From: Dehalococcoidia bacterium
Lineage (GTDB): Bacteria > Chloroflexota > Dehalococcoidia > UBA2979
Assembly: GCA_965262725.1 (NCBI GenBank)
Contig: OZ253555.1
Span: 1,477,256-1,541,255, forward strand
Length of the DNA: 64,000 nt
Direction of reading: 5' to 3'
The notes under the pieces: model-generated
Told to the model about the DNA's origin: nothing
Databases searched by the model: none
What the model saw: only the letters and a program-made list of their open reading frames with translations
Program-made: the position numbers and the translations under genes
Shown: one piece after another, positions 1 through 64,000 of the stretch
Layout: the number at the start of each line of letters is the position of its first letter
Numbering within the stretch: the first letter of the stretch is position 1

Positions 1-77
1 CCCCGCGCGACGAGTTCGTACGCGAGGTTGCGCGAGATGCGCAGTAGCGCGGCCGCCTCTCGCACAGTCAACAGCAT
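1..77 (-). CDS. Partial HTH DNA-binding protein, excisionase/AlpA/MerR-like (HTH_17 type). Only the N-terminus is in the window; the gene continues beyond position 1.
   Basis: Minus-strand ATG at 77..75. The translation MLLTVREAALLRISRNLAYELVAR... is the classic excisionase-family helix-turn-helix. The ORF runs off the window edge. Confidence 0.5.
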   Translation of the reverse strand, partial: MLLTVREAAALLRISRNLAYELVAR

Positions 78-913
78 GGCGTCCTCAGGCACGGGCCTCC
101 TCCCTTCCGGATGAGATCGTCGTGTCAAGCCCCGCCGTGTGGAACCGGAGGGCGGTGCCCGTCCGACGGCCATGCTCATCTGGCTCGACGTGTGGCGATT
201 GCCAGATCGGTCCCAGCAGTCCCGCCGCAACCGGTGTGCCCTGCCCGAACCGCCATTCGGCGGTGAGGCGCAGCGGCAGGCGGGTCAGTGACCCGCGCTC
301 GGCACGGCGAGCGGCGCGTGCGACGTGCTCCTCGGCGCGGTCGTCGGCGCAGACGAAGAGCAGCACCGGCTCAGCGTCGAAGTCCTGCCGCCACGCCCCG
401 GCCGCGAAGTAGCGCCGGTATCCACCGAACCGACGGGCTGAAGCGCGCGCTCCGGCACTTCGGGGCGCGCTTCGGCAACGGGCTCGGGGCCGCGCCGGCC
501 GGCAAATTCCCGGGCGGAGCCGGGGCCGCGCCCGGCGAACTGCGCCGCCGCGTGCTTCAGATCGCGGCCGGAGCCGGCGCCGACGAGGAATGCACGCGCG
601 AATGGATCGCGCGGCGCTACGGCTGCTCGCTCGACGAGCTCGACGGCCGCCGGCTGCTCGCCGCGGTGGACGCGCTCTCGCGCGGACTGCATCGCCGCAA
701 CGGGACCCGGGCGGCCTGAACCGATGGACTACCGCCCCAGCCGCGTCATCGAGACGCGCCACGGACGATACGACGTCGCCCGGATCCCGCTGCCCGAGTG
801 CCCGATCCCAGGCTTCCGGGCCTGCCTCATCCAGGCCGTCGACGCCGATCGCCCCCAGGCGCGGGCGATCCGACTCACGCTCTACGAGCGTCTCGACCCG
901 CGCCCTCGTGGGG

Positions 914-1822
914 ATGCTCCCGGTGCGGCGTAGGCAGCCGGGCGGCCGGACCGACCCCTACCAGGAGATCACCGGCCGCATCATCACCGCGCTTGCGCGC
1001 GGCACCGTGCCATGGCGCACGCCGTGGCGCGCCCGCGGGCACAGGAACGCCCGCTCCAACCGCCCCTACCGCGGCATCAACACGCTGGTCCTCCAGATGA
1101 CCGCGCTCGAGCGCGGCTGGAGCGACCCGCGCTGGCTCACCTACCGCCAGGCCGAGGCCGCGGGCGGGCACGTGCGCCGCGGCGAGCACGGCACGCGCGT
1201 CGTGCTCTGGAAGTGGACCGAGCGGAGGGACCCGGAGGACCCCGAGCGGGTGGAGCGTTTCCCGCTGATTCGCCTCTACGCCGTCTTCAACGTCGACCAG
1301 TGCGAGGGCGTGACGCTGCCCGCACGGGTGGACGGCGGCTGTCCAGATCCGCTGGAACGCGCGGAGGCGGTGATCGCAGGCTACCGGGACCCACCGACGC
1401 TCCACTGGGACGCCGAGGGCGCCTACTACGTCCCCGAGCGGGACGAGGTGCACGTGCCGCCGCGCGCAGCCTTCAGCGACGCGCACGGCTACTACGCGAC
1501 GCTCTTCCACGAACTCGCCCACTCCACCGGTCACCCCAGCCGCCTCGCGCGCGAGGGCTACCGGACCGCCGCCCGCTTCGGCTCCGAGCGCTACTCGCAG
1601 GAGGAGCTGGTGGCGGAGTTCGCGGCCGCCTTCCTCGGGAGCGAGGCCGGGATCGACCCCTCAAGGGTCGATCAGTCCGCCGCCTACATCGCCTCGTGGC
1701 TGCGCGTGCTCGACGACGACAGGCGCCTGGTCGTGGTCGCCGCCGCACAGGGACAGCGCGCCGCCGATCACATCCTCGGGCGAAGTCCCGAGACGCCGGA
1801 GCCGCCGGAAGCGGCGGCCTGA
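914..1822 (+). CDS. ardC: ArdC-like antirestriction protein: N-terminal ssDNA-binding domain plus C-terminal HExxH zinc-metalloprotease domain.
   Basis: Within ORF 590..1822; ATG at 914 lies just before the conserved DPYQEITGRIITALARGTVPW start of ArdC_N. Also seen: RGINTLVL, YRQAEAAGGHVRRGE, and the metalloprotease motif FHELAHSTGH (HExxH). The upstream 108 codons of the listed ORF are Arg/Pro-rich and probably not coding. Confidence 0.8.
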   Translation: MLPVRRRQPGGRTDPYQEITGRIITALARGTVPWRTPWRARGHRNARSNRPYRGINTLVLQMTALERGWSDPRWLTYRQAEAAGGHVRRGEHGTRVVLWKWTERRDPEDPERVERFPLIRLYAVFNVDQCEGVTLPARVDGGCPDPLERAEAVIAGYRDPPTLHWDAEGAYYVPERDEVHVPPRAAFSDAHGYYATLFHELAHSTGHPSRLAREGYRTAARFGSERYSQEELVAEFAAAFLGSEAGIDPSRVDQSAAYIASWLRVLDDDRRLVVVAAAQGQRAADHILGRSPETPEPPEAAA

Positions 1823-1947
1823 CCCACGCGGGGCCGGGGAGCGCACGGCGGGGCGGCGCATGGCGCACACCGCGGGAGATCACGCCGGACCGCCGCCCCG
1901 GTCCGGCCTCGCCATCCACGACAGCACCGAGAGAGAAGGAGAACCTG

Positions 1948-2265
1948 ATGCCACGACGGATCATCTGCTGGGAGATCACCGACGCGTTCTCGAAGTTCGG
2001 CTTCGACGACGGCGATGGTCCCAACTTCACCGACGAGGTCGCCGCCGCCATCGAGGCGGCCGGCCCCTACCGCTGCCGCACCCAGATCTGGGGGCTCCAC
2101 AACTACGGGATCGAAACCATCGAGGAGGAGGTCGCGCCGGAGGAGTGGGTGCGCGTTGCCGAGTTCGACGGCTACGAGCTGCCGCCCTGGGAGAGCCTCC
2201 CGGGTCCCGTGCGCGACGCGCTCGTCGCCCTCAACGACGGCGAGTCGCCCGCGTGGCGGCTCTGA
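1948..2265 (+). CDS. Hypothetical small acidic protein (105 aa).
   Basis: ATG at 1948 is preceded by a strong SD (GAAGGAG, 1935-1941). Amino-acid composition is diverse (MPRRIICWEITDAFSKFGFDDGDG...). No homolog recognised. Confidence 0.6.
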   Translation: MPRRIICWEITDAFSKFGFDDGDGPNFTDEVAAAIEAAGPYRCRTQIWGLHNYGIETIEEEVAPEEWVRVAEFDGYELPPWESLPGPVRDALVALNDGESPAWRL

Positions 2266-2272
2266 GCGATTC

Positions 2273-2323
2273 GCGTGCGGACGTGGCCGGACAGGCAGTA
2301 CCTGTCCGGCCACGTCCGCACGC
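2273..2323. terminator. Perfect 23-bp stem / 5-nt loop hairpin just after the stop codon at 2265; a factor-independent terminator-like structure (no U-tract, as is common in high-GC genomes).
   Basis: gcgtgcggacgtggccggacagg-cagta-cctgtccggccacgtccgcacgc, read directly from the sequence. Confidence 0.5.
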
Positions 2324-2594
2324 GATCCGGCCCCTTGCGACTGGTCCAAGGGGAAGGACGCGCAGGCGATAGAGCTCCGCGCCGGTCGCGATGACGTGGG
2401 CGTGCAAGGTGGGCGGGTCAACGACCTCGGCGGCGATCCGGGTATCTGAGAGGGTCTGATCCGACTCCGGGGCGGGAGCATTCATAGCGACCGGCGGCCG
2501 TTGCTAACAGTCGGTGAGTCGTCAGGCGAGCTACGACAGCCTCTCGAGCGCCTTGAACCTCGCGATCCCCCGCTAAGGCCGGCAACGGCCGAGC

Positions 2595-3479
2595 CTAGTC
2601 GCCGTAGGAGTCACGCGCCGTGCGAATCAGGTCTGTAAGCTCGTCACTACGCTCTTCCAGATCGTCGTCCGTGACACGCATTCGGTAGTGGTTCCAGCGT
2701 GTGTCATACGGAAGCATTTCCAAACCAGACTCTTCGAGGCGCTCCGTGAGTTCGTCGGAGCGGGGGATCTTGAACTCGGCGATCACGTGCTTTCGGCGCG
2801 GCCGAAACAGGATGAAGTTTCGTGCGACGCCGTGGCTCGCTAGCCCTACGTAGTGCTTGTTGTACTTCGGCTGGAGGTCAGGTTCGATACGCTGGATCAT
2901 CCCGGAGAATTCATCCACCAGTCGAACCGACTCGCGCGACGCTCGCCCCTCCCAGTAGGCCCGGTCGACCGTCTCCCCCTCCTCGTCCTCAGGCATTCCT
3001 AAGGCCCTGACATCGACCACTCGCGTAAACACTAGCGTGAAGGCGCCATTGACCTCGATGCCCTCCACCTGAATCGCCACGAGCGGGATGAAGCCGTTGA
3101 ACAGACTGATCACGTTGAGGAAACGGCTCGTCACGTCCTCCGCGACGAGCACCGCCACGTGGTCGTACTGAGGGTAGCGACGCTTCTCGATGTCCCAGTA
3201 CTCGATCGTGCGGACGATGTGCGACTCGTCGGTCGCGCCGAGCTGGAGCTCGACCTCATAGCGTGTGAGCGTCTCAGGGTCCGACAGCAACAGATCGAGA
3301 CGCCCAGCCCGCGGCTGGCGCCGCTCGCTGTCCCTCACCGCCAGATCGCCCAGCCCCAAGAGCGTCGGGTCGTCGATGAGCCGCTTGTGCAGCCATCGCT
3401 CATTGAGCTCCGGGTGGCCGCTCAGGCTCACACGCTTCGGCTTGTGGAACTCCATCTCGGCCCCCGAACCGCCAGCCAT
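2595..3479 (-). CDS. Hypothetical protein with an N-terminal PD-(D/E)xK-like nuclease-fold signature (ExQ variant).
   Basis: 294-aa ORF with diverse composition. GRLDLLLSD...RYEVELQLG resembles the D...(D/E)xK core of restriction-endonuclease-like folds, with Q in place of K. It lies downstream of hsdR on the same strand. Confidence 0.6.
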   Translation of the reverse strand: MAGGSGAEMEFHKPKRVSLSGHPELNERWLHKRLIDDPTLLGLGDLAVRDSERRQPRAGRLDLLLSDPETLTRYEVELQLGATDESHIVRTIEYWDIEKRRYPQYDHVAVLVAEDVTSRFLNVISLFNGFIPLVAIQVEGIEVNGAFTLVFTRVVDVRALGMPEDEEGETVDRAYWEGRASRESVRLVDEFSGMIQRIEPDLQPKYNKHYVGLASHGVARNFILFRPRRKHVIAEFKIPRSDELTERLEESGLEMLPYDTRWNHYRMRVTDDDLEERSDELTDLIRTARDSYGD

Positions 3480-4143
3480 GCCGTATCAGCATCCGTGGCG
3501 ACCCGCCCAAGGCGCAAGCAGATCCTCACTCTGGACCGCCGCCTGGAGTGTCGCCGAGTTGGTAGGTCTGTCTTCGTTAACGTAGAGGGCGCCGGTGATG
3601 ATGCTGCAATCCCATTCTGTCGGGCGTTGCCGTCGGCAGCCCCGGCGCCGCGCTGACGTCCAGCCGTCTCGCGCACATACTCTAGTCGGGCGCGGTCGCA
3701 TCGAGAGCCGGCGCACCGTCCGCGGAGGCCTGAAGGGATGACGGGCGCGCTCAGGAGCGCCCTGTTGTACGCCGCGGAGCCGTAGGGGCGGACGTCCCGC
3801 GGCGGGAGGGGCCGACGACTGCGAGGCGCACCCGGCGCCACGCGCCGCGGCCGGTGAGTGCCGCCCACGCCTGCGAGGGCGAGTCAGGTTCGGAATCGCG
3901 ACCCTCCGTCACCTGCGTGGTCGCCGGGTTGGTCAGCGCGATCGTGACTCTCGTGCCGTCGTTGTCGGTAACGGTGACCGCCGCGGAGCCGGGCGTCCCT
4001 CCCGCGCCGTGTCCGGGTCGCGTTCCAGCCACACGCCCCCGTCCGAGGTCGTGATTCGCCCCATGCCGCGGGGCTTGACCAACTGATCGAGTGCGATGGT
4101 CAGGTTCGCCGAATCGGGGTGTTCGGGTGCGGGAGATGGGATC

Positions 4144-7281
<3,138 letters not shown>

Positions 7282-7356
7282 TCCCGCCGCCTGACGCTCG
7301 CGACCAGGGTCTGCGCGCGATCAAGCACACTCAGGATCCGCATCACGGTCTCAGAC

Positions 7357-8349
7357 TTACTCGTCGCGACCTGTGTCGCGGTGGGTCACGCGTATCTCAC
7401 CTGACATGATGCGCGGTAGCACCAAGTCCCGACCACCGGCCAACGTGCGCGAGAGTTCCGAACTCGAATCTGACGATGCATAGAGGGGATCGGCTAGGTT
7501 CGCGAAACCAAGGAGTACAGACTCAGGTGGGACCACCACTGGTTGTGTCTTGAGATCCCGCTGGGTTATCAGTGGCTGAGTTGAACCGCGGTTCAAGTTA
7601 GACAGGTCCATTTCGCGGACGACTCCAAAGAGCCAGGCGAACTCGGGGTTGCCTCTGGGAATGATGACTAGCGTGTTATCTGACGGCCACACAGGGAAGT
7701 TGACACGGTGTACGACCCCGAGAGTGCCGACGCGTCCCGTGATTATGATGGGGAAGTCAAAGCGCGCGTCCGTGGTGTACGCCATTGCTCCCGCGCCCCC
7801 GAAGACAGGGACGTCGGCCTCGACCCCAGGGCACGAATGCCGTTGCTCCGGTCGCTTCCCACTGAAGATGTCAGCCACGTCGCCCAGCGTTTTCGCCTCC
7901 CACCCCGCCGGTATCTCCCCCAGCTCTGATGTCTCGAACGATGCGGGGAACAGCGCGTCGAGGTTGGGAAGGAGGCCCGAGGACCGACCCTCGGCCTTCG
8001 CGCGCACTGGGTCGAAGTCCACGAACCACGACCGAAACAGCGACCGCGCCATCTCTTCGAGGGTCTCGCTCATGCGCCGGTTCATCTCGATCCGGTCGTC
8101 GAGCGCGCCGAGCACGCGCGCGATGGCGCGCTGCTCGGCGAGGGGCGGGAGGGGGAGTTCGACGAGGCCGATGTCCGCCTTCCTCAGTCCGAATCGGGTC
8201 ACACCGTTCGCGTATGCGTGAAACTGCTGCTGTACTCCTCGTGTCTTGAGCGTATAGAAGAGATATGTGCCGTCGATCTCCCGCTTGGCGCGGAGGATCG
8301 CGAGATGGTAGCCACACAGGAGGTTCGGGAGATTCTCCCGTACCAGTGC
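7357..8349 (-). pseudogene. hsdS: hsdS 3' fragment (conserved central region, second target-recognition domain and C-terminus). Separated from its 5' part by an IS5-family insertion.
   Basis: The 7357..8202 track ORF extends in-frame up to a stop at 8482-8484. From codon A(8349-8347) onward it reads LVRENLPNLLCGYHLAILRAKREIDGTYLFYTLKT...GLVELPLPPLAEQRAIARVLGALDDRIE, the canonical HsdS TRD end plus conserved spacer. Sequence 8350-8481 in the same frame is IS-derived read-through. Confidence 0.85.
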
Positions 8350-9565
8350 TGGAACCCCTATGTCGTCATGCGCCTCCGAGTCCTTAGGGCAAGTCTGGAC
8401 AAGTGGGTCTGGCGGCGCAAAACGGGCGCGAGGAGCGCTTCTCGCGGGCGGGTTCGATGAAGTGAGCCATGTTCGGCCCTCTCAGGGCCCCTGCGGCTTC
8501 CCGTCCTCGCCTCTCTGGGGCGAGGTGGGCACACTCCACCCACGGTCAGGCACAGTGCGGCTTTGCGGTGAGCAGATTATGGACCCCCAGCAAGACCGCA
8601 CACCGCTCGTGGTTCTTGAAGAGGCCCCGGTACCGCACCTTGGCGTAGTCGAAGCGCCGCTTCACCGTATAGAACGGGTGCTCCACCAGCGCCCGCGCCG
8701 ACGCCTTCCGTTTCTCCTCGACGGCCTCAGGACTCTCCGGGTCGAGCTGACGCCGTAGGCCCGGGCGCATCGCCACGTTCCAGTTGTCGACCCCCGAGTC
8801 CGCGTTCTCGGGTCGCTTGTCCACGCCCCGGTATCCGGCATCGCCGTAGACTTCGGCTTCCTCGCCGTGCAGCAGACGGTACGTCTCCGACACGTCCGAC
8901 ACGTTCGCAGGCGTCGTCGTGAAGCTGTGGACCAGGCCCGTGTCCCTGTCCGCGCCGATGTGCAGCTTCATCCCGAAATACCACTGGTTGCCCTTCTTGG
9001 TCTGATGCATCTCGGGGTCCCGCGCCCGCTCGCGATTCTGCGTCGACGACGGCGCCGAGATGATGGTCGCGTCCACGATGCTGCCCTCGCTCAGCTTCAA
9101 TCCCTCGCTCGCAAGGTGCTCGTTGATGAGCTCGAAGATCCTGCTCCCCAGGGAGTGGCGCTCGAGCAGGTGACGGAATGTGAGGATGGTCGTCTCGTCG
9201 GGGATCGGCCCGCGCAGGGTGAGGTGGCAGAAGGCTCGCACCGACTCGGCCTCGTGGAGGAGGTCCTCCGTGCCGGGGTCGCTGAGGTTGTAGCAGAGCT
9301 GCACGATGTGGATGCGCAGCATCACGGAGAGAGGGTAGGGCCTCCGCCCGCGGCCGGGTTTCGGGTAGTGGGGCCCGATGGCTGCTTCGAACCTCTCCCA
9401 CGGGACGAGGCCGTCCAGCCGCTCGAGGAACTTCTGGCGGCGCGTCGTGTAGCCATCCTGCTCGAACTCGACCCTGGCGAATGTGGGCTGATGCATGGCA
9501 CGCTCCCATCCCTGTTACGCGTCAGGATCTCACCTGATCAGCAGAGTGCGCAATACTCTGCTGTC
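8350..9565 (-). mobile_element. IS5-family (IS5-group) insertion sequence, 1216 bp, inserted into hsdS with a 4-bp target duplication GTGC (8346-8349 and 9566-9569).
   Basis: Joining the flanks after removing one GTGC copy restores an uninterrupted HsdS reading ...GDVIITKGALGKLA|LVRENLP... The transposase ATG lies 70 nt from the right end, as in IS5. No clear terminal inverted repeats could be found by eye. Confidence 0.8.
8546..9496 (-). CDS. IS5-family DDE transposase (InsH-like), 316 aa.
   Basis: RRPYPLSVMLRIHIVQLCYNLSD, DATIISAPSSTQN, KKGNQWYFGMKLHIGADRDTGLVHSFTTTPANVSD and C-terminal KRRFDYAKVRYRGLFKN parallel IS5 InsH. Confidence 0.9.
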   Translation of the reverse strand: MHQPTFARVEFEQDGYTTRRQKFLERLDGLVPWERFEAAIGPHYPKPGRGRRPYPLSVMLRIHIVQLCYNLSDPGTEDLLHEAESVRAFCHLTLRGPIPDETTILTFRHLLERHSLGSRIFELINEHLASEGLKLSEGSIVDATIISAPSSTQNRERARDPEMHQTKKGNQWYFGMKLHIGADRDTGLVHSFTTTPANVSDVSETYRLLHGEEAEVYGDAGYRGVDKRPENADSGVDNWNVAMRPGLRRQLDPESPEAVEEKRKASARALVEHPFYTVKRRFDYAKVRYRGLFKNHERCAVLLGVHNLLTAKPHCA

Positions 9566-10130
9566 GTGCCAACTTTCCCAGAGCTCCCTTAGTGATGATC
9601 ACATCGCCCTCGTAGAGAGAGCACCTGCTGATCTCGCGATCGGTAGCGGTCGCGGGCATGAAGGCCATGTCCGCATAGATGAAGTCGTAGTTATACACGT
9701 CCGTGTAGTTGCAGAGCAGAACCGGACGCTCGCCGGCCTTCGACTTCTTGTCGACACTGCTGAGCGTGAGTTCCACGACCTCGCCGAGAGCCACCGCCGG
9801 CCACTCAGCGTCCCGTGGAGCTTCCTGCATCACTACGCAGTCCGACTCGATCGCCTCACGGAAGCCGTCCGCGATGGAGTGCCAGTCGACCACGTCCACC
9901 CGCATGGGCAGCCGGGACTCTTCGAAGGCCTCCTTGAGCCGAGCGAGAGCCCCGCGTGGTAGCGGCCCCTCACCGACGACGGCCAGGTCGAGGTCCGAGT
10001 AGTCCTTCGCGTTCCAGATCGCCCGGGATCCGAATGCTCGCACCTCGCACGCCGGCACATGCTCGGCCAGGATGCGCGCGACGATCGCCAGATCGGGGGG
10101 GCTGAGGTCAACCGAGACCTTCACTCCCAC
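9522..10130 (-). CDS. Minimal nucleotidyltransferase (MNT/MntA-like antitoxin, aa 1-100) reading in-frame, without a stop, into the hsdS 5' fragment (HsdS aa 1-88; first TRD N-terminus), then into IS-derived sequence up to the stop at 9522.
   Basis: NTase motif AFGSRAIWNAKDYSDLDLAVVGEG. From M101 (ATG 9830-9828) it reads MQEAPRDAEWPAVALGEVVEL...GDVIITKGALGKLA, a typical HsdS N-terminus with the GDxLxxxxGxxGK TRD motif. The HsdS part ends at 9567; codons 9566-9525 come from the IS. Confidence 0.7.
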   Translation of the reverse strand: MGVKVSVDLSPPDLAIVARILAEHVPACEVRAFGSRAIWNAKDYSDLDLAVVGEGPLPRGALARLKEAFEESRLPMRVDVVDWHSIADGFREAIESDCVVMQEAPRDAEWPAVALGEVVELTLSSVDKKSKAGERPVLLCNYTDVYNYDFIYADMAFMPATATDREISRCSLYEGDVIITKGALGKLARQQSIAHSADQVRS

Positions 10131-10543
10131 GCCTCTCCGGTAAGAGCCCCGTGGAGCTGGACGGCGTCCGACACGAACTCCGGCATGACCGCGATGGCAT
10201 TCGCCGCCTTCGCCCTGTCGTAGTCATGGGTCGTGTCGATCCGTGTCTGGATGTAGCGCTCCCACTGCCGACCCCCGGCCGCCAGGAGACCGTTCTCGTC
10301 AGCCATCCGGAAGACAGGCCTAGGGCTGTTGGGAACCTCGACGATGCCGAGCGACTCGACCAGATGGCGCCGGAGCACCTTCCACAGCACGTCGTAGCAA
10401 GTCTCGAAGCGCTGAATCACCGACTCGGCCATGGCCTCGTGGACGAACGACGGATAGTCCGGCGACAGATGCAGCAGGTGCGCGTGCTGCATCTCCAGGT
10501 TCTTCAGTGACTTCCGGAAGTTTCCGTAGTCGATCGCCATCTT
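10121..10543 (-). CDS. HEPN-domain protein (nucleotidyltransferase substrate-binding / HepT-like toxin family), partner of the downstream MNT.
   Basis: Rx4HxY HEPN motif RIDTTHDYD. Overlaps the MNT start by 10 nt, a typical toxin-antitoxin operon arrangement. Likely start is the ATG at 10543 (MAIDYGNF...); the track ORF begins 13 codons further upstream. Confidence 0.7.
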   Translation of the reverse strand, partial: KMAIDYGNFRKSLKNLEMQHAHLLHLSPDYPSFVHEAMAESVIQRFETCYDVLWKVLRRHLVESLGIVEVPNSPRPVFRMADENGLLAAGGRQWERYIQTRIDTTHDYDRAKAANAIAVMPEFVSDAVQLHGALTGEAWE

Positions 10544-10627
10544 GTTTGCGCCGCCTCTGGTCCGATCCGCCTCGACCGCCATTCTAGGACCCGGAGCGCG
10601 GGGCGGTGATGACGCGGCCCCTCCGTA

Positions 10628-12225
<1,598 letters not shown>

Positions 12226-12229
<4 letters not shown>

Positions 12230-12462
12230 CGCACCTCACCGCCCTCGGCGCGCCACTTCGCCACCTCATGTCTGGCGCTCTTGCCCCCGGGGCCGTAGCC
12301 GTACCTAATCAGGAACTCAGGAACGCCGCCATACTCGATCGAGATGACGGCGGACTCAGCGGTCTTGTCGTGGCCGGGCAGGAAGAAGGAGCCGATCGTC
12401 GTCTCGGCACCGCAACCGCACCAACACTCACCAGTCGGCAGCAGGCGTTCTGATGAGGCCAC
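12226..12462 (-). CDS. Small Cys-rich hypothetical protein (78 aa), translationally coupled to hsdM (ATGA overlap).
   Basis: [22 protein letters not shown] looks like a zinc-ribbon-like cluster. The stop overlaps the hsdM start by 4 nt. Confidence 0.5.
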
Positions 12463-12916
12463 TCGGGTTGTCTCCTCCGGGAAAGGTCTGCCTCAGCAGT
12501 CTTGGACGATGCCCAAGGATATGCTTCTGGATCAGGGTCGTCCAAGGCAGCGAGCGATCGTGTGCGGGCCGGTCGCGGTCGTCGTCGAGGTCGCGGCGCA
12601 GCGCCTGATGAGCACGCTTGAAGCCAGCCGTGAAGCATCCCTCGGCCGTCAACACCCGATGGGCGGCTCACTCCCGGCAACGGGAAACCTGACCGCCCAC
12701 GCCGCAGTCCGACGCGTCCCGCCCCATGGCGGATCGATGCTCGGCGCACCGCCGCGGAGCTTGCTCGCATGTCGGTCGATGTGATCAGCTGCGCTCAAGA
12801 AGACGCGAACGACGCACCGCCGCGGCGCGCCCCCCGGCAGGTGGCGAGATTCTCGCCACCCCCCTCGACGGCCTGCTAGCATCAGCGCCTGCTCGACATC
12901 CCCCCGGGAGGCGGCG

Positions 12917-14920
12917 ATGGTTCTCTGGGCGATCATTCCCGGCCGGGGCGGGGAGTACGAGGCGGACTTCCTCGAACACCAGCACGTCGGGGTCGGCTAC
13001 GGGTACGAGCAGGATCTCCGGGCGGTCGCGTCCAGGGACGAGCTGAGGGACGAACACGACGAGGGCCCCGACTCGCTCTGGCGCTTCTACGCGGAGCTGG
13101 AGACGGGTGCGCTGGTGGCGGTGCCGTTCACCGGGTCGCGAGTCTACGTGGGCGAAATCACCGGGGACTACGAGTTCCGGCGGGATGTCGCCCCCTACCA
13201 CATCCGCACCGTGCAGTGGTGGGCGGAGGACATACCGGACGGCGAGCTCGACAGCGACCTCTTCCATTCAATCAGGAGCGAGCAGGCCGTGCACCGCGTG
13301 CAGGTGCCCGGCGCGGAGCAGCGAGTGCGCAGGCTGGCGTGGGGCCGGATCGACTCCTGGCTCGAGCGGGCACAGGCGTTCACCGGGTCCGGGAAGCTGG
13401 ACGCCGACGAGATGGCGTACAAGCGCGAGATCATCGCGGCCCTCCGCCGGGCGCGCGACGCCGTGATCTCAGGCGACGGCGACTGGCCCGCGCTGATCAG
13501 GACGGCGATAGGCGTCCCCGGAAGTCCCATGGACTGGCGCGCCGGGCAGCCGCTCTACGCCTGGTTTGCGTCCGAGCCCGCGAGCGCGCGTGCCGCGATG
13601 CGTGCCTTCTGGGCGAATGACGAGACGCCGCTCGGGGAGCGTATCCGCGCCCTCGTCCGCCGCATCCCCGAGACCGGCGGGTTCACGAAGTCGCAGGTAG
13701 GGACGACGCTCCGGCCGGTTGCGGCCCTGCTGATGGCGCTGGGGCCCGAGTTCCCGCCCTTCGCGAGATACTCGTTCGACGAGGCCTACAAGCTCACGCG
13801 CTATCCGCGCTCGCGCGCGGGCGCGGACCAGGGGGCGATGTACGAGCACGCGCTGGGCTTCCTCGACCGGCTCGTCGAGCGCGCTGGCGAGCTGGGCTAC
13901 GAACGTCCTGCGGACCGCCTTGAGGCGCAATCAATCGTGTGGATGATGCGCGACGATCAGGGGGAGGAGGACGAACGCCGACCAACGCCTCCGGGCACGC
14001 GCGCGGAACCCGTATGCGATCTGGATGCGCTGGCGGGCGAACTCCTGCTGCCTGCCGCCTTCCTGCGGACGATCGAGCGATTGCTGGCCGACGCGCGCAA
14101 GCCGCAGGTCATCTTTCAGGGACCACCGGGGACGGGAAAGACCTACGTCGCGCGGAAGCTGGCGGAGTGCCTGGCCGGCGCGCCGGATCGCGTGCGGCTC
14201 GTCCAGTTTCACCCCTCGTATGCCTATGAGGACTTCGTGCAGGGCTACCGGCCGGTAGTCGACGCGGAGGGCCGCGCGGGCTTCCGCCTGCGGGACGGGC
14301 CGCTGGTGCAAATGGCGAAGCGCGCGCTGGCCGACCATGCGCACGGCCTCACGACGAAGTACTTCCTGGTCGTCGACGAGATCAACCGAGGGAACCTCGC
14401 CAAGGTGCTGGGCGAGCTCTACTTCCTGCTTGAGTACCGGAACGAGACAATCGAACTTCAGTACTCCGCCGAGCCCTTCGCGCTGCCTCCGAACCTACAC
14501 ATCATCGGCACGATGAACACCGCCGACCGTTCGATCGCGCTGGTCGATCTCGCACTTCGCCGCCGCTTCCACTTCGTCGAGTTCCATCTCGACAGGAAGC
14601 CCGTCAAGGGCCTGCTGAGGAGGTGGCTCGAGGCGAACGCGGGCGGCATGGAGTGGGTCGCCGACGTCGTCGACCTCGCCAACGAGAAGCTCGCGAACAG
14701 GGACGCCGCCATCGGCCCGAGCTACTTCATGCGGGAGGGGATCGATGAGGAGCAGGTCAGACTCGTCTGGAAGCATGACGCTCCGGCGGCGATTCGACAT
14801 CCCCCTGCCAGTCGACGTGCGCTACGACGACTTCACGGACGACATCACCGCCAACCGGCTGGTGAAGGCAGCATGCGCGCGTCTCGGGGGGATGCGCATC
14901 GGGGACCGCCGGTCACGTGA
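12917..14920 (+). CDS. mcrB: McrB-like GTPase (AAA+ motor of a modification-dependent McrBC restriction system) with a ~330-aa uncharacterised N-terminal domain. The 3' end is probably aberrant.
   Basis: VIFQGPPGTGKTYVARKLA (Walker A). FHPSYAYEDFVQGYRP. YFLVVDEINRGNLAKVLGELYFLLEYR (Walker B / McrB signature). NLHIIGTMNTADRSIALVDLALRRRFHFVEF. After IGPSYFMREG the last ~45 codons become Arg/Pro/His-rich and overlap mcrC by 176 nt. Confidence 0.85.
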   Translation: MVLWAIIPGRGGEYEADFLEHQHVGVGYGYEQDLRAVASRDELRDEHDEGPDSLWRFYAELETGALVAVPFTGSRVYVGEITGDYEFRRDVAPYHIRTVQWWAEDIPDGELDSDLFHSIRSEQAVHRVQVPGAEQRVRRLAWGRIDSWLERAQAFTGSGKLDADEMAYKREIIAALRRARDAVISGDGDWPALIRTAIGVPGSPMDWRAGQPLYAWFASEPASARAAMRAFWANDETPLGERIRALVRRIPETGGFTKSQVGTTLRPVAALLMALGPEFPPFARYSFDEAYKLTRYPRSRAGADQGAMYEHALGFLDRLVERAGELGYERPADRLEAQSIVWMMRDDQGEEDERRPTPPGTRAEPVCDLDALAGELLLPAAFLRTIERLLADARKPQVIFQGPPGTGKTYVARKLAECLAGAPDRVRLVQFHPSYAYEDFVQGYRPVVDAEGRAGFRLRDGPLVQMAKRALADHAHGLTTKYFLVVDEINRGNLAKVLGELYFLLEYRNETIELQYSAEPFALPPNLHIIGTMNTADRSIALVDLALRRRFHFVEFHLDRKPVKGLLRRWLEANAGGMEWVADVVDLANEKLANRDAAIGPSYFMREGIDEEQVRLVWKHDAPAAIRHPPASRRALRRLHGRHHRQPAGEGSMRASRGDAHRGPPVT

Positions 14921-15572
14921 GGGCCTTCGCCGCGTCGAGGCGACGCTCGCGAACGTCGCCCTGGTGCCGTTCAGTCCGCGCGACGTACCGGCCGTCGCGT
15001 TCGACCGGCTGAACGAGCACTACCGCGAGGTCGTGGACCTGTCGCGGCTCATCCTGCGCCACTGGACCCTCGAGGCGGTGCGCGGAGATGTGCGAGCATC
15101 CGGCTTCCTCATGGACATGAATGTCGTCTTTCAGCAGTTCGTGACGCGTGCGCTGCGGAGCGAGCTCCGCCTCTCGGAGCGAGCGTTCCGCTCGGACAGC
15201 CGCGCCGCCGGGACGTTCGACACGACGGGGCGAAGGCAGATTAAGCCCGACTTCTCTTGGTGGCTGGGTGCGCAATGCGTGTTCGCCGGGGATGCAAAGT
15301 ACAAGCGGGCGGATGACGGGCGCGTCCCCAGCGCCGACCTGTACCAAGCGCTCGCCTATGCGACCGCGCTCAATATCCCCGGCGCATTGCTGGCCTACGC
15401 CGAGGGCGCGCCCGAGGTGTACGACGTGCGCCACTCCAGCAAGCGGCTGGAGGTGGCAACGGTGAGCCTCGCCGGGACGATCGATGACCTGCGAGCCTCC
15501 ATCGTGGGGCTCGCGGAGCGCGTCCGCCGCTTGCGTGCCAAAACGCTGCGTCAGCGGCGCCGCGCAGCTTAG
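14745..15572 (+). CDS. mcrC: McrC-like nuclease subunit (PD-(D/E)xK). It appears N-terminally truncated relative to canonical McrC (~350-450 aa).
   Basis: DDITANRLVKAACARL aligns with E. coli McrC EDTLANRIIKSTLAIL (~residue 105 there, residue ~35 here). LMDMNVVFQQFV and the catalytic IKPDFSWW...VFAGDAKYK (D...D-x-K) are present. The start is uncertain (ATG at 14745 or 14775). Confidence 0.75.
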   Translation: MRSRSDSSGSMTLRRRFDIPLPVDVRYDDFTDDITANRLVKAACARLGGMRIGDRRSREGLRRVEATLANVALVPFSPRDVPAVAFDRLNEHYREVVDLSRLILRHWTLEAVRGDVRASGFLMDMNVVFQQFVTRALRSELRLSERAFRSDSRAAGTFDTTGRRQIKPDFSWWLGAQCVFAGDAKYKRADDGRVPSADLYQALAYATALNIPGALLAYAEGAPEVYDVRHSSKRLEVATVSLAGTIDDLRASIVGLAERVRRLRAKTLRQRRRAA

Positions 15573-15790
15573 CGAGAAGCCCTCCGGGTTGTTCTGCAGC
15601 ACTCATGGGGTGTCGTGCCAGGAGCACTGATCCATTAGGCCGTCGCAGGAACCAACCCGCCGGGTCGCACGAGCAGCGCGAAGCGGGAGAGGAACTGAGA
15701 CACGATGGCCTTGTACCTGGGCGGAGGTACTGGAGCTGCCACGGACCTGAGGACTGGCACCGGGCCATCGCCGCGGAAGGGGGTGAGCTG

Positions 15791-16603
15791 GTGTGGGAGG
15801 ACCCGCTCGCCGAGCTGCCTCGTCGGAGTAATAGCGCGGATTGGGACGCAAGCCTGGGCGGAGTGAGCCCAGACGGCCAGACGCTGGTGGCGCATGTCTG
15901 CGAGCGAGGAGTCTGTTGGGAGTTCGATCGCCCGCCGAGCGAGGATGCAGTAGAGGGGCTCTGGGCTTCTGTCGACGGGGGCGAGACGTGGGAGAGGTGG
16001 GGCGACTTCCCGAAGGGGCTGGTGCGGGAGTGGGTCTCGGTCGTGACGGAGGAGGATGTCGTTGTCTTCTCGCCCTCGGACGCAACTGACGCGTACCGGG
16101 CGTGGTGGTTCCGCTCGGGGGAGGACATGGCGCCGCCGGAGGGCATCGACCACCCGCGCATCCTGGGGTGGCGCACCGGCGGAGACGCCCCCGAGCCCAT
16201 CTGGGAGGATGGCGACGGCACCGTCGCTGTCTCTGCCTCCGGTGATGATCTTCCCAGGCCTCCCGGCTATTCGTTCGCGATCCCCCTTCCCGACGGCTCG
16301 ATGCTGTGGAGCGAGGTCACATTGCGCCATGGGAACCGGGAGAGGCCGGGGGCGCGAGACCTCGTCCTTTACCTGAGCGACCAGGGCGAAACCGTGTGGG
16401 CGTATTCGTGGGACGGGCCGCGCTCGCTTGTGCTGATCGGCCACGTGGAAGGGCAGCTCTTTGCGGGATTCCTCGGAACCTGGTCATGCGGGGACGGAGT
16501 GGACGCGGTCCTGGTGGACCTGGGGTCGCGCTCTCTCCATACCCTCCTCGGGATCGAGGGGGGCACCGTTGTTCCCTTCGCGGCGCGGCCGGCACCCGAC
16601 TAG
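15791..16603 (+). CDS. Hypothetical protein (~270 aa), Trp/Asp/Glu-rich, no recognised domain.
   Basis: Long ORF with non-repetitive composition. A GTG at 15791 is preceded by SD GGAAGGGGG. The track ORF starts at 15605, but its first 60 codons are Arg-rich. The overlapping minus-strand ORFs are Pro/Ser/Arg-rich artefacts. Confidence 0.5.
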   Translation: MWEDPLAELPRRSNSADWDASLGGVSPDGQTLVAHVCERGVCWEFDRPPSEDAVEGLWASVDGGETWERWGDFPKGLVREWVSVVTEEDVVVFSPSDATDAYRAWWFRSGEDMAPPEGIDHPRILGWRTGGDAPEPIWEDGDGTVAVSASGDDLPRPPGYSFAIPLPDGSMLWSEVTLRHGNRERPGARDLVLYLSDQGETVWAYSWDGPRSLVLIGHVEGQLFAGFLGTWSCGDGVDAVLVDLGSRSLHTLLGIEGGTVVPFAARPAPD

Positions 16604-17138
16604 CCTCCCGCGTTGACTCCTGCTGCCCGCGCGCGCCCTGCGCGTGACGCGTGCCTCCGGGCTTGCTCATCCCTCGAGGCGCACGCCGTCGGAATGCCAG
16701 CGGAGGTCGTCGCCGTGCGCGCAGCCATCGACGCCGTCGTCGGTGCGGATGTGCATCCAGCCGCGGGAGATGCCGTCGGGCTCGGCGACCGTGCGGTTCG
16801 GCAGGCACGCCACGATCGGCGCGGCGACCGAGTCGCCCTTCGCACACGGTCAGGCACGTGTCGACGGCGACCTCGACCGGCAGGCGATCGTCGAACCGCG
16901 CTGACGCTCCCCGTCTCGATCTCGGCACCTGCGAGTGGACAATTTACCAGCTGCGCGCTGATCCCCCCAAATCGGGATCGTATCGGTCCCCCGAAGATCT
17001 GGGAGGACTCGCCCCGGAGTGTCAGTCGGGAGCGACCGCCCGGGGCAACCGACCTTCGTCGCGCAACCGCATTCCGGGACCTCTGGTGGTCGCGCTCGCC
17101 GCACGCGGCGTCGACATCCTGAGTGCGAGCGCGCCGCG

Positions 17139-19670
17139 CTACGCCTCCTCGAGGTCCTCGGTGAGGGCGGACGCGAGCTGCTCGCCCCCGGACTGGGAGC
17201 GGACCCCGTCGACGAGATCGAGGTCGCCGAGGCGCCGGATCGCCCGCACGAGCGGGGCGACTCGCTTGCCCGTGGGGGAGGAGAAGAGGCGCTCGATGAT
17301 CTCCTTTCCGTCACGCGAGGGCCTCCCGGAGGCACCCAGCACGGCCCGCTCCCTGGGCGTGGACCACCTCAGGACCTCGTAGAGCCAGTCCCCGAGGGCC
17401 GCGTCGTCGCCCGCTGCACCGGCGAGACCGACGTACTCGAGCGCCGGCCCCTCACGGGCCAGAGCCGCTCGCTCCGCGGTCGAGCCACCCTCCGCTGCGC
17501 GCAAGATTCCCAGCAGGCTCCGCGACTCCTCGGCGCTCGTCTGCAGTGCCCTCCCCCGCGACGGCGCGTACTCGGTCAGCCGCCCCGCGGCGGCCGCCGC
17601 AAGCGGCTCCCATGTGATATCCGGGTCCGCGCGTGAGAGCACCTCGAGCGCGCGCAGGGTCTCCCCCGGCTCCTCCGCCACGCGCTTCGCGAGCGCCTCC
17701 TCGAACGTCGGCCGGTCCGCCGGCTCGACCGAGAGCCTCGCAGCGCAGTCCTCCCAGCCCGGCAGCGCGGCGTAGGCTGCGAGGGCGTCGCAAACTCGCT
17801 CCGCGTCGCCGGACGCCCGCACCGTCAGCCACTCGAACCGGCGCAGGAGCGCGTGCGCTCCCTCGGCCCAGCCCGCACCGCCGCCTGCGTCGATAGCGAC
17901 GGCCGTCGCCCTCGCCGCGATCGCCTCCGCGTCGGCCCGGCCGACGAGCGAGAACAGATCCGCGAGGCGCGCGGCCACCGAGGGAGTCAGCGGCGGCCAC
18001 ACCTCGGCCTCGCGCCCGCCCCGGGCGAGCAGCTCGGTGACGTCTCGCCATTCGTCGTCGGGGCGGAGCTCCTCCGGGATCTCCGCAAGGCGGCTCGCGG
18101 CGAGCAGAAGGGTGGGCGGCGACGACGAGGGCACCCGCATGAACCCGGACCCGGCGAGCGCTTCCCAGAACCCCGTCCGGCCGGCGAGCTCCACGAGCCC
18201 GTCCGCCTCCTCCCGCATCAGGGAATTGTCGATGAGGGGTCCGTAGAGCAGCTGCAGCGCGCGCTCCGGAGGAGCACCGAATGCGATGGCCGCGAGATGC
18301 GCCTCGACGCGCGCATCGAGGAGAGGAGCGACGCCGGGCAGAATCGGATCCTCCCGGCGCAGGTCGGCGGCCACCTCGGGGCCCTGCTTCCGCTGGCTCG
18401 CGTAGTACGCGAGGCTCGCGATCGGGAGGTCGTGCTGCCAGCGCCGGTGCAGCGCGCCGATGCCGTTGACGTAGAGCTTCAGCTCTCGGGGACTCGGCGC
18501 CCGATCGCCTCCCGCAAGCTGGTGCTGGTAGAGGCGGTAGAGAGCGTAGTGGTCGGTGTCGTGCTCCGGGAGTGCGCGGCGCAGCAGCGAGGCGAGGTAC
18601 TCGCGCCAGTCGCTGAGCAGCAGCAGCGGCACCTCGAAGTGCACCTGGATGCTCTTGTCGAGGAAGGACTCCGCCAGCGTGCGCGGCGGTGATCCTCCCA
18701 CCTCGGGGCGGGCGACCAGGCCGTCCCACAGGCGGTCGATAGCGCCCTTGTCGTACGGCAGCAGCACCCAGAGCGAGTCGAGCCAGGGCGGGCGCGGATC
18801 GCTAGTGTGGTGCAGGAACGTCTGTAGCGTCGCCCACACCGCGCGTGCGTCCTCGGGAGCCACGCGGTCGAGGTTGTCGACGACGAGGACGAGACGTCTC
18901 GTGGGATGACCATCGAGCGCGGCGCACATGAGGTCGCCGAACTCGCGCTCGAACTCGACGGATGTCGGGTCCGGCGTCTCGACCGTCTCGCGGTCGGACT
19001 GCGTGACCGACTGCACCGAGAACAGCTCGAGCCACCGGGCGGCGGAGTCGTCCCGCCGGAGGCAGTGGGCAAGCCCCGCTACGGCGAGCGCGAAGACCGC
19101 CAGCCCGCCGAGGATCCCGGCACCCGAGCGCCAGGTGGCGGGATCGCCCGAAGAGAGCCCCGCGTTCAGCAGCGCGACGCCCGACGGCACCAGGACAGCG
19201 AAGAGGACGCCTGCCACGATGCCCGCCGGCGTGATCCTGGGCCGCGTGTGCTCGACGCGGTCCCTCCTGGAGAGGCTCTCACGCCGTTCGCGCCACTTCT
19301 TGCCGTCGACCCACTCCTTCTCACCGAGCAGGATGTCGATGAGCGTCTCGAGAAAGGAGCGGCGCAGGGGATCGCCCTCGTGCGCCCAGGCGTCGAAGAC
19401 CGCGACGCGCTCGTCCTGGCCGCTCATGCGCTCGGCGAGGAGCCGGACGACCGTGGACTTCCCGGAACCCCAGCGGCCCTCGAGCCCGATCGTGCGCCCG
19501 CCGTCCTCACGGGTGATCAGCTCATGGATGGCGGCGGCGATCGGCTCGTGCGATCCGAACTGGTCCTCGTCGACCGGCGCATCGTCGAGCGTCCACGTGG
19601 GGCACGACGCACCCGGACGCGCATCGTCAGCGATGGCGGGGCTCCTGTCGGGCGGGGAGAGGCCGGCCAT
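17139..19670 (-). CDS. KAP-family P-loop NTPase (843 aa from the ATG at 19670) with two transmembrane helices inserted in the NTPase domain.
   Basis: Walker A GLEGRWGSGKST. Hydrophobic inserts ITPAGIVAGVLFAVLVPSGVALL and ILGGLAVFALAVAGLAHCL. Walker B LVLVVDNLDR. The track ORF extends to 19982 through a (GT)n-encoding hexanucleotide repeat; that Arg/Gly/Pro-rich extension is unlikely to be coding. Confidence 0.85.
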   Translation of the reverse strand: MAGLSPPDRSPAIADDARPGASCPTWTLDDAPVDEDQFGSHEPIAAAIHELITREDGGRTIGLEGRWGSGKSTVVRLLAERMSGQDERVAVFDAWAHEGDPLRRSFLETLIDILLGEKEWVDGKKWRERRESLSRRDRVEHTRPRITPAGIVAGVLFAVLVPSGVALLNAGLSSGDPATWRSGAGILGGLAVFALAVAGLAHCLRRDDSAARWLELFSVQSVTQSDRETVETPDPTSVEFEREFGDLMCAALDGHPTRRLVLVVDNLDRVAPEDARAVWATLQTFLHHTSDPRPPWLDSLWVLLPYDKGAIDRLWDGLVARPEVGGSPPRTLAESFLDKSIQVHFEVPLLLLSDWREYLASLLRRALPEHDTDHYALYRLYQHQLAGGDRAPSPRELKLYVNGIGALHRRWQHDLPIASLAYYASQRKQGPEVAADLRREDPILPGVAPLLDARVEAHLAAIAFGAPPERALQLLYGPLIDNSLMREEADGLVELAGRTGFWEALAGSGFMRVPSSSPPTLLLAASRLAEIPEELRPDDEWRDVTELLARGGREAEVWPPLTPSVAARLADLFSLVGRADAEAIAARATAVAIDAGGGAGWAEGAHALLRRFEWLTVRASGDAERVCDALAAYAALPGWEDCAARLSVEPADRPTFEEALAKRVAEEPGETLRALEVLSRADPDITWEPLAAAAAGRLTEYAPSRGRALQTSAEESRSLLGILRAAEGGSTAERAALAREGPALEYVGLAGAAGDDAALGDWLYEVLRWSTPRERAVLGASGRPSRDGKEIIERLFSSPTGKRVAPLVRAIRRLGDLDLVDGVRSQSGGEQLASALTEDLEEA

Positions 19671-19920
19671 CGGCGTGAGAGCGAGATCATACGCCCGGCC
19701 GCGCGGGCGGCACACCAAGGGGAGGGCTCCTCCGCGCCTCCCTCGCCGGTGCGCGTGCGGCAGGGGTGAGCAGCCGGCGCTGCGCCCGGGCGAGCGAGAG
19801 GAGGCGGGCGGCCGCGGTCGCCCGCCCGCCGTACACGCCCCGGCGAGGCGCCGGCTGAGCCGCCCGCTCCGCGGGCCGGGCACCGCGCGTCGGCTGCCCC
19901 GCTCACGTCCCGATCCCCCG

Positions 19921-19968
19921 CCCGTGCCGGTGCCCGTGCCGGTGCCCGTGCCCGTGCCCGTGCCCGTG
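19921..19968. repeat. Tandem hexanucleotide repeat (CCSGTG) x8, immediately 5' of / overlapping the extended KAP NTPase reading frame.
   Basis: cccgtg ccggtg cccgtg ccggtg cccgtg cccgtg cccgtg cccgtg, read directly. On the minus strand it is in-frame and encodes (GT)8. Confidence 0.9.
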
Positions 19969-20119
19969 CCGCGAAGCCTCAACGGCGCCGGAGGACGTGG
20001 CGACCCCGTCCGTCTCAGGGCGTGCGAGGGGAGGGGACGTCACAACCGACCGCGCAGCCGGCGCGTCGGCCGGCTAGACCCAAGCCGGCTGCCGGTCCAG
20101 GGACGAGCGGCGAACTGCC

Positions 20120-20469
20120 GCGTCGGGGACGTGCCGGGCCGTGACGTCCGTGACGAGATCGAAGAACCACGAGCCAGCTCCCGGTGCGACGATCACTTCC
20201 CCGATGAGCAGGCCCAGGTCGACCCTGTCCCGGACGCCGGGGGCTTCAGCCTTGTCGTACACGAGGGCGGCAGCGTCGAAGAACTTGTGGCCTGCGCCCA
20301 GGGCCTGCACGTCACGGCGCTCTACGCGCTGGTCGAGGGCGAGTACGTCTCCTACATCCTCGGCGCGCCGCAGTTCGTGAACGAGGACTTCGCCGGGCTC
20401 TTCGCCGACAGCGTTCCCCCGCTCACGCCGTTCGTCGTCAAGAGCGAGGGGCCTCCCGCAGCCAACTGA
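20120..20469 (+). pseudogene. Possible 5'-truncated gene remnant (C-terminal ~110 aa of an unknown protein).
   Basis: The tail of the artefactual ORF 18928..20469 switches to protein-like composition: ...GGFSLVVHEGGSVEELVACAQGLHVTALYALVEGEYVSYILGAPQFVNEDFAGLFADSVPPLTPFVVKSEG. An overlapping minus-strand ORF 20074..20310 is an alternative reading. Confidence 0.25.
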
Positions 20470-20942
20470 TTTCTCCCTACAGGCCCTGCGTCCGCCGGTT
20501 CGCGATCGCGACCCGATGCAGGTTCAGCCGGGCCGCGCGGCCCGGGCGCTCTCGATAATCAGCATCGAGCGAGACACGTGCGCGCTCACCGAGGGCGTCA
20601 CTGAGCAGGTTGGACCTCTCTTTCCAGTTGAAGGACTGAAGGCGCGCGCTCAGGCGGGACACTTCTTGCTCCGCCCACGCCTGAGCATGCCGCTCCAGCC
20701 AAGCGGGCCGATGCCGCGACTCGCGTGCTGCTGACTCTCCGGGGCGGTGTACGGGGGTGCCCGAACCGCCTGACGCGTCCCCGGCATGTGAATCGCCAGG
20801 ATCTATAGACCAGCAAACGGCCAGATCGCCAGGGTCATTGATCCACTTCGCCAGGGTCATTGAGCCACCCCTCCGGGGGGTCTGACCACTCGGGCCGCCG
20901 GTACGGCCACCATCGCCTGCATCCCCAGCGGAGGGAGCAGCG

Positions 20943-22523
20943 ATGGCCTACCGGGAGGTACACGGGGTGGAGATCCAGGAGATCATTCGACGCTGGCAGG
21001 CGGGGCTCAGCCAGCGCCGCATCGCCAGCGGGATGGGGTTGTCGCGTCAGACGGTCCGCCGCTACATCGACGCGGCCGAAGCGGCCGGCCTCACACCTGA
21101 CGGTCCCGAGCCGAGTGAGGAGCAGCTCGCCGCGCTGGCGACGCTGAGCCTCTCCGGCCCGCGGCAGGTCGAGGCGCCGAGCGAAGAGCTGCTCTCGCCC
21201 TGGGCGGAGCAGATCGAGCGCTGGCTTGAGACCGACCGCCTGCAACTGACGCGCATCCAGGAGCTCCTCGCCGGACGAGGCTGCGAGGTCTCCTACACCA
21301 CGCTGCGGCGTTTCATCCGGCGCCGCGGCTGGCGCCACCGGCTGCCGTCGACCGTGCGCATGGACGACGGGCCGCCGGGCGAGGTGGCGGAGATGGACTT
21401 CGGCCGCCTCGGCTTCATCCGGGACCCCGAGAGCGGCCGCCGGCGCGCGGTGTGGGCGCTGGTCGTCGTCTGGCGCTACTCACGCCACTGCTTTGTGTGG
21501 CCCACCACCAGCCAGACGCTGGACGCTGTGATCGAGGGCCTGGAGGAGGCCTGGGCCTTCTTCGGGGGCGTGCCGCGCTACCTCGTCATCGATAACTTCC
21601 CGGCCGCCGTCGCCGGGGCCGACGCGCTGCACCCGCGCTTCACGCGGGGCTTCCTCGAGTACGCCCGCCACAGAGGCTTCATCACCGACCCCGCGCGCGT
21701 GCGTCATCCCCGCGACAAGCCGCGCGTCGAGCGCAGCATCCCCTACGTGCGCGAGCGCCTCTTCAAGGGCGGCGACTTCCGGGACGTCGTCGACCTGCGC
21801 TCCGCCGCCCGCAGCTGGTGCCTGGAGGTGGCGGGACAGCGCATCCACGGCACGACCCGCCGCCGGCCGCTCGAGGTCTTCCGGGAGGAGGAGCTCCCTC
21901 TCCTCGCTCCCTGGGACGGCGAGCCCTACGAGGTCCCCGACTGGCGGACCGCCACGGTCCATCCCGACCACCACATCGCCTGCCAGTACGCGCTGTACTC
22001 GGTGCCGTCCACGGCCTGCCCGCCCCGCCAGAAGGTCGAGGTGCAGCTCGGCTCGAAGCTGGTGCGCATCTACCACCGCGGTCAGCTCATCAAGGTCCAC
22101 CCGCGCCAGCGCCGGGGCGGCCGCGCCACCGACCCGAACGACTACCCGGCCGAGCTCACCCCCTACACCAGGCGGGCGCCCGACTGGATACAGCGCCGCG
22201 CCGCCGAGCTGGGGGAGGCCGTGGGCGCCTACGCCGAGCGTCTCTTCGAGGGCTCCCTGCCCTGGGCGAAGCTCCGGCAGGGCCACAAGCTGCTGCGCCT
22301 CGCCGAGCGCTACTCCCCGGACCGCCTCGACGCCGCCTGCCGCCGCGCGCTCGAGGTCGACCTCATCGACGTGCGCCGCCTCGAGCGCATCCTCGTCCGC
22401 GCCCTCGACCAGGAGAGCACCCCAGACCAGCCCGAGCTGCCGCCTCCTCCGGGGCGCTTCGCCCGCTCGGGCTCCGTCTTCGCCCAGTCCCGCACGCAGA
22501 CCCCGACAGGAGCACCACGATGA
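20943..22523 (+). CDS. istA: IS21-family transposase IstA (HTH plus DDE integrase core), 526 aa.
   Basis: N-terminal HTH (LSQRRIASGMGLSRQTVRRYI). rve-type catalytic region. IstA-typical length and IstA-IstB ATGA overlap. Confidence 0.9.
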   Translation: MAYREVHGVEIQEIIRRWQAGLSQRRIASGMGLSRQTVRRYIDAAEAAGLTPDGPEPSEEQLAALATLSLSGPRQVEAPSEELLSPWAEQIERWLETDRLQLTRIQELLAGRGCEVSYTTLRRFIRRRGWRHRLPSTVRMDDGPPGEVAEMDFGRLGFIRDPESGRRRAVWALVVVWRYSRHCFVWPTTSQTLDAVIEGLEEAWAFFGGVPRYLVIDNFPAAVAGADALHPRFTRGFLEYARHRGFITDPARVRHPRDKPRVERSIPYVRERLFKGGDFRDVVDLRSAARSWCLEVAGQRIHGTTRRRPLEVFREEELPLLAPWDGEPYEVPDWRTATVHPDHHIACQYALYSVPSTACPPRQKVEVQLGSKLVRIYHRGQLIKVHPRQRRGGRATDPNDYPAELTPYTRRAPDWIQRRAAELGEAVGAYAERLFEGSLPWAKLRQGHKLLRLAERYSPDRLDAACRRALEVDLIDVRRLERILVRALDQESTPDQPELPPPPGRFARSGSVFAQSRTQTPTGAPR

Positions 22524-23293
22524 CCGCCACCACCTCAGACCTCCGCCCGCTGCTCAAGCGCCTCAAGCTCGGCCGTATGCTCGACACCCTGCCCGAGCGC
22601 ATCGCCCTCGCGCGGCGCGACCACCTCGACTACGCGGACTTCCTGCAGATCCTGCTCGTCGACGAGGTGAGCCGCCGCGACCACGGGCGGTTGGAGCTGC
22701 GCCTGCGCCAGGCCGGCTTCGAGCAGCTCTGCCGCCTCGAGGACTTCGACTGGGCGGCCGCCATCCGGCTCGACCGCCGCCTGCTCGACGCCGCCTTCTC
22801 GCTGCACTTCCTCGATCGCCGCGAGCACGTCCTGCTCGTCGGCCCCGTCGGCGTCGGCAAGAGCTTCTTAGCCCAGGCGCTCGGCTACTCAGCCGTCCGC
22901 TCCGGACGCAGCGTCCGCTTCGCCCCGGCCGACCACTACTTCCGCGAGATGGCGCAGGCCCGCGTCGACCACTCGGCCGAGAAGGTCTTCCGAAGCTTCC
23001 TCGCGCCCGACCTGCTCATCCTCGACGACCTCGGGCTCCATCGCCTCAGCGCGCAGCAGTCCATCGACCTCTACGAGCTGGTCATCGGGCGCCACCGCAG
23101 CTCCAGCTTCGTCATCACCTCGAACCGCGCCGTGGAGGAATGGCTGGGTCTCTTCGACGACCCGATCCTCGGCAACAGCGCCCTCGACCGCCTCGCCAAC
23201 GCCAGCTACCAGATCGTGATCGAGGGCGATAGCTACCGCCAGCGGCTCTCGCCGCACCGCGCCCTGCTCGAGGCGCAGACGGGAGGTGATTGA
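22520..23293 (+). CDS. istB: IS21-family ATP-binding helper IstB (DnaC-like AAA+), 257 aa.
   Basis: Walker A LVGPVGVGKSFLA. Walker B LLILDDLG. The start ATG overlaps the istA stop (ATGA at 22520-22523). Confidence 0.9.
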   Translation: MTATTSDLRPLLKRLKLGRMLDTLPERIALARRDHLDYADFLQILLVDEVSRRDHGRLELRLRQAGFEQLCRLEDFDWAAAIRLDRRLLDAAFSLHFLDRREHVLLVGPVGVGKSFLAQALGYSAVRSGRSVRFAPADHYFREMAQARVDHSAEKVFRSFLAPDLLILDDLGLHRLSAQQSIDLYELVIGRHRSSSFVITSNRAVEEWLGLFDDPILGNSALDRLANASYQIVIEGDSYRQRLSPHRALLEAQTGGD

Positions 23294-23485
23294 CGCGCTA
23301 GACGCTCACTGATATCAAGCCGCCTACCGGCGTCCCGGGTGGTCTAATGACCGTGGCGACGCGTGGCTCAATGACCCTGGCGATCGACACGGCACTATGT
23401 TGGCACGTATAAATTCACATAGATTCACGTCTAATTCACTGACAGTAGGCCGACAACCGGTCAGAATCCCATCTCGTTACGGGCA

Positions 23486-23800
23486 GTGCGCTTGCACGGG
23501 GTGCTCGCCGGGTTTGCCCAGGGCGCTAGCTACGACGTGCAGGTACGCGCAGTCGCGGACGTCGAGGGAGCCTGGTCCGGGAGCCGGACGGGAACGCCCG
23601 CCGAGCCCGGCGGCTCGACCGCGACGGCGGCGACCCTGGCGCTCGACGCCCCGCTGGGGGGCATGATCGAGCCGGGAACGGACACCGACTACTTCAAGCT
23701 CGTGTTGAGCAGTGCGGCCACGATTCTGATCTGGACGTCAGGAGACCTCGATACGGTGGGGGTATTGCTGGACAGCGGCGGCGCGGAGCTGGAGTCATGA
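23486..23800 (+). pseudogene. 5'-truncated remnant of a secreted protein: C-terminal bacterial pre-peptidase (PPC)-like domain.
   Basis: ...ASYDVQVRAV then GSTATAATLALDAPLGGMIEPGTDTDYFKLVLSSAATILIWTSGDLDTVGVLLDSGG. There is no signal peptide or N-terminal domain. The frame opens only 50 nt downstream of the IS21 right end. Confidence 0.4.
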
Positions 23801-23852
23801 CTAGCGCATCCCTATCTCACGAAGTCCATCGCAGTGCGAGCGGATTGCCCAA

Positions 23853-26558
23853 GTGACGAGTCTGCTGCGGCTTCTCGATCCGAACGAGCCTGACTCGGCG
23901 GCGCGAGCTGCCGGGGCTGTCGCCGCCCTGCTCGACCGCCTGCCGTCACCACGCTCAATCGCCGAACTTCGTCTCGGGCCGGAGGACGTTGAGTGGCTGC
24001 GAGTGTGGGCGGGCGGGATGTCCGCTGCAGCGGCGAGGTGGAGCGGCGACCGGCGGCTCCTGGGCGACCTGGGGGCCGCGCGCCAGCAGGCGTTCGGGCT
24101 GGTCTTCCTCGCACTCGCGGCTGAGACGGCGCGGCGGGATGCGGCCGAGGGGCACGTGTGGGGCCCCGTCCGGCGCCGCGTATCCAGCGCGGCCGCCTCG
24201 ATGCTCTTCAGTCAGGGGCAACCGAAGCAAGCGCTCAAGGACGCGCTGGAGTCCGCGTGCAGGCGCTGGCAGTTGCGGCATGTCTTTGGAGAGGAAGGCC
24301 TGCAAGCCTGGTACGCCTCGGTCTACCTTCAGTTCGGGTTCACGGAACGGACCATCGAGTCGCGACTGCCGGCGCGGCTTGCGAATGCCGAAGCGCTGCC
24401 CATAGCGGTTCACCACCTGCTCCACGACCGGAGACTGAAGTCCGACTCGTTCGCGTCCCTCTGGAACACCCTTATCGGTGTGCGCCGTCGCAACGTATCG
24501 GACTTGAGAGCCCGCCAAGTGCTTGCGGGGAGCCCGTGGATTCTGCCGGAGTGGACTGACGCGCTCCTCGAGGCTGCCGTGGCGCGCATGGAGTTGACGC
24601 CGTCGGGCCTGTCCGATGAAGAGGTTGCGCCCTCGCTCTTCACCGTTCCGCGTCTGGAGTGGGTCGGTCAGCAACCGCGCTTCATCGCCGAACTGGTCAA
24701 CCTTGCCGACGTCGCCGGCGAGTTGGAGCCGGGTGCCTACCGATTGCGGGCCGGCACGGTCAGCGTGGAGTTCACGATCGACGACCTCGGCACCCCTCAC
24801 GGCCTGCGCCCGGTGGGACTTCCACTGTGGCCAGCCCGGCTCACCGCCACAGTTGAGCAGCACCACGGTGAGGACTCATGGGATCCCGTCGCTGGCGAAG
24901 AGATGGTCCTGTGGGAACCCTCCGACGAAGTCGCCGCCTTCCGCGACGACGGGTTCCCGCTGGACGCCTGGAGCACCGCGCTGCACCCAAATCAGCCCTA
25001 CACACTCGTGCTTGCACCGGGACTCGACGTCAAGCCCGTCCAAGACCGTTGGGCGCATGCGGATGGATGCCTCGCGGTCCAGTTGCCGGCTGGCTGGGCG
25101 GAGGATACGGGCGTGTACCTCGATGGCGAGAGAATCTGGGATCCGCTCGTCACCGCCGATGGCCAGAAGACGCTTGCTGGGCTGTCTATGCCTCCCGCTG
25201 GCACGAGGCTGGGTGAAGCACCGAGGATTCAGTTGTTCGGCCTGTCGGAGCGGGTCACTGAAGTAAAGGCCGATCGGCGTGCAGTGGCCTTCGAGCAGCA
25301 CGGGGGGAGCATCGAAGCGTTCCTTTCCCCCGGCGAGCACGCCGCCCGCCCCTCCGTGCTCGTCCGCACCAAAGACGCAAGCGGAGAGGTTAGGGCGGGG
25401 CGGATTCAGCTCACCTGGTTCGGGGCCCAGCACCTTCGCCCGTACGGCTGGGCGCCGTTCCCGGTCGGTGTGATCGATGAGCGCGATCTCGGTCAGCGCA
25501 TCCGCGCGTTCGCGCCGGAGTGGCGTGAGCCGACATTGCTGGTTGGCAACCGTCCGATCGGGCGGATCGGCAGCCGCGGTCGAGCACGGGGCTCGGTGGG
25601 AGCGTGGGGCGCGCCGCTTCTCATCGCCGATGGGCAGTTCAATCGCGAGCCCGACCGCCAACTGCTGCTGGCCGATGCCATCACGTCTCGCGGCGTCATC
25701 CTGGACATGAACGATGACGACTTCGGAGGCGCGGCCCTGGTCACCCTCCGGCAGCCCGTCAACCTCGGCGAGGTCAGAGTCTTCGGCATCGATCGCGGCG
25801 GCGCTGTCGACGACATCCGGCCCACCCCAACGGGTGAGCGGTCGTGGGTGATCGAGGTGCCTCCAGAGAACGCCCTGGCGATCGTCTACGGGGAGGAATG
25901 GATTGGGGGGTGGTGGTGGCGGCCCCCCGTACCGCCCCAGTCGGCCGAAGGTGCCGTTCACCTGATAAGGCTGCTGCGCGACGCGCGGGCTCCGCTGCTC
26001 TCGCGTGACTATGGCGGTTGGGCGCGGGGAGCGCTGCGCGCGCACCCCGCCAGCGCGCTCGTCTGGCTCTTCAACCTCAGCGAAGCTGGAACGCTCTCCG
26101 CCGCGCCGCCGGAATCAGACGACTTCGCTCCAGTGGTTCGCGACCTGCTCGACGGATGGGAGCCGGACCACATATGCGTCGCTCACCTTGCCCGAACTCT
26201 GCGTGACTCAAGCGAGGAGTTCATCGAAGGGCTCGCCGACACTGCTCTGCGAGCGCCGGGCCCGACCGCACGCCTGCTCAGTTCAGTCTTCGAGGACTCG
26301 GGGCTCCGGCGGCGTGTCCGCGGAGCCCTCCTTGAGGCGCTTGGTTGGGGAGACGCATCGAGCGCCGGCGTGCTCAATGAGATCGGATGGCAGTTCGATG
26401 TGGACAGCGGGTTCCTTGAACGTCTCGGGCGGTTAGCGAACGATGGGTTGCGCGGGCAACCGATTCCCCGCGTGCAGCGGCAGAATCTGCTCGTGGCGAT
26501 GAACCTGAGCGGCGACTTTCGGCGGTGGCTCGCCGGACGCCTGATCTCGGAGGACTGA
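23853..26558 (+). CDS. druH: Large (901 aa) protein with no recognisable domain: a DruH-like partner of the downstream DUF1998 helicase (Druantia type III-like architecture).
   Basis: GTG start at 23853, stop at 26558. Composition is non-repetitive and Trp-rich. No known motifs were recognised. The stop lies 4 nt before the SD/GTG of the next gene. Confidence 0.8.
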   Translation: MTSLLRLLDPNEPDSAARAAGAVAALLDRLPSPRSIAELRLGPEDVEWLRVWAGGMSAAAARWSGDRRLLGDLGAARQQAFGLVFLALAAETARRDAAEGHVWGPVRRRVSSAAASMLFSQGQPKQALKDALESACRRWQLRHVFGEEGLQAWYASVYLQFGFTERTIESRLPARLANAEALPIAVHHLLHDRRLKSDSFASLWNTLIGVRRRNVSDLRARQVLAGSPWILPEWTDALLEAAVARMELTPSGLSDEEVAPSLFTVPRLEWVGQQPRFIAELVNLADVAGELEPGAYRLRAGTVSVEFTIDDLGTPHGLRPVGLPLWPARLTATVEQHHGEDSWDPVAGEEMVLWEPSDEVAAFRDDGFPLDAWSTALHPNQPYTLVLAPGLDVKPVQDRWAHADGCLAVQLPAGWAEDTGVYLDGERIWDPLVTADGQKTLAGLSMPPAGTRLGEAPRIQLFGLSERVTEVKADRRAVAFEQHGGSIEAFLSPGEHAARPSVLVRTKDASGEVRAGRIQLTWFGAQHLRPYGWAPFPVGVIDERDLGQRIRAFAPEWREPTLLVGNRPIGRIGSRGRARGSVGAWGAPLLIADGQFNREPDRQLLLADAITSRGVILDMNDDDFGGAALVTLRQPVNLGEVRVFGIDRGGAVDDIRPTPTGERSWVIEVPPENALAIVYGEEWIGGWWWRPPVPPQSAEGAVHLIRLLRDARAPLLSRDYGGWARGALRAHPASALVWLFNLSEAGTLSAAPPESDDFAPVVRDLLDGWEPDHICVAHLARTLRDSSEEFIEGLADTALRAPGPTARLLSSVFEDSGLRRRVRGALLEALGWGDASSAGVLNEIGWQFDVDSGFLERLGRLANDGLRGQPIPRVQRQNLLVAMNLSGDFRRWLAGRLISED

Positions 26559-26562
26559 CGTA

Positions 26563-29500
26563 GTGCCGGGGAAGCTGGACTCACTCGGGCTCGCGGAGTC
26601 GCTGCGGCGACGAATGGCCGACTTCGCGTCGGCGGACCTGTACGTGACGGACCCCGAGATTCAGCGCGCCGCCGGGGCCGTATGGGAGGACGAGGAGTCG
26701 GGGCTGGTTGGCGAACTGTGGGTCGAGGGGATCATGCCGCCAATGCCCGGTCAGCGCCTACAGAAGATCGCGGAAGCGGGCGGGTTCGACCAAGACTTGC
26801 TCGGGCGCCTGACGGAGTCTGGCGCTTGGGGCGACTGGCGGCTTCACGAGCACCAGGAGCGCGCCATTCGCGCTGCCTCGAGCGATCTAGGCGGCGCCGT
26901 CATGGTTTCTGCGGGCACTGGCGCTGGGAAGACGGAGAGCTTCCTGTTGCCGCTCGTCGACCGGCTGTGGAGCGCGCCTCGCCGCGGTTCCGGCATGCGC
27001 GCGCTCATCCTCTACCCCATGAACGCTCTCGTCCGTGACCAGATGGATCGCCTTGATGCGTGGCTTGGCGGTCAGTCCCGGCTCACCTATTTCCACTTCA
27101 CGAGCGAGACACCCGAGACTGAGTCCGAGGCGGACCGGCGTGGGATAGCGAAGCAGTTCGCGAGCCGCGTTCGATCGCGGGACGAAGCGCGGCGCGCTCC
27201 TCCCGACATCTGCGTGACGAACTACTCGATGCTCGAGTACATGCTCGCTAGGCCGCAGGACGCACCATTCTTCGGCGAGGGGCTCGAGGTCGTCGTCCTC
27301 GATGAGGCGCACCTCTACACGGGGACGCTCGCGAGCGAGATCATGTTCCTGCTGCGCCGGGTGCTGCTCCGCTGCGGACTGACCGCGACGGACATCCTGC
27401 ACCTCGCAACGTCGGCGACGCTCGGCGGCGACGACGACGAACTGCGGGCGTTCCTCTCCCAGCTCACGGCCACGCCGCCCGGGCGCGCCTGCGTCATCCG
27501 GGGGCGACCTCAGCCGTCCGCGCCGCTGCCTGCGTCAGGCAGCGACCAACGTGCCGGAGCACTCGTGCAGCTCGATGGTAGGCTCCCTTCCAACGCTGGT
27601 GGGACCGATGTGTTGTCAATACTGGGGGCGGAGACTGACGACGACTCCGACGCGCCGATCGTGCTTGGTCGGCGGTTGGCGGACTGGCCCGCCACGGAGC
27701 GCCTGCGGTCCGCCCTGCACGCCGAGCCTGGAGTGCCACACCTTCTAGTCGAACTCGCCGAGAAGGTGTGGCCTCACGGCGGCAAATCGAATGTCGCTGC
27801 CACCGCCGCTCTGCTGCGCTGGACGTCAATAGCTCAATCGGGGCCGGACGCTCCGCTGCTCGCGCATCGGCTGCATCTGCCGCTGCGCGGCCCTGGCGGG
27901 TTGGGCCTCTGCCTCAACGGCGACTGCTCAGGCCCCGAGGAACGGCAGAAGACCGGATGCGGCGCTGTCCAGGATGCCCGTGGCGACCGATGCCGCTGGT
28001 GTTCCTCTGTCGTCCTGCCGATCGCGCGCTGCGAGGGCTGCGGGCTCGTGGTGCTCACCGCGCGGCAGCAACACGCGAGATTCGTGCCGGAACCCGTTCC
28101 TGGTCGCGGTACGAGGCGAACCGCGATGGAAGTGCGCGGCTTACTGCTCGGGTTCGCCGACCCTGCACCGGGGGCGGTGGAAGTGCTCCCGGACGGTTCG
28201 GTGGGAGGCGGAGGCGTGCGCCTGCGCCCCCTGCCGCCGCTCGATGCTGACACGCCGTACGAGACGGGCTGCGCACACGAATTATTCGAGCCGCTCGCGC
28301 GCGGCGCCGGGTTGCTGCTGAGCGTGATCGCCGAGACATCTCTCGCCGCTATGCCGCCGGACAGCGACCCCGATCGCGCCCGCACGCGGCCCGCCGGGGG
28401 CAGGCGGCTGCTGGTGTTCAGTGACAGCCGCCGGGAGGCTGCCCGGCTCGGGCCGGCGCTCACCTGGGGCCATGAGGTGCAGCTAGTTCGGGCGGAGATC
28501 CTGCGGCTGATGGACGCTGCATCCCCGGACGATGTGTCTGCAACCCGCGAGTACCTCAAGTCTGACATTGCTCGCCTGCAGAATCTGCTGGAGCGGGATC
28601 CCCCATCATCGACGCGCCAACTCATCGAGCGGGACTTGGCTGACCGGGTGACGGACCTACGGGCGCACATCCTGGGCGGGCCCATGCACGACTGGGAGCG
28701 CGCCTTGGCCCGTTCGGACAAGCTCGCTGAGATCCTGTCGTTTGACGGGGCGAGCATCCACCGGCGGGCCGAGTGGAGTGACGAGTCGTGGAGCGAGAAT
28801 CACCGGGCGAACGGCAGGCGCGCCCGCGCGTTGCTGGCGCGTGAGTTCGTCGCCCCACCCGGTCGGAGCGCCGGCGCGTCGCTCGAGGCGCTGGGGCTGG
28901 CGCTCGTGGACTATCCGGAGCTGCGTGAACTGCCGCCGCCAACGCTCGGCCAGTTGCCGAGTACGATCCGCGAGCGTGCGGTCGAACAGTGGCCCCAGTT
29001 CGTCGCAGCCCTGCTCGACTCGCTTCGCGTTGACGGCGGGATTACAACGGGCGAACAGGAACTCGACGACTACTACTCCGAGGACCATGCGCCGATCGGA
29101 AAGTGGATCAGCTTCGAAGGCCCGGACCGGCGCGACCGCGCCCGGTTCCGCGGCGCCACCTCGCGGCACAGGCGGAATGCCTTCCTCATCCGATTGCTGC
29201 TCGACTTCGGCGCGACGGGCGAGCAGCTGGATGAGTTCGAGCCGTTGCTGGCGCGCGCCGCCTTCGACTGGTTGCGAACCGCGGAGCCACGCCCCGAGTG
29301 GCTGGAGCGCCACCAGACCGAGCCCTGGTTCCGCGTGCGGTTCCCCGATCTCGCGCTGCGCAGGCCGGACGAGGTCTGGCTGGACGAGAGCCGCCTCATC
29401 GTCGGGTTCGTAGTGAATGGCCGCCATCCGCGGGGAACCGGCCGCTTCGTGCAGCGGAGGCAATCCGAGCTTGACGCCGATCCCCGCTTCCAGCGCCTGC

Positions 29501-31686
29501 GGTCGGAGCTCCGTGAGGAACCGTCGCTCCGTGTCGGCCTGTGGGCGGAGGAGCACTCCGCGCAGCTTTCGCCGGAAGAAGCGCGGCGTATTCAGGATCT
29601 CTTCGAGAGCGGGGTCCGCAACGTGCTGAGCTCGAGCACGACGATGGAGCTGGGTGTCGACATCGGCGGCCTGAGCGGCGTCCTCATGACCAACACGCCG
29701 CCCAGCCGCGCCCGCTACCTACAGCGAGCCGGGCGCGCGGGACGGCGCGGCGAGGGAGCCTCGGTCACCCTGCTGTTCGCCCGCAACCAACCGTTCGACC
29801 AAGAAGTCTTCCGGAACTTCGCGCAGTATCTCAGTGCCCCGATGCGGCCCCCGTCGGTACTGCTCGAACGGGACCGTCTGTCGCTGCGGCACGCCTACTC
29901 GCACGTTCTCGGCAGCTTCTTCCGCGCGCTGTGGGAGCCGGGCCAGAGTACGAGCACCATGGGAGCGTTCCGTCAGATGGGGGACTTCACAGGCAGCCCG
30001 TCGACCGTGCGGTGGCGATCCGGCCCCAAACCCGGGATCAGCGATCAGCCGCACCCGCCCGATCCCGCCTCGCCACCTGCCTGGTGGACCGCCGATGGCG
30101 GCCCACTCGAGGCACAGTTTCGGCGGTACATCGAGCACCTGGCCGGCCACCCGGGCGGGATCGCCGCCGACCTTCGGACCATCTTGTCCAACGCGAGAGC
30201 CGAGGAGCAGCTCGACGACTGGCCAAGATTCTGCGAGGAACTCCTCGACCGCTTCGACGAGTCGACCGCCGCATGGCGCGGCGAGTTCGACGAGTTCCTC
30301 GCCGCATGGGACCTGGCTGGGACAAGGCCGCTTGCTAACTTTCTCCACTTCCAGCTCGCCGAGCTGCGCGGGCGACCGGTGATCGCGCATCTCGCCGAGC
30401 ACCAGTTCCTGCCTCGCTTCGGTTTCCCACTGGGAGTCCTGCAGCTTCGCATCGACACCGACCGGGCCAATGGTGATTCCTGGGCGCTCGATCGGTCCGG
30501 GGCGTTGGCGCTGCGGGAGTACGCGCCGGGTGCGAAGGTGCTGGCGGGTGGACGGCAGATCACCTCTCGCGGGCTCGTCAAGCACTGGGTCGGGGAAGAC
30601 GAACAAGCGCTCGGTGCCCAGCGCCGCCTCCTGACGTGCTCCGAAGAACACTCGTATCTCTCAACCGGCGTCGCGCTGCACGATGAGTGCCCGTACTGCG
30701 GGGCAGCGCCGTCGGGGTCGGGAAACCAGGTCATCAGGGTCGCGCGCGGCTTCAAGACCGCGGCGTGGGATCCTCCGCGGCGCGCACGAGGAACGGAGCT
30801 CGTTGGCATGATCGAGGTCGTGCCGCCCGCCATCGGTCACGCGATGTCCGGCGAGCACACGGATGTCGAGATCGAGTCCGTGCCCGGCCTCCGCGCGGTC
30901 CACCTCGAGGGTGCGCAGCTGATCACCCTCAATGCCGGGGAGCACGGCTTCGGATTTCACATCTGCTATCGGTGCGGCTACGCGGGCTCCGAGCTTACGC
31001 GAGCGGCCACCGGGGCTCAGAACCTGCCGCCCGCGGCTCAGGATCACTCGCCCCTCTGGATGCGCCGCCGCCGCCGCGCTTGCTGGACCCAGGGCGCGCT
31101 GTCTTCGTTCGCTCGCAACCGTGTCCTGCTGCACGAGGAGACGACGGACGCGCTCGTGCTGGACTTCCGGGGCTGGAGTGTGGACCTGCGGGCAGAACGC
31201 GGTGCCCTGCTCGCCTGGGCTGCCGGATTGCCGCATGCGGTCGGGCAGACGCTCGACCTCGACGCCGGGGATGTCGCCGCCTCCCCGTACCCATTCAGCG
31301 ACGGCGTGGGCATCATCCTCCACGACACGGCTGCGGGCGGCGCCGGCCATGTCTCCGAACTGCTGCGAGGCTCCATGGCGCGCGATGTCCTCGAAGCCCT
31401 CCGCGTCCGCCTGTACGTCGACGAGGCGCACAACGCCCGATGCGTGCAGGGCTGCCTCTCGTGCGTGTTGAGCTACGAGGCGCAGCACTTGGTCGAAGTC
31501 GGCCTCGATCGCCCGCGTGGGCTCGCGCTCCTCGACGCGCTCCTCTCGGGCGGCGCAGGCACCATGCCGGAGCCCAGCCCCGCGCCGGCCGATGGGACAC
31601 CGATGCTGCAGCACGATGCGGAGGAACGGATAGCTCACGCTGCGGCGCGCAGACGCGGGCGATCCCGAAGGCGGACTTCAGGGTGA
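26563..31686 (+). CDS. druE: DruE-like SF2 helicase (1707 aa) with a C-terminal DUF1998 zinc-binding domain.
   Basis: Motif I VSAGTGAGKTESFLLP. Motif Ia LYPMNALVRDQ. TNYSMLEYML. Motif II VVLDEAHLYTG. Motif VI YLQRAGRAGRRGEG. C-terminal Cys clusters CPYCGAAPSG, FHICYRCGYAG and CVQGCLSCV match the DUF1998 4-Cys motif. GTG start with SD GGAGGA at 26549-26554. Confidence 0.9.
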   Translation: MPGKLDSLGLAESLRRRMADFASADLYVTDPEIQRAAGAVWEDEESGLVGELWVEGIMPPMPGQRLQKIAEAGGFDQDLLGRLTESGAWGDWRLHEHQERAIRAASSDLGGAVMVSAGTGAGKTESFLLPLVDRLWSAPRRGSGMRALILYPMNALVRDQMDRLDAWLGGQSRLTYFHFTSETPETESEADRRGIAKQFASRVRSRDEARRAPPDICVTNYSMLEYMLARPQDAPFFGEGLEVVVLDEAHLYTGTLASEIMFLLRRVLLRCGLTATDILHLATSATLGGDDDELRAFLSQLTATPPGRACVIRGRPQPSAPLPASGSDQRAGALVQLDGRLPSNAGGTDVLSILGAETDDDSDAPIVLGRRLADWPATERLRSALHAEPGVPHLLVELAEKVWPHGGKSNVAATAALLRWTSIAQSGPDAPLLAHRLHLPLRGPGGLGLCLNGDCSGPEERQKTGCGAVQDARGDRCRWCSSVVLPIARCEGCGLVVLTARQQHARFVPEPVPGRGTRRTAMEVRGLLLGFADPAPGAVEVLPDGSVGGGGVRLRPLPPLDADTPYETGCAHELFEPLARGAGLLLSVIAETSLAAMPPDSDPDRARTRPAGGRRLLVFSDSRREAARLGPALTWGHEVQLVRAEILRLMDAASPDDVSATREYLKSDIARLQNLLERDPPSSTRQLIERDLADRVTDLRAHILGGPMHDWERALARSDKLAEILSFDGASIHRRAEWSDESWSENHRANGRRARALLAREFVAPPGRSAGASLEALGLALVDYPELRELPPPTLGQLPSTIRERAVEQWPQFVAALLDSLRVDGGITTGEQELDDYYSEDHAPIGKWISFEGPDRRDRARFRGATSRHRRNAFLIRLLLDFGATGEQLDEFEPLLARAAFDWLRTAEPRPEWLERHQTEPWFRVRFPDLALRRPDEVWLDESRLIVGFVVNGRHPRGTGRFVQRRQSELDADPRFQRLRSELREEPSLRVGLWAEEHSAQLSPEEARRIQDLFESGVRNVLSSSTTMELGVDIGGLSGVLMTNTPPSRARYLQRAGRAGRRGEGASVTLLFARNQPFDQEVFRNFAQYLSAPMRPPSVLLERDRLSLRHAYSHVLGSFFRALWEPGQSTSTMGAFRQMGDFTGSPSTVRWRSGPKPGISDQPHPPDPASPPAWWTADGGPLEAQFRRYIEHLAGHPGGIAADLRTILSNARAEEQLDDWPRFCEELLDRFDESTAAWRGEFDEFLAAWDLAGTRPLANFLHFQLAELRGRPVIAHLAEHQFLPRFGFPLGVLQLRIDTDRANGDSWALDRSGALALREYAPGAKVLAGGRQITSRGLVKHWVGEDEQALGAQRRLLTCSEEHSYLSTGVALHDECPYCGAAPSGSGNQVIRVARGFKTAAWDPPRRARGTELVGMIEVVPPAIGHAMSGEHTDVEIESVPGLRAVHLEGAQLITLNAGEHGFGFHICYRCGYAGSELTRAATGAQNLPPAAQDHSPLWMRRRRRACWTQGALSSFARNRVLLHEETTDALVLDFRGWSVDLRAERGALLAWAAGLPHAVGQTLDLDAGDVAASPYPFSDGVGIILHDTAAGGAGHVSELLRGSMARDVLEALRVRLYVDEAHNARCVQGCLSCVLSYEAQHLVEVGLDRPRGLALLDALLSGGAGTMPEPSPAPADGTPMLQHDAEERIAHAAARRRGRSRRRTSG

Positions 31687-32208
31687 TCAACAGCCGTCGT
31701 GTAGTTGGCGGTATAGCCGTACCACCCTCCCAAAGCAGCGCTCAGAACGAGAGCGCCAGATACAACCTGGCACATCCCTTTTCCCTTTTCGCACGACCGC
31801 AGCTTCATACCGATGTTTGCCCGGTGGTGACACCAGACGGCAGCGGCAGAGCCAGTGCCAAGGGGCCTCGTCTCCGTAGGCATGCGTGGCGCAAGGGAGT
31901 GGTATGAGCCAGGACGGAACGTCATGTGAGTCCGTCATGTCAGGTTCAGAGAGGGCTCCAAGACGAGTTGGTGGCACAGGCTGGGACGGCTGGCGGCGAA
32001 CTCAAAACCCGTTGGGGCCTCGAATTGTCGGCGACGGCAAACTGGCAAGAACACAATTGCTAAGGAAGGCAGCAATTGGGGACCAGTTTGGGGATCAACA
32101 CGGGGGCACAGGACGGTACGACAGGGGACGCGGAGTGACGGCGACCGCTCGATTCACGATTGGAGCGGGACCAGATCGCACGTCCGGGGACCAATCAACA
32201 CCGATTCT

Positions 32209-32264
32209 GGGGGCTTCATAAGCCCTTGGTCGCAGGTTCGAATCCTGCCCCTGCTACCAACCTT
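32209..32264 (+). repeat. 3' half of tRNA-Met(CAT) (tRNA positions ~26-76, plus CCA and 5 downstream nt). An att-site-like partial copy of the tRNA gene found at 54441..54516.
   Basis: gggggcttcataagcccttggtcgcaggttcgaatcctgcccctgctaccaacctt matches the tRNA gene at 54441..54516 (opposite orientation) except for one base in the anticodon stem. There is no D-arm or 5' acceptor strand upstream. Confidence 0.8.
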
Positions 32265-32271
32265 CGCGCTC

Positions 32272-32586
32272 TTGCTGGCCGCGTGCGATTCCGGGTCCGG
32301 GGACTCCTCGGCGAGCGCGCCCGCCGCGACTTCCGATGGCCCCACCGGCGAGCTCTCCGCGAACGACGCGACGGAGGCAGAGCTCGTTTCGGCCTTCGAA
32401 GCAGCGGGTATCACCAACGCCAGCCAGTGGGCGCACGAGGTCGAGGAGTACCGCCCCTACCCGGCGGACGACCCCGACTTCGCCGCCGGCGGCCACCTGA
32501 ACGAGCTGAGCTTCCACACCATCGCCTTGTACGCGTTCGAAGAAAATGAATGGCGTGACAGATCGCCAGATCCCCGATCGGAGTAG
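32272..32586 (+). CDS. ComEA-like helix-hairpin-helix lipoprotein fragment. The lipobox LLAAC is present but there is no room for a signal peptide, so it is probably 5'-truncated at the att-like repeat.
   Basis: The reading frame opens inside the tRNA fragment (TFALLLAAC DSGSG...). NDATEAELVSAFEAAGITNASQWAHEVEEYRPY resembles the ComEA HhH DNA-binding region. Only a TTG start is available. Confidence 0.4.
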   Translation: MLAACDSGSGDSSASAPAATSDGPTGELSANDATEAELVSAFEAAGITNASQWAHEVEEYRPYPADDPDFAAGGHLNELSFHTIALYAFEENEWRDRSPDPRSE

Positions 32587-32634
32587 GGACCGAATGGCAC
32601 GTCCGGGGAGTACGCGAGACGACTTCTCGAGACC

Positions 32635-33375
32635 TCAGATTGTTAGTCGCGGGCCCAGCTCCCGAAGCCGGTCGCGGCGGCGGAGGTAGTCCGTCACCGC
32701 TTGCGCGACGATGGCCCAGTACTCGGACGTGTGGCCCCGGACGCGCAGATGGGCGAGTTCGTGAGCGACGATGTAGTCGATGATCGCGGGCGGGGCCATG
32801 ATGACGCGCCAGTTGAAGCGCAGCGTCCCGTCAGGGGAGCAACTCGCCCAGCGCTTGCGCTGACCCCGGATCAGAGTCGCCTTCGGATGGACGCCGAGGA
32901 GGCCTGCCATTCGCTCGATACGGGGCGGGAGCTCCAGGGCGGCGCGTTCGCGGTACCACGCCTCGAATGCGGCGCGTACGGTCACTATCCGCTCTTCGCC
33001 CCGCACGGTCCGCGGCACACCCACATCGAAGTGCCAGTGGCGAAAGCGGATTGCGACCCCATCGTCGTCGGTCGGATGGACGGTCATCGCCACGGACCGC
33101 CCTAGGTACGGGAGCGACTCCCCGCTCACAAACCGCCGAGGCGGCGGAGCGGCAGACGCCGCGCCGTCGTGCCGCATGATCCACCGTGCGCGGCGCCGCA
33201 CGGCCGCTTCGAGATGGTCGGCCGGCGTGTCGGCCGGCGCCGCCACGGTGACCGATCCTGGCTCATCGACTGTGATCTGGATCGTCTTGCGCCGCCTCCG
33301 GCTGCGGACGACCTGGTAGCGGATCCGGGCGTCGCCGAAGTCGACCTCGCCACGCTCTGTCATGCGAGGCGTCAC
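32635..33375 (-). CDS. YgjP-like zinc metallopeptidase (DUF45/WLM-like; HExxH), 246 aa.
   Basis: HELAHL plus a downstream E/H. Overall similarity to UPF0054/YgjP hydrolases, a family often linked to R-M loci. Confidence 0.8.
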   Translation of the reverse strand: MTPRMTERGEVDFGDARIRYQVVRSRRRRKTIQITVDEPGSVTVAAPADTPADHLEAAVRRRARWIMRHDGAASAAPPPRRFVSGESLPYLGRSVAMTVHPTDDDGVAIRFRHWHFDVGVPRTVRGEERIVTVRAAFEAWYRERAALELPPRIERMAGLLGVHPKATLIRGQRKRWASCSPDGTLRFNWRVIMAPPAIIDYIVAHELAHLRVRGHTSEYWAIVAQAVTDYLRRRDRLRELGPRLTI

Positions 33376-33529
33376 CGTGCCACCTCAACGACCTGTCTGA
33401 AGAGCTCGTCGAGATCGCCCTCGTCGTAGCGGTTGGTTCGGCGGAGCAGCCGCTTGATGTCGCGTCGCATCTCCTGCTGGACATCGAGGTGCTCGCGCCA
33501 GTCGATGATCGAGCGATGCTGTTGGCGTG

Positions 33530-34513
33530 TCACGGCAGAATCTCTCTCAGTACAGCCGCTTGTGTTTCGGTCGCCCGCATGTTCTGGAGGTCTCGGCGAA
33601 TCGCGGCTGCAGGGTCCTCCTGATCCGCTTGCAGGACGCGGACGATGGCCTCGAACGGCGCCGAAGCGAGTTCAGCGAGAGCGGGCATGGCCGCGATCTC
33701 CTCGGGGGAGATTCCTCTGCGGTCCCGATACCCAGCGAGGAACCCGCGGGCAAAGACCGGCCGCAGGACTCGAGAGCCTCGTCGCTCACGCCCGAAGCTG
33801 AGAACGCCGCGGACGATGTCTGACGCCCGCGGGCCACGTTCCAGCTTGTCGAAGTCAAGCAACGCGACCATGCCATCGTCCCTGAAGAGTGTGTTTCGCC
33901 CGTGGTAGTCGTTGTGCAGCCAGCCAGTTGGCAGGGCATCGAGGAGCCCGGAAGGCAGTGAGACCGAGATGGCCTCGAGTCGCCGCCGGTAGCGCCGGAA
34001 CTCGGGCTCCAGCGGCGAGCTGCCGAACGCGCGCCGGAGTTCGTCCACCACCTCGCGTGGTGTCGCCACGAAGCGACGCACGTCTTCCTCCACGTGCGAG
34101 GCCTTGGCGGCAGCAACGAAGCGGTCGGCCAGGTCGTGGAACTCGGCGAGGCGACGTCCGGCTTCCCGCGCCTGGTCGAGTCGCGCAAAGTCGAAGTGCT
34201 CGCCGTCCACGAGCTCGAAGAGGGTCCATGGGAACCCTTCTTCGTCCACCACGACAGGGTCGGCGGTCCTCGATTCGATGACGCGCGCGACCGGGAAACC
34301 GAGCGCGTCGAGGTGCTGCTGGAACCGAATCTGGAACCGCACTCGCTCGGGATCGCGATTGCGCCGGTACCTCCGGACCGCGAACGAACGCCCGCGCGAG
34401 TCGACGACACGCAAGTTGTCGTTGCGGGTGCCCGCGTCGAATGCCCCAACGAACCGCGGCTGGTCGAGCGCGTAGCGGGCGAGCACCGAGGTTAGGGCGG
34501 CTGGTGAATCCAC
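33530..34513 (-). CDS. Phosphotransferase-family protein (APH / homoserine kinase II / choline-kinase-like), 327 aa.
   Basis: Catalytic loop HNDYHGRN (cf. HGDxHxxN). DFD metal-binding motif LLDFD. Confidence 0.8.
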   Translation of the reverse strand: MDSPAALTSVLARYALDQPRFVGAFDAGTRNDNLRVVDSRGRSFAVRRYRRNRDPERVRFQIRFQQHLDALGFPVARVIESRTADPVVVDEEGFPWTLFELVDGEHFDFARLDQAREAGRRLAEFHDLADRFVAAAKASHVEEDVRRFVATPREVVDELRRAFGSSPLEPEFRRYRRRLEAISVSLPSGLLDALPTGWLHNDYHGRNTLFRDDGMVALLDFDKLERGPRASDIVRGVLSFGRERRGSRVLRPVFARGFLAGYRDRRGISPEEIAAMPALAELASAPFEAIVRVLQADQEDPAAAIRRDLQNMRATETQAAVLREILP

Positions 34514-34981
34514 GGCTGTTCGGTGTCGCTCCCATCAGGATCGTCTACAGGTTAGGGCTGCCGCGTGCATCGCCCAACGGGAGGTCGTACTCCCGAGAGG
34601 ACCACACCGTGGTGGCGTGGTTCTGGTCGCGTGCGCACCGAGGTGCCGCCTGCAGCAGTCTCAACGGGACGGAACCATCAGGGCTGTCGCCCTCCAACCA
34701 CAGCTCCGTCAAGCCCGTGAGCTCTCCCCGAGAAGGCCGCCCAGGGGCTCCGATCGTGATGCTCCGCCACATATAGCCTCGGTGAGCACGAGGCCGAACT
34801 GTACGGGGCGGAGGCGAGGAGTCTTCAGCGCGCAGTGACCTCGAGCGAGCATTGAGCCGACACCGGCATCGATGGGGACACACACTGAGAAGGCACAGGC
34901 GGTCCTAGGAGTGGTGGACGAGTGTCGATCTGCTCCTGCTCAAGGGGCGTGCGGGGCGATGTCGGCAGCAGAGGGTGAACA

Positions 34982-35419
34982 GTGATGCCCGGTGACCTCG
35001 TCCAGCTAGACCGAGTAGACGTCATGTATGTGCGCGAGTACGGGAAGCCGAGCGAAGAGGCCTTCGCTGAATTGGAAGAGGTGGTGGGGCTGAAAGGAAG
35101 GCGCTTCTACGGGGTCGTCAACGAGGGTGCCGGGCAGTACCGGGCATGCGTCCGACGCCGGAAGCAAGACGACCCCTCCAGTCTTGGCCTCAGAACAGGC
35201 GCTATCGAGGGTGGACTGTACGCATTTGAACGGCTGATCGGCGACTACAAGGCCCTGATCGCCCTCATCGGCCCTACGTTCGAGGGAATGCGCGCCCGGC
35301 ATCCCGTCGACTCGTCAAGGCCCTCTATCGAGTTCTATCGTCGGCACGACGAGATCGTGCTGTACCTTCCCGTTTCTGAATCGGAATCTAGCGGGATAGC
35401 AGGTCAGACTGGGGACTAG
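34982..35419 (+). CDS. GyrI-like small-molecule-binding domain protein, 145 aa.
   Basis: FYGVVNEGAGQYRACV...GLYAFERLIGDYKALIALIGPTFEGMRARHPVDSSRPSIEFY follows the GyrI-like/SbmC effector-domain pattern. Confidence 0.65.
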   Translation: MMPGDLVQLDRVDVMYVREYGKPSEEAFAELEEVVGLKGRRFYGVVNEGAGQYRACVRRRKQDDPSSLGLRTGAIEGGLYAFERLIGDYKALIALIGPTFEGMRARHPVDSSRPSIEFYRRHDEIVLYLPVSESESSGIAGQTGD

Positions 35420-35548
35420 TGGCCGCCTGTGTGCGGGCTCGAGCGGAACACCAAGCAGCGCCGCACATCCACGAGGCCGGCAGCGGCGTGAGTCACCGCA
35501 AGCCGCGTTCAGCAGCCACAGCGACGCCTATGCGCGGGTACTGAACCC

Positions 35549-35897
35549 GGAGCCGCTCGGTGTGTAAGGATTCTCCGTGTGAACGTGAGTCCCCCGCCCG
35601 CCGGGCTGTCTCGACGAGTCGCGAGGCTCATGGGCTCGGCGGTCGAGTCCGGTTGTCCGGCCGCGGGTGGGTACACCCCTGCCGAGCGTTGGTCTCTGAC
35701 CCTTGCGGACGGGCGGCGTGTCTTCGCCAAGACCGGCGCAGACACACCGCAGTCTGCGGTCGCCAGCTGGCTGCGTCGCGAACACCAGGCCTACCGAGAC
35801 ATCTCCGCACCCTTCATGCCGGCGCTGCTTGGATGGGACGACGACGGTCGTCACCCCTTGCTCCTCCTGGAGGAGCTCAGTCACGGGAAATGGCCCC
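35549..35897 (+). repeat. Copy A of a ~350-bp inverted repeat (upstream region plus first ~106 codons of the 35579 phosphotransferase gene).
   Basis: ~95% identical to the reverse complement of 40597..40946. The track ORFs 40572..40916(-) and 40302..40886(+) reproduce the sense and antisense translations of 35579..36505(+) and 35528..36199(-) almost residue for residue. Confidence 0.8.
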
Positions 35898-36505
35898 CTC
35901 CATGGAGTGCAGAGCAGATTGCCGCGGTCCGATCCACCGTGGAGGACGTTGCGCGGACGCGACCACCGGTGTGGGCTGAGGACATCGAGGAACGAGAGCG
36001 AGGGCACCTCTCCGGGTGGCTCCGAGTTCGGGAGGACCCCGCCCCCTTCCTCAGCCTGGGGCTCAGCGACGAACGGTGGCTGCGCACGTGTCTCCCAGCC
36101 CTCATCGAGTCGGCCGAGTCGGCACAACTCGATGGCGGCTCGCTCGTTCACTTCGACGTGCGCAGCGACAACCTCTGCTTCGTGAACGACGATGTCCACC
36201 GACGCGTGACGCTCGTCGACTGGAACTGGTGCGGACGCGGGAGTCCGTTGCTCGACCTCATGTCATGGCTCCCGAGCCTGCATTCCGAGGGAGGACCAGC
36301 CCCGTGGGACATGGTCGAGGAATCCAGGGGTTTCGCAGCGCTGCTCAGTGGGTACTTCGCGGCACAAGCCGGGCTGCCACCGACCGGCAGCGGCACACGG
36401 GGCCGACAGTTGCAGCTGGCCTGCCTCCGCAGCGCTCTTCCGTGGGCAATTCGAGAACTTCGGTTACCGGAACCACCTATCGAGCGATCATCGGTCCCTG
36501 ACTAG
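35579..36505 (+). CDS. Phosphotransferase-family protein (aminoglycoside/antibiotic-kinase-like), 308 aa. Its 5' ~320 bp is duplicated in inverted orientation at 40597..40946.
   Basis: HFDVRSDNLCF (catalytic loop). DWNWCGRGSPLLD (DxD-type metal site). Confidence 0.8.
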   Translation: MNVSPPPAGLSRRVARLMGSAVESGCPAAGGYTPAERWSLTLADGRRVFAKTGADTPQSAVASWLRREHQAYRDISAPFMPALLGWDDDGRHPLLLLEELSHGKWPPPWSAEQIAAVRSTVEDVARTRPPVWAEDIEERERGHLSGWLRVREDPAPFLSLGLSDERWLRTCLPALIESAESAQLDGGSLVHFDVRSDNLCFVNDDVHRRVTLVDWNWCGRGSPLLDLMSWLPSLHSEGGPAPWDMVEESRGFAALLSGYFAAQAGLPPTGSGTRGRQLQLACLRSALPWAIRELRLPEPPIERSSVPD

Positions 36506-36584
36506 GAATGGTGCGGGTGGGAATGATGCTTACATCTGGCCCCACTTTGATCCTCTGATCTGGCCCCACCCCCGGGGACCGGGA

Positions 36585-37367
36585 TCAGGTCGTTGGGGCA
36601 CCTCCTCTCGGGGAGGTCGAGGCCCGGAGCCGGTAGGACTCGGTGCCGGTCTCGATGATATGGGCACGGTAGGTGAGGCGGTCAACGACGGCCGCGGCGA
36701 GACGAGGGTCGGTGAAGATGCGGCCCCACTCGGAGAACGGGGAGTTGGAGGCGACGGCGACCGATGCCCGTTCCTCGCGCTCGGTCAGGATCTGGAACAG
36801 CATTTCGGCACCGCGCGGGTCGAGGTGGACGTACCCGAACTCATCCAGGCAGAGCAGGTCGAGGCGGCCGTAGCGGGCGACGAGGCGTGAGAGCGCGCGA
36901 TCATCCGACGCTTCGGCCAGTTCATTCACCAGGGCGGCCGTGGTCATGTACCGCACGCGCAGCCCCAGGTGGCAGGCGGCCATGCCGAGGCCGATGAGCA
37001 GGTGTGACTTCCCGGTGCCGCTGTCACCGAGCAGGACGACGGGCTCGCCCCTTTCGACCCAGTCGCAGCGCTCCAGCGTGGCGAGCGCCGGCGCGTCGAC
37101 TGTCGGCGCCGCCTCGAGGTCGAAGTCGGCGAGGTACTTGAAACGCGGGAACCGCGCCTCGACGATACGGCGCTGACGGCGCCGCTCCTCACGGTCATCG
37201 CGTTCGGCTCCCAGCACTTCGGCGAGATAGCCCAGATGGGTGATCCGGTCTCGGACCGCGGCTTCGGCGAGCGGGAGCGCCTGCTTCCTGACGGTGGGGA
37301 GACGGAGCTCGCGGCAGATCGCCTCGATTGTCAGCTCCGCGGCCTGGTCGGTGAGGGGTGCTGTCAT
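36585..37367 (-). CDS. istB: IS21-family IstB helper ATPase, 260 aa.
   Basis: Walker A LLGDSGTGKSHLL. Walker B LLCLDEFG. ATG at 37367 follows RBS caggaggcac. The track ORF start at 37526 adds 53 improbable codons. Confidence 0.85.
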   Translation of the reverse strand: MTAPLTDQAAELTIEAICRELRLPTVRKQALPLAEAAVRDRITHLGYLAEVLGAERDDREERRRQRRIVEARFPRFKYLADFDLEAAPTVDAPALATLERCDWVERGEPVVLLGDSGTGKSHLLIGLGMAACHLGLRVRYMTTAALVNELAEASDDRALSRLVARYGRLDLLCLDEFGYVHLDPRGAEMLFQILTEREERASVAVASNSPFSEWGRIFTDPRLAAAVVDRLTYRAHIIETGTESYRLRASTSPRGGAPTT

Positions 37368-37383
37368 CGGGTGCCTCCTGTGG

Positions 37384-39018
37384 TCAGCGTGCCGTCGACA
37401 CCGCAGCGGTGACGGCGGTTGTGGTGGTGTGCGACGCGTTCTCGGCAGACCGCGGAGCGCGGGAGCGCCCGCCCGGCGACGTGCCGGGCCATCGGGAATC
37501 ACCCGAGAGCAGCGCATCGTAGCCATCGAGGAGCGGGGCAGGTCGGTCGTAGCGCTCCAGGTGCGGTCTCTCGACGGCGGCGTCTGGTGGCCTGCGGTCG
37601 GCGAGACGGCGCGCCTCGATGGCGACCAGTTCGGGGTTCACCGACTGGATCCTGTTGACCGTCCCGAGCGCGGCGTGCACCGCCGTGAAGGGAAGATGGC
37701 GATGCAGGAGCAGGACCTCGATGTACGCCTGCGTGCCCGCGCGGTCGCCGAGCTTGCGGCGGGCGCGGTCCCAGAAGCGCTGATGCTCGGCTGTGACGTG
37801 TCCCTTCGCACGCGCCTGCTGGAGCGCCACCGAGCCCGGGACCGCCCCGGGCTTGCGCGCGAGCACCTCCAGATAGTGGTCGAGCAGCAGGACCTCTGCT
37901 CCGGTGCGGGCGCTGCGCTCGTGGTGGGCGACTTCACGCCCCTCGGCCCACACGGTCAGGCTGTTCCCGGACAGCCGCACGTCCAGCTTCCGGCCTGCAT
38001 AGGCCGCCGGGACCGAGTAGCGGGAGCTACGCACGGCGATGCGCGCCTTGCGGTCGACCTTCGCGCGCAGCGGGATTGACGGGTCGAAGCGCTCCGCCGG
38101 AAGCGGACGCAGCGAGGCCTTCTCGTTCTCTCCCATCTCGCCGACGGTGGCGAGGCGGCTCTCGATGTGCCGGGCGTCGTCGGTGCGGTCCGCCTCCCGC
38201 ACTCGTTCGTTCAGCTCGCCGAGGGTCGCCACCTTCGGGACCGGCACGAAGTGCCGCCGGCGGAAGCGGCCGACCTCGCCCTCCACACCGCCCTTCTCGT
38301 GCGCGCCCTCGATGCCGGGCTCACAGAAGAAGCTGTCGAAGCCGTAATGCGAGCGGAGCGCGATGAAGCGCTCGGTCTGCAGGCGCTCGCGTCCCTGCAG
38401 CACGGTGGTGACGGCCGCCGTCAGATTGTCGTAGCGGATGCGCCGCGGCACTCCGCCGAGCCGCTCGAAGGCGACCACGTGCCCCTCGAGCAGAGACTCC
38501 TGGCCCTCGCCGACGAAGCAGACGTGCGCCGCCCGCCCCGAATGCGAGAGCCGCATCACGAACATCGCCAGCCGGGTCTCGACGCCCTCCAGCCACACCG
38601 TCACCGTGCCGAAGTCGACCTCCGCCTCCTCGCCGGGAGGATGGACCTGCGGGATCGTCACAACCGCGCGCCCGCCCTGGATCTCGCGACGCAGGCGCGC
38701 GACGCAGGCGCGGACCGTGGGCTCGGCCACCGTCGCCCCGTGTTCGTCGACGAGGCGCTCCCAGATGCGCCGGGCCGTGTGCCGCTGCTTGCGCGGCGCG
38801 CTGAGGTCGTCCACGAGCCAGCCCCGGATGACCGAGACGTACGGCCCGAGCTTCGGGGCCACGCGGGTCGCCTGCTTGCGTTCCGGGGGTATCGCCGACC
38901 CAAGAGCCTGCCGCACCGTGCGCCGGTGCACGCCATGCCGGCGTCCCAGCTCATGGATCGACAGCTCCTCCTCCCTCGCCATCCGTCGGATAGACTCGAA
39001 CAGCTCCACTCTCGACAC
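37384..39018 (-). CDS. istA: IS21-family IstA transposase, 544 aa.
   Basis: N-terminal HTH (LSIHELGRRHGVHRRTVRQAL), DDE integrase core, IstA length. Confidence 0.9.
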   Translation of the reverse strand: MSRVELFESIRRMAREEELSIHELGRRHGVHRRTVRQALGSAIPPERKQATRVAPKLGPYVSVIRGWLVDDLSAPRKQRHTARRIWERLVDEHGATVAEPTVRACVARLRREIQGGRAVVTIPQVHPPGEEAEVDFGTVTVWLEGVETRLAMFVMRLSHSGRAAHVCFVGEGQESLLEGHVVAFERLGGVPRRIRYDNLTAAVTTVLQGRERLQTERFIALRSHYGFDSFFCEPGIEGAHEKGGVEGEVGRFRRRHFVPVPKVATLGELNERVREADRTDDARHIESRLATVGEMGENEKASLRPLPAERFDPSIPLRAKVDRKARIAVRSSRYSVPAAYAGRKLDVRLSGNSLTVWAEGREVAHHERSARTGAEVLLLDHYLEVLARKPGAVPGSVALQQARAKGHVTAEHQRFWDRARRKLGDRAGTQAYIEVLLLHRHLPFTAVHAALGTVNRIQSVNPELVAIEARRLADRRPPDAAVERPHLERYDRPAPLLDGYDALLSGDSRWPGTSPGGRSRAPRSAENASHTTTTAVTAAVSTAR

Positions 39019-39144
39019 ACTCCTCTTCCCTCGCTCCGGGAGTCATGCAGTCACCCGAGCGTAGGTCCTGGATGGGTCGGGGGTGGTGTCCCCATGTTCT
39101 TTGTCAAGGGCCAGCGCCACTGATCCGGGATGGCCGGCGCAGCG

Positions 39145-40361
39145 TCAGGCAGCCACCGACCCGTGACGAGGAGCCTCCTCGGCGCGGTACGGTTCGCGCG
39201 AGCGCAGCATGGCCAGGATGACGTCGCAGCGACGACGCGCGAGGCAGATGACGGCTGCGGTGTGTTTCTTTCCCTCGGCCCGCTTGCGGTCGTAGAACGC
39301 CCGCGAGACGGGGTCGCGCAGCGAGGCGAAGGCGGAGAGGTACATCGCGTTCTTGAGCCGGTGATTCCCGCGGCGGCTCCGCGTCTGCCCCCGGATGCTG
39401 CTGCCGGACTGGCGGGTGACCGGGGCAAGGCCGGCGTAGCTGGCCAGCCTCGATCCGTTCGCGAAGCGGGAGATGTCACCGATCTCGGCGAGCATCCGCG
39501 CTCCCGTCCTCGGCCCGATCCCCGGCAGGGAGCCGAGGATGGGGCCGAAAGGGTGGGCCTCGAAGAGCTCCCCGATCTCCGCGCCGAGCCGCTCCCGCCG
39601 CTGCTGCGTGCGATCCAGCTCGGTCGCGACCTCGGCGATCACCCGACCCATCGCGACCGAGCCGGGTACGACCACGGTCTGGGCGCCGAGGGCCCCGGTG
39701 ACGGCCTCGGTGAGCGTCTTCGCGAGGCGCGGCGAGCGCTTCCGGAGCGTCCGCGCGATGCGGCCGCGACCCGCCGTGGCCAGCGCCTGCGGTGTCGGGT
39801 AGCGGGCGAGCAGGTCCCGTGCCCCCGCATTGTGGAGCCTGGGGCCCAGTACGCGCTCCAGGGCCGGGGAGAGACCGGTGACGGCGTCGCGCAGCCGGTT
39901 CGTGAGCCGCGTGGCATCGGCGGCGAGGTCGGTGTCGTAGCCGTTGAGAACGCGCAGCTGCTCCAGGAGTTCGTCGTCGCCGGCGTCGAGCCAGTGCACC
40001 TGGTGGCGCCGGGTGCGGCCGGTGTCGGCCAGCACGAACGCATCGCGGCGGTCGGTCTTGGACTCACCCGGGTAGAGGTCGGCGGCACGGCGCATGACCA
40101 GCCCCGGCAGTATGCCACCGGCACGCCGCGGCGGGCGGCGACGGCGAGCACGAGCCGGGCCAGCGAGCCGGGCTGGTCGACGACCAGTGCCGGGGAGCCG
40201 AAGGACTCCGCGCGAGCGAGGAGCGCCTCGATGTCGGCCTCGTCGTTCGCGACGGCGACGGCGAACAGCGGCGCGCCTGCCGCGTCCAGCACATCGGCGA
40301 AGTGCTCTGTCTTGCCGATGTCGAGGCCGATCCACACGGTGGTTTCGTCGGGCGTACCCAC
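39145..40361 (-). pseudogene. IS110-family transposase, frameshifted (N-terminal DEDD domain in one frame, C-terminal domain in another).
   Basis: Frame A (40361..~40100): MGTPDETTVWIGLDIGKTEHFADVLDAAG...RRGVPVAY. Frame B (~40100..39145): LPGLVMRRAADLYPGESKTDRRDAFVLAD...ILGSLPGIGPRTGARMLAEIGDISRF. The two frames are joined by a -1/+1 shift near 40100. Confidence 0.8.
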
Positions 40362-40596
40362 TGCAACTCCTTCCGGGGTTTCCCCCTCATTCCAGCAGGA
40401 AGGCCGCAGGCGCGCTCGCCGTCATCCACCTTACAAATCAGCGATTGGCTCGCATGTCCCCATCAGAGGTTCACGCGCCGAACAGTGCCGGTGGCAACAC
40501 CACCCGAGCCGTCCGTTGCGGCAGGGCCATTTGAGCCATGCCGGCACTGCTGGGCTTCCCGGGCTCAGAGGTTACTGAGCTCGTTTGAAGAAGGTA

Positions 40597-40946
40597 AGGG
40601 GCCATTTCCCGTGACTGAGGTCCTCCAGGAGGAGCAAGGGGTGACGACCGTCGTCGTCCCATCCAAGCAGCTCCGGCATGAAGGGTGCGGAGATGTCTCG
40701 GTAGGCCTGGTGTTCGCGACGCAGCCAGCCGGCGACCGCAGACTGTGGTGTGTCTGCGCCGGTCTTGGCGAAGACACGCCGCCCGTCCGCAAGGGTGAGA
40801 GACCAACGCTCGGCAGGGGTGTACCCACCCGCGGCCGGACAACCCGACTCGACCGCCGAGCCCATGAGCCTCGCGACTCGTCGTGACAGCCCGGCGGGCG
40901 GGGAAGTCACATTCACACCGAGAATCCTACAGGTGCACCGGCGACC
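40597..40946 (-). repeat. Copy B of the ~350-bp inverted repeat (inverted duplicate of the phosphotransferase gene 5' end).
   Basis: See copy A. It diverges from copy A immediately after the shared ...gggaaatggcccc. Confidence 0.8.
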
Positions 40947-41247
40947 GGGAATGGGAGCGGGGTGCGCACTCTTCGCGAAAGGGCGTCACGGGCCACGGAG
41001 GTTACGGGCCGGTCCACCGATCGTCCTCCACGGGATGCTTGATTGCGAGAACTGCGGGAACGCGCCGCATCCCGCCCGCAATCACGCACTGTCCGCTCTT
41101 CCGCGAGTGCTCGGTTGGCGCGGCGGGACCACGGCGAGGCGGTTGACGCCGCATCCTTGACGCGATGGCGGCCCGTCGGCATGTTCGTTCCCGGGGTCGG
41201 CGGGCTCGGCCTTCGAGCCGACGTGAGCGGATGTCGGAGGCGCAGCG

Positions 41248-42012
41248 ATGACGTCCTACGTCGACCGCCTCGCCCGCCGCAGCCGCGCGGTTGGCAGCTT
41301 CGTCTGCGTCGGCCTCGACCCGCCCGGCGACCTGCCTGTCGAGGAGGTCGCGCGCCGCAACCGCGCGCTGATCGAGGCGACCGCGCCCTACGCCGCCTGC
41401 TTCAAGCCCAACCTCGCCTTCTACGAGCAGTTCGGCATCCCCGGCCTGCGCGCCCTCGAAGCGACTCTCGAAGCTATCCCCGGCGGCATCCCTGTCATTT
41501 GCGATGCCAAGCGCGGCGACATGAACAACAGCGCCGCCGCCTACGCCCGCGCCCTCTTCGAGGTCTGGGGCTTCGACGCCGCCACGGTGAATCCGTACCA
41601 GGGGCGCGACGCCGTCGCGCCCTTCCTCGCCTACGAGGACCGGGGCGTTTACCTCCTCTGCCGCACCTCGAATCCCGGGTCCGCCACCATCCAGAACGCC
41701 ACCCTCGCAGGCGGCCTGCCGCTGTATGAACGCCTCGCGGCCGAGATGCCCTCGTGGGGCGCGAACGTCGGCCTCGTCGTCGGCGCGACGGCGCCGACCG
41801 AGCTCGCCCGGGTGCGCGCGCTCGCTCCGGAGACCACGATCCTCGTGCCGGGCGTCGGCGCGCAGGGAGGCGACCCGGCCGAAGTGGTGGCCGCGGCGGG
41901 ACGGGCGCCCGGCCTCATGGTGGTGAGCGCCTCCCGCAGCATCGCGAGCGCGCCGGACCCGGCGGCCGCGGCGCGAGACCTGCGCGACGCCCTCAACGCC
42001 CCCGGTCGGTGA
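41248..42012 (+). CDS. pyrF: Orotidine 5'-phosphate decarboxylase (type 2 PyrF), 254 aa.
   Basis: FVCVGLDP. Catalytic DAKRGD. Overall OMP decarboxylase similarity. Confidence 0.9.
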   Translation: MTSYVDRLARRSRAVGSFVCVGLDPPGDLPVEEVARRNRALIEATAPYAACFKPNLAFYEQFGIPGLRALEATLEAIPGGIPVICDAKRGDMNNSAAAYARALFEVWGFDAATVNPYQGRDAVAPFLAYEDRGVYLLCRTSNPGSATIQNATLAGGLPLYERLAAEMPSWGANVGLVVGATAPTELARVRALAPETTILVPGVGAQGGDPAEVVAAAGRAPGLMVVSASRSIASAPDPAAAARDLRDALNAPGR

Positions 42013-42146
42013 ACGAGGGGGTGTCGCCGTCGGCCGGGCGTGCCACATGTGCCGCCACGCAGCCTATATCCACTGCCTATGTTCGAGGGCCCGACGAACG
42101 GCATCCCAGAAGGCCGCTCCGAGGCTGACTACAGGAGGTATCGAAG

Positions 42147-42674
42147 GTGAGTGAGCACTTGAACCGTGAGATCAAGGCGTACTGTCCCGACTTTGCGCCC
42201 GTCCGGCAGCTGCTCCGCGATGGTGGGGCGAGGTTGGTCGCGGTCAAGGAACAGGTGGACCACTACTATCACCTGCCCGCGATCGGAACCGAGGAGGGAA
42301 CACGGCGACTCAAGCTTCGTATCGAAGGCGAGAAGAGGCAGCTCATCTTCTACCGTGACCATCAGGAAACAAATGCCCGGATTAGTCGAGTCCACATCTG
42401 GGAGGTACACGATCCTCAGGTCACGGATGTACTAGACATCGCGTTGGGCAATCGAGTCACGGTCCGTAAGCAACGCGAACTGTGGTCCACGGACAACGTC
42501 GAATTCAACCTGGACACGGTGGAGAGCGTCGGGCAAGTCTTCGAGTTGGAGGCACAGGCGGAGGATGGTCGTGACATCGCAGCCCAGGTGGAGGACTGGC
42601 GCCGCCGCCTGGGACCCTACCTTGGTTCTTACATAACTGGTTCGAATGAAGATTTGGTTCTGACTTCCAGATAG
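42147..42674 (+). CDS. CYTH-domain protein (class IV adenylate cyclase / triphosphate tunnel metalloenzyme-like), 175 aa.
   Basis: N-terminal EIKAYCPDFAPVRQLL, then alternating acidic/basic beta-strand pattern (RLKLRIEGEKRQLIFYRD...) typical of CyaB/CYTH. Confidence 0.7.
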   Translation: MSEHLNREIKAYCPDFAPVRQLLRDGGARLVAVKEQVDHYYHLPAIGTEEGTRRLKLRIEGEKRQLIFYRDHQETNARISRVHIWEVHDPQVTDVLDIALGNRVTVRKQRELWSTDNVEFNLDTVESVGQVFELEAQAEDGRDIAAQVEDWRRRLGPYLGSYITGSNEDLVLTSR

Positions 42675-43029
42675 GTGACACGCCGAGAAGACTAGGTAGA
42701 CGGGGCGTACCGGTTGTCCCGGGGTCCGAGCAGCACGAGGAGTGGCAGGTGGCGGACGAGCCAACGCGCGCTGGATGGCTGGCGCGGCGACTCACGCGCA
42801 TGCCGGCGGTGCCGTCGCGGTTAGCATCGTCGACACTCGGCGAGGGATCCTAGTCACAGCGCAGGTGTAGGGCGGAGCTGGGGCCGGGCATGATGCCTGA
42901 CGAGGACAGTGTGAAGGCAGGCATCGAAGTCGCCCCGCAGCAGATTGGCATGCCGATCGGCGTGGTGCTCGGGAAGCAGGCGATCCGAGGCGGCGGAATC
43001 CACATCGGCGCCGTCCTCGGAGCACGGCG

Positions 43030-43488
43030 ATGATGACGATCCGGCGGTATCGCGCGACCGACCACGATGCCGTTTGGGAACTCCACAACCTGGCGTTGCT
43101 GGACGTTGCGGCGCACCCGGGAAACGGGTCATGGGACGATGACCTGCATCAGGTCGAGACGGTGTACATCGCAGAGGGCGGGGACTTCTTCGTTGGTGTA
43201 GTCCGTGAACGGGTCGTGGCAATGGGAGCGCTCAAGAGGCTCGCCGGCAACCGAGCAGAGATTTGCCGGATGCGAGTAAATCCCAGCCTCCAGCGAAGGG
43301 GCCTGGGAAGGGAGATGCTGCTGGCGCTAGAACAACGGGCGGCGGCGCTGGGATTCCAGACCCTGACGTTGGAAACCACGGTCAGGCAGGTGGCTGCCAT
43401 GGAGATGTACGTGAAGGCCGCATACCAGGAGGTCCGTAGGTATCGACACGCCGGCTTCGACATCGTTGCGTTCGAGAAGCATATCTAG
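43030..43488 (+). CDS. GNAT-family N-acetyltransferase, 152 aa.
   Basis: Acetyl-CoA motif A: CRMRVNPSLQRRGLGREMLLALEQRA. Confidence 0.85.
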   Translation: MMTIRRYRATDHDAVWELHNLALLDVAAHPGNGSWDDDLHQVETVYIAEGGDFFVGVVRERVVAMGALKRLAGNRAEICRMRVNPSLQRRGLGREMLLALEQRAAALGFQTLTLETTVRQVAAMEMYVKAAYQEVRRYRHAGFDIVAFEKHI

Positions 43489-43550
43489 GCCCGCGGCGAG
43501 GGGGCGCTGCCCACATTGGCCGCACGAGCGGGAACCGACCGCATGGGAGC

Positions 43551-44405
43551 GTGTCCGTGACTGAGCGAGCCACGTTCGGTGACTTCATCCTCGGGTTCGA
43601 GGGTCTCGGGATCTTGCGCTCCTGGATGCTGGACCCGGCTGCTGTCAGGGCGAGAAGGAACAACATCGTTCGGATCGTCACGCAATTCGAGGAGGCGCCC
43701 TGGTCAGACCCCGTCGTCGCGGAGGAGCGGACAGTCACCGCCGGATACGCCGAATGGGTCGCTACATACGACAGGGGTGACAACGCGGTGATACTCGCGG
43801 AGGAGCCCGTGGTACGTGGACTCCTCGCCCGCTACCCGGTTGGTGTCGCACTGGACGCAGCCTGCGGCACGGGGAGGCATGCTGCGTACTTGGCCTCGCT
43901 GGGCCATCAGGTGACCGGCATCGACTCGACGCCTGCCATGCTTGACGTCGCACGGGCGACGGTGCCCACCGCACGCTTTGCGACGGCGGACCTGGCGGCG
44001 CTTCCTCTACCTGACGAGGCGATGGACCTGGCCGTCTGTACGCTCGCACTGAGCCACTGCGCCGATCTGGGACCACCAATTCGGGAGTTGGCCCGGGTCA
44101 TGCGTCCTGGAGGGTCAGTGATCGTCTCTGACGTCCATCCGTTCATGGTGATGCTCGGTGATCACGGCGTGTATCCGCTGAGCGACTCGGCGAGCGCGTT
44201 CGTTCGGAGCTACGTCCATCTGCCGTCGGCCTATCTCAGGGCCTTCCGCGAGGCGGGACTCCGGGTCGTTCAGTGTATTGAGCCTCTCCACGGAGATAGG
44301 GAGATCGCCACGATCGGATTCGCGGAGCGGATGCCCGACCTGGCGGAGGCTGCTGTCCGGGGTCTTCCGATCGTGATCGTGTGGGAACTCGAGAGGGTCG
44401 CCTGA
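43551..44405 (+). CDS. Class I SAM-dependent methyltransferase, 284 aa.
   Basis: Motif I VALDAACGTGRHAAYLA. Motif II/post-I DLAVCTLALSH. RPGGSVIVSD. Confidence 0.85.
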   Translation: MSVTERATFGDFILGFEGLGILRSWMLDPAAVRARRNNIVRIVTQFEEAPWSDPVVAEERTVTAGYAEWVATYDRGDNAVILAEEPVVRGLLARYPVGVALDAACGTGRHAAYLASLGHQVTGIDSTPAMLDVARATVPTARFATADLAALPLPDEAMDLAVCTLALSHCADLGPPIRELARVMRPGGSVIVSDVHPFMVMLGDHGVYPLSDSASAFVRSYVHLPSAYLRAFREAGLRVVQCIEPLHGDREIATIGFAERMPDLAEAAVRGLPIVIVWELERVA

Positions 44406-45020
44406 CGGGGGGAGTTTGTCGGATGCCGCCGAGGGAGGAACGCACACCCAGTGTCCTAGCCGGCGCTGCATATTCGACGCTCGGTAACGACGAAGACGGA
44501 GTCGCGGTTGTTCTTGAGCAACTGGTGCAGGAGGTCGGGTAGTGCATAGGGGACGGGCGTCGGAGGTCACCAGTTCCACGTAACGCTGCGGTCAATCGCT
44601 GAGTACGCTGGGAGCTTGCCGAGAAGTCGGGGGCGGGTCACTTGTCTAAGCTCGAATCCAGAGCGCCAGGCTAACTGGCGAGTAGGCAGGAGGTGGAAGT
44701 CCTCTATGGCAAAGAGCTAGCCACTCATGTCATTCCGCGAGCCGTGCGCGGGTCGTCGCGAGGCGGCTTGTGAAGCGTCGGCAGCGGGGTGTGCGGGCGG
44801 GGCTAATGAGCATCGAAAGGGCCATTTGGGGTGCCGAGGCTCTTGGATTGGTCGAAGGCAATACCGGCGACGGCGCTACTGGCGAGTCGTGGTCGGGCCC
44901 CACGGTGTCGAAGACCCCATGCACGCACACACGTCTATCGCCGGGACTTGGGAGAGCTGCGCGTTGTCCCGACGAGTCGTACGCCGGGACCGCGTCGGGA
45001 AGGGACGTAAACCGTAGCCG

Positions 45021-45517
45021 ATGATGAACGATGCGCAGCAGTCTGATGGGGCCGTACGAGCGATGAAGGCGGCGAACAAGGGGGCGCGAGCCCCGGCGGA
45101 GTCGCTGGAGCAAAGGGCCCCAACCGAGAGGAATCCTCAAAGCACCGGCACGGTCCGGACGCAGAGTCGGGGTGCGGTGTCACCCGGAGCGGAGAGGATA
45201 CGGCAGTTCGTGGAACGGAAGCCGGGAGAGAAACTCACCGCGCTCTTGCACCACATCACGCCGGAGGCGCTGCGGGAGGCGTATCTCGCGTTGAAGCGGG
45301 ATGCGGCTCCGGGCGTGGACGGGGTGAGGTGGCGAGAATACGGGGACGGGCTGGACGAGCGATTGCTCGACCTGCATGGCCGCGTACACCGTGGAGCGTA
45401 CCGGGCGAAGCCCGTCAGGCGGGTAGAGATACCCAAGCCGGACGGGGGAATACGGCCGCTCGGTATCGTCTCGCTGGAGGACAAGATCGTTCAGCGGGCG
45501 GTGGTGGACAATCTTTT
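45021..45517 (+). pseudogene. Group II intron reverse transcriptase, N-terminal part (RT domains 0, 1, 2a), cut by an insertion.
   Basis: LTALLHHITPEALREAYLALKRDAAPGVDGV (RT0). YRAKPVRRVEIPKPDGGIRPLGIVSLEDKIVQRAV (RT1/2). The last 17 codons of the track ORF (GTSKNDYIVGMVNDIL) belong to the inserted DNA. Confidence 0.8.
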
Positions 45518-46800
45518 GGGCACTTCGAAGAATGACTATATCGTCGGCATGGTGAATGATATACTGTAGCCATCAGTGTCATGGTTACGGGGGATGATAT
45601 GGGCCAACTTGGGTTCTTCAATGTGGACGACCGCTACGACGCTCTCGACGCCAAGGGCGACCCACTCGCCAAGCTCGACCAAATCATCCCGTGGGAGCAG
45701 TTCAGACCTCAGTTAGAAGCCGTCTGGGCCACGCCCGAAGAAGAGCGTAAATCACCGGCCGGACGCAAGCCATGGGACGCAATCGTCATCTTCAAGGGAT
45801 TGATACTCGGCGTACTCTACAACCTCTCCGATGAACAGATTGAGTATCAGATCCGCGACCGTCTCTCCTTCTCCCGCTTCTGCGGCACAGGCATCGAAGG
45901 CCGGGTGCCCGACGCCACCACCTTCTGGCTCTACCGCGAGCAGTTGACCAGGGCGGGCGCCATCGCCGAGTTGTTCCAGGCCTTCGACCACTATCTCGCC
46001 AGCCAGGGCTACCGCGCCAGTGGCGGACAGATCGTCGACGCCTCGATCGTCTCGGTGCCGATCCAGCGCAACAGCCGCCGGGAGAACGAGTCGCTCAAGC
46101 AGGACCTCATTCCCTCGGAGTGGGTCTTCAATCCGGCGAAGCTGGCCCAGAAAGACCTCGACGCCCGCTGGACGAAGAAGCACGGGAAGAGTCACTACGG
46201 CTACAAGAACCACATCACCATCGATCGGCGCCACAAGCTGGTGCGTTCCTACGCCGTCACCGATGCCGCGGTCCATGACAGCCAGGTGATCGACCAGCTG
46301 CTCGACTCTCCGAACACGTCACCCGATGTGTGGGCAGACCGTGCCTATCGGTCGCGGGCGATTGAGGCAATGCTCACGGAGAAAGGTCTGACGAGCCGCA
46401 TCCATCGGAAGGCCGCTGCCAACCGGCCGTTGACGGCGGCTGAGGAGGCGGTCAACCGGGGATGGTCGCAAGTACGGGCCCGGGTTGAGCACATCTTCGG
46501 CTCGCAGACGAACGAGATGGGCGGCACGCACATCCGTACGATCGGCGTGCGGCGGGCAGTGACGCAGATCGGCTTCAAGAACCTGGCGTACAATATTCGC
46601 CGTCTGGCGCACCTCGAACACCGCCGTACGGCTGCCGCGGCCTAGCTTGCCGCCACCCGTCCACAGACCTCACACCAGCCTCTAGTTCGGTGCTTTGACA
46701 GTCCCGTTTAACTGTCAATTATCCCGCTTCACCTATGCTCTCGCGGACTCACCCACACCCCCTGGGGTCTCCTCAGCTACGCCCTCTGCCCCCTCGTGCC
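45518..46800 (+). mobile_element. IS5-family insertion sequence inside the intron RT gene. The left end is about 45518; the right end is uncertain (~46750-46850).
   Basis: A transposase ORF starts ~80 nt after the RT disruption point, matching the IS5 layout. A 24-bp palindrome ttgacagtcccgtttaactgtcaa sits at 46694-46717. Confidence 0.6.
45581..46645 (+). CDS. IS5-family DDE transposase, 354 aa (probable true start at the MGQLGFF Met, 45599).
   Basis: KGLILGVLYNLSDEQIEYQIRDRLSFSRF. DASIVSVPIQRNSRRENE. DARWTKKHGKSHYGYKNHITIDRRHKLVRSYAVTDAAVHDSQV. These follow the IS5 InsH pattern. Confidence 0.9.
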   Translation: MVTGDDMGQLGFFNVDDRYDALDAKGDPLAKLDQIIPWEQFRPQLEAVWATPEEERKSPAGRKPWDAIVIFKGLILGVLYNLSDEQIEYQIRDRLSFSRFCGTGIEGRVPDATTFWLYREQLTRAGAIAELFQAFDHYLASQGYRASGGQIVDASIVSVPIQRNSRRENESLKQDLIPSEWVFNPAKLAQKDLDARWTKKHGKSHYGYKNHITIDRRHKLVRSYAVTDAAVHDSQVIDQLLDSPNTSPDVWADRAYRSRAIEAMLTEKGLTSRIHRKAAANRPLTAAEEAVNRGWSQVRARVEHIFGSQTNEMGGTHIRTIGVRRAVTQIGFKNLAYNIRRLAHLEHRRTAAAA

Positions 46801-47730
46801 CTCACCGATACCTTCATCAACAATCGCGAGTTCTTCGAGGTGCCCTTTTGAACCCGATTTACGAGTCGGGCTACGTGCGTCCGGAAGTCGAAGGGGTGGT
46901 GACGTGATGACGTGACCGGTCCGGAGACATGCTCGTTGCTGCCAGCCGGTGAGAGTCCGGCACGGGTAACTGTCAGGAGGCCCGTTAGCAGGTCGGCGGC
47001 GTGGACGGGAAACGGTCTGCGTCGAAGCCCGACGTCAAGAGCCCTATGAGGGGGAGCAAACGTGCGGTCCGCAGCATGACGCGAAGTCTGCCGCGCCGTG
47101 AGACTCGCCTGTCTATTGACAGGACCAAGGAGGAGCCGAGCCCGGGTGGTCAGGGCGAAGGCCATGGACGAGGTGAAGATCCTGGAATGCAGCCTCAAGA
47201 AACCTCCCGGCGTATGGGACGTGGAACGTACGGAAGGTAGCGACGGGAACCGGAGAAGCCCTCCCCGGCCCGGCACCCTGTGAGAGGGCGTCGGAGCGAG
47301 GCGTCCTATAACCGGTCAGAGCCGGGAAGTGGACAGCCAGCCGGAAGGGTGGCGGAGGGGGTCGTAGTACCGCTGGAGCCGGACGGACAACATAACCGCC
47401 GGTGATGGGAAGGACCCCTACTTTGTCCGTGCATGTTGCTGGGGGTGTGGACTGGTGAGTGCCCCTCGGGGCTAGCAACCACTTGGTAGGGTTCGAGGCT
47501 CTCCGCACATGCTGTACCGGCTGGCCAAGGCACGACCCACGTTGTGGGGAGCGCTGCATGCCATCTGGTGAAGGGCATCGGTGAGCCGGATGAGGGAGAA
47601 CCTCACGTCCGGTTCGATGTGGCAGGGGCTGGAGACGGACGCTGCTATGGCCGTGGAGTTGGGCACCACCGGGAAACCGGCTTGGAACTGATGCGCCACC
47701 GCCTACGGCTCGCACCGCGCCAGCCCCTGA

Positions 47731-48699
47731 CCCTACTACGGCTTCTCGCATGGCTTCAGGCCGGGGCGTTCGGCGCATGACGCGCTGGACGCACTGGCCT
47801 ACGCGGTCGAACGGCGCAAGGTCAGCTGGATTGTCGAGGTGGACATCCGGGAGTTCTTCGGCAGCATCGACCGGGGGCGGCTGATGTCGTTTCTGGAGAT
47901 GCGCATCGGGGACCAGCGGGTGTTGCGCCTGATACGAAAGTGGCTGAGCGTCGGCGTCATGGACGCGGAGCCGGAAGTCGATTTCGTGCGGGGGATGCCG
48001 CAGGGGGCGCCGATATCGCCGCTGCTTGCGAACGTGTACCTGCACAACGTGCTCGACGACTGGTTTGCGCGCGAGTGGCGACCGCGGGAGGTCCGGGGCG
48101 AGGCGTACATCGTGCGGTATGCCGATGACTTCGTCCTGGGGTTCCAGCACCGCAGCGATGCGGTGCGGTTCATGGAGGCACTCCGGGAGCGGTTCGCGGC
48201 CTACGGGCTGGAGCTGCACCCGGAGAAGACCCGTCTACTTGAGTTCGGCAGGTTCGCGCTGGCGAACAGGCGGAAGCGCGGGGAGGGCCGACCGGAAACG
48301 TTCGACTTTCTCGGCATGACGCACTACTGCCGGACCCGACGCGACGGGAGATTCGGGCTGGGGCGCAAGCCCGTTGCGAAGCGGATGCGCCGGACGCTGA
48401 AGGCCATCAAGGCCGAGTTGTGGCGGCGCATGCACGACAACCCCGTGACGACGGGGCAGTGGCTGGGGCGGGTACTGCGTGGGTGGCTTGGCTACTACGC
48501 GGTGCCGACCAGCTCGCCGGCGCTCACGCGGTTTGTCCGTTTCGTGAAGCGGCTCTGGCTGCGCGTTCTCCGACGGCGGTCGCAGCGCGACCGTTTCACG
48601 TGGGAGCGCATCCTTGCCCTGTGCCAGGGACACTGGCCCCGAATCTCCATCCTTCACCCGTGGCCTGCGGAGCGATTTGCCGTCACGCACTTGAGGTAG
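47731..48699 (+). pseudogene. Group II intron reverse transcriptase/maturase, C-terminal part (RT domains 2b-7 and X domain).
   Basis: The in-frame reading from 47731 gives PYYGFSHGFRPGRSAHDALDALAYAVERRKVSWIVEVDIREFFGSIDRGRLM..., then PQGAPISPLLANVYLH and YIVRYADDFVLGF (YADD). The maturase region is WLRGWLGYYA. The track ORF lists it from the GTG at 47839. Confidence 0.85.
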
Positions 48700-48772
48700 G
48701 AGCCGGATGCCCGAGAGGGCACGTCCGGATCTGTGCGGGGGGTGCCGGGCAACCGGCATCCCTACCGCGAAC
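48700..48772 (+). ncRNA. Group II intron domain V (48700-48731) and domain VI with bulged branch-point A (~48764).
   Basis: DV: gagccggatgccc-gaga-gggc-AC-gtccggatc (AGC triad, GNRA-like loop, 2-nt AC bulge). DVI: ggggtgccgg-gcaa-ccggcatccc with an unpaired A at 48764, 8 nt before the putative 3' splice site. Confidence 0.65.
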
Positions 48773-48983
48773 CGAACGAAGCTTGACGAGGCGGGGTGCC
48801 GGGCTGCCGGAGAGTTCGACGGGTGTGTCGGCGTTCGCCGGGCGGCGCCGGGGGCGGGCCGGAGCCAAGAGTCGTCGCTCAGCGCCGCTCGGGGGCGCTG
48901 AGGGTGCGGGCGCGAGGGTGCGCGAGGCGTGCGCGGGCATGCTGGCGCGAGCTTCGGCTCCGGGTCGGCGCTGTGAGCGGGCG

Positions 48984-49427
48984 TCAGGCCGGAAGCGGTA
49001 TCGCCCGTAGTCGCGCGAGCGCGGCTGCCAGCTGCCCGGCCCAGGGCCAGCGCTTCGGGAGGTGCAGGGTCCACCGCCGGGCAGAGTGGGTGAGCCGTCC
49101 GGCGAGAGAGAAGTAGCGTCGCCTGAGCGTCCTGGTCGTCACGATCCCCTCGCCGAGCCCGAGGCGTGCCATCCAGCGGGCGAGGTTGTGCGCGATCACC
49201 TGCACCGCGAGCCACGCCGCGTTCGCGGCGAAGCGGCCCGAGGGGAGATGGTTCAACCCGACGCCGTACTTGAGGTCGCGGATCGCGTTCTCGATCTCGG
49301 CGTGACGGCGATGGTCGTGTTCCGATTGTCGTTGAGCAGCGATTCCGTCAGTAGTTAACGGAGCAGCGAATCTGTCAGTCCCCAGCCAGCGAGCAGGGGG
49401 TGACAGTGCAACAGTTCGAAGAGGCAC
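48984..49427 (-). pseudogene. C-terminal fragment of an IS1380/IS4-superfamily-like DDE transposase.
   Basis: HAEIENAIRDLKYGVGLNHLPSGRFAANAAWLAVQVIAHNLARW is the conserved C-terminal block of IS1380-like transposases. The N-terminus is missing (overlapped by the next element). Confidence 0.55.
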
Positions 49428-50932
49428 GACGCTACGTACTCGACCGGGTGATCGCCGGAGATCTGCAGGTCTCGCAGGCCGCCGAGATCCTGAGCATCAG
49501 CGAGCGGCACGGGTGGCGGCTCCTCGCCGCCTACCGTGCGCGGGGAGCCGCGGCGCTCGCCCACGGCAACCGCCGGCGCCGGCCGCACAACGCCGTCCCG
49601 GCCGATGTCGCCTCGGCCGTGGTGCGCCTGGCCACCACCCGCTACCCGGGAGCGAACCACACCCACCTCGCCGAGCTGCTGTGGGAGCACGAGGGCCTGG
49701 ACGTGAGCAGTTGGACCGTCCGCCGGATCCTGGCGCGGGCCAGCATCCCGAGTCCCCGCCGCCGCCGGCCGCCCGAGCACCGCGTCCGGCGTGAGCGGAT
49801 GCCCCGCGAGGGGATGCTGCTCCAGGTCGATGGCAGCCATCACGCCTGGCTCGAGGGACGAGGCCCGCGCTTCGCCCTGCTGCTCGCCGTCGACGATGCG
49901 ACCGGCGCAGCCGTGCACGCGCTCTTCCGCCCCACCGAGGACGCGCGCGGCTACTTCCTCCTGCTGGAGGAGGTCGTCCGCGGCTGCGGCATCCCGCTCG
50001 CCCTCTACAGTGACCGCCACGGCGTCTTCAAGGCCTCCCCCGACGGACGGCGCGGACTGAAGGTGTCCACCCAGTTCGCACGGGCGATGCGTGAACTGGG
50101 GATCACCCAGATCTTCGCGCGATCACCGCAGGCGAAGGGGCGCGTGGAACGTGCCGCAGGTACGTTCCAGGACCGGCTGGTGACCGAACTGCGCCACGCT
50201 TCCGCCTCCACCATCCCCGAGGCACACGCCGTACTCGAGCGCTTCCTGCCGCGCTTCAACGCCCGCTTCCGGATCCCGGCAGCGCAGCCCGTGGTGGCCT
50301 ACCGCCCGCTCGATCCCGCGCTCCCCCTCGCGTCCATCCTGAGCTTCCGGCACCCCCGCACCGTCGCGCGCGACAACACCGTCAAGTACCACTGGCGCAC
50401 GCTGCAGCTGCTGCCCGGGCCCGAGCGGAGAAGCTACGCCGGGACGCAGGTCGAGGTGGTGGAGCGGCCGGCCGGCGAGCTCTCCGTCCAGCACCAGGGG
50501 GAGACGATCCCCTCACGCCCGGCACCGCCGCGCGCGGGCGTGCTGAGAGCGGTTCGCTCCGAGCTGACCCAGAACCCCGACCACGAGCGCATCGCCTCAG
50601 GGCTCGGCTCCGGCGGCGCGCTCCGGCGGCTGCCTGCACTCCTGGCTGCTGCGGCGGTGGATGCGACGCGCAACGGCGCTGCGGTCAGGTCGGAGACCAG
50701 CGGCAAGCAGCTCCGGGCTCCGACTCCTCGGCAGCTCGCCCGCTGGAAGGCGATCCAGCAGGCGCAGCTGCAGGGACTGTCCATGCGGGCGACCGCCAGG
50801 CTGCTCGGGATCTCCCGCGACACCGTCAGCAGCTACGTCCGCGCCAACGGCGTCCCTGGACGCCGGAACGGTGCCGCGGCATCCTCCGACGACCAGGGCG
50901 GTACTGACGGAGTCGCTGCTCCGTTGCACTGA
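49400..50932 (+). CDS. DDE (rve-superfamily) transposase, IS481-like family, 510 aa.
   Basis: N-terminal HTH (LQVSQAAEILSISERHGWRLL). Integrase core LLQVDGSHHAW...LLAVDDATGAAVHALF...ALYSDRHGVFK...QAKGRVERAAGTFQDRL. Confidence 0.75.
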   Translation: MTVQQFEEARRYVLDRVIAGDLQVSQAAEILSISERHGWRLLAAYRARGAAALAHGNRRRRPHNAVPADVASAVVRLATTRYPGANHTHLAELLWEHEGLDVSSWTVRRILARASIPSPRRRRPPEHRVRRERMPREGMLLQVDGSHHAWLEGRGPRFALLLAVDDATGAAVHALFRPTEDARGYFLLLEEVVRGCGIPLALYSDRHGVFKASPDGRRGLKVSTQFARAMRELGITQIFARSPQAKGRVERAAGTFQDRLVTELRHASASTIPEAHAVLERFLPRFNARFRIPAAQPVVAYRPLDPALPLASILSFRHPRTVARDNTVKYHWRTLQLLPGPERRSYAGTQVEVVERPAGELSVQHQGETIPSRPAPPRAGVLRAVRSELTQNPDHERIASGLGSGGALRRLPALLAAAAVDATRNGAAVRSETSGKQLRAPTPRQLARWKAIQQAQLQGLSMRATARLLGISRDTVSSYVRANGVPGRRNGAAASSDDQGGTDGVAAPLH

Positions 50933-51392
50933 CGGAATCGCTGCTCGTCGACACCATCTGCTCACCGAGAACCGTCACGGCCTGGTGCTGGACGTGGAGC
51001 TGACCGAGGCGAACGGGTACGCCGAGCGCGAGGCGGCGGTCACGATGCTGGAGCGCAGCGTGAGCGGCTGCGGGACGCTGGGCGCCGACCGCGGCTACGA
51101 CACGCGCGACTTCGTGGCGGCGCTGCGCGCTCGCGGTGTGACGCCGCACGTGGCGCAGAACGACCGCCGCCGCCGCAGCGCCGTGGACGGGCGCACCACG
51201 CGGCATCGCGGCTACAGGCAGAGTCGGAAGCGACGCAAGATCGTGGAGCAGGTCTTTGGCTGGATGAAGACCGTGGGCGGCGGGCGCAAGCTGCGCTTCG
51301 TGGGCCGCGAGCGCAACCGCGGCTGGCTGGAGCTCACCGCCGCCGCCTACAACCTGGTGCGCATGGCCACGCTCGAGACCGCCGCGACGTAG
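50933..51392 (+). pseudogene. C-terminal fragment of an IS5-family (ISL2/IS1182-like) transposase.
   Basis: ADRGYDTRDFVAALRARGVTPHV...RKIVEQVFGWMKTVGGGRKLRFVGRERNRGWLELTAAAYNLVRMA is the conserved C-terminal region. The N-terminus is replaced by the preceding element. Confidence 0.6.
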
Positions 51393-51537
51393 GCGCAGTG
51401 CGCCCTCCGCCCCGCCGGGGAGCCCTCAGAGGCACCCGGGGCAGGTCAGGAGGCCACAATCACGAAGCCGGACGCGGCCTCAAGCCGCCCGGCACCGCTC
51501 CGAGGCTCCCGGAAGGAGCTTCTTCAGCACCCTGCTA

Positions 51538-52711
51538 GTGTCCTGATTCGTAATAGCGACAGATAACGGGTATGGTGGCACAGCGGGGTTTTGCCCCATG
51601 GGGCAGACTCTGGAGTGTCATGAGCACCCGAATCGGACGGCCGACGGTCGCGATCGTCCTGAGCGACGAGGAGCGTGAGACGCTGGAGCGGTGGGCGCGC
51701 CGGCCGACATCGGCCCAGGCGCTGGCGCTGCGCTGTCGCATCGTCCTGGCAGCGGCCGAGGGGACATCGAATAAAGCGATCGCCGCGGCGCTCGATTGCC
51801 ATCCGGTCACCGTCGGCAAGTGGCGCCGGCGCTTTGCGCAGGGGCGGCTCGATGGGCTACAGGATGAGCCGCGCCCCGGGGCGCCGCGCACGATCGCCGA
51901 TGCACAGGTGGAAGCGGTGATCGTCACGACGCTGGAGGAGCAGCCTCCCAACGCGACGCACTGGTCGACCCGATCGATGGCAGCCGCGGTCGGGATGTCG
52001 CAGTCGGCGATCTTCAGGATCTGGCGCGCCTTCGGCCTGAAGCCGCACCTCGTGGAGAGCTTCAAGCTGTCGCCCGACCCGCAGTTCATCGACAAGGTGC
52101 GCGACGTGGCCGGGCTCTATCTCAACCCGCCCGACGCGGCGGTTGTGCTGTGCGTGGACGAGAAGACCCAGATCCAGGCACTCGACCGCACCGCGCCGAC
52201 GGTGCCGATGATGCCCGGCGTCCCCGCCCGCCAGACGCACGACTACATCCGTCACGGCACGACGAACCTCTACGCGGCGCTCGATGTCGCCTCGGGATGC
52301 GTGATCACGGAGATGACCCCCCGGCACCGGGCTCGGGAGTTCCAGCAGTTCCTCGCCCTCATCGACCAAAGCGTTCCCCGTGAGCTGGCGGTGCATGTCG
52401 TGCTCGACAACGTCTCCACGCACCGCACGCCCGCCATCCAGCGCTGGCTCCAGCGCCATCCCCGCTTCACCTTCCATTTCACGCCGACCTACAGCTCCTG
52501 GATGAACCTCGTGGAGCGCTGGTTTGCAGAGCTCACCAGCAAGTGGCTCCGGCGCGGCACGCACCATAGCGTCCCTGATCTGATCCGCTCAGTGGAGATG
52601 TGGGTCGCCAGCTGGAACGAGAATCCGAGGCCCTTCATCTGGCACAAGTCCGCGGACCAGATCCTTGACAACCTCGCCGGATATCTAGAGCGCATCCCTG
52701 AATCGGGACAC
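51538..52711 (+). mobile_element. IS630-family insertion sequence (1174 bp) with 13-bp imperfect terminal inverted repeats and a TA target-site duplication.
   Basis: Left: TA(51536-37)|gtgtcctgattcg. Right: cgaatcgggacac|TA(52712-13). The transposase lies inside. Confidence 0.85.
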
Positions 52712-52714
52712 TAG
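51620..52714 (+). CDS. IS630-family DDE transposase, 364 aa.
   Basis: HTH regions (LSDEERETLERWARRPTSAQALALRCRIVLAAAEGTSNKAIAAAL). Catalytic core VLCVDEKTQIQA...VLDNVSTHRT...YSSWMNLVERWF. ATG at 51620 (MSTRIGRPT). Confidence 0.85.
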   Translation: MSTRIGRPTVAIVLSDEERETLERWARRPTSAQALALRCRIVLAAAEGTSNKAIAAALDCHPVTVGKWRRRFAQGRLDGLQDEPRPGAPRTIADAQVEAVIVTTLEEQPPNATHWSTRSMAAAVGMSQSAIFRIWRAFGLKPHLVESFKLSPDPQFIDKVRDVAGLYLNPPDAAVVLCVDEKTQIQALDRTAPTVPMMPGVPARQTHDYIRHGTTNLYAALDVASGCVITEMTPRHRAREFQQFLALIDQSVPRELAVHVVLDNVSTHRTPAIQRWLQRHPRFTFHFTPTYSSWMNLVERWFAELTSKWLRRGTHHSVPDLIRSVEMWVASWNENPRPFIWHKSADQILDNLAGYLERIPESGH

Positions 52715-52849
52715 ACTCCGGTCTGCATGCGCGGCGAGCGGCTTGGCGCCTGGCGGCGGACATAGCGCCCGGGCGCCGGACCGGACCCCATCCGGCCGCC
52801 TGAGGCCCAGGGCTGGTGGTCTTGGGAGGGCGCCATCGACTCGATAGCG

Positions 52850-54115
52850 GTGTCCCCGGCGGCGCGTGTCGAAGCCGAGATCGATCTCCCGGGATCGAAG
52901 AGCTACAGCAACCGCGCTCTCCTGTTGGCTTCGCTCGGCGAGGGGCGTTCGGAGCTCATGCGCGCGCTCTTTTCCGACGACACGCGATACATGCATCGGG
53001 CCTTGACCGCGCTCGGGATTCGGGTCGACGCGGACGAATGCGGGCAGCGGTACGAGGTGGAGGGGGGTGCTGGCGCGTTCCCGTCCCGCGGCGCTGCGCT
53101 GTCGGTCGGCAACGCCGGCACAGCGGCGCGATTTCTTACGGCTGCGCTGGCGATCGGCGACGGGGTCTTCTCCGTGGACGGCTCCTCTCGCATGCGCGGG
53201 CGGCCCATCGAACCTCTCCTCAACGGCCTGCGCCAGCTGGGCGTCGACGTCAGGTCCCGGTTCGGAAACGGGTGCCCGCCGGTTGACATTCGCGCTAGCG
53301 GCATCCCCGGTGGTCGAGCCCGGGTGAAGGGGGACATCTCGAGCCAGTTCCTGAGCGCGCTCCTGATGGCAGCCCCCTATGCGCGACGTGACGTGTCGCT
53401 GGAGGTGGACGGCGACCTCGTATCCGCACCCTACGTCGACCTCACGCTGGACGCGATGCGCGCGTTCGGCGTGCACGTTGACCGCGACGGCGATCATCGC
53501 TTCCGGGTCGCCGCGGGCCAGCGATACCGTGGTCGGGCGTACGAGATCGAGCCGGACGCGTCAGGCGCCTCGTACTTCTTCGCGGCCGCGGCGGTGACCG
53601 GCGGGCACGTGAGGGTGCTCCGCCTGGGACGAGGCTCCGCGCAGGGAGATCTGGGGCTGCTCGACGTTCTGGAGCGCATGGGATGCACGGTCTCCCGCGA
53701 CCGCGATGCCATCGATCTGTGGGGACCGGAACGGCTTCGGGCCGTCGATGCGGACTTCACGCGGATGGGCGATGTCGCCACGACACTCATGGCGATCGCG
53801 CCGTTCGCCGACGGACCCGTGACGATTCGGGGCATTGCGCAAACTCACTATGAAGAGAGCGACCGGCCGGTGGCGGCGGTAACGGAGCTTCGCAGGATGG
53901 GAATCCGGGTCGAGGCGGAGTGGGACAGCGTCACCGTCTATCCGGGCCTGCCACAACCCATCGAGGTGGCTACATACGATGATCACCGCATCGCCATGAG
54001 CTTCGCGTTGGTCGGGCTACGAGTCGCCGGGATCACAATCGCCGACCCGGGTTGCGTCACGAAGACATTTCCTTCGTTCTTCCGCGAACTCGGACGAATT
54101 GCATCCGTGGACTGA
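52850..54115 (+). CDS. aroA: 3-phosphoshikimate 1-carboxyvinyltransferase (EPSP synthase).
   Basis: LPGSKSYSNRALLLA. SVGNAGTAARFL. RMRGRPIEPLLNGLRQLG. Typical length of 421 aa. Confidence 0.9.
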   Translation: MSPAARVEAEIDLPGSKSYSNRALLLASLGEGRSELMRALFSDDTRYMHRALTALGIRVDADECGQRYEVEGGAGAFPSRGAALSVGNAGTAARFLTAALAIGDGVFSVDGSSRMRGRPIEPLLNGLRQLGVDVRSRFGNGCPPVDIRASGIPGGRARVKGDISSQFLSALLMAAPYARRDVSLEVDGDLVSAPYVDLTLDAMRAFGVHVDRDGDHRFRVAAGQRYRGRAYEIEPDASGASYFFAAAAVTGGHVRVLRLGRGSAQGDLGLLDVLERMGCTVSRDRDAIDLWGPERLRAVDADFTRMGDVATTLMAIAPFADGPVTIRGIAQTHYEESDRPVAAVTELRRMGIRVEAEWDSVTVYPGLPQPIEVATYDDHRIAMSFALVGLRVAGITIADPGCVTKTFPSFFRELGRIASVD

Positions 54116-54440
54116 GACGCTTCTCCGCGAAGGAGGGGCTTCCGGCAGCATCGGAGCTGTCACCGTCGCGTGGCCCTCGGGATGTGCCGCGTCGCGTGAT
54201 GTCGAGGCGATGGTGTATGACGCTGCGGTCGTGCGAAGAGGGGTGCGCGAGGTTGTATCTGGCGCTCTCATTCCTAGGCTCTGACTGCGGTGCATCTCGC
54301 TACGGCATGCGCATCGGGATACGTCTGCGCCGTGCGCGAATCGCGGGAGTTGATCCCCATTTGATCCCCAACTGATCAGGTACGTGATCGCCACGTGAGG
54401 TTTCACAGAACATAATTACTAGTTAATTCTAGGTAAAGGT

Positions 54441-54516
54441 TGGTAGCAGGGGCAGGATTCGAACCTGCGACCAAGGGCTTATGAATCCCCTGCTCTACCA
54501 CTGAGCTACCCTGCCG
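54441..54516 (-). tRNA. tRNA-Met (anticodon CAT), 76 nt with encoded CCA.
   Basis: The reverse complement reads ggcagggtagctcagtggtagagcaggggattcataagcccttggtcgcaggttcgaatcctgcccctgctacca. It has a D-arm gctc/gagc, a TTCATAA anticodon loop and T-arm gcagg-ttcgaat-cctgc. There is an A-G mismatch at 31:39 of the anticodon stem. Confidence 0.9.
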
Positions 54517-54818
54517 GGCTCTCGGGAGGCGCCGGGGCGCCGTCCGCGAGCCGAGTCTACACGCGGCGCGGCTCGGTCGCTCCCATCCAGCCGACCTGCT
54601 CCTTCTCTCTACGTCGCGGGCCGCCGGGACGGGAGCCCGGTCCGTCGATGGGTCTCTAAGTCGGGAGCAATCGCGAGCCGAGACGCCCGCCCGCGTGCCG
54701 GTGTGCCCGGCTCCAGATGTCGAGGGAGGGCGGCTCGCGCGTGTCCAGCGTAGGACGGGCGGGCTGTATCATCTGGTCGTCGACGCGCTAGGCGGCGCTC
54801 GGCGAAGGAGGTGAGGGA

Positions 54819-56273
54819 GTGGCGCGATTTGACACCGTGGTGACCGGCGGGGACCTCGTCATCCCGCACGTCGGCACCATCCGCGCCGACCTGGGCATCC
54901 GTGACGGGCGCATCGCCGCGATCGAGGATGCGATCCCCTCGACCGAAGGTGACCAGGTGATCGACGCGCGGGGCCGCGTGGTCGCACCCGGTGCGGTCGA
55001 TGCGCACTTCCATATCGGGATCTACAGGCCCATCGAGGAGGATGCCGAGAGCGAGACCCGGTCCTCCCTCGTCGGCGGTGTGACCTCGGTGATCAGCTAC
55101 TTCCGCACGGGAAGCCACTACCTGAACCGGAGCGGCTCCTACCGCGAGATCCTGCCCCAGGTCATCGAGCGCACCAGCGGGCACTCCTACACCGATTTCT
55201 CGTACCACATCGGCATCATGGAGGAGTCCCAGCTCGACGAGATCCCCTGGCTCGTCGAGCAGGGCATCGGTTCCTTCAAGTTCTTCATGTTCTACAAGGG
55301 GCTCAATCTCGAGGGAAGCTCGACGGACGGGCGCGCCCTCACGATGGCCGAGAACTACGACCTCGGCCACCTCTACCGCTACATGGTGCGCGTGCGCGAG
55401 GCGGCGACCCGGCACGCCGCGGCGGGCCGGATCTCACTCTCGTTGCACTGCGAGCAGTCGGAGCTGCTGCGGATCTTCATCGAGGACGTGCAGGCGAAGG
55501 GCATCGATGGCCTTGAGGGCTACCACCTCGCGCGGCCGCCGCTGACGGAGCGGCTTGCGATCAGCGAAGCCGGCGTTCTGATCGAGGCGACACGGTGCCC
55601 GGTCAACTTTCTTCACCTCTCGAGCGCGCTCGCCTTCCAGACGGCTGACGAATTCCGGCGCTCGCACCCCGATACCGACCTGAGGCTCGAGACGACGCTG
55701 CACCACCTCGCGCTCACGTGGCAGACCGCGGCGGGCGGGCTTCAGGGGAAGGTCAATCCGCCGATCCGCGAGCAGGCGGATAACGACGCGCTGTGGGCCG
55801 CCGTGATGGATGGCCGCATCGACCACGTCGTCTCCGACCACGCCTGCTGCTTCGAGGAGGACAAGGCCGATCTGTGGGGCGCGAAGGCCGGCTTCGGCGG
55901 CACGGCGCTGCTCTACCCGCTCCTCATCTCCGACGGCTACCACAAGCGAGGGCTTCCGCTTCACCGCGTCGCCGAGCTGGTCTCGGCGAGCCCGGCTCGC
56001 TCCTTCGGGCTCTACCCCCGCAAGGGGACGATCGCCGTCGGCTCGGATGCCGACCTCGCCATCATCGATCTCGACAAGGAGCAGGCCATCACGAGCGAGC
56101 TCCTCCTGGCGGCGCAGGACTTCACGCCGTTCGAGGGATATGCGGTGAAGGGCTGGCCGGTGATGACGATTCGACGCGGCGAGCTCATGTACCGCGACGG
56201 CGCCGTGCTCGGCGGCACGACGGGCGAGTTCCTCCGGCGCCCCCACGCGCTGGATGCCGCGAGGGCAGGCTAG
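54819..56273 (+). CDS. Cyclic amidohydrolase (D-hydantoinase / dihydropyrimidinase / allantoinase family).
   Basis: Metal ligands DAHFHIG, HCE and VVSDHAC. 484 aa. Confidence 0.85.
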   Translation: MARFDTVVTGGDLVIPHVGTIRADLGIRDGRIAAIEDAIPSTEGDQVIDARGRVVAPGAVDAHFHIGIYRPIEEDAESETRSSLVGGVTSVISYFRTGSHYLNRSGSYREILPQVIERTSGHSYTDFSYHIGIMEESQLDEIPWLVEQGIGSFKFFMFYKGLNLEGSSTDGRALTMAENYDLGHLYRYMVRVREAATRHAAAGRISLSLHCEQSELLRIFIEDVQAKGIDGLEGYHLARPPLTERLAISEAGVLIEATRCPVNFLHLSSALAFQTADEFRRSHPDTDLRLETTLHHLALTWQTAAGGLQGKVNPPIREQADNDALWAAVMDGRIDHVVSDHACCFEEDKADLWGAKAGFGGTALLYPLLISDGYHKRGLPLHRVAELVSASPARSFGLYPRKGTIAVGSDADLAIIDLDKEQAITSELLLAAQDFTPFEGYAVKGWPVMTIRRGELMYRDGAVLGGTTGEFLRRPHALDAARAG

Positions 56274-56275
56274 CC

Positions 56276-57502
56276 GTGGCCCCGATCGAGGGAGCGTCGT
56301 CCGGCAGCGGCGGCCCTAGGGGCCTTGCCGGTGTTCGCGTCGTGGATGCCGCGACGCTCTTCGCGGGCCCGCTGATGGCGACCGTGCTCGGCGACTTCGG
56401 CGCGGATGTCATCAAGGTGGAACACCCGACCCGTGGCGACCCGGTCCGGGATCACGGGGAGAGCAAGGACGGCCACGGGCTATGGTGGAAGCAGATGTCG
56501 CGCAACAAGCGCGCCATCTCGCTCAACCTTTCGAACGAGACCGGCCAGGAGTTGATGCTGGAGCTCCTGAAGACGGCCGACGTCTTCATCGAGAATTTCC
56601 GCCCCGGCACCCTGGAGCGGTGGAACCTCTCGCCCGAGATGCTCCTTGAGGTGAATCCGCGCCTGATCATCATGCGCTGCACCGGCTTCGGGCAGTTCGG
56701 CCCCTATGCGAGTCGGCCGGGGTTCGGCACGCTCGCAGAGGCGATGAGCGGCTTCGCCGCCATCACGGGCCTGCCCGACGGGCCTCCGACATTGCCGCCG
56801 TTCGGGCTCGCGGACGGTATCGCCGGGCTCGCCGGTGCCAACGCGCTTCTGATCGCGCTCTACTGGCGAGACGCGCAGGGCGGCCGCGGTCAGGTGATCG
56901 ACCTCGCGCTGATCGAGCCGATCCTGACGGTCCTCGGCGCCCAGCCCATCATCTACCAGCAGCTGGGCCTCAAGCAGACCCGGCACGGCAACCGCTCCGT
57001 CAACAACGCGCCCCGCAACACCTACGAGACGCGTGACGGGCGGTGGGTTGCCGTCTCGACGAGTGCGCAGGCGATCGCCGAGCGCGTGATGCACCTGGTG
57101 GGCCACCCTGAGGTCATAGACGAGCCGTGGTTTGCCGGAGGCGTGAGCCGGGCCAGGCATGCCGACGAACTCGACGAGATGGTCGGAAGCTGGATCGCTC
57201 AGCGCGATTTCGACGACGTGGTCGCGAAGTTCGAGGAGGCGCAGGCTGCAGTCGCGCCGATCTACGACGTTGAGGACATTCTCAACGACCCACAGTTCCA
57301 GGCGCTCGACTCGATCACCACGGTCGACGATCCGGACCTCGGACCGCTGCGCATGCAGAACGTGATGTTCCGGATGTCGGAGACGCCCGGTGAGATTCGC
57401 TTCCCCGGTCGCCCCCGCGGCTCCGACAACGAGGAAGTCTTCGGCGAGCTCGGCGTGACCCCGCAGCAGCTCGCGGAGCTCCGCGAGCGGGGCGCCGTCT
57501 AG
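56276..57502 (+). CDS. Family III CoA-transferase (CaiB/BaiF-like).
   Basis: LAGVRVVDAATLFAGPLMATVLGDFGADVIKVE...FRPGTLERW. GTG start 3 nt after the upstream stop. Confidence 0.85.
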   Translation: MAPIEGASSGSGGPRGLAGVRVVDAATLFAGPLMATVLGDFGADVIKVEHPTRGDPVRDHGESKDGHGLWWKQMSRNKRAISLNLSNETGQELMLELLKTADVFIENFRPGTLERWNLSPEMLLEVNPRLIIMRCTGFGQFGPYASRPGFGTLAEAMSGFAAITGLPDGPPTLPPFGLADGIAGLAGANALLIALYWRDAQGGRGQVIDLALIEPILTVLGAQPIIYQQLGLKQTRHGNRSVNNAPRNTYETRDGRWVAVSTSAQAIAERVMHLVGHPEVIDEPWFAGGVSRARHADELDEMVGSWIAQRDFDDVVAKFEEAQAAVAPIYDVEDILNDPQFQALDSITTVDDPDLGPLRMQNVMFRMSETPGEIRFPGRPRGSDNEEVFGELGVTPQQLAELRERGAV

Positions 57503-57506
57503 GCTC

Positions 57507-58436
57507 GTGGCTGGCGAGCGGCCGGACGGCCTCGCCCCTCTGCGCCCGGTCCGCAGTCATCTCTATGCGCCCGGCAACAGCGAGAAGCTGCTGGACCGCG
57601 TGATGTCGGCGGGCGCCGACGCCGTCGTGCTCGACCTCGAGGATGCGGTGCCGCCGCCGGAGAAGGAGCGGGCTCGCGAGCTGGTGGCGGCGACTGTCCG
57701 TGCACGCGCGGCCGATCCGGATCCGCTCGTCTTCGTCCGCGTCAACCATCCGTCGACGGGACTGACCGCCAACGAGGTGGCGTCCGTCGTGTGCGCCGGC
57801 ATCGCCGGCATCCGCGTGCCCAAGACGGAGAGCGCCGGCGACGTGCGACAGGTTGCGACATGGATCGCGAAGGCGGAGCGTGAGGTCGGGCTGCCCGCCG
57901 GCTCCGTGGCGCTCATCCCCATCATCGAGAGCGCGAAGGGCGCGTGGCGGGCCGAGGAGATAGCAGGCGCCGATCCGCGCGTGCTCGCGCTCGCCTACGG
58001 CGCTGCCGATTTCGTGCGGGATCTCGACGCCAGGCCCGGCGCGGGCGGCACGGAGACCCTCTACGCCCGCTCGCGGCTGGTGCTCGCTTCGAGGGTCGCG
58101 GGAGTGCGGCCTCCCATCGATTCGGTGCTGACGAGGCTCGACGACGAGGCGGCGCTCCGCGCCGAGGCGGCGCAGGCGCGCGCGCTCGGCTACTTCGGCA
58201 AGTCGGCGATCCATCCGCGCCAGCTCCCCGCGATCCACGAGGCGTTCACTCCGACTGCGGAGGAAGTCGCTCACGCCCGCGCCATCCTCTCTGCCCAGGA
58301 CGCGGCAGAGCGCACCGGCTCCGGTGCGACCACCACCGCGGCGGCGGGAGGTGCGGGGCGCGAGTTCGTGGATGTGGCGGTCGTGCGTCGCGCCAGGCAG
58401 ACGCTCGAGCTCGCGGAGCGGCTCGGCGTCGGCTAG
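57507..58436 (+). CDS. HpcH/HpaI aldolase / citrate-lyase beta-subunit (CitE)-like acyl-CoA lyase.
   Basis: LYAPGNSEKLLDRVMSAGADAVVLDLEDAV...ESAKG...IHPRQ is the pattern of CitE/malyl-CoA lyase enzymes. Confidence 0.8.
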   Translation: MAGERPDGLAPLRPVRSHLYAPGNSEKLLDRVMSAGADAVVLDLEDAVPPPEKERARELVAATVRARAADPDPLVFVRVNHPSTGLTANEVASVVCAGIAGIRVPKTESAGDVRQVATWIAKAEREVGLPAGSVALIPIIESAKGAWRAEEIAGADPRVLALAYGAADFVRDLDARPGAGGTETLYARSRLVLASRVAGVRPPIDSVLTRLDDEAALRAEAAQARALGYFGKSAIHPRQLPAIHEAFTPTAEEVAHARAILSAQDAAERTGSGATTTAAAGGAGREFVDVAVVRRARQTLELAERLGVG

Positions 58437-58460
58437 CGCGACGGAGGGTGGGAGGCGGCG

Positions 58461-59294
58461 ATGAGCACGAGCGGAGCGCCGGAGAGCGTGGGGGAGCAGC
58501 TCGCCGCGCTCGTGGCGCGCGCGCGTGTATTTGACCTCGGTCATCCGCTAGAACCGACGATGCCGATCTCGCCGAACCATCCCGGCTATCGGATGGCCCT
58601 GCTCAGGCGCCACGGCGACATGGTGCGCCCTGACGGCGGATCCGCCGCAAATGAGATGATCGTGATGGGGGGACACACCGGCACGCACTTCGATGCGCTG
58701 TGTCATGTCTCGCACCAGGGAAAGCTTCACGGCGGCATCGACGCGGCCTCCGCGCAGACCCATGGTTCGCGCTTCTCTCAGCTCGGGGTCGAGACCGTCG
58801 AGCCGATCGTCTGTCGGGGTGTGCTCCTGGACATCGCGGCGGCGCGTGGGGTGGACGTGCTCGCCCCCGGCGAGCCCATCACGGCCGGGGATCTTGCCGC
58901 CGCCGCCGAGCGGGCGGGGGTCGAGGTGGGGGCCGGAGATGCGGTCCTCGTGCGCTCCGGCTGGGCACGCTACTGGGACGATCCTCCGCGCTACATCGGT
59001 CACGATTCGGGCGTGCCCGGCCCGGAGGAGGGCGCCGCGCGATGGCTCGCCGATCGCGGCATCCTCGTCACCGCGCACGACTCCATGGCATACGAGCATC
59101 TGCCGCCCGGGTCCGGTCACCGCCTGCTTCCCGTCCACCGTATCCTGCTCGTGGAGGCGGGCGTCTTCATCATCGAGAACGCGAACATGGAGGCGCTCGC
59201 CGCCGCGGGCGTGTGCGAGTTCCTCTTCTCCGTGAGCCCGCTTCCCTTCGTCGGCGGGACGGGCTCCCCGGTCCGCCCCGTCGCCGTCGCCTAG
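58461..59294 (+). CDS. Putative cyclase-family protein (kynurenine formamidase-like).
   Basis: HTGTHFDALCH metal-binding motif. 277 aa. Confidence 0.8.
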   Translation: MSTSGAPESVGEQLAALVARARVFDLGHPLEPTMPISPNHPGYRMALLRRHGDMVRPDGGSAANEMIVMGGHTGTHFDALCHVSHQGKLHGGIDAASAQTHGSRFSQLGVETVEPIVCRGVLLDIAAARGVDVLAPGEPITAGDLAAAAERAGVEVGAGDAVLVRSGWARYWDDPPRYIGHDSGVPGPEEGAARWLADRGILVTAHDSMAYEHLPPGSGHRLLPVHRILLVEAGVFIIENANMEALAAAGVCEFLFSVSPLPFVGGTGSPVRPVAVA

Positions 59295-59338
59295 CGTCGG
59301 CGACCGGCGCGCGCGCCCAGGCAGGGGGGAGGCGATGC

Positions 59339-60754
59339 ATGGCTAAGCAGGGCGATGAGACGATCCTGCGCACGCTCTCCGAGTTCATGGTGGGGACGGC
59401 GCCGGAGACCCTGCCGGCGGACGTCGCCTCGAGCGCCCGGCAGCGCGTCCTCGACGCGCTCGGGATCTGCCTGGCGGCCGACGCCCTGGGGCTGGGCGAC
59501 GGGGCGTGGGAGATCGTCCGGGAGTGGGGCGGCCGCGGGGAGTCGAGCGTCGTCGCTCGCGAGGGCCGCTTCCCGGCCCCGCAGGCGGCTCTGGTGAACG
59601 GGACGCTCGCGCACAGCCTCGACTTCGACGACACCCATCTCCCCTCGGTTCTGCACCCGAGTGCCTCCGTCGTGCCGGCCGTCTTGGCACAGGCGGAGGC
59701 ATCCGGCGCAAGCGGCGCGCAGGCGCTCGCGGCCGTGGCGTCGGGCCTCGAGGTCTGCGTGCGGCTGGGGATGGGTGGCTACCTCGAAGAGGAGGGGAAC
59801 ATCTTCTTCGAGAAGGGGTGGCACGCAACATCGATCTGCGGCGCGATCGCGTCGGCCGCAGCGGGCGCCCGCCTGCTCGGCCTCGACGCAGCCGGTATCG
59901 GCCACGCGATGGGTATCGCCTCGAGCATGGCGGGCGGTCTCATCGAGTCCAACCGCGCCGGCGGCACCGTCAAGCGTCTGCACTGCGGGTGGGCGGCACA
60001 CTCTGGCCTCACGGCCGCGCGGCTCGCCCAGCACGGCTACACCGGCCCCCCCACCGTTTTCGAGGGCCGCTTCGGCTTCTACAACGCCTATTGCGACGGT
60101 CGCTACGACAAGGAGGCGATCCTCGGCGGACTCGGCGAACGCTGGGAGGTTCCCGGGATCTTCTTCAAGCCCTACCCGGCGAATCACTACACGCATGCGG
60201 GAATCGACGCGGCACTCACCATCCGCGCGAGGCATGGCGTGGACGCGGACCGAATTGCGCGGATACGCCTCGGAGGAGCGACGTCCGCACTCCGCACGAT
60301 CGGTGAGCCCCGCGAGGAGAAGCTGCACCCGCAGTCCGGGTACCACGCGCAGTTCAGTGGGCCGTTCACGGTCGCGGCCGCATTGCTAGGGGGCGGCGGT
60401 CTGGGGCTCTCCTTCGAGGACTTCACCGACGAGCGCGCCGCCGATCCCCGCGTGCTCGCGCTCGCCGCGAAGGTGGAGACCTACGCCGATCCGGAGTGTG
60501 ATCGCATCTTCCCGATGCAGTTCCCCGCCGTGCTGAGCGTGGAGATGGATGACGGGACCGTCTTCGAGGAGCGCGTGCTCGTGAACCGCGGCGGCCCCGG
60601 TAATCCCCTCACCGACGGCGAGCTGCGGACGAAGTTCCGGATCAACGCGGAGCGAGCACTCCCGGCGGGGCGCGTGCAGGAACTCGCCGCGGCCTGTGAC
60701 GCGCTCGCGGATGCACCGGGCGTCGCGGGGCTGCTCGACCTGACGCGGTCTTAG
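59339..60754 (+). CDS. MmgE/PrpD-family protein (2-methylcitrate dehydratase-like).
   Basis: ATG at 59339 with SD GGGGGAGG. MmgE/PrpD length and patterning (VNGTLAHSLDFDD, GWHATSICGAIASAAAG). The track ORF 58700..60754 has an artefactual N-terminal extension. Confidence 0.85.
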   Translation: MAKQGDETILRTLSEFMVGTAPETLPADVASSARQRVLDALGICLAADALGLGDGAWEIVREWGGRGESSVVAREGRFPAPQAALVNGTLAHSLDFDDTHLPSVLHPSASVVPAVLAQAEASGASGAQALAAVASGLEVCVRLGMGGYLEEEGNIFFEKGWHATSICGAIASAAAGARLLGLDAAGIGHAMGIASSMAGGLIESNRAGGTVKRLHCGWAAHSGLTAARLAQHGYTGPPTVFEGRFGFYNAYCDGRYDKEAILGGLGERWEVPGIFFKPYPANHYTHAGIDAALTIRARHGVDADRIARIRLGGATSALRTIGEPREEKLHPQSGYHAQFSGPFTVAAALLGGGGLGLSFEDFTDERAADPRVLALAAKVETYADPECDRIFPMQFPAVLSVEMDDGTVFEERVLVNRGGPGNPLTDGELRTKFRINAERALPAGRVQELAAACDALADAPGVAGLLDLTRS

Positions 60755-60828
60755 CGGGGGTCCTCGGCGCAACTTCTAGCGAACATGGACGGTTCGATGC
60801 CCCCGGGTCCCCGGGGAGCCTGGCGCTG

Positions 60829-61098
60829 CTAGACTCCGGGCGGGTAGGGAGGTTGCCGCTGGGCTTCCTCCCACGCCTCATCGCTGAGCCCGGGCTGCCC
60901 GGTGCGGCCCTCTCGAGGTAGGTGCGCGTCGCTCGCGGGGCTGCGCGATGCGGGCACCGCGCTCAGAACGACGGCGATCGCGCCGAGCAGGAGGAAGCAG
61001 ACGATCCCCGCGACGCCCCAGGGCTCGGGGATCGCCCAAAGTGAGAGCCCGATGGCGAGCGCCAAGACGGCGGTGACGTTGCGGATGCGCGTGCGCAT
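60829..61098 (-). CDS. Small putative membrane protein (two predicted TM helices).
   Basis: VTAVLALAIGLSLWAI...GIVCFLLLGAIAVVLSAV. Confidence 0.4.
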   Translation of the reverse strand: MRTRIRNVTAVLALAIGLSLWAIPEPWGVAGIVCFLLLGAIAVVLSAVPASRSPASDAHLPREGRTGQPGLSDEAWEEAQRQPPYPPGV

Positions 61099-61151
61099 GG
61101 GTCAGTCTCCGCGTCGAGCGTAGCAGCACGCGGTGTTGCCGTGGCGCCAGG

Positions 61152-61562
61152 ATGATGAGGAGGATGCGGGTGCGCAAGCTGAGCCGTGACGAACTAGTCT
61201 CACTTGTCGTCGGCGACTACTTCGGTAAGACCGACGTGCGGCGGCTCGACGAGGTGCTGGAGACGATGCAACCCGACGTGACGTTTACGATCCCCACCCA
61301 CGACATTCACCACGCCGGACGCGACACTGGTATCCGCACGATGTTCGAGCGGCTCTTCCAAGAGCACGCCGCCGTGTGGCACGGGGATTTCCACCATGTC
61401 GTCGATGTCGACGAGCAGTGGATATCAAGCCAGTTCACCGTCCGGAACACCGAGCACGACGGCTCGGTGACGGAGAAGCACAACTGCAATTTCTTTGAGG
61501 TCGTCGACGGGAAGTTCAGCCGCGTCTGGGTCTACATGCAGGGAGAGAACACGCTCAACTGA
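61152..61562 (+). CDS. SnoaL-like / NTF2-like polyketide-cyclase-fold protein, 136 aa.
   Basis: The VTFTIPTHDIHHAGRDTGIRTMFERLFQEH...FEVVDGKFSRVWVY pattern is typical of the NTF2-like fold. Confidence 0.65.
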   Translation: MMRRMRVRKLSRDELVSLVVGDYFGKTDVRRLDEVLETMQPDVTFTIPTHDIHHAGRDTGIRTMFERLFQEHAAVWHGDFHHVVDVDEQWISSQFTVRNTEHDGSVTEKHNCNFFEVVDGKFSRVWVYMQGENTLN

Positions 61563-61772
61563 CTCGGCACTCGGGCTGGGATCAGGGGCGGAGGCCCGTC
61601 CCATCGGCGTGTGCACCGGACACGGCGAGGGGGACGCACGCGAGGACCGGTCCCTGAGGATGTCCCCTGCACTACCGCGCTCCGTGCGGGGGCATCGCTT
61701 CTGGCTCCTACCCTGCAGCGGGCCGATCGCTATCTCCGCGCCCGCTCTCGGCGTACGCTCGTCCGGCACTCG

Positions 61773-61849
61773 GGGCGATTAGCTCAGCTGGCGAGAGCAT
61801 CCGGTTTACACCCGGAAGGTCGGAGGTTCGAGTCCTTCATCGCCCACCA
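61773..61849 (+). tRNA. tRNA-Val (anticodon TAC), 77 nt with encoded CCA.
   Basis: gggcgattagctcagctggcgagagcatccggtttacacccggaaggtcggaggttcgagtccttcatcgcccacca. Anticodon loop ttTACac. T-loop ttcgagt. Confidence 0.9.
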
Positions 61850-61925
61850 TGACGTAGTGAACTGCGAACTCCGCCGCTGAAGGCGACCTCAGCGTTGTCC
61901 AGAGCGCCGTTCTCAACAAGGACAT

Positions 61926-62114
61926 GTGTTAGACCATGCCCGACCGAGGAAACACAGCATGCGCGCAAATCGGGCGATCGGTTTGGGCATCGCTCTCGGA
62001 GCTGGAGCAGGCGTAGGCATCGGCGCGGCACTCGGCAACATCGGCGTCGGTGTGGCAGTAGGAGTTGCCGTGGGCGTAGCGCTCAGCGCAAGTTGGGGCC
62101 GACATCGTCGCTAG
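61926..62114 (+). CDS. Small Gly-rich membrane protein (transglycosylase-associated / GlsB-YeaQ-like?).
   Basis: GLGIALGAGAGVGIGAALGNIGVGVAVGVAVGVAL hydrophobic GxxxG repeats. Confidence 0.3.
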   Translation: MLDHARPRKHSMRANRAIGLGIALGAGAGVGIGAALGNIGVGVAVGVAVGVALSASWGRHRR

Positions 62115-62395
62115 GGTCGGTGCTAGCATTCCCTGGTCCAAGGCACCCTCACTGAATCCTCATAGCAGAACCTCCCACCAAAAAAGTTCGCAGTTCGGTA
62201 CGCCCTGGCCCACCGACACGTACCGTACTCACAACTCGGCCCGATAAGGCGACCTCCGCGGCGTCGGCGCCCCCGATGGGGCTGTCCTTCGGCGTTGGAA
62301 TCGCGTAGTGCAGATGGCCACGCGGATCCGGCAGGCGGCCGCCCTGCCCGGGTGGCGCGGGTTCTGGCGAGCCGCGACGTGTAGGCCCGCAGCCA

Positions 62396-63988
62396 CTAGC
62401 GAGCAGCGCCTCCGCGCGGTTCCCCGCCCGCTGCTTTGTCGCCGGATTCACCTTTCGCCCCCACGGGGAGGTGGCGCGCCGGCATGAACCTCCCGACGAG
62501 CACCGCGCCCGCGAGGGCGACTCCCGCTCCCGCGAGCACGGCGACGCCGAGCGCGTCGGTGAACGCGATCTGCGCCGCGTCCTCGAGCTCGCGGGCGGCC
62601 TCGGCGGGCAACATCGACGCCACCCTGATTGCGGCTCCCACCGAGTCGCTCGCGGGCTCGGCGGCCTGCGGCGGCAGGCCGGCGACGGCCGCGTCCATGC
62701 GACCGGCGTAGGCGGTGTTGATGACGGAGCCGACGACGGCGACGCCGAAGGCTCCCGCCACCTGGCGCGTCACGTCGTTCATCGCCGAGGCGATGCCGGC
62801 GTTGGCCTCGGGGACCGCTCCCATCACCGAGTCGGTGGAGGGCGCCATGACGTTGCCCATGCCGAAGGCGAGCAGGAAGAAGGTCAGGCCGACGATTGCG
62901 TAGGGCGTGTCCGGCTGCCAGAGGCTGATGCTCACGAGGACTCCGGTCACGACGACAAGGCCCATGGCCACCACCCTGTTGGTGCCCAGCCTTCCGACCA
63001 AACGGTCGCTCATGCCCGCACCGACCGCGACGCCCAGCGCTACCGGAACCATCCTCAGGCCCGCCTCGAGCGGCGTGTAGTTCTGGACGAACTGCAGGTA
63101 CTGCGTCATCCCGAAGATCATCCCGAAGAGGGCGAAGAACCCGACCGCGATCGCCCCCGCCCCCGCCGAGAAGCGCAGGTTCCTGAAGAACGCGAGGTTG
63201 AGCATCGGGTGGTCGGTGCGGAACTCCCAGTAGAGGAACGCCGCGACGAGAACCACGCCGCTCGCAAGGCCCCCGACGATCAGGACGTCCGTCCAGCCCC
63301 TAGCCGGGGCCTCGATGATCGAGTAGACGAGCGTCGTCACGGCTGCGATTGAGAGCCCGGCGCCGGGGAGGTCCAGCGACGGCGCATGCGGGTCCTTGCT
63401 CTCCGGGACGAGGAGGAGTCCGGCCACGAGGGCGACCGCGACAATCGGGATGTTGACGAAGAACACGGACCCCCACCAGAAGTGCTCCAGCAGGAAGCCG
63501 CCGGTGAGCGGGCCGAGTCCGACGCCCAGCCCGGAGATCGCCGCCCAGACGCTGATCGCCCGGCCGCGCTCCTCCCTGGGGAAGACGTCGGTGAGGATCG
63601 AGAGGGTGGACGGCATGATCAGCGCGCCGCCGATGCCCAGCAGGGCGCGGGCCGCGATGAGCTGCGCGCTCGACTGCGAGTAGGCCGCGAGGAAGCTCGA
63701 CACCCCGAAGGCGACGAGCCCCACCTGCAGCGCGCGCTTGCGGCCGAAGCGATCGCCGAGCGACCCCATCGTCAGTAGCAGTCCGGCGAAGACGAGGATG
63801 TAGGCGTCGACCATCCACTGCAGGGCGGTGGCGCTCGCATCGAACTCCCGCTGAAGCGTCGGGAGCGCGACATTGAGGATCGTGTTGTCGAGCCCGATGA
63901 TCAGAAGGCTCATCGAGAGGATGCCGAGGGTCCACCAGCGCCTGCCGTACGCAGTCGACCGAGCCGAGTCTGAGTTCGCCTCCGTCAC
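62396..63988 (-). CDS. MFS transporter, DHA2 (14-TMS drug:H+ antiporter, EmrB/QacA) family, 530 aa.
   Basis: GLDNTILNVALP. GRKRALQVGLVAFGVSSFLAA. Multiple TM segments. The track ORF overlaps the + frame 62471..63352, which is an artefact. Confidence 0.9.
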   Translation of the reverse strand: MTEANSDSARSTAYGRRWWTLGILSMSLLIIGLDNTILNVALPTLQREFDASATALQWMVDAYILVFAGLLLTMGSLGDRFGRKRALQVGLVAFGVSSFLAAYSQSSAQLIAARALLGIGGALIMPSTLSILTDVFPREERGRAISVWAAISGLGVGLGPLTGGFLLEHFWWGSVFFVNIPIVAVALVAGLLLVPESKDPHAPSLDLPGAGLSIAAVTTLVYSIIEAPARGWTDVLIVGGLASGVVLVAAFLYWEFRTDHPMLNLAFFRNLRFSAGAGAIAVGFFALFGMIFGMTQYLQFVQNYTPLEAGLRMVPVALGVAVGAGMSDRLVGRLGTNRVVAMGLVVVTGVLVSISLWQPDTPYAIVGLTFFLLAFGMGNVMAPSTDSVMGAVPEANAGIASAMNDVTRQVAGAFGVAVVGSVINTAYAGRMDAAVAGLPPQAAEPASDSVGAAIRVASMLPAEAARELEDAAQIAFTDALGVAVLAGAGVALAGAVLVGRFMPARHLPVGAKGESGDKAAGGEPRGGAAR

Positions 63989-64000
63989 ACGTCGCTCCTT

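Follow-up and report, generated by a model that had tools for sequence, protein, structure and literature searches.

Among the systems already described, the islands of the ICEclc/PAPI-1 type are comparable residents of tRNA hotspots, and the pSAM2/SLP1-type elements of actinomycetes show a xis-int-attP arrangement next to a tRNA 3′ end, together with Rep and transfer genes. The leading regions of conjugative plasmids and of integrative and conjugative elements (ICEs) usually contain ssb, ardC and other anti-restriction genes, and Druantia type III, as reportedly defined by Doron and colleagues and in PADLOC, consists of the pair DruH-DruE. Defence-carrying integrative and conjugative or mobilisable elements at tRNA hotspots have been mapped for E. 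coli (Hochhauser et al. 2023, PMC10121019). The locus described here occupies the first half of the window, that is, the whole stretch of 64,000 nt from a Dehalococcoidia bacterium that was analysed, and it resembles the E. coli elements in its insertion into a tRNA 3′ end with duplication of the 3′ part of the tRNA, in its conserved backbone with a variable slot for strain-dependent defence systems, and in its presence or absence at one hotspot depending on the strain. Unlike them, its attL and attR sites are inverted, no integrase, relaxase or type IV secretion system (T4SS) gene is found in the window, and the host is a metagenome-assembled genome (MAG) of the Chloroflexota, with no recombinase identified for the family. 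Positions 1-32264 are probably the arm that a conjugative-type element, now decayed, has on its attR side; the element would have integrated into the tRNA-Met gene found in the window at 54441-54515, and the arm would have been inverted later. A previous sequence-only reading of the same DNA had seen the right arm of a tRNA-Met-integrated element in this block, and an attR-side arm it is, but the target tRNA-Met lies at 54.4 kb in the window and not off its left edge. The locus is a defence island of ordinary type that has undergone an unusual rearrangement, and leaves the general understanding of such islands unchanged.

The recombination junctions are defined by an intact tRNA-Met(CAT) gene of the minus strand (54441-54515, called by ARAGORN and matching the Rfam tRNA model with 69.1 bits), which lies on the strand opposite to the tRNA fragment at the end of the block and was missing from the sequence-only reading. 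The fragment, at 32210-32264 of the plus strand, and the reverse complement of 54436-54490 share 54 of their 55 bases, a match that was not equalled in any of 100 shuffles, and a weak tRNA-like Rfam match (25 bits) covers 32182-32256. A contig from the same species (L086) provides the empty site, with its tRNA-Met directly joined to the reverse complement of the window from 32265 onward. Positions 54436-64000 of the window are 99.4% identical to this contig, and 32210-34977 corresponds to the reverse complement of its positions 9672-6881 (96%), contiguous there with the tRNA; 34969-35762 also continues in L086. The triad of attB, attL and attR can be aligned base by base, with a common core ...ACCAACCTT, and attB in L086 corresponds to attL in its left half and to attR in its right half. 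Because the tRNA-Met of L086 runs straight into the sequence that starts at 32265, the 32210-32264 copy is attR and the in-window tRNA-Met is attL, both of one target site. The block stops, as had been proposed, where a site-specific integration into tRNA-Met left a true attR junction, and the empty site that had been looked for in related genomes is present within the species. The tRNA-Met region itself (54436-54515, minus strand) is identical in L085-L088, and no third copy of the core is left on either strand of the window. As in the pSAM2/SLP1-type elements, the att core spans from the anticodon arm to the tRNA 3′ end. With attB, attL and attR all coming from natural strains, this is a base-resolved case of defence-island formation, and then fixation, in a little-studied phylum.

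With the in-window tRNA-Met as the partner, a second tRNA-Met to the left is therefore unneeded. The sequence-only reading had placed the target tRNA-Met and a tyrosine integrase off the left edge of the window, oriented like the fragment, which would agree with the plus orientation of the fragment and the P arm on its left, as expected for a leftward element, with the HTH_17 gene at the left edge, which points leftward like xis in the xis-int-attP arrangement, and with the tyrosine integrase found beside tRNA-Met in sister species (91-92% identity). However, L086 shows that the sequence to the right of the fragment natively follows the in-window tRNA-Met, and this gene already has a complementary attL with a P′ arm sharing the arm repeats. 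A partner to the left would have to be another gene whose 3′ part has these identical 55 nt, for which nothing calls, and no HTH_17 homologue occurs in the related elements, all of which makes this model very unlikely. Neither do tRNA, integrase and island follow a single direction, as had been assumed, but one junction is inverted with respect to the other. The case should be an aid to the annotation of Chloroflexota MAGs, with the caution that a tRNA fragment alone does not locate its partner tRNA.

Both sides of the core carry sequences that could have served the recombination. The P′ arm is not present in the empty site of L086 and is 99% identical in L085, L087 and L088, and the conserved block of the P arm (~210 nt) is 88% identical to positions 16032-16255 of L089. 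The motif TGGGGAYCA has five matches against 0.78 expected, and four of these five make up the two tandem pairs of P and P′, which keep the same orientation relative to the core. Repeat X, with a copy near each junction, gives a four-way alignment with the copies of L142 and L085. The TGGGGAYCA pairs and repeat X are candidates, judged from their sequence, for arm-type motifs flanking the core. A purely arm-type role for repeat X was discarded, given that the DruE cassette also has it as its 3′ tail where the context is unrelated. The block 31804-32016 was likewise considered as a structured RNA and rejected, with no Rfam match and folding z-scores of +0.34 and -1.8.

Table 1. Features of the element arm, its att sites and the adjoining native flank (positions in the window).
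Feature	Positions	Strand	Remarks
HTH_17 (MerR/excisionase-type) gene start	1-77	-	Off the left edge; 25 aa visible, MLLTVREAAALLRISRNLAYELVAR
Replic_Relax-like C-terminal fragment	85-438	-	Pseudogene, 117 aa; 62% aa identity over 82 aa to a 176-aa ORF of L085
Rad52-like C-terminal fragment	429-719	+	tblastn: residues 129-224 of the 224-aa Rad52 of L144, 74% identity
p69, conserved 69-aa backbone protein	724-933	+	96% identical to p69 of L144
ArdC antirestriction protein, 302 aa	914-1822	+	Pfam ArdcN 2.9e-32, MPTase-PolyVal 1.7e-36
p105, conserved 105-aa backbone protein	1948-2265	+	88% identical to p105 of L144
Perfect 25-nt hairpin (repeat I6)	2271-2325		After p105; backbone end, variable cargo start
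DUF5655-like protein (cargo)	2595-3479	-	Pfam E 2.3e-4, 21.6 bits, under the cut-off of 24
Type I R-M locus	4144-12229	-	Pfam; PADLOC Specificity_I
hsdR	4144-7281	-	Full length (Pfam)
hsdS C-terminal part	7357-8202	-	
IS5-family insertion in hsdS, 1.2 kb	8388-9587		Target duplication CTTAG at 8383-8387 and 9588-9592
MNT plus hsdS N-terminal part	9522-10130	-	
HEPN-type NTase_sub_bind	10121-10582	-	
hsdM	10628-12229	-	Full length (Pfam)
McrB-like AAA_5 GTPase	12917-14920	+	Pfam AAA_5 3.3e-21
McrC-like	14745-15572	+	Pfam McrBC 2.8e-31, only profile positions 105-317; ORF overlaps the mcrB end
332-aa ORF in McrBC-like module	15605-16603	+	
KAP-family P-loop NTPase	17139-19982	-	Pfam KAP_NTPase 6.6e-19, 68.7 bits (cut-off 20)
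IS21-family element	20787-23390	+	istA 20943-22523, istB 22520-23293; Pfam (rve, AAA); terminal inverted repeats I7
Druantia type III-like cassette	23839-31822	+	901-aa protein, DruE, 3′ tail including repeat X
901-aa protein in DruH position	23853-26558	+	
DruE	26563-31686	+	PADLOC DruE3 E 5.9e-188; Pfam DEAD, Helicase_C, MZB
Repeat X copy 1	31745-31810	+	80% identical to the reverse complement of 54215-54273, E 1e-11
P arm of attR	31804-32209	+	Conserved block 31804-32016; tandem TGGGGAYCA repeats 32077-32097
attR core	32210-32264	+	Copy of the tRNA-Met 3′ part, plus 5 nt (ACCTT)
Native downstream flank of tRNA-Met (B′ and beyond), inverted	32265-36505		Truncated lipoprotein-like ORF, YgjP, 57-aa HsdR C-terminal remnant, APH, GyrI-like gene, second APH (Pfam)
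P′ arm of attL	54187-54435	-	Foreign DNA; AT-rich start; tandem TGGGGATCA pair at 54351-54370; repeat X copy 2 at 54215-54273
attL core	54436-54490	-	Inside the intact tRNA-Met(CAT) gene 54441-54515, the integration target

At the opposite end of the arm, the excisionase-type HTH reported for the left edge is visible as an N-terminus that Pfam places just under its cut-off (HTH_17, E 8.9e-6, 26.3 bits against 27). None of the related loci fetched contains a homologue, and the gene may be the element's own or part of DNA brought in by a rearrangement. Its occurrence near one end, together with remnants of the Replic_Relax family (homologues of the fragment at 85-438 carry PF13814), recalls the pSAM2/SLP1-type elements, unlike which the window contains no int, rep or FtsK-like tra gene. 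A former adjacency of window 1-192 to the aroA-distal side of 54186, with an HTH gene downstream of aroA, was also considered but is not supported, as the aroA relatives found in metagenomes (70-73% identical) have no such gene. Backbone homology to the relatives begins abruptly at 429, and the segment 429-2258 is 82-92% identical in L002, L009 and L089 (91.7% for the latter by blastn). The exact p69 sequence is on record for the source contig, the gene call for the 302-aa ArdC agrees with the database record, and ArdC relatives in Dehalococcoidia/Tepidiformaceae MAGs are 83-86% identical. The gene order of the backbone is the same in L144 and L145, and the cargo that follows p105 differs among L002, L089, L144 and L145. 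The backbones of L089 and L144 also include proteins of 199 aa and 328 aa that have no assignment.

Some of these relatives are connected with conjugation. One contig (L008) carries TrbL, Rad52 and SSB upstream of an ArdC that is 83% identical to the one in the window, and another (L146) has TrbL, a pilin, a VirB4-like protein, a primase, a coupling protein and a full 634-aa Replic_Relax protein next to T4SS genes. In the window, T4SS genes, coupling protein and relaxase are absent, only the 117-aa Replic_Relax-like fragment is left, and a search for the primase module that related elements carry gave no remnants anywhere. Because the relatives combine Rad52-p69-ArdC-p105 with different cargo, and some of them with type IV secretion genes, the block would be the defence cargo, variable among members, of a family of conjugative-type elements in Chloroflexota. 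The proposed tie of the block to mobile elements holds in this respect, as the backbone to the left of the cargo belongs to a family with conjugative relatives (L008, L146). The occurrence of Rad52-(SSB)-ArdC next to T4SS genes in the relatives, with an ArdC made of ArdcN and a metallopeptidase domain, is similar to leading-region modules, from which the module of the window differs in being cut at 429 and in having no linked transfer genes in the window. Unlike the single-protein Tra of pSAM2/SLP1, the T4SS genes of the relatives include TrbL, VirB4-like and coupling proteins. A phage-like family was rejected as well, since a search of viral contigs with ArdC gave only distant matches (≤44% identical). 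No recombinase domain appears among the window ORFs scanned with Pfam, tblastn of the window with the tyrosine integrases of the sister species and with a serine-recombinase fragment of L142 gave no match, and the family members examined contain no identified recombinase. An integrase gene may lie just off the left edge, toward which the HTH_17 gene points.

The content of the tRNA-Met hotspot is different in every strain sampled. Two of them (L085 and L087) share this attL, behind which lies what remains of a related element (~4 kb, with a Replic_Relax-like ORF, Rad52, Uma2 and a McrB-like gene). This remnant has the opposite orientation to positions 202-961 and 14060-14731 of the window, to which it is 72-79% identical at the nucleotide level, and it then meets the native flank at window 32549. 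Reading from these two contigs, the un-inverted order would be tRNA, P′, backbone, cargo and flank. The identity of P′ to L085 (99%), as compared with that of the neighbouring element genes (72-79%), suggests that attL and the 32-kb arm may derive from two successive related elements. Under such a tandem accretion, attL and P′ would come from an older L085-type element, and the 32-kb arm and attR from a later one that entered the older attR core, with deletions and the inversion occurring afterwards. This history, for which the end of the L085 identity at 54187, within the last 50 nt of the Replic_Relax-like ORF of L085, and the own, different Replic_Relax fragment of the window arm also speak, is a tentative possibility on the unlikely side: there is no third core copy in the window, on either strand, and mosaic recombination between related elements gives the same identity pattern. 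It is in any case compatible with the inverted attR-side arm preferred here, and would refine its history.

As assembled, the attL and attR cores are inverted and 22,171 nt apart, with element DNA outside the pair on one side, and nowhere in the window do attL and attR bracket the element in direct orientation. This layout implies either an inversion comprising the element arm, attR and the native flank, or an assembly error. The relative orientation of attR and attL comes from one assembly, the independent contigs leaving 39087-54186 uncovered. One of them (L143), from another sample, independently confirms 35387-39086 (99.8% identical) and then runs into different genes, with a Dcm/HhH-GPD methylase, an HATPase_c_3 protein, PP_RS20740 and a YjiV_N helicase. 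The element is also present in that sample (L001, L090), where the sequence to the right of the insertion sequence IS21#2 differs from 39086 onward, and the join at this 2.5-kb repeat could be due to strain variation or to misassembly. The near-identical contigs from other samples (L001, L090, L143) stop short of the left edge of the window. Between the native flank and P′ lie 18 kb with ISs, a group II intron, pyrF and aroA, assigned neither to the element nor to the chromosome.

An assembly artefact as the source of the inversion, the integration itself being real, is quite unlikely. In that case a wrong join at a repeated IS (e.g. IS21#2, 36.5-39.1 kb) would have turned the left 39 kb around or put them in the wrong place, and attL and attR would truly be direct repeats around a canonical island. 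The metagenomic assembly of the source contig, the departure of L143 from the window sequence after 39086, in a sample also holding the element (L001; L090 99.97%), and the coverage of 39087-54186 by this assembly alone would fit such an artefact. On the other hand, an inverted duplication of 331 nt (35567-35897 and 40598-40928) and the nested ISs show real rearrangements in this region, 3 of 3 conspecific strains differ beyond the native flank, L143 may be another allele, and its coverage is only 3x.

The preferred pathway, an integration followed by inversion of the arm, would start with the site-specific recombination of an element from a Chloroflexota (Dehalococcoidia/Tepidiformaceae) family into the 3′ end of the tRNA-Met(CAT). 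Its arm comprises a short backbone (Rad52 fragment, p69, ArdC, p105) followed by ~29 kb of variable cargo, with a type I R-M system with MNT/HEPN, McrBC-like, KAP NTPase and Druantia III-like genes, among which IS5-family and IS21-family elements are inserted. It closes with the P arm and the tRNA 3′ copy that make up attR, the complementary attL being formed by the tRNA and P′. The inversion, as it appears in the assembly, would finally have taken in the arm, attR and at least 3.3 kb of the DNA natively flanking the tRNA; we infer its end points, its mechanism and the order of events. Decay is reflected in the splitting of hsdS by an IS and in the truncation of Rad52 and Replic_Relax. Because there is no recombinase gene in the window, the backbone is truncated and the att sites are inverted, a simple attL x attR excision of the island would be impossible, its mobility would have been lost, and it most likely persists as fixed defence cargo. 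A more speculative and highly improbable view is that Rad52-p69-ArdC-p105 and the P-arm block mark an undescribed Chloroflexota family with a defence slot and a recombinase beyond the models used, for which the inverted att pair would delimit a recombinase-driven invertible segment of 22 kb, and not a chance dead end.

Regarding the cargo, the genes listed by the sequence-only reading are all present and contiguous, from ArdC through the type I R-M system with MNT/HEPN, the McrBC-like genes, the KAP NTPase and IS21 to the 901-aa protein and DruE. The composition of this block does not distinguish it from the core (GC of 0.69 versus 0.694), with GC3 and tetranucleotides giving no useful contrast to the 54.5-64 kb core either. 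The type I R-M system lacks an intact HsdS, its gene being split by the IS5-family element, in silico removal of which restores a 545-aa MNT-HsdS reading frame; the same arrangement is found in an independent contig (L001). As for the McrBC system proposed, McrB-like AAA_5 and McrC-like genes are indeed there, but the McrC match is partial, and the NCBIfam models for McrB (3e-45) and McrC (4e-14) are both far under their equivalog cut-offs.

The pair read as DruH/DruE stands as regards DruE, with DruH assigned only by its position and its conserved pairing with DruE. The cassette is similar to Druantia type III in its ~1700-aa DruE helicase, best matched by the DruE3 models, and in the large protein encoded 4 nt upstream. 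Unlike in that system, this upstream 901-aa protein has no match to the DruH model, nor to any other PADLOC, Pfam or NCBIfam model, and the anti-phage role of the pair is putative. Protein and helicase co-occur in many contigs, and another genome (L142) carries all of 23839-31822 at 95% identity in different surroundings. Elements exchange this Druantia-like cassette, and the type I R-M slot as well, with one another. The KAP NTPase, in turn, shows weak N-terminal matches to PifA and QatA, and the 5′ region of its gene contains a (GCCCGT)x8.5 repeat (19920-19970, detected by TRF). Finally, copies of the IS21-family element with 97.5-97.7% identity are present at other sites in L086 and L089.

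From its sequence, the 32-kb stretch of defence genes at the left of the window (1-32264) is best regarded as a defence-cargo island derived from an integrative element of conjugative type at a tRNA hotspot, a known type of island that is unusual only for its inverted att pair and its Chloroflexota host genome. Its right end is a 55-nt fragment (32210-32264, plus strand) that matches the reverse complement of 54436-54490 at 54 of 55 bases, covering the in-window tRNA-Met from the anticodon arm to the 3′ CCA plus 5 nt. The fragment is inverted with respect to this tRNA-Met, the sole intact one in view, a point left out of the sequence-only reading. Conspecific contigs were reached through the amidohydrolase beside the tRNA, of which 100%-identical copies occur on four contigs from other samples. 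In L086, a contig with a 99.4% alignment to window 54436-64000, the tRNA runs directly into the reverse complement of window 32265-34977 (96%), providing the anticipated empty site. The pattern of attB, attL and attR (see table) is the one normally produced when an element integrates site-specifically at the 3′ end of a tRNA gene. It also shows that YgjP, APH and the neighbouring DNA to the right of the fragment belong to the native flank of the 54.4-kb tRNA-Met gene, which already bears the matching attL with foreign DNA, the P′ arm, downstream. The P and P′ arms each contain a tandem pair of TGGGGAYCA motifs, oriented alike with respect to the core, and these pairs account for four of the five matches in the window (0.78 expected). 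Taken together, the attL, the native flank and the arm motifs make a further tRNA-Met gene beyond the left window edge unnecessary, and its existence unlikely. The gene block, its end at attR and the empty site of the earlier reading therefore stand, but the partner tRNA-Met that it placed to the left is not supported.

Features of the window, with the att junctions (slashes mark core boundaries; att sequences on the tRNA strand)
Feature	Position	Strand	Remarks
HTH_17 N-terminus	start at 77		continues past left window edge
ArdC	914-1822		
Type I R-M locus			hsdR, MNT/HEPN pair, hsdM
McrBC-like genes			McrB-like AAA_5 protein, then partial McrC match
KAP NTPase			follows McrBC-like genes
IS21 in block	20787-23390		both genes and terminal repeats
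DruH-like/DruE cassette	23839-31822		901-aa protein, 4 nt, 1707-aa helicase
P arm	31804-32209		element DNA next to attR core
attR	32.2 kb		...GATTCTG / GGGGCTTCATAAGCC...ACCAACCTT / CGCGCTCTTGCTGG
IS21#2 (second IS21 element)	36585-39018		
IS110 element	39145-40335		
pyrF	41248-42012		above NCBIfam equivalog cut-off
Group II intron	44696-49300		Rfam D1-D4 matches 44696-44917 and 46943-47079
IS5-family transposase	45581-46645		between the intron matches
RT/maturase ORF	47839-48699		
aroA	52850-54115		above NCBIfam equivalog cut-off
P′ arm	54187-54435		element DNA next to attL core
attL	54.4 kb		tRNA...ACCAACCTT / TACCTAGAATTAAC
tRNA-Met(CAT)	54441-54515	-	ARAGORN
Amidohydrolase	54819-56273		
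tRNA-Val	61773-61849		ARAGORN; two tRNA genes in total
attB	L086		tRNA...ACCAACCTT / CGCGCTCTTGCTGG

In two contigs of the same species, L085 and L087, the attL and P′ arm are as in the window (99% identity) and are followed by a related-element remnant of about 4 kb, with a Replic_Relax-like ORF, Rad52, Uma2 and a McrB-like gene, which matches window 202-961 and 14060-14731 in the opposite orientation (72-79% nucleotide identity) and passes into native flank at the point that corresponds to window 32549. This layout gives tRNA, P′, backbone, cargo and flank as the expected un-inverted order, to which the arm, attR and native flank of the window are all opposite, indicating that an inversion occurred. 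The native flank is confirmed to at least 35566 by L086 and to 39086 by L143. The inversion could have ended at 54187, where the identity with L085 stops inside the tail of the L085 Replic_Relax-like ORF, near 193-202 or 429 at the left end, or at IS21#2 (36.5-39.1 kb), whose right flank differs in L143, from a sample also carrying the window's element. The inverted layout is known from one assembly, and a misjoin there would be a rather improbable source of it. The contrast between a P′ arm 99% identical and neighbouring genes only 72-79% identical is also compatible with two related elements having entered in succession.

Two repeats were also observed around the arms. P-arm positions 32143-32190 and native flank 32561-32609 share a 49-nt similarity (77.6%), including the motif GGACCnAnnGCACGTCCGGGGA, found nowhere else in the window. 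Another repeat of about 66 nt (window 31745-31810 and 54215-54273; L142 15174-15245; L085 about 9397-9459) follows druE in two genomes and occurs also inside the P′ arm by tRNA-Met in the window and L085, a stretch that the L087 and L088 alignments also span.

Positions 429-2258 encode the Rad52 C-terminus, a 69-aa protein, ArdC and a 105-aa protein, with 82-92% nucleotide identity to L002, L009 and L089 and the same gene order in L144 and L145 (96% and 88% aa identity for the 69- and 105-aa proteins); the nearest ArdC relatives belong to Dehalococcoidia and Tepidiformaceae MAGs (83-86% aa identity), which places the host in the Chloroflexota. After the 105-aa gene, the cargo differs in every relative compared: L145 has another type I R-M system, L002 an ADP-ribosylglycohydrolase together with nuclease-like genes, L089 has Septum_form and DUF2207_C genes, and L144 an RCC1-repeat gene. 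A 210-nt P-arm block (31804-32016) reappears in L089, 4.7 kb past the 105-aa gene (88% identity). Conjugation genes are found in backbone relatives, L008 carrying TrbL, Rad52, SSB and ArdC, and L146, which has in common the Replic_Relax fragment of the left window end, carrying TrbL, pilin, VirB4-like ATPase, primase, coupling protein and a full Replic_Relax protein. This agrees with the mobile, conjugative-type origin proposed earlier and indicates that the defence genes are cargo carried in the variable slot of a family of conjugative-type elements, as in E. coli defence islands (PMC10121019). The DruH-like/DruE cassette recurs at 95% identity in another genome (L142), beside a serine-recombinase fragment and core genes, so that it moves independently.

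Conserved proteins of 199-220 and 328 aa, lacking Pfam matches, lie upstream of Rad52 in L089, L144, L002 and L009, with no recombinase seen near them; in each full copy of the backbone, a DnaG-type primase comes after them. In the related Dehalococcoidia MAG contig L010, a 47-nt copy of the tRNA-Glu 3′ half (4923-4969) comes after the ArdC-p105 arm, and the intact tRNA-Glu (8713-8788) lies 3.7 kb beyond on the same strand, a further non-canonical att layout of this family.

All genes named by the earlier reading for the block were recovered. The 1707-aa helicase is a strong DruE3 match (PADLOC, E 5.9e-188), whereas the 901-aa 'DruH' matches none of the PADLOC, Pfam or NCBIfam models, but accompanies DruE across many contigs. 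The hsdS gene is split by a 1.2-kb IS5-family element (target duplication CTTAG) whose in-silico excision restores a single 545-aa MNT-HsdS frame, and the identical interruption is present in an independent metagenome contig. The split hsdS and model-less 'DruH' weaken the case for functional systems. The window has about 69% GC, and the comparison of block and core composition gave no contrast (0.69 vs 0.694). In its 5′ part, the KAP NTPase ORF contains a (GCCCGT)x8.5 repeat (19920-19970), which is translated as a Gly-Thr run when the longest start is assumed.

No tyrosine- or serine-recombinase domain was found in the ORFs scanned within the window, and tblastn with sister-species integrases and the L142 serine-recombinase fragment was negative. 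In sister species (91-92% identity), a 435-440-aa tyrosine integrase directly adjoins tRNA-Met, making this gene a recurrent target. An integrase left of the window is possible, since the HTH_17 gene points that way. The window copy is probably immobile, given its inverted att sites, the truncation of its backbone at 429 and its truncated Rad52 and Replic_Relax genes.

Within the native flank, a 57-aa ORF (33372-33545, minus strand) that lies between YgjP and the first APH aligns with the final 45 positions of the HsdR C-terminal domain (E 2e-5), so that this flank, common to all strains, looks like what is left of an earlier type I R-M island at this hotspot. The 5′ part of the second APH gene is present twice, as a 331-nt inverted duplication (97%; 35567-35897 and 40598-40928) that brackets IS21#2 and the IS110 element; the right copy retains 16 nt more of L086-type upstream sequence. 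Further on, a group II intron is interrupted by an IS. The pyrF and aroA genes, placed in the IS-rich accessory stretch between native flank and P′, may be additional, foreign copies of housekeeping genes; no relatives of at least 90% identity were seen on conspecific contigs. In L143 (3700-11121), from another sample, IS21#2 is followed by a different defence-like cluster, comprising a Dcm-type methylase fused to HhH-GPD, a HATPase_c_3 protein, PP_RS20740 and a 1802-aa YjiV_N helicase.

Follow-up and report, generated by a model that had tools for sequence, protein, structure and literature searches.

An IS5-group insertion sequence splits an MNT::hsdS fusion gene in a Type I restriction-modification operon of a Dehalococcoidia bacterium

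In the 64-kb stretch of DNA analysed here (the window), a Type I restriction-modification (R-M) operon carries an hsdS gene that is divided by a complete insertion sequence (IS) flanked by a CTAA target duplication. The divided gene lies after a HEPN gene; when intact, it encodes a conserved 520-aa protein in which an MNT nucleotidyltransferase (MntA-like antitoxin) is fused to HsdS. The explanation that best fits all the evidence, and one that we hold to be very likely, is that an IS5-group element inserted at CTAA within TRD1 of MNT::hsdS and silenced the system. It amounts to a routine knockout by an unnamed IS5-group element, and events of this kind are ordinary.

The order of the operon on the minus strand is hsdM, HEPN, MNT::hsdS and hsdR (Table 1). 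We compared the partner genes with profiles and with the orthologues at two other loci, L093 and L094. The results showed that the hsdR product has the nuclease and SF2 motor of an HsdR, scores 564.5 bits against TIGR00348 and shares 94.6-94.8% amino acid identity with both orthologues over 1045 aa. The hsdM product has the domains of an HsdM and is 95.3-95.5% identical to both orthologues over its full length. The HEPN gene could alternatively start at 10582, giving 153 aa. The ORF that overlaps the hsdM start is called likewise in L081, L093 and L094, and it had no Pfam match. The hsdM, hsdR and HEPN genes and the MNT domain are all intact, and the IS insertion is the only visible damage in the operon.

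Table 1. Positions of the operon genes, the insertion sequence and its ends in the window
Feature	Positions	Strand	Size	Supporting evidence
hsdR, intact	4144..7281	-	1045 aa	Pfam HSDR_N, SWI2_SNF2/ResIII, T1R_D3-like and T1RH-like_C over full length
hsdS 3' part	7357..8383	-		Family HMM positions 182-520, 494 bits; Pfam Methylase_S
Target-site duplication, right copy	8384..8387		4 bp	TTAG on + strand, CTAA on gene strand; identical 4-mer at 9589-9592
IS5-group insertion sequence	8388..9588	-	1201 bp	Ends of ten sister copies; transposase co-oriented with operon
Right terminal inverted repeat	8388..8407			GGCAAGTCTGGACAAGTGGG read inward; 14/20 match to left repeat
Transposase gene, intact DDE	8546..9496	-	316 aa	Pfam DUF772 and DDE_Tnp_1 (positions 5-200 of 200)
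Left terminal inverted repeat	9569..9588			GGGAGCTCTGGGAAAGTTGG on gene strand; codes for 'GALGKL'
Target-site duplication, left copy	9589..9592		4 bp	Same 4-mer as 8384-8387
MNT::hsdS fusion gene, 5' part	9589..10124	-		Pfam Polbeta/NTP_transf_2; family HMM positions 4-182
HEPN (HepT-like) gene	10121..10540	-	139 aa from ATG 10540	Pfam NTase_sub_bind, 66 bits
hsdM, intact	10628..12229	-	533 aa	HsdM_N and N6_Mtase, 340 bits
Conserved ORF overlapping hsdM start	12226..12462	-	78 aa	Called likewise in L081, L093 and L094

Limits and relatives of the insertion sequence

The earlier note on this DNA had stated that an IS5-family element splits hsdS. Our analysis bears this out, as a complete element lies inside the gene on the minus strand with an IS5-type DDE transposase recognised by both Pfam and NCBIfam. 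The transposase scored 299.7 bits against NF033581 'IS5 family transposase' (cut-off 140) over positions 1-284 of 285. The same protein, identical in sequence, was found at no fewer than nine further loci with different neighbours.

To place the limits of the element, we used ten sister copies (L083-L092), which are 98.6-99.1% identical to it and lie between unrelated flanks. All ten start GGGAGCTCTGGGAAAGT and finish CTTGTCCAGACTTGCC, at the same positions as the ends at 8388 and 9588, and nine of them have CTAG on both flanks. The terminal repeats were first spotted by eye and then confirmed by a sequence check and by the ends of the sister copies. They are imperfect, with 14 of the first 20 positions matching, and a repeat finder run over 8250-9700 omitted them from its 25 longest pairs because only 70% of their positions matched. 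The size falls in the range of ~1.1-1.3 kb that, together with short imperfect terminal inverted repeats, characterises the IS5 group. The duplication, CTAA on both sides, is a 4-bp YTAR sequence (CTAG/CTAA/TTAG), and CTAG, CTAA and TTAG are recorded IS5 targets (PMC5493358, Table 3).

The window is littered with IS elements and forms an IS-rich region of defence genes and mobile elements. The right terminal repeat occurs once in the 64 kb, and no second copy of the hsdS-splitting element was found there when up to 3 mismatches were allowed at either end.

In more distant members of the IS5 group, the GG...CC ends are homologous and the duplications are again 4-bp YTAR sequences; the relatives with homologous ends show 62-68% identity and measure 1169-1245 bp. 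The transposase is 52-56% identical to plasmid-borne IS5-family transposases, and a scan of species-representative genomes, a set that does not include the source genome, returned only relatives of at most 68% identity. By the usual identity conventions, the element would presumably earn a new IS name. Like IS5 of Escherichia coli and the other members of its group, it is ~1.2 kb long, encodes a single DUF772 + DDE_Tnp_1 transposase (NF033581), has imperfect terminal repeats of ~16-20 bp starting GG, makes a 4-bp YTAR duplication and is multi-copy in the genome. Elements of this group also inactivate genes on insertion, and rare precise excision is documented for IS5 (PMC5493358). Unlike them, it has a different terminal-repeat sequence, and its nearest species-representative elements reach only 62-68% transposase identity. 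The element looks active and the insertion recent, since the duplication is perfect, neither hsdS half has acquired another lesion, the hsdM, hsdR and HEPN genes are undamaged, and near-identical copies occupy many other loci.

The reading frame across the insertion site

We next compared the two hsdS pieces with their homologues across the junction. The native 5' part ends ...DVIITK, stopping at the Lys codon 9590-9588; this codon is split, and 8383 supplies its third base on the 3' side. The native sequence restarts with DSEAHDD... (8382 downward). Positions 8350-8387 are hsdS coding sequence (DSEAHDDIGVPA), and excision at the duplicated CTAA restores …ITK-DSEAHDDIGVPA-LVRE… in frame. Two homologues (P0003 and P0007) read across the junction as ...GDVIITKDSEAHDDIGVPALVRE..., and in a family HMM of HsdS homologues the two fragments abut at the duplicated Lys. 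The motif TKDSE..DIGVPA is present in 114/120 homologues. These results place the break 12 codons before the LVRENL at 8349 that the earlier note took for the start of the 3' fragment, and identify the residues 'GALGKLA...', which it read as the end of the 5' fragment at 9567 (TKGALGKLA), as read-through into the IS.

The same earlier reading set the IS at 8350..9565 (1216 bp), with a GTGC duplication and with excision to a canonical HsdS of ~418 aa. GTGC does occur at both 8346-8349 and 9566-9569, and a join there is in frame. However, chance alone predicts some 4-mer match near two junctions, and the IS5 targets on record include CTAA but not GTGC (PMC5493358). The segment 9566-9588 belongs to the left terminal repeat and recurs with one base changed in the ten sister copies between unrelated flanks, so the GTGC match is coincidental. 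That recipe would discard DSEAHDDIGVPA (8350-8383), conserved in the homologues counted above, and yields a protein in which 7 IS-encoded residues replace 12 conserved ones. The spacing from TK to CGYH is 22 residues in 113/113 homologues; excision at CTAA gives 22, and excision at GTGC gives 17. The N-terminal 140-aa region scored 266.1 bits after excision at CTAA versus 224.5 after excision at GTGC, a difference of 41.6. The GTGC junction was thus rejected on the sister-copy ends, the profile break points and the homologue spacing, and we give it practically no chance of being correct.

The earlier claim that excision reopens the gene stands, since excision at the correct limits joins two collinear hsdS pieces in frame. 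The product is a 520-aa MNT-HsdS fusion starting at GTG 10124, with the two TRDs and two helical conserved regions of an HsdS, as shown by two Methylase_S stretches and profile coverage of positions 4-520. In the present DNA there is no single HsdS with two TRDs, as 1205 extra bases split the gene at TRD1.

What remains of the gene are two ORFs. In the 5' part, the MNT domain (~residues 1-100), which bears GSX10DXD, is followed by the initial ~79 residues of TRD1; residues 5-110 of this part match HI0073 (PDB 1NO5) with an E of 4e-23. As it stands, this ORF runs into the IS and stops at 9522-9524, giving a 200-aa product with 21 IS-encoded residues. The 3' part, which ends with the stop codon, takes up TRD1 in its C-terminal portion (from DSEAHDDIGVPALVRE...) and continues through the central helix, TRD2 and the C-terminal helix. 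Past the upstream stop, GTG 8202 is its sole in-frame start and opens an undamaged 281-aa ORF (P0001) that retains TRD2 and both the central and the C-terminal helix. Public gene calls that give a "nucleotidyltransferase" of 200 aa and a "subunit S" of 281 aa as separate proteins therefore describe halves of one IS-disrupted gene, and once the boundaries are set right, the intact 520-aa allele can be reconstructed, either to predict its specificity or to express it.

Since misjoins classically arise at repeats and this IS is multi-copy in related assemblies, we considered whether the assembly had misplaced it into an hsdS gene that is really intact. Exact IS ends and a faultless duplication of a canonical 4-bp IS5 target, both seen here, would not arise from a misjoin. 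A separately assembled 11.4-kb contig (L081, 99.98% identical, with two indels elsewhere) has the same insertion with the same junctions; it and the window may come from related samples, and their independence is uncertain. Among 5.8 billion protein clusters there was no full-length HsdS of >60% identity with both TRDs, and the restored 22-nt junction had no exact match in JGI metagenome contigs, so that an uninterrupted allele with the same TRDs was absent from both. An artefact is accordingly highly improbable. The genes in L093 and L094 were examined as empty sites and rejected, being intact but carrying other TRDs.

Consequence for restriction-modification

HsdS is required for both methyltransferase and nuclease activity in established Type I biology (PMC3874165). 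We propose that the IS5-group element transposed into CTAA within TRD1 of the MNT-HsdS gene and duplicated these four bases. The cell would be left with a 200-aa MNT-TRD1' stump and, at best, also with the 281-aa piece truncated at its N-terminus. Without a two-TRD specificity subunit, assembly of the M2S methyltransferase and of the R2M2S endonuclease on a bipartite site would fail. No second hsdS was found in the 64-kb window with the family HMM in six frames, which returned only the two fragments, and Pfam detected no other Methylase_S among 28 larger ORFs of the window. The system is most likely r- m-.

That silence may be incomplete, because an N-terminally deleted EcoDXXI HsdS worked as a homodimer (PMC3874165). 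The 281-aa ORF might likewise act with HsdM and HsdR as a half-size specificity subunit, directing methylation and restriction to a new and probably palindromic site set by TRD2 alone. Active enzymes of palindromic specificity were obtained from EcoDXXI hsdS carrying a Tn5 insertion and from an engineered N-terminal deletion (PMC3874165), the ORF here is open and undamaged, and the transposase is co-oriented with the operon, which makes read-through transcription conceivable. As in hsdS::Tn5 EcoDXXI and EcoR124I HsdS(delta50), the gene is broken within one TRD, and the other TRD and the dimerisation helix are intact (PMC3874165). Unlike here, those proteins kept the N-terminal TRD and their own translation start and formed active homodimers. 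The break here lies in the N-terminal TRD and leaves a TRD2 piece without a start and without upstream translation coupling, so activity is unlikely. The lone in-frame start, GTG 8202, is preceded within 15 nt by nothing resembling a Shine-Dalgarno sequence, and the coupling of MNT-fusion synthesis to HEPN translation that is normal for this family is lost. A promoter and terminator scan of the IS found nothing, including no promoter-like site for this ORF, and the 3' end of the IS folded no more stably than shuffled sequences (z = -0.27); neither result is informative on polarity. Both helices on the fragment would also tend to pair intramolecularly, leaving a single TRD. We therefore regard residual activity of the 281-aa piece as improbable.

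A further reading is that the insertion is one state of a selected on/off switch, in which R-M phase variation proceeds by IS insertion and precise excision. IS5 is known to excise precisely, reversible IS switches have been described (PMC5493358), the gene shows no other damage, and the IS looks active and is multi-copy. Against this, the direct repeat usable for excision is only 4 bp, the target CTAA bears no hotspot mark, the many other IS elements of the window are what random hits predict, and the protein-cluster and JGI searches described above yielded no empty-site allele with the same TRDs. A selected switch is very improbable; reversion through precise excision would be possible in principle.

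The simple knockout remains the preferred reading, and it would represent a defence system disabled by an apparently active multi-copy IS. In this way bacteria commonly rid themselves of restriction barriers.

The HEPN gene and the MNT-HsdS fusion

We also examined the HEPN/MNT unit and its distribution. The HEPN product has an intact RX4HXY motif (RIDTTHDY) and stands beside an MNT domain with GSX10DXD (GSRAIWNAKDYSDLD), the motif pair that defines HepT/MntA (PMC7641770). The start of the MNT::hsdS gene at GTG 10124 overlaps the HEPN stop codon, as GTGA here and as ATGA in L094. Both HEPN and MNT passed the Pfam domain cut-offs, but the curated cut-offs were not reached (28.8 bits vs 60 for NF047752 MntA, and 45.9 vs 55.8 for TIGR01987 HI0074).

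The fusion is conserved. The backbones of L093 and L094 are 94-95% identical to that of the window and carry intact MNT::HsdS genes of 511 and 526 aa, and the same architecture occurs at L082, L095 and L096. It is common to the orthologues and to most homologues, with an NTase domain in ~68/120 of the best ones. A HEPN gene followed by MNT fused to HsdS was found at all six fused loci examined, and both genes were absent from the two unfused homologues examined. Between the 94-95% identical operon backbones, the TRDs have been swapped.

This unit resembles the HepT/MntA type VII pairs SO_3166/SO_3165 and HI0074/HI0073, in that the HEPN protein belongs to Pfam PF08780 with RX4HXY (PMC7641770), the MNT is a full-length HI0073 homologue with GSX10DXD, and the two genes abut, the stop codon of one overlapping the start codon of the other. 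It differs in having the toxin gene first and in lacking a small stand-alone MNT gene upstream of it; here the MNT forms the N-terminal part of the HsdS polypeptide, and the two lie as a pair between hsdM and hsdS. It is also like PrrC-EcoPrrI, where a HEPN RNase gene lies within an hsdMSR operon, suggesting an R-M-linked back-up suicide function (PMC3710099). Unlike PrrC, an ABC-ATPase-HEPN protein restrained by the R-M complex itself, the HEPN protein here is small and HepT-like, and its MNT partner is covalently part of HsdS. A limited literature search found no description of an MNT-HsdS fusion, which does not by itself prove novelty.

The break lies downstream of a complete MNT domain, so the antitoxin-like half is kept beside an apparently functional HEPN toxin gene, and the stump may retain antitoxin function. 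A bolder idea, suggested by the gene architecture and one that we find doubtful though worth stating, is that the fusion could couple neutralisation of the toxin to the R-M complex by a physical link, with an IS being tolerated only downstream of MNT. If this were true, loss, titration or phage inhibition of the R-M complex would free the RNase, and the freed HEPN RNase would serve as a second defence line or an addiction device. The MNT-HsdS fusion is in this respect more interesting than the IS knockout itself, and the HEPN gene and MNT-HsdS, together with TRD swapping, offer a compact natural system for testing mechanical coupling between a toxin-antitoxin pair and a Type I system.

Limits of the insertion

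The gene assignments of the operon (table) were all confirmed with Pfam and NCBIfam. The most upstream ORF had no Pfam match; a gene call is present at the same position in L081, a separately assembled metagenomic contig, and in L093 and L094, two orthologous operons with an intact fusion gene.

Features of the Type I operon and of the surrounding window (MNT, nucleotidyltransferase, MntA-like antitoxin; HEPN, HepT-like toxin gene)
Feature	Coordinates	Strand	Matches and remarks
Conserved 78-aa ORF	12462..12226	minus	Most upstream; overlaps hsdM start; CxCGC motif
hsdM, 533 aa	12229..10628	minus	N6_Mtase (340 bits), HsdM_N (Pfam)
HEPN-domain gene	10540 or 10582..10121	minus	NTase_sub_bind (Pfam)
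MNT ORF running on into HsdS	from 10124	minus	MNT: Polbeta/NTP_transf_2; HsdS pieces: Methylase_S
IS5-type transposase gene	9496..8546	minus	DUF772, DDE_Tnp_1; NF033581
Remainder of hsdS	to 7357	minus	Methylase_S
hsdR, 1045 aa	7281..4144	minus	HSDR_N, SWI2_SNF2, T1RH-like_C; TIGR00348 (564 bits)
ArdC-like anti-restriction protein	590-1822		ArdcN and zincin peptidase; upstream of the R-M operon
McrBC-like genes	12917-15572		McrB-like AAA_5 ORF, 667 aa; McrC-like ORF, overlap 176 nt
KAP-family NTPase ORF, 947 aa			5' end holds tandem repeat 19920-19970
901-aa ORF, then 1707-aa helicase	23853-31686		Helicase: DEAD/Helicase_C/MZB (DUF1998-type)
Mobile elements	20943-22523, 37384-39018, 39145-40335, 45581-46645, 47839-48699, 51572-52714		Named in the text

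The earlier note had proposed that an IS5-family element interrupts hsdS, which was borne out by Methylase_S matches and by transposase matches in Pfam and NCBIfam (299.7 bits to NF033581, 'IS5 family transposase', cut-off 140). The IS occupies 8388..9588 (1201 bp). Of the first 20 positions of its termini, 14 match, and CTAA (gene strand; TTAG on the plus strand) lies on either side, at 9592-9589 and 8387-8384. On the gene strand the junctions read ...GAT CAT CAC TAA / GGGAGCTCTGGGAAAGTTGGCAC......CACTTGTCCAGACTTGCC / CTAA GGA CTC GGA.... These limits rest on four independent lines: sister copies, distant relatives, the known target and the protein.

The exact transposase protein is encoded at no fewer than nine other places in related assemblies. 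The sister IS copies are 98.6-99.1% identical in DNA, and all start with GGGAGCTCTGGGAAAGT(C/T)GGCA and end with ...CTTGTCCAGACTTGCC, beyond which the flanks are unrelated; nine of the ten carry a perfect CTAG duplication. Because the sister copies share these ends, the 23 bases at 9566-9588, previously read as the HsdS residues GALGKLA, belong to the IS terminal repeat. Two sister copies, L085 and L089, have near-identical palindromic flanks (tcaggacaCTAG / IS / CTAGtgtcctga) and adjoin a gene for a 536-aa transposase (DUF772, DDE_Tnp_1), which suggests that they entered the terminal repeat of a different element.

IS5-group relatives, with transposases 52-68% identical, are present in multiple copies in several genomes. 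The distant relatives share homologous ends (GGAAGCTCTGAACAAG... / ...CTTGTTCAGACCTTCC), measure 1169-1245 bp and duplicate 4 bp of target, either CTAG, CTAA, TTAG or TTAA; the recorded IS5 targets include CTAG 15, CTAA 3 and TTAG 3 times among 24 (ISfinder list in PMC5493358). The element agrees with the IS5 group in every testable respect: the family of its transposase, its length, its terminal repeats, the 4-bp YTAR duplication and the presence of multiple copies. Identity of the transposase to plasmid-borne IS5-family transposases is only 52-56%, and to those of species-representative genomes it does not exceed 68%.

At the protein level, an HsdS family profile built from 119 homologues placed the 5' fragment at positions 4-182 and the 3' fragment at 182-520, the alignments abutting at the Lys codon spanning the duplication (9590-9588 and 8385-8383). 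Removal of 8388..9588 and one CTAA yields ...EGDVIITKDSEAHDDIGVPALVRENLPNLLCGYHLAILR..., and the homologues P0003 and P0007 are identical to the restored sequence through ITKDSEAHDDIGVPALVRE. TKDSE..DIGVPA was present in 114 of 120 homologues, and the TK-to-CGYH distance was 22 residues in all 113 that could be measured; the correct excision also gives 22, whereas the excision proposed earlier gives 17. Against the family profile, the N-terminal region scored 266.1 bits with the former and 224.5 bits with the latter. The proposed junctions at 9567 and 8349 are thus contradicted by sister-copy ends, profile break points and homologue spacing. GTGC, taken as the target duplication, does occur at 8346-8349 and 9566-9569 but is coincidental, the true duplication being CTAA; the in-frame outcome of that excision is probably the reason that the junction looked convincing.

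Probable consequences and possible reversal

The current fusion ORF encodes 200 aa (179 native and 21 IS-encoded residues, stop at 9522-9524), the native part holding all of MNT together with the first ~79 residues of target-recognition domain (TRD) 1. A second intact hsdS, named in the earlier note as evidence that would tell against inactivation, was not found within the 64-kb window: a six-frame search with the HsdS family profile returned nothing beyond the two hsdS fragments, and Pfam scans found no Methylase_S in 28 other ORFs. hsdM, hsdR and the HEPN gene show no lesions, being full length and ~95% identical to their orthologues. In established Type I biology, assembly of the M2S methyltransferase as well as of the R2M2S nuclease starts from the S subunit with its two TRDs (PMC3874165); modification and restriction have therefore most likely both been lost.

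The 3' hsdS frame is open from 8481 inside the IS, and its first ATG/GTG/TTG is GTG 8202, from which a 281-aa piece (P0001) is publicly annotated as a separate 'subunit S'. This ORF keeps the central helix, TRD2 and the C-terminal helix, and half-size HsdS can work as homodimers, since active enzymes with palindromic specificity resulted from a Tn5 insertion in EcoDXXI hsdS and likewise from an engineered deletion at the N-terminus (PMC3874165). Residual activity from such a half-size HsdS is nevertheless unlikely here: the start context is poor, with no Shine-Dalgarno-like sequence just upstream of GTG 8202, and translation is no longer coupled to that of the upstream genes. Loss of both functions is the reading we prefer. 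Nothing informative came from promoter and terminator scans or from folding the RNA of the IS 3' end.

That the IS in hsdS is an assembly artefact is unlikely because the same insertion is carried by L081, an 11.4-kb contig 99.98% identical to window positions 3793..15201, the sole differences being two indels in the McrB-like gene. The insertion appears recent and the element active: the duplication is perfect, neither half of hsdS is damaged and the sister copies are nearly identical. Re-arming by precise excision is conceivable; precise IS5 excision has precedent (PMC5493358), and the reading frame after in-silico excision is intact. The direct repeat available for excision is only 4 bp. 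No IS-free allele with these TRDs was found among 5.8 billion protein clusters (best full-length match, 60% identity) or in JGI metagenome contigs.

Surrounding window

The window is a patchwork of defence genes and densely spaced mobile elements, where random insertion of IS copies is to be expected. Knockout of restriction specificity genes by IS elements is well known. The mobile elements comprise two IS21-like transposases (rve/Mu-transpos_C_2), one IS110-family transposase, a second, different IS5-family transposase of 354 aa, a group II intron-type reverse transcriptase and an IS630-like DDE_3 transposase. The McrC-like ORF covers only positions 105-317 of PF10117 and may be N-terminally truncated or frameshifted. 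The McrB-like gene of L081 differs from that of the window by two 1-nt indels that compensate each other, at 13528 and 13822, and is split in two by the gene calls of that contig. The hexanucleotide repeat (GCCCGT) x 8.5 encodes a (Gly-Thr)n run in the KAP NTPase and could be a slippage-prone tract. The 901-aa ORF had no Pfam match; with the MZB helicase it possibly forms another defence system.

The MNT-HsdS fusion

GTG 10124 is the start of the fusion gene and overlaps the stop codon of HEPN (GTGA in the window, ATGA in L094). Counted from this GTG, the restored product is an MNT-HsdS fusion of 520 aa and not the canonical ~418-aa HsdS expected earlier; from the internal ATG 9830, the start then assumed, it measures 422 aa. 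Its residues 5-110 form a full-length homologue of the MNT protein HI0073 (PDB 1NO5, E 4e-23), and the remainder matches solved HsdS structures. Rather than an accident, the fusion is how this gene normally occurs. An NTase Pfam domain lies on the same polypeptide in about 68 of the best 120 HsdS homologues, and more than 100 residues precede the first HsdS motif in 65 of 104. Sources name the NTase-bearing homologues only 'restriction endonuclease subunit S', and the papers searched yielded no description of an MNT-HsdS fusion.

In each of the six fused loci examined (the window, L082, L093, L094, L095 and L096), a PF08780 HEPN gene lies directly upstream with overlapping stop and start codons; in two unfused homologues (L097 and L098), hsdS directly follows hsdM, with neither HEPN nor MNT. 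RX4HXY in HEPN (RIDTTHDY) and GSX10DXD in MNT are the two motifs that together mark HepT/MntA type VII toxin-antitoxin modules (PMC7641770). The window differs from these modules in that its HEPN and MNT score below the NCBIfam equivalog cut-offs and the toxin gene comes first. At L093:9690-10109 the HEPN motif is RIDTTHDC, Cys replacing the Tyr that is AMPylated in HepT; this Tyr is kept in the window and in L094.

L093 and L094 are 94-95% identical in DNA to the window over hsdM, HEPN and MNT (12600..9820) and over hsdR (7280..4025), and they encode uninterrupted fusions of 511 and 526 aa. Their homology to the window ends exactly at the MNT/HsdS boundary (~9820), and TRD1 and TRD2 are both completely different (window 9820..7357, L093:10408-11641, L094:10410-11686). 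This is a pattern typical of TRD exchange on a conserved backbone, and it indicates that related populations carry no fewer than three specificities on that backbone. Both operons have an extra gene between hsdS and hsdR.

The target gene, in which a Type I operon pairs a HepT-like toxin with an MntA-like antitoxin fused to HsdS, is a more unusual feature than the IS. The fusion suggests a possible physical link between the toxin-antitoxin pair and the R-M complex, which would be loosely analogous to PrrC-EcoPrrI (PMC3710099).

Follow-up and report, generated by a model that had tools for sequence, protein, structure and literature searches.

The defence island of this Dehalococcoidia lineage, probably an uncultured one, raises the question of whether a short tandem repeat lying 5' of a KAP-family NTPase gene takes part in the workings of that gene, as a variable N-terminal tail or as a promoter switch, or is an ordinary feature of non-coding DNA. 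In this study, we analysed the gene, the repeat and their surroundings in a 64-kb stretch of DNA (the window), together with related loci. We consider it probable that the gene encodes a single-polypeptide antiphage (conflict) NTPase, inferred to be membrane-anchored, and that the array is a lineage-specific non-coding microsatellite. The microsatellite itself is of an ordinary kind; the repeat is not evidence for phase-variable immunity, and both a coding (GT)n tail and a promoter switch are over-readings of it. The features involved are collected in Table 1.

Table 1. Features of the KAP locus and its upstream region, in window coordinates.
Feature	Position	Strand	Description
KAP-family P-loop NTPase gene	17139..19715	-	858 aa; conserved GTG 19715-19713, stop 17141-17139
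C-terminal all-helical (ARM/HEAT-like) region	17142..18518	-	aa 400-858; presumed sensor
Walker B VLVVDNLDR	18864..18890	-	aa 276-284 (858-aa numbering)
Two-helix transmembrane hairpin, predicted	19059..19229	-	aa 163-219, between Walker A and B
Walker A GRWGSGKST	19452..19478	-	aa 80-88 (858-aa numbering)
TATGAT	19686..19691	-	inside predicted first 10 codons of KAP gene
Non-coding spacer	19716..20073	-	stop of upstream gene remnant to KAP start; 358 nt
Shine-Dalgarno-like GGAGGAG	19727..19733	-	~11 nt 5' of GTG 19715; read from sequence
Imperfect palindrome	19771..19857	.	22-nt arms 19771-19792 and 19836-19857; inner hairpin 19803-19830
Hexamer microsatellite	19921..19968	-	(CACGGG)4 CACCGG CACGGG CACCGG CACGGG
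DUF2971-like gene remnant	20074..20241	-	last 55 codons and stop; cut off at 20241
IS21-like element	20787..23420	+	IstA 20943-22523, IstB ~22520-23293; Pfam

The gene encodes a KAP NTPase with both Walker motifs and two predicted inserted transmembrane helices, as the original prediction held. The Pfam KAP_NTPase profile (PF07693; cut-off 20) matches the protein at 68.7 bits (E 6.6e-19), in an alignment that spans profile positions 2-289 of 293. Residues G83, G85, K86 and T88 of Walker A, and D280, N281, L282, D283 and R284 of Walker B, are invariant across the 35 sequences of alignment A2. KAP NTPases are said to carry transmembrane helices inside the NTPase domain, and this hallmark is predicted here as well, between the two Walker motifs. 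Kyte-Doolittle hydropathy peaks at 2.38 (aa 165-183) and 2.20 (aa 201-219), paired hydrophobic peaks occur at this place in 35 of 35 aligned homologues, and AlphaFold2 models a helical hairpin with helices at residues 163-189 and 192-219. As read from the sequence, the hairpin is bordered at either end by Arg-rich stretches and has a short inter-helix loop; with such flanks, the NTPase would have its two halves on the cytoplasmic side.

The C-terminal region, ~460 aa long, consists entirely of helices, which AlphaFold2 models with pLDDT mostly >90. Foldseek matched it to beta-catenin ARM repeats (E ~1e-2) and the NTPase part to RdrA, ORC and NOD2; the best viral fold match was itself a KAP-family protein (E 2.9e-5), and a sequence search against solved structures returned generic P-loop matches only. 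Neither Pfam nor Foldseek revealed a recognisable enzymatic effector domain. In an exhaustive HMMER search of 1.84 billion proteins, the C-terminal region had 145 representatives, just 23 of them at E<=1e-10. Nearly all matches fell at positions ~400-830 of proteins of KAP-family length, and many were KAP homologues that we had already found. Conservation of this alpha-solenoid is found mainly in its first half, with fast divergence toward the end. Among scored candidates, the family as a whole counts ~900 database homologues (E<=1e-5), in a short form of ~850 aa and a long form of ~1110 aa. It occurs mostly in Dehalococcoidia and other Chloroflexota, is patchy across phyla, and is present in two copies in one genome. 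We also considered that the window protein might be a truncated long form. This was rejected, as nothing downstream resembles the ~270 aa by which long homologues are extended at the C-terminus, and two homologues (P0004 and P0005) share its end point.

Stand-alone KAP NTPases were established experimentally as antiphage proteins in 2025-26 (PMC13552941), which makes the earlier remark that KAP roles are poorly defined a dated one. The proteins in question, EF_KAP and three KAP proteins from gut metagenomes, have uncharacterised C-terminal regions and protect Enterococcus faecalis from phage (PMC13552941; preprint PMC12632615), and for protection the C-terminal region is required as well as Walker B (PMC13552941). 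The window protein shares this architecture, that is, one polypeptide from a single gene with a KAP domain, an intradomain transmembrane segment and a large C-terminal region without known domains, encoded alone in a mobile or defence neighbourhood. On the other hand, EF_KAP-type proteins belong to Firmicutes, and their C-terminal regions, 322 aa long in EF_KAP, are unrelated to one another and other than that of the window protein. The model of EF_KAP shows one helix at the N-terminus and another inside the NTPase domain, whereas a two-helix hairpin and the alpha-solenoid of a mostly Chloroflexota family mark the window protein, differences that set it apart from EF_KAP by description.

PifA of the F plasmid, the protein of abortive exclusion of phage T7, acts at the membrane (as cited in PMC13001434). 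Like PifA, the window protein is a KAP-family NTPase that stands as a single protein (PADLOC PifA, E 7.1e-17), but the match joins aa 34-160 of the 843-aa query to model positions 15-146 of 720 and is thus far from full length. PifA is reported to be without transmembrane helices (PMC13001434), and its C-terminal region is unrelated to that of the window protein. The likeness to QatA is likewise that of a KAP-type ATPase (PADLOC QatA, E 3.1e-15). The QatA equivalog model NF041923 (NCBIfam), with its cut-off of 600, gave only 55.1 bits, and a domain search of the neighbours found none of the genes for QatB, QatC (QueC-like) and QatD (TatD-like). Since both PADLOC matches cover the N-terminal P-loop region only, homology to proven defence proteins is limited to the NTPase. 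Tmn, which senses a phage protein and raises ATP turnover, is also a single-gene membrane defence, and its P-loop NTPase is interrupted by two transmembrane helices (PMC13001434). However, it belongs to a different P-loop family, the Pfam assignment of the window protein being KAP and not YobI, and Tmn lacks a large accessory domain. Finally, the order of an NTPase followed by a helical-repeat sensor is found in RdrA of RADAR, the best match among solved structures (E 3e-4), and in STAND NTPases. In this case TM-scores are just ~0.2, a membrane hairpin is missing from those proteins, and RdrB, the deaminase with which RdrA partners, is absent here.

The surroundings of the gene agree with the earlier view that this KAP NTPase stands alone and belongs to a defence island. 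One flank carries HsdR, HsdS and HsdM of a type I restriction-modification (R-M) system together with McrB and McrC. On the other flank, an IS21-like element with TGTGAAT-type terminal repeats lies between the KAP locus and Druantia III, represented by DruE (PADLOC, 5.5e-188). The hsdS gene of the window is disrupted, and several IS elements lie around the KAP gene. Clustering of neighbours at 53 related loci revealed no gene shared across the family, and type I R-M adjoins the KAP gene at 7 of them. The neighbourhoods of relatives hold toxin-antitoxin genes, SieB, Mrr, Eco57I, AbiEii, HEPN/DUF499 and IS elements; PADLOC, over 88 neighbouring ORFs, gave mad2 (8), MTase_I (6), MTase_II (4) and MkoA (3). 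Among the closest alleles, homology to L001 ends at the KAP stop codon, and the upstream junctions take three distinct forms, one in the window, one in L083 and one in L001 and L002. The KAP gene is, therefore, a one-gene cassette of defence and mobile-element islands, with near-identical copies in unlike flanks.

Upstream of the cassette, L001 and L002 carry a DUF2971-like gene (~250 aa) on the same strand, of which the window retains the 3' remnant (tblastn, 91% over 55 aa). The Pfam DUF2971 match is weak, its 18.4 bits falling short of the cut-off of 22. An operon partnership with the KAP gene was considered and rejected, as the DUF2971-like gene is present in L001, in L002 and as the window remnant, and at none of 80 other loci.

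Where the repeat stands relative to the protein depends on the start codon. The GTG at 19715 and its upstream GGAGG are kept in all four alleles (window, L001, L002 and L083), the Shine-Dalgarno-like site reading GGAGG(A/G)G in each. Two neighbouring candidates, TTG 19718 and ATG 19670, are not conserved across the four; the ATG, from which an 843-aa form had been proposed, is replaced by ACG in all three close relatives. Public gene calls for the protein and its near-identical relatives start 3' of the repeat, including a 100% identical protein (P0001, 859 aa) called from TTG 19718. Homologues from other clades have their N-terminus ~10-15 residues before the conserved CPTxTxDDAP motif. Hence, GTG 19715, giving 858 aa, appears to be the best-supported start codon, and because this is the conserved start, the repeat lies ~205 nt 5' of it and outside the protein. 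The TATGAT listed in Table 1 is the sole -10-like hexamer within 700 nt and is kept in 4/4 alleles.

The original prediction had the repeat in frame in the 5' region of the gene, where an extended ORF would translate it as a (GT)8 tail. The repeat is in frame only in the trivial respect that no stop intervenes: the maximal ORF on the minus strand spans 17139..19982, giving 947 aa from a TTG with the N-terminus MRLRGTGTGTGTGTGTGTGTGGG, and a 6-nt unit would keep the frame if slippage made the tail variable. Nevertheless, stop-free long frames are common at such GC content, and the composition of the extension (19716-19982) argues against translation. GC by codon position is 0.73/0.88/0.87 there and 0.76/0.53/0.89 in the KAP gene, so that the second position stands at 88% versus 53%. 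In addition, relatives differ in the extension by indels of ~274, 128, 66 and 2 nt, and no reading frame is therefore preserved. AlphaFold2 pLDDT is ~30 already at residues 1-35 of the 858-aa form, and the position at which homologues begin speaks against a longer protein as well. To judge from these features, the extended ORF is non-coding upstream of the gene, and a genuine 947-aa protein with a slippage-variable tail is hardly credible.

The array itself is well beyond chance. Tandem Repeats Finder (TRF) reported it at 19920-19970 (period 6, 8.5 copies) with a score of 88, the maximum of the window, and it is the only sizeable simple-sequence repeat in the 64 kb. The eight perfect CACSGG units compare with 0.01 expected under dinucleotide-preserving shuffles, none of 100 of which reached the observed number; in this respect the eight tandem hexamers stand as first described. 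Comparable repeats were found upstream of none of the other KAP genes (0/58 loci). The surrounding spacer is 81.6% GC, non-coding in all frames by GC at codon positions, and rich in indels, with different deletions in each relative; the imperfect palindrome is mostly missing in L002 and L083. Searches of the spacer gave no match to promoter or terminator consensus, the promoter scan being of sigma-70 type only, and no TANNNT hexamer. A structured RNA, riboswitch or tRNA was rejected as a candidate, with no Rfam match, a fold z-score of +0.42 and no tRNA in the spacer.

Close relatives, whose loci were reached by way of the proteins P0002, P0032 and P0121 since exact look-ups with the 843-aa and 859-aa forms matched no contig, differ in the array. 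L002 and L083, whose KAP genes are 96-98% identical to that of the window, have three degenerate units in place of eight and 30 nt fewer, and L001, with a 94% identical gene, is without a whole 274-bp repeat-bearing segment; the three alleles are low-coverage metagenome contigs with frameshifts, in which some indels could be assembly errors. An assembly error is unlikely to account for a clean 30-nt difference with unit substitutions. Eight units against three degenerate units or none in such near relatives thus denote a recent change in copy number. This variation among related strains had been foreseen, and it is of the type that slipped-strand mispairing would give. A scan of JGI metagenomes for further alleles with a 24-mer flanking the repeat had no match, and one with an 18-mer from the KAP 5' end had 9 matches, none homologous to the locus.

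Copy-number change next to a conflict gene invites comparison with contingency loci. Phase-variable R-M systems are common, and 7-bp repeats upstream of Haemophilus influenzae hmw1A and hmw2A grade expression without shifting a frame. Slippage of the hexamers could similarly change how the KAP promoter or 5' leader is spaced, or its topology, and yield cells with differing levels of this possibly costly membrane protein; the difference of eight versus three units between such similar genes, in the sole sizeable repeat of the window, speaks for this. In the known cases (H. influenzae hmw, phase-variable mod/hsdS), a short tandem repeat also lies by a conflict gene and varies in copy number, as this one does among close relatives (8 vs 3 vs 0). 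However, those loci carry the repeat inside the ORF, or have it adjoining or separating promoter elements that have been mapped, and their expression is known to change. The window array, by contrast, lies 205 nt upstream in a dispensable spacer where the sigma-70-type scan found no promoter-like site and no TANNNT occurs. Moreover, the degenerate three-unit tract of the relatives is not readily slippage-prone, L001 retains the gene without the segment, and no comparable repeat accompanies the 58 related loci. These points make the proposed effect on promoter spacing doubtful, and we regard a contingency locus as rather unlikely. The array also contains a G-quadruplex motif, GGGCACGGGCACGGGCACGGG, at 19945-19965 on the minus strand, which fits the canonical G3+N1-7 x4 and is one of only 8 such motifs on both strands of the window. 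With G3N3G3N3G3N3G3 on the KAP sense strand, it could impede or modulate transcription entering from upstream. G4Hunter gives -1.36 across the array (plus strand), beyond the window 99th percentile of 1.28, and no four G3 runs in a row occur in the three-unit alleles. Yet the basis is a motif without conservation, of a kind that arises easily in a spacer of 82% GC; a regulatory quadruplex seems very improbable, and the same low standing applies to the i-motif-capable C-rich tract on the opposite strand. A bolder combination would make the expansion from three to eight hexamers a slippage-prone, quadruplex-capable expression dial or contingency switch that tunes a costly immune protein of the abortive type; the expansion may compensate for the lost upstream gene and promoter. 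We hold this to be improbable. Nothing that we found ties array length to KAP expression, and a regulatory role is unproven.

Another possibility is that the rearrangement at 20241 and the nearby IS21 element left the KAP gene without a promoter and decaying towards a pseudogene, with the repeat and indels as neutral debris. The truncated DUF2971-like gene, the negative promoter scan and the IS-dense surroundings with a disrupted hsdS fit this picture, as do a truncated copy in L002 and a frameshifted copy in L001. The dN/dS of ~0.5 is fairly relaxed too. Indeed, loss of the DUF2971-like gene may have removed the original promoter, and the KAP gene could therefore be silent. Against decay, the KAP ORF of the window runs unbroken through 858 codons and retains every invariant residue of the family, the L083 copy, 98.4% identical, is likewise unbroken, and the frameshifts of L001 and L002 may be low-coverage assembly errors. 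Furthermore, dN/dS is 0.5 and not 1, and the gene is therefore still constrained. Decay is thus an unlikely account of the locus. A different question is whether the protein serves defence at all. KAP NTPases were initially proposed as regulators of membrane-associated complexes, and the eukaryotic Kidins220/ARMS is a signalling scaffold (PMC13552941, PMC13001434). A role such as assembling or regulating a signalling complex at the membrane would agree with the lack of a recognisable effector domain, the island location then being due to chance. The family is, nonetheless, patchy across phyla, has two copies in one genome, differs in flanks between near-identical copies and lies repeatedly near R-M, toxin-antitoxin and IS genes. 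Such a non-defence role strikes us as improbable.

Our preferred reading remains that of an antiphage NTPase preceded by a non-coding microsatellite. By analogy with PifA, STAND NTPases and proteins of the EF_KAP type, a phage component would be recognised by the helical C-terminal region, the protein would then oligomerise at the membrane in a nucleotide-dependent manner, and the hairpin or the membrane itself might act as the effector. In this sense, the window protein extends the recently validated single-gene KAP defences and adds a mostly Dehalococcoidia and Chloroflexota family with its own alpha-solenoid C-terminal region. It is also a reasonable candidate for addressing how a P-loop domain split by a hairpin couples sensing to a membrane effect.

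The repeat, for its part, offers a clear small case of microsatellite birth in a bacterial intergenic spacer. The array probably grew out of a proto-repeat of three units, replication slippage being the simplest route. The segment that bears it is dispensable, since L001 keeps the gene without it. A MITE insertion was considered as the source of this 274-bp segment and rejected, no terminal inverted repeats being seen at the ends of the segment as read in the alignment. The segment is flanked by a near-identical direct repeat (17/20 nt around GCAGCCGGCGC), and a microhomology deletion in L001 is the more likely explanation for the difference.

We identified the product of the gene under study as a KAP-family P-loop NTPase. 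It matches KAP_NTPase (PF07693) in Pfam (E = 6.6e-19; 68.7 bits, cut-off 20) and carries a Walker A motif (GRWGSGKST), a Walker B motif (VLVVDNLDR) and, between them, two 19-residue hydrophobic windows with Kyte-Doolittle values of 2.38 and 2.20. This layout is found in 35 of 35 aligned homologues. All the features described in the original prediction are present in the sequence, since the extended ORF, the hexamer array, the Pfam match and the motifs were confirmed. Its interpretation fared less evenly: a change in repeat copy number and the defence context were upheld, a coding repeat was refuted, and an effect on promoter spacing found no support.

The extended ORF (17139-19982, minus strand; 947 aa from a TTG; translation beginning MRLRGTGTGTGTGTGTGTGTGGG) would turn the hexamers into an N-terminal (GT)8 tail. 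This tail is artefactual, arising where GC-rich DNA leaves a long frame free of stops, and four features speak against it. GC by codon position in 19716-19982 is 0.73/0.88/0.87, versus 0.76/0.53/0.89 in the KAP gene, and by this measure no coding-like frame was found there on either strand. Moreover, the indels of close relatives within this stretch differ between loci and are mostly non-triplet (upstream-DNA alignments A1 and A3), residues 1-35 of the 858-aa form already have a pLDDT of ~30 in the AlphaFold2 model, and more distant homologues start just 10-15 residues ahead of a conserved CPTxTxDDAP motif. The relatives, recovered from public assemblies, are the loci L083 (protein P0121; 98.4% nucleotide identity to the window over 3.5 kb), L002 (P0032; 96%, KAP gene truncated) and L001 (P0002; 94%), which are low-coverage metagenome contigs with frameshifts and make four alleles with the window. 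In A1 and A3, the ATG at 19670 from which an 843-aa form had been proposed is ACG in all three relatives, and they have CTG where the public 859-aa call (P0001) opens with a TTG at 19718. All four alleles keep the GTG at 19715 and, ~11 nt 5' of it, a GGAGG(A/G)G. Hence, the best-supported product is an 858-aa protein with a predicted start at 19715 and its end at 17139.

Tandem Repeats Finder delimits the hexamer array at 19920-19970 (period 6, 8.5 copies, 91% matches) with a score of 88, the highest in the 64-kb window. A four-unit pattern gave six matches, against 0.01 expected from dinucleotide-preserving shuffles, and none of 100 shuffles reached six. As predicted, copy number differs between related loci: at the position of the eight window units, ~205 nt 5' of the KAP start codon, L002 (CACGGG CGCAGG CACGGG) and L083 (CGCGGG CGCAGG CACAGG) have three degenerate units and are 30 nt shorter. 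L001 has none; it lacks a 274-bp segment (~window 19780-20053) that includes the repeat site and has a near-identical direct repeat at its ends (17/20 nt around GCAGCCGGCGC). The simplest history would be that, in the lineage of the window, a three-unit proto-repeat grew to eight near-perfect units, over the same time in which divergence of the KAP gene stayed below 2%. Slippage, or duplication of one or two units at a time, is consistent with the 12- and 18-nt sub-periodicity of the array.

The spacer at 19716-20073 is 81.6% GC, does not exceed shuffled sequence in folding (z = +0.42) and has no Rfam match. Neither promoter-like sites, scanned for with a sigma-70-type consensus, nor terminator-like sites were found in it, and it holds no TANNNT hexamer on either strand. 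The sole TANNNT hexamer on either strand of 19600-20300 is a -10-like TATGAT (19691-19686, minus strand), kept in the four alleles and lying within the predicted first 10 codons of the KAP gene; an ATG 15 nt past it occurs only in the window allele. The sequence common to the four alleles 5' of the GTG amounts to ~25 nt, and therefore they cannot have a shared upstream promoter. As in a contingency locus, copy number differs among relatives; unlike in such a locus, the array lies neither inside the ORF nor, by the sigma-70-type scan, next to promoter elements. A canonical G-quadruplex motif, by motif match alone, falls within the array on the KAP sense strand and is one of eight in the window. 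No comparable repeat was found in the 900 bp upstream at 58 other loci encoding KAP relatives. The repeat is best interpreted as a microsatellite that is neutral or nearly so; it might serve as an expression dial or quadruplex element, but the present data lend this no support.

Features of the window, with positions in nucleotides
Feature	Position	Strand	Remarks
hsdS region of the type I R-M operon	7357-10627	-	hsdS apparently split by an IS5-like transposase
IS5-like DDE transposase	8546-9514		within hsdS
MNT nucleotidyltransferase	9522-10223		between hsdM and hsdS, beside the N-terminal HsdS piece
HEPN-like NTase_sub_bind protein	10121-10627		between hsdM and hsdS, beside the N-terminal HsdS piece
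Convergent ORF	15605-16603	+	~330 aa; no Pfam, PADLOC or NCBIfam match
Imperfect palindrome	19771-19857		in spacer; mostly absent from L002 and L083
Hexamer array	19921-19968	-	(CACGGG)4 CACCGG CACGGG CACCGG CACGGG
917-aa ORF	23805-26558	+	precedes DruE; no Pfam, PADLOC or NCBIfam match
DruE	26545-31686	+	PADLOC DruE3, 5.5e-188

The AlphaFold2 model, built with the 35-sequence alignment (mean pLDDT 81.9), comprises a P-loop core, a helical hairpin and an all-helical C-terminal region (residues 400-858, pLDDT >90). Since the hairpin (163-189/192-219) has Arg-rich flanks and a connecting loop of 13 residues, both NTPase halves should be cytoplasmic. Among solved structures, Foldseek placed RdrA, the RADAR ATPase, on top (E = 3e-4), followed by ORC/Cdc6 and NOD2; the C-terminal part matched beta-catenin ARM repeats, and all TM-scores were ~0.2. 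A sequence search of solved structures returned generic P-loop matches only. The best match in a fold search of viral models was a KAP-family protein. An exhaustive HMMER search of 1.84 billion proteins with residues 420-858 gave 145 representatives, only 23 of them at E<=1e-10. Nearly all matches lie at ~400-830 of proteins of KAP-family length, many having already been recovered as KAP homologues, and most span only the first 200 residues; these positions and coverage place the C-terminal region in a single KAP subfamily and point to rapid divergence of its distal half. Most homologues at 50-58% identity measure ~1110 aa, with an additional ~270-aa C-terminal segment of which no remnant was found downstream of the window gene, and the window protein, like its closest relatives, is a clean short form. 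No enzymatic effector domain was detected in the protein. dN/dS against L083 and L001 is ~0.5.

The predicted defence-island setting proved correct. One flank of the KAP gene holds the type I R-M operon, the MNT/HEPN-like pair, McrBC and the convergent ORF. On the opposite flank, an IS21-like element comes first and then Druantia type III, in which the 917-aa ORF is probably a divergent DruH. Neighbours of KAP relatives include PhdYeFM/PIN, SieB, Mrr, Eco57I, AbiEii, HicAB, HEPN/DUF499 and many transposases. No conserved neighbour emerged among 53 more distant loci, where type I R-M genes were commonest (7/53); PADLOC hits among 88 neighbouring ORFs from 30 loci included mad2 (8), type I (6) and type II (4) methyltransferases and MkoA (3). 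Homology between the window and L001 stops at the KAP stop codon, while L083 has ~940 bp downstream of it in common with the window and a different upstream junction. A DUF2971-like gene lies upstream of KAP on the same strand in L001 and L002, and the window retains its last 55 codons (20241-20074). With flanks that differ in this way, the KAP gene behaves as a one-gene cassette.

The NTPase motifs are intact, a membrane hairpin is predicted, the helical C-terminal region is confined to this KAP subfamily, and the gene shows cassette-like mobility in defence islands. By analogy, we infer that the protein is an NTPase with an antiphage or conflict function. Its solenoid would recognise an invader component, and nucleotide-dependent assembly at the membrane would precede the effect; membrane permeabilisation, ion export and other outputs are candidates that the sequence does not discriminate. 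Three systems serve as models for this mechanism. PifA, as summarised in PMC13001434, depolarises the membrane and lets nucleotides leak when T7 infects. Tmn is analogous to the window protein but belongs to another family (PMC13001434). EF_KAP-type proteins depend on their C-terminal region as well as on Walker B, and their behaviour was not that of abortive infection (PMC13552941). The PifA model matches only the P-loop region of the window protein, and QatA is likewise rejected, since the score of 55 bits falls below the cut-off of 600 and qatBCD genes are absent. With these two excluded, every testable KAP-family feature present and an architecture matching recently validated stand-alone KAP defence proteins, the window protein adds a family-specific C-terminal region to this already-known type.

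The family of the window protein is commonest in MAGs of Dehalococcoidia and other Chloroflexota and scattered across many phyla; the nearest match of the window's AroA is from a Dehalococcoidia MAG (77%). One Dehalococcoidia MAG (OZ244720.1; L008, L014) carries two paralogous copies, which share 64% and 51% identity with the window protein. At L094, which encodes a 64%-identical homologue (P0005), a 217-aa gene and then a 454-aa gene that weakly matches QueC lie 3 kb downstream (13348-15362), possibly forming a QatB/QatC-like pair. The window is densely packed with mobile elements (8546-9514, 20787-23420, 36585-40386, 45560-46645, 47731-48699 and 51557-52714). Two of their transposase genes are IS5-like, two are IS21-like but unrelated to each other, one is IS110 and one IS630-like (DDE_3); an RVT_1 reverse transcriptase is also present. 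Upstream of KAP in L083 (~3900-4050), a stretch resembling a 3' tRNA half (GGTTCGAATCC...CACCA, opposite strand; no ARAGORN call) may be an attachment-site remnant. At 20242-20469 (plus strand), the window holds an ORF 3' end with no family match, its final ~90 residues protein-like (GGFSLVVHEGG...GAPQFVNEDF...); 20241-20447 is 76% identical, inverted, to L083 20-226, adjoining an AbiEii-like gene. The 3' part of the convergent ORF (16201-16603) lies inside the 98.4%-identical L083 block, where a 200-aa gene is called at L083 7239-7841.

Follow-up and report, generated by a model that had tools for sequence, protein, structure and literature searches.

The 64,000-nucleotide stretch analysed here (the window) carries on its forward strand a pair of genes that we read, at a probability of roughly three in four, as an intact anti-phage module that is horizontally mobile and represents a compact, nuclease-less form of Druantia type III. 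The module is probably a Druantia III-like system of the 'III-B' sort. It consists of a gene for a 901-aa DruH-like protein (the partner, a member of what we call family X; positions 23853..26558), recognised from its ORF and translation, and of druE, recognised by its DruE3 match, whose product is a compact, 1707-aa YprA/MrfA-like SF2 helicase lacking a C-terminal nuclease (26563..31686). Both ORFs begin with GTG, and their coordinates, translations and 4-nt gap agree with the original prediction, which had taken them for a Druantia type III pair. A DruE helicase, a same-strand two-gene module and a defence island were all recovered, but the partner fails the DruH models and the helicase is devoid of the PLD region of type III-A.

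The partner gene ends with a TGA at 26556-26558, 4 nt before the druE start codon at 26563. A Shine-Dalgarno sequence of its own (GGAGGA) had been proposed for druE and was found at 26549..26554 on the forward strand, spaced 8 nt from the GTG. It lies within the 3' end of the partner gene, an arrangement suggestive of translational coupling. At the same partner/helicase junction in relatives, distances from -11 nt (overlap) to +17 nt (gap) were common. Both ORFs display the coding pattern of a high-GC genome, with GC1/2/3 values of 0.74/0.52/0.78 for the partner and 0.73/0.53/0.82 for druE. The GC3 of both lies below that of most adjacent genes.

Its sequence clearly marks the 1707-aa protein as a DruE-family YprA/MrfA-like SF2 helicase with intact ATPase and helicase motifs. 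The proposed check with PADLOC HMMs was positive, with DruE3 as the best models (E=5.9e-188 and 1.5e-145) and DruE1 at 1.5e-125, whereas DpdJ (3.3e-22) and DrmA (1.4e-11) matched far more weakly. Comparison with PDB sequences gave E=1.5e-78 for E. coli DruE (9tu7) versus E=7e-17 for YprA (6znp), and in BLASTP the helicase was collinear with E. coli DruE over its full length at 25% identity. Pfam placed RecA1 at aa 96-288 (DEAD, E=9.6e-19; 26848..27426, +), with the Walker A motif GTGAGKT (K123) and the DEAH box D247-E248-A249-H250. The RecA2 core followed at aa 992-1063 (Helicase_C, E=1.1e-10; 29536..29751, +), with motif VI, QRAGRAGRR, at 1054-1062. The catalytic residues, including Q1054, R1055, G1057 and R1058, are invariant across 19 relatives (alignment A2). 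The helicase motifs had been assigned to the N-terminal half of the protein; Walker A, DEAH and motif VI are present, but motif VI and RecA2 (aa ~990-1100) fall outside that half. The C-terminal DUF1998 domain was detected as expected, as a zinc-binding MZB domain at aa 1558-1635 (PF09369, 26.0 bits versus a cut-off of 24.2; 31234..31467, +), and its cysteines C1627, C1631 and C1634 are invariant in the same 19 relatives.

About 700 aa with CxxC clusters separate RecA1 from RecA2 (~990-1100). Three Cys pairs in this insertion (C450/C455, C477/C480 and C490/C493; 27910..28041, +) are invariant columns of alignment A2 and presumably form a zinc-binding module. For helicases of the ARMADA-Druantia lineage, Bell et al. 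(2025, PMC12458937) describe a CxxC beta-barrel module at this place. A large insertion between RecA1 and RecA2 with BrxA-like, CxxC beta-barrel and MarR-like modules is a synapomorphy of that lineage (Bell et al., PMC12458937).

As judged from its domain content, the helicase is a compact 'III-B-like' form without the PLD nuclease region. On the DruE3 profile, which has 2055 positions, its best-matching stretch stops at position 1677, and the chain ends 67 aa past the MZB alignment, as it does in most members of the clade. Since so short a tail (~70 aa) follows the MZB, the helicase is without the PLD domains of canonical type III-A. A search with Pfam revealed no PLD nuclease domain in the protein, and neither Pfam nor the tail length after the MZB gave any sign of a Vsr-type C-terminal domain. 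Some clade helicases bear extra C-terminal tails of ~150 aa, which had no Pfam match.

The partner had been described as an ORFan with no recognisable domain. The lack of a recognisable domain was borne out in Pfam, NCBIfam, PADLOC and PDB sequences, yet the partner is no ORFan: we found 22 close homologues, and the partner profile (alignment A1) matched 872 cluster representatives. Nor did it match a housekeeping family, an outcome that had been named as speaking against the original prediction. Members of family X are spread over Chloroflexota, Planctomycetota, Acidobacteriota, Verrucomicrobiota, Myxococcota, CPR and others, and in some, DNA-binding modules (RpoA-CTD or sigma region 4) are fused to the N-terminus. 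The family is encoded almost always directly upstream of the compact helicase clade. In an 80-locus genome scan, where the partner family cluster comprises 48 sequences, a member stood directly upstream of a same-clade compact helicase in 44 further loci, and the A1 profile also matched the upstream ORF in loci fetched before that scan. No third conserved gene accompanied the pair, none being common to more than 4 of 43 loci.

Models of DruH did not recognise the partner. The 13 PADLOC DruH3 HMMs and the NCBIfam model YjiT_fam (NF038336) gave no match even at E<=10; E. coli DruH, our positive control on the DruH/YjiT models, scored E=0 and 3e-294. Precomputed Pfam assignments placed PF27205 and PF27201, which nearly all DruH homologues carry, on none of the 22 partner homologues.

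Structure prediction, which had been proposed as a check on the 901-aa protein, gave a confident AF2 model (pLDDT 87.4, pTM 0.85) that shows the DruH plan. Helices were predicted at 14-243 and 698-900, with strands at 267-688 forming ~5 sandwiches; the corresponding segments of E. coli DruH, likewise modelled by AF2, are 9-247, 260-831 and 842-1118. We accordingly divide the partner into an N-terminal all-helical domain (aa 1-245; 23853..24587, +), a central array of ~5 Ig-like/beta-sandwich domains (aa 265-690; 24645..25922, +) and a C-terminal all-helical domain (aa 698-900; 25944..26552, +). On the basis of AF2 secondary structure and invariant columns, the N-terminal domain holds a candidate DNA-processing cleft; its invariant residues are E91, R94, R95, E99, G100, W103, K129, E133, R142, H143, Q160 and G162. 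The N-domains of the partner and of E. coli DruH have 14 helices each, with a disordered linker near residue 250, and the overall domain plan agrees with published cryo-EM descriptions of DruH. Fold searches with the partner matched Ig-like domains only, as reported for DruH. Foldseek against viral structures returned only Ig-rich tail/baseplate proteins at TM ~0.1; we rejected these matches as too unspecific to back the 'baseplate J-like' resemblance that has been reported for DruH.

Profile-profile alignment (hhalign) of the partner and E. coli DruH N-domains was weak without secondary structure, at 43% or 13% depending on the alignment used. With AF2-derived secondary structure it rose to 68-73%, versus less than 1% for all-helical controls. 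The aligned region remained constant (~30-110 versus 25-96) and contains a common AAExxRR..G..W motif. Over the full length without secondary structure the signal was weak (18%), and with a larger family X alignment the N-domain score fell rather than rose. Comparisons among the partner families X, actinobacterial Y and YjiT/Z were similarly weak (4-32%), and hhalign detected no similarity between the C-terminal domains of the partner and E. coli DruH, which stayed unaligned. According to published work, the evolution of DruH is much faster than that of DruE, so such fading of the sequence signal is expected. The name DruH for the 901-aa protein rests on where its gene lies, on the architecture predicted for it and on a weakly matching N-domain profile, and is backed by none of the DruH models.

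In blastn comparisons with related genomes, the sole common stretch was the gene pair itself, a mobile cassette at 23839..31822 (+) that does not include the native region upstream of the partner gene. A 95% identical copy (L088) covers only 23839-31822, and an 86% identical copy from a Dehalococcoidia MAG (L007) only 23842-31665; the flanks of both are unrelated to those in the window. Because homology to both of these genomes ends where the pair does, we conclude that the two genes move together as one cassette. In other genomes, copies with 86-95% nucleotide identity likewise encode full-length proteins. The island around the pair comprises HsdR, HsdM, a McrB-like AAA_5 protein, McrC and a KAP NTPase; the defence-island setting put forward earlier (Type I R-M, McrBC and KAP NTPase) was therefore found in the window. 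Several IS elements also reside in the island, and pseudogene fragments occur around the locus. A PADLOC 'DrmD' match at 36585-37526, considered as a DISARM or ARMADA component, turned out to be an IS21 IstB ATPase, and a suspected tmRNA after druE was only a sub-threshold tRNA-like remnant.

The cassette resembles the Druantia III-A systems of E. coli and P. aeruginosa (DruH-DruE; 9tu7, 9tud) in its two tightly coupled genes with the partner preceding the helicase. It shares with III-A DruE the layout of RecA1, long Cys-cluster insertion, RecA2 and OB-MZB at 25% identity, and with III-A DruH the succession of N-terminal helical domain, Ig-like array and C-terminal helical domain, as seen in AF2 models and cryo-EM descriptions. 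However, III-A DruE measures ~2100 aa with two C-terminal PLD domains, neither of which exists in the 1707-aa DruE of the window, and III-A DruH has 1119 aa and six Ig-like domains versus 901 aa and ~5 in the partner. Moreover, no sequence model assigns the partner to the YjiT family, and its C-terminal domain lacks detectable kinship to that of DruH. Bell et al. (2025, PMC12458937) define a III-B or 'type III-like' branch of the YprA tree, represented by GIH50614.1; this branch and the M. smegmatis system MSMEG_1253/1254 (PMC13316683) resemble the cassette in having a compact DruE with DEAD, Helicase_C and DUF1998 domains and no nuclease, next to one large upstream partner without annotated domain. 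M. smegmatis DruE has 1667 aa (Li & He 2026, PMC13316683). Actinobacterial loci (group Y) differ in their ~1100-aa partners, which the family X profile does not match, and their helicases are 25-31% identical to ours. In pairwise scores, our helicase clade is distinct from both E. coli III-A and the actinobacterial clade, with about the same distance to each.

This equidistance is one of several observations that would also suit another reading, namely that a DruE-like helicase acquired an independently recruited, analogous Ig-array protein and now forms a distinct subtype with an effector logic unlike that of type III. The complete lack of DruH model matches, the weakness of hhalign without secondary structure, the unrelated C-terminal domains, the presence of five instead of six Ig-like domains in a chain ~220 aa shorter, and the family-specific RpoA-CTD and sigma region 4 fusions point in the same direction. 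Yet gene position and tight coupling are those of type III, the three-part architecture is alike down to a linker at the matching place, and the N-domain alignment is reproducible, at 68-73% with secondary structure and with AAExxRR..G..W in common. Rapid DruH evolution also makes a weak sequence signal expected. We regard independent recruitment as unlikely.

It is far less probable that the cassette is an operon for a housekeeping DNA-repair helicase of the MrfA/YprA type, or a remnant that has decayed and lost its function. The helicase shares with MrfA/YprA (6znp) an SF2 core and MZB, and presumably 3'-5' translocation on ssDNA; however, MrfA (~750 aa) is less than half as large, has no counterpart of the ~700-aa insertion, and pairs with the MrfB exonuclease rather than with an Ig-array protein. 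DruE models fit far better than the distant YprA similarity (E=7e-17). IS elements and pseudogene fragments around the locus would be in keeping with decay, but both ORFs are intact, the 86-95% identical copies are full-length too, all catalytic motifs are conserved, and the cassette occurs in unrelated contexts. The least probable reading of all is that the helicase stems from another YprA-based system (ARMADA, DISARM, Dpd or TALON) and that the upstream gene is incidental. ARMADA type I and II combine a YprA-like helicase of the ARMADA-Druantia lineage with a BrxHII-like helicase and a PglX-like methyltransferase, and they inhabit the same phyla, type I helicases being common in Chloroflexota, Planctomycetota and Acidobacteriota. 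As PADLOC 2023 contains no ARMADA models, an ARMADA helicase would match the DruE HMMs as well. But no BrxHII-like or PglX-like gene lies in the window or in the family X loci, tblastn of E. coli ARMADA II proteins against the window found nothing, the Vsr domain is absent, and the similarity to E. coli ARMADA II YprA (214 bits) is below that to III-A DruE (287 bits). DISARM, in turn, encodes the DrmA helicase and the DUF1998 protein DrmB in separate genes together with the PLD nuclease DrmC, whereas the MZB is fused to the helicase here, DrmA reaches only 1e-11, and the nearby 'DrmD' match is the IstB ATPase mentioned above. Across 44 further loci, the upstream partner is the one gene that is conserved with the helicase. 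None of the outcomes that the original prediction had listed against itself came about: the DruE match is strong, the partner matched no housekeeping family, and the helicase is not a DISARM DrmA.

Druantia had been called mechanistically uncharacterised, a statement overtaken by several structural and biochemical studies of type III from 2025-2026. From this work on the E. coli, P. aeruginosa and M. smegmatis systems we derive how the type III-like module may operate. DruE, probably as a dimer, would load on single-stranded stretches in the intermediates that phage replication or recombination produces (3' tails, forks) and then unwind the duplex 3'-to-5' in an ATP-driven manner. The partner might bind or trim the ssDNA that this exposes, by means of the conserved cleft in its N-terminal helical domain, and its Ig-like array may sense infection. 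In PaDruH, the conserved cleft of the N-terminal helical domain is needed for defence; in EcDruH, an ssDNA/ATP pocket (Y670, N672, Y733, R1031, H1062, R1064, K1067) is flanked by Ig5 and the C-terminal domain. DruH biochemistry differs between laboratories, which describe an exonuclease, a dimer-dependent nickase or no nuclease. As the DruE of the window carries no nuclease itself, phage DNA would have to be destroyed or arrested by other means: by the partner, by host nucleases of the RecBCD type, or by blocked genome circularisation and replication, the last as reported for the nuclease-less mycobacterial system. In vivo protection against phage is documented for III-A systems and for the system of M. 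smegmatis only.

Druantia III is among the most common helicase-based defences, and structural work so far has dealt entirely with nuclease-bearing III-A of Enterobacteria and Pseudomonas. The cassette represents a large and phylogenetically broad branch with a nuclease-less DruE and a partner outside current DruH models. Since the partner escapes every one of these models, annotation rules that require a DruH match would not call a complete type III system here. We tentatively raise the possibility, somewhat doubtful at present, that the clade of compact DruE plus ~950-aa family X partner is a separate, so far unnamed Druantia subtype in which a non-YjiT partner is the only nuclease or sensor. 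If so, the helicase would be a pure motor exposing ssDNA, and the RpoA-CTD and sigma region 4 fusions would suggest that DNA or the transcription machinery is recognised. The family X profile (alignment A1, 872 clusters) could enter defence-annotation resources. The cassette also offers a natural test for two questions left by the 2026 papers: whether the system can do without PLD domains, and whether a DruH-like protein is the nuclease or only a sensor.

The two adjacent genes of the original prediction were borne out in coordinates, lengths, 4-nt spacing and ribosome-binding-site motif. The upstream gene (23853-26558, + strand, GTG start) encodes the 901-aa partner, and druE (26563-31686, + strand, GTG start) encodes the 1707-aa helicase. 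The partner's TGA stop codon (26556-26558, +) ends 4 nt ahead of the druE GTG, and GGAGGA was read in the sequence at 26549-26554 (+). In both ORFs, GC content by codon position followed the pattern of real genes in this genome of ~69% GC. GC3 was 0.78 for the partner and 0.82 for druE, versus 0.85-0.94 in most neighbours, which fits a foreign origin of the pair.

Judged from its sequence, the 1707-aa protein is a DruE. Two PADLOC DruE3 models matched it with E=5.9e-188 and 1.5e-145, ahead of DruE1, DruE2 and DruE4, while DrmA, DpdJ and Cas3 reached only 1e-11 to 1e-22. Among solved structures, E. coli DruE (2108 aa; 9tu7, E=1.5e-78) was closest. BLASTP against the E. coli DruE of locus L005, a Zorya II-Druantia III-ARMADA II island carried on a plasmid, gave 25% identity, collinear across ~1700 columns. 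Pfam placed DEAD at aa 96-288, Helicase_C at aa 992-1063 and MZB/DUF1998, over cut-off, at aa 1558-1635. Motif VI does not lie in the N-terminal half, where it had been placed: together with RecA2 it is at ~60% of the length, and ~700 aa are inserted between RecA1 and RecA2. Such an insertion has been described for the ARMADA-Druantia lineage (Bell et al. 2025, PMC12458937). Among 19 relatives, Walker A K123, the DEAH box (247-250), motif VI (1054-1062), the cysteine pairs 450/455, 477/480, 490/493 and 1468/1471, and likewise C1627, C1631 and C1634, were all invariant. Only 67 aa follow the MZB alignment, and the best stretch against the DruE3 model stops at position 1677 of 2055. The window's DruE is therefore without the two PLD domains to which the III-A DruE of E. 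coli and P. aeruginosa owes its helicase-nuclease character.

Other helicase systems were considered and judged unlikely. Against ARMADA, BrxHII-like and PglX-like genes were not found in the window, and the helicase has no Vsr domain; the protein scored 214 bits against E. coli ARMADA II YprA versus 287 against III-A DruE. DISARM is opposed by the fusion of MZB to the helicase and by the low DrmA scores, and a nearby PADLOC match to 'DrmD' was misleading, being IstB of an IS21 element. Protein size, the insertion, model scores and the behaviour of the cassette all speak against a repair-type MrfA.

The partner of this DruE is harder to place by sequence. It found no match in Pfam, NCBIfam, PDB sequences or PADLOC (the latter even at E<=10), while E. 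coli DruH as positive control gave E=0 (PADLOC DruH3) and 3e-294 (NCBIfam YjiT_fam). Precomputed annotations assign PF27205/PF27201 to DruH homologues and no family at all to the partner's homologues. The protein is nevertheless no orphan, as had been assumed. Its 22 close homologues share contigs with close homologues of the helicase across a 42-92% identity span, and a family profile retrieved 872 cluster representatives, typically of ~950 aa. In some members of the family (P0253, P0285, P0293, P0278 and P0224) the N-terminus is extended, by repeated RNA polymerase alpha-CTD/HhH modules in P0253 (E=7e-39), by a sigma-70 region 4 HTH in P0285 and P0293, or by a duplicate of the family's own N-domain in P0224. 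These extensions hint at DNA- or RNAP-directed recognition.

In position and architecture, the partner is DruH-like. The AF2 model of E. coli DruH comprises helices (9-247), a linker (249-256), strands (260-831) and helices (842-1118); the partner and E. coli DruH agree in the 14 helices of the N-domain and in the position of the linker. Profile-profile comparison without secondary structure was weak: the full-length proteins scored 18%, and the N-domain 43% or 13%, according to which alignment was used. The aligned stretch was constant across comparisons (partner ~30-110 versus DruH 25-96) and contains a common motif, which reads LALAAETARR..EG.VW in the partner and, in the consensus of the DruH family, LYAAEW.RRNH.GG.W.W. 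With AF2-derived secondary structure, the N-domain match rose to 68-73%, versus <1% for all-helical control pairs; the C-domains showed no similarity in the same comparison. Homology between the N-domains of the partner and DruH is thus probable, though short of proven.

A genome scan by DruE alignment yielded 80 loci, and the ORF immediately upstream of each helicase was extracted. Family X comprises 48 of these upstream proteins including the window's, and the partner profile matched every one (E from 1e-9 to 0). The helicases next to them measure 1700-1800 aa and are 33-86% identical to the window's DruE. Family Y, from 19 actinobacterial loci, has partners of ~1100 aa, which the family X profile did not match, and helicases of ~1550-1650 aa, presumably of the M. 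smegmatis type. All PADLOC DruH models missed these partners (L045-L079 group). E. coli DruH falls in neither family and stood alone in the grouping. By pairwise helicase scores, X, Y and III-A form three comparably distant lineages. In several family Y loci, GajB-, SNF2- or PglX-like (ARMADA-like) genes lie close by, an echo of the Druantia-ARMADA co-location in E. coli. Conservation does not extend to a third gene, any one neighbour of the pair being common to at most 4 of 43 loci. A ~560-aa gene is kept beside it in one sub-branch, mostly of Verrucomicrobiota MAGs (L051, 13694-15373; L053, 13662-15362; L057, 13474-15144; L009, 764-2059), which may represent a three-gene derivative. In L051 and L057 the helicase is lengthened at its C-terminus by ~125-150 aa, for which Pfam gave no match.

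A 95%-identical copy of the pair in L088 is homologous at the nucleotide level only over 23839-31822; for the 86% copy in L007, a Dehalococcoidia MAG, the homology spans only 23842-31665. The flanks differ between copies and are rich in mobile and defence genes (in L088 IS21, reverse transcriptases, HicA, a serine recombinase and PIN). Since homology is confined to the cassette, the pair moves as a unit. In the window, istA of an IS21 element (20943-22523) precedes it. A 104-aa ORF (23486-23800, +) with coding-like GC3 and no Pfam match separates the IS21 from the cassette without belonging to its conserved part; by eye it resembles the C-terminal piece of a larger protein. Downstream are a YgjP peptidase gene and, ~500 nt past the druE stop, a degenerate tRNA-Met-like sequence (32182-32256, +; Rfam tRNA 25.1 bits versus a gathering score of 29, no ARAGORN call), which may be what is left of a tRNA integration site; the window also has an intact tRNA-Met (54441-54515, -).

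The proposed defence island was confirmed by HsdR (4144-7281), HsdM (10628-12229), McrB-like (12917-14920), McrC (14745-15572) and KAP NTPase (17139-19982) genes. A DDE transposase (8546-9496, -) sits between hsdR and hsdM, and hsdS may be disrupted, as this interval retains only a 153-aa ORF (10121-10582). Two IS21 copies (istA/istB; 20943-23385 and 36585-39018, the latter -) and an IS110-family transposase (39145-40335, -) were located. Rfam identified group II intron RNA domains at 44696-44917 (+; RF02005, 170 bits) and 46943-47079 (+; RF02003, 103 bits); the ORFs beside them (45581-46645 and 47839-48699) are probably reverse transcriptases, and this region matches L088 stretches with RVT_1 genes at 73-83% nucleotide identity. 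At 590-1822 (+), an ArdC-N anti-restriction domain is fused to a zincin-like metallopeptidase. Such fusions are usual cargo of conjugative elements, which suggests that the entire region belongs, or once belonged, to an integrative element.

In published type III systems, DruE loads as a dimer on ssDNA, at 3' tails or forks, and its unwinding runs 3'-to-5'. Two groups report DNA degradation by the III-A PLD domain, and one that the PLDs are not needed. Readings of DruH differ: ssDNA binding that competes with ATP, a 3'-5' exonuclease in the N-domain cleft, or a dimer-dependent nuclease and sensor. Lacking a nuclease, the M. smegmatis system (MSMEG_1253/1254; Li & He 2026, PMC13316683) stops phage DNA circularisation and replication and requires DruH-DruE contact. 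By analogy, the cassette would divide its labour in the same way, and the nuclease step would come from the partner's conserved N-domain or from host enzymes.

This kind of system is already known, and its compact form has been named 'III-B'. Judged by sequence, the partner family of clade X, the compact helicases paired with family X, is covered by none of the current DruH models. The helicases of the clade form a lineage distinct from both characterised ones.
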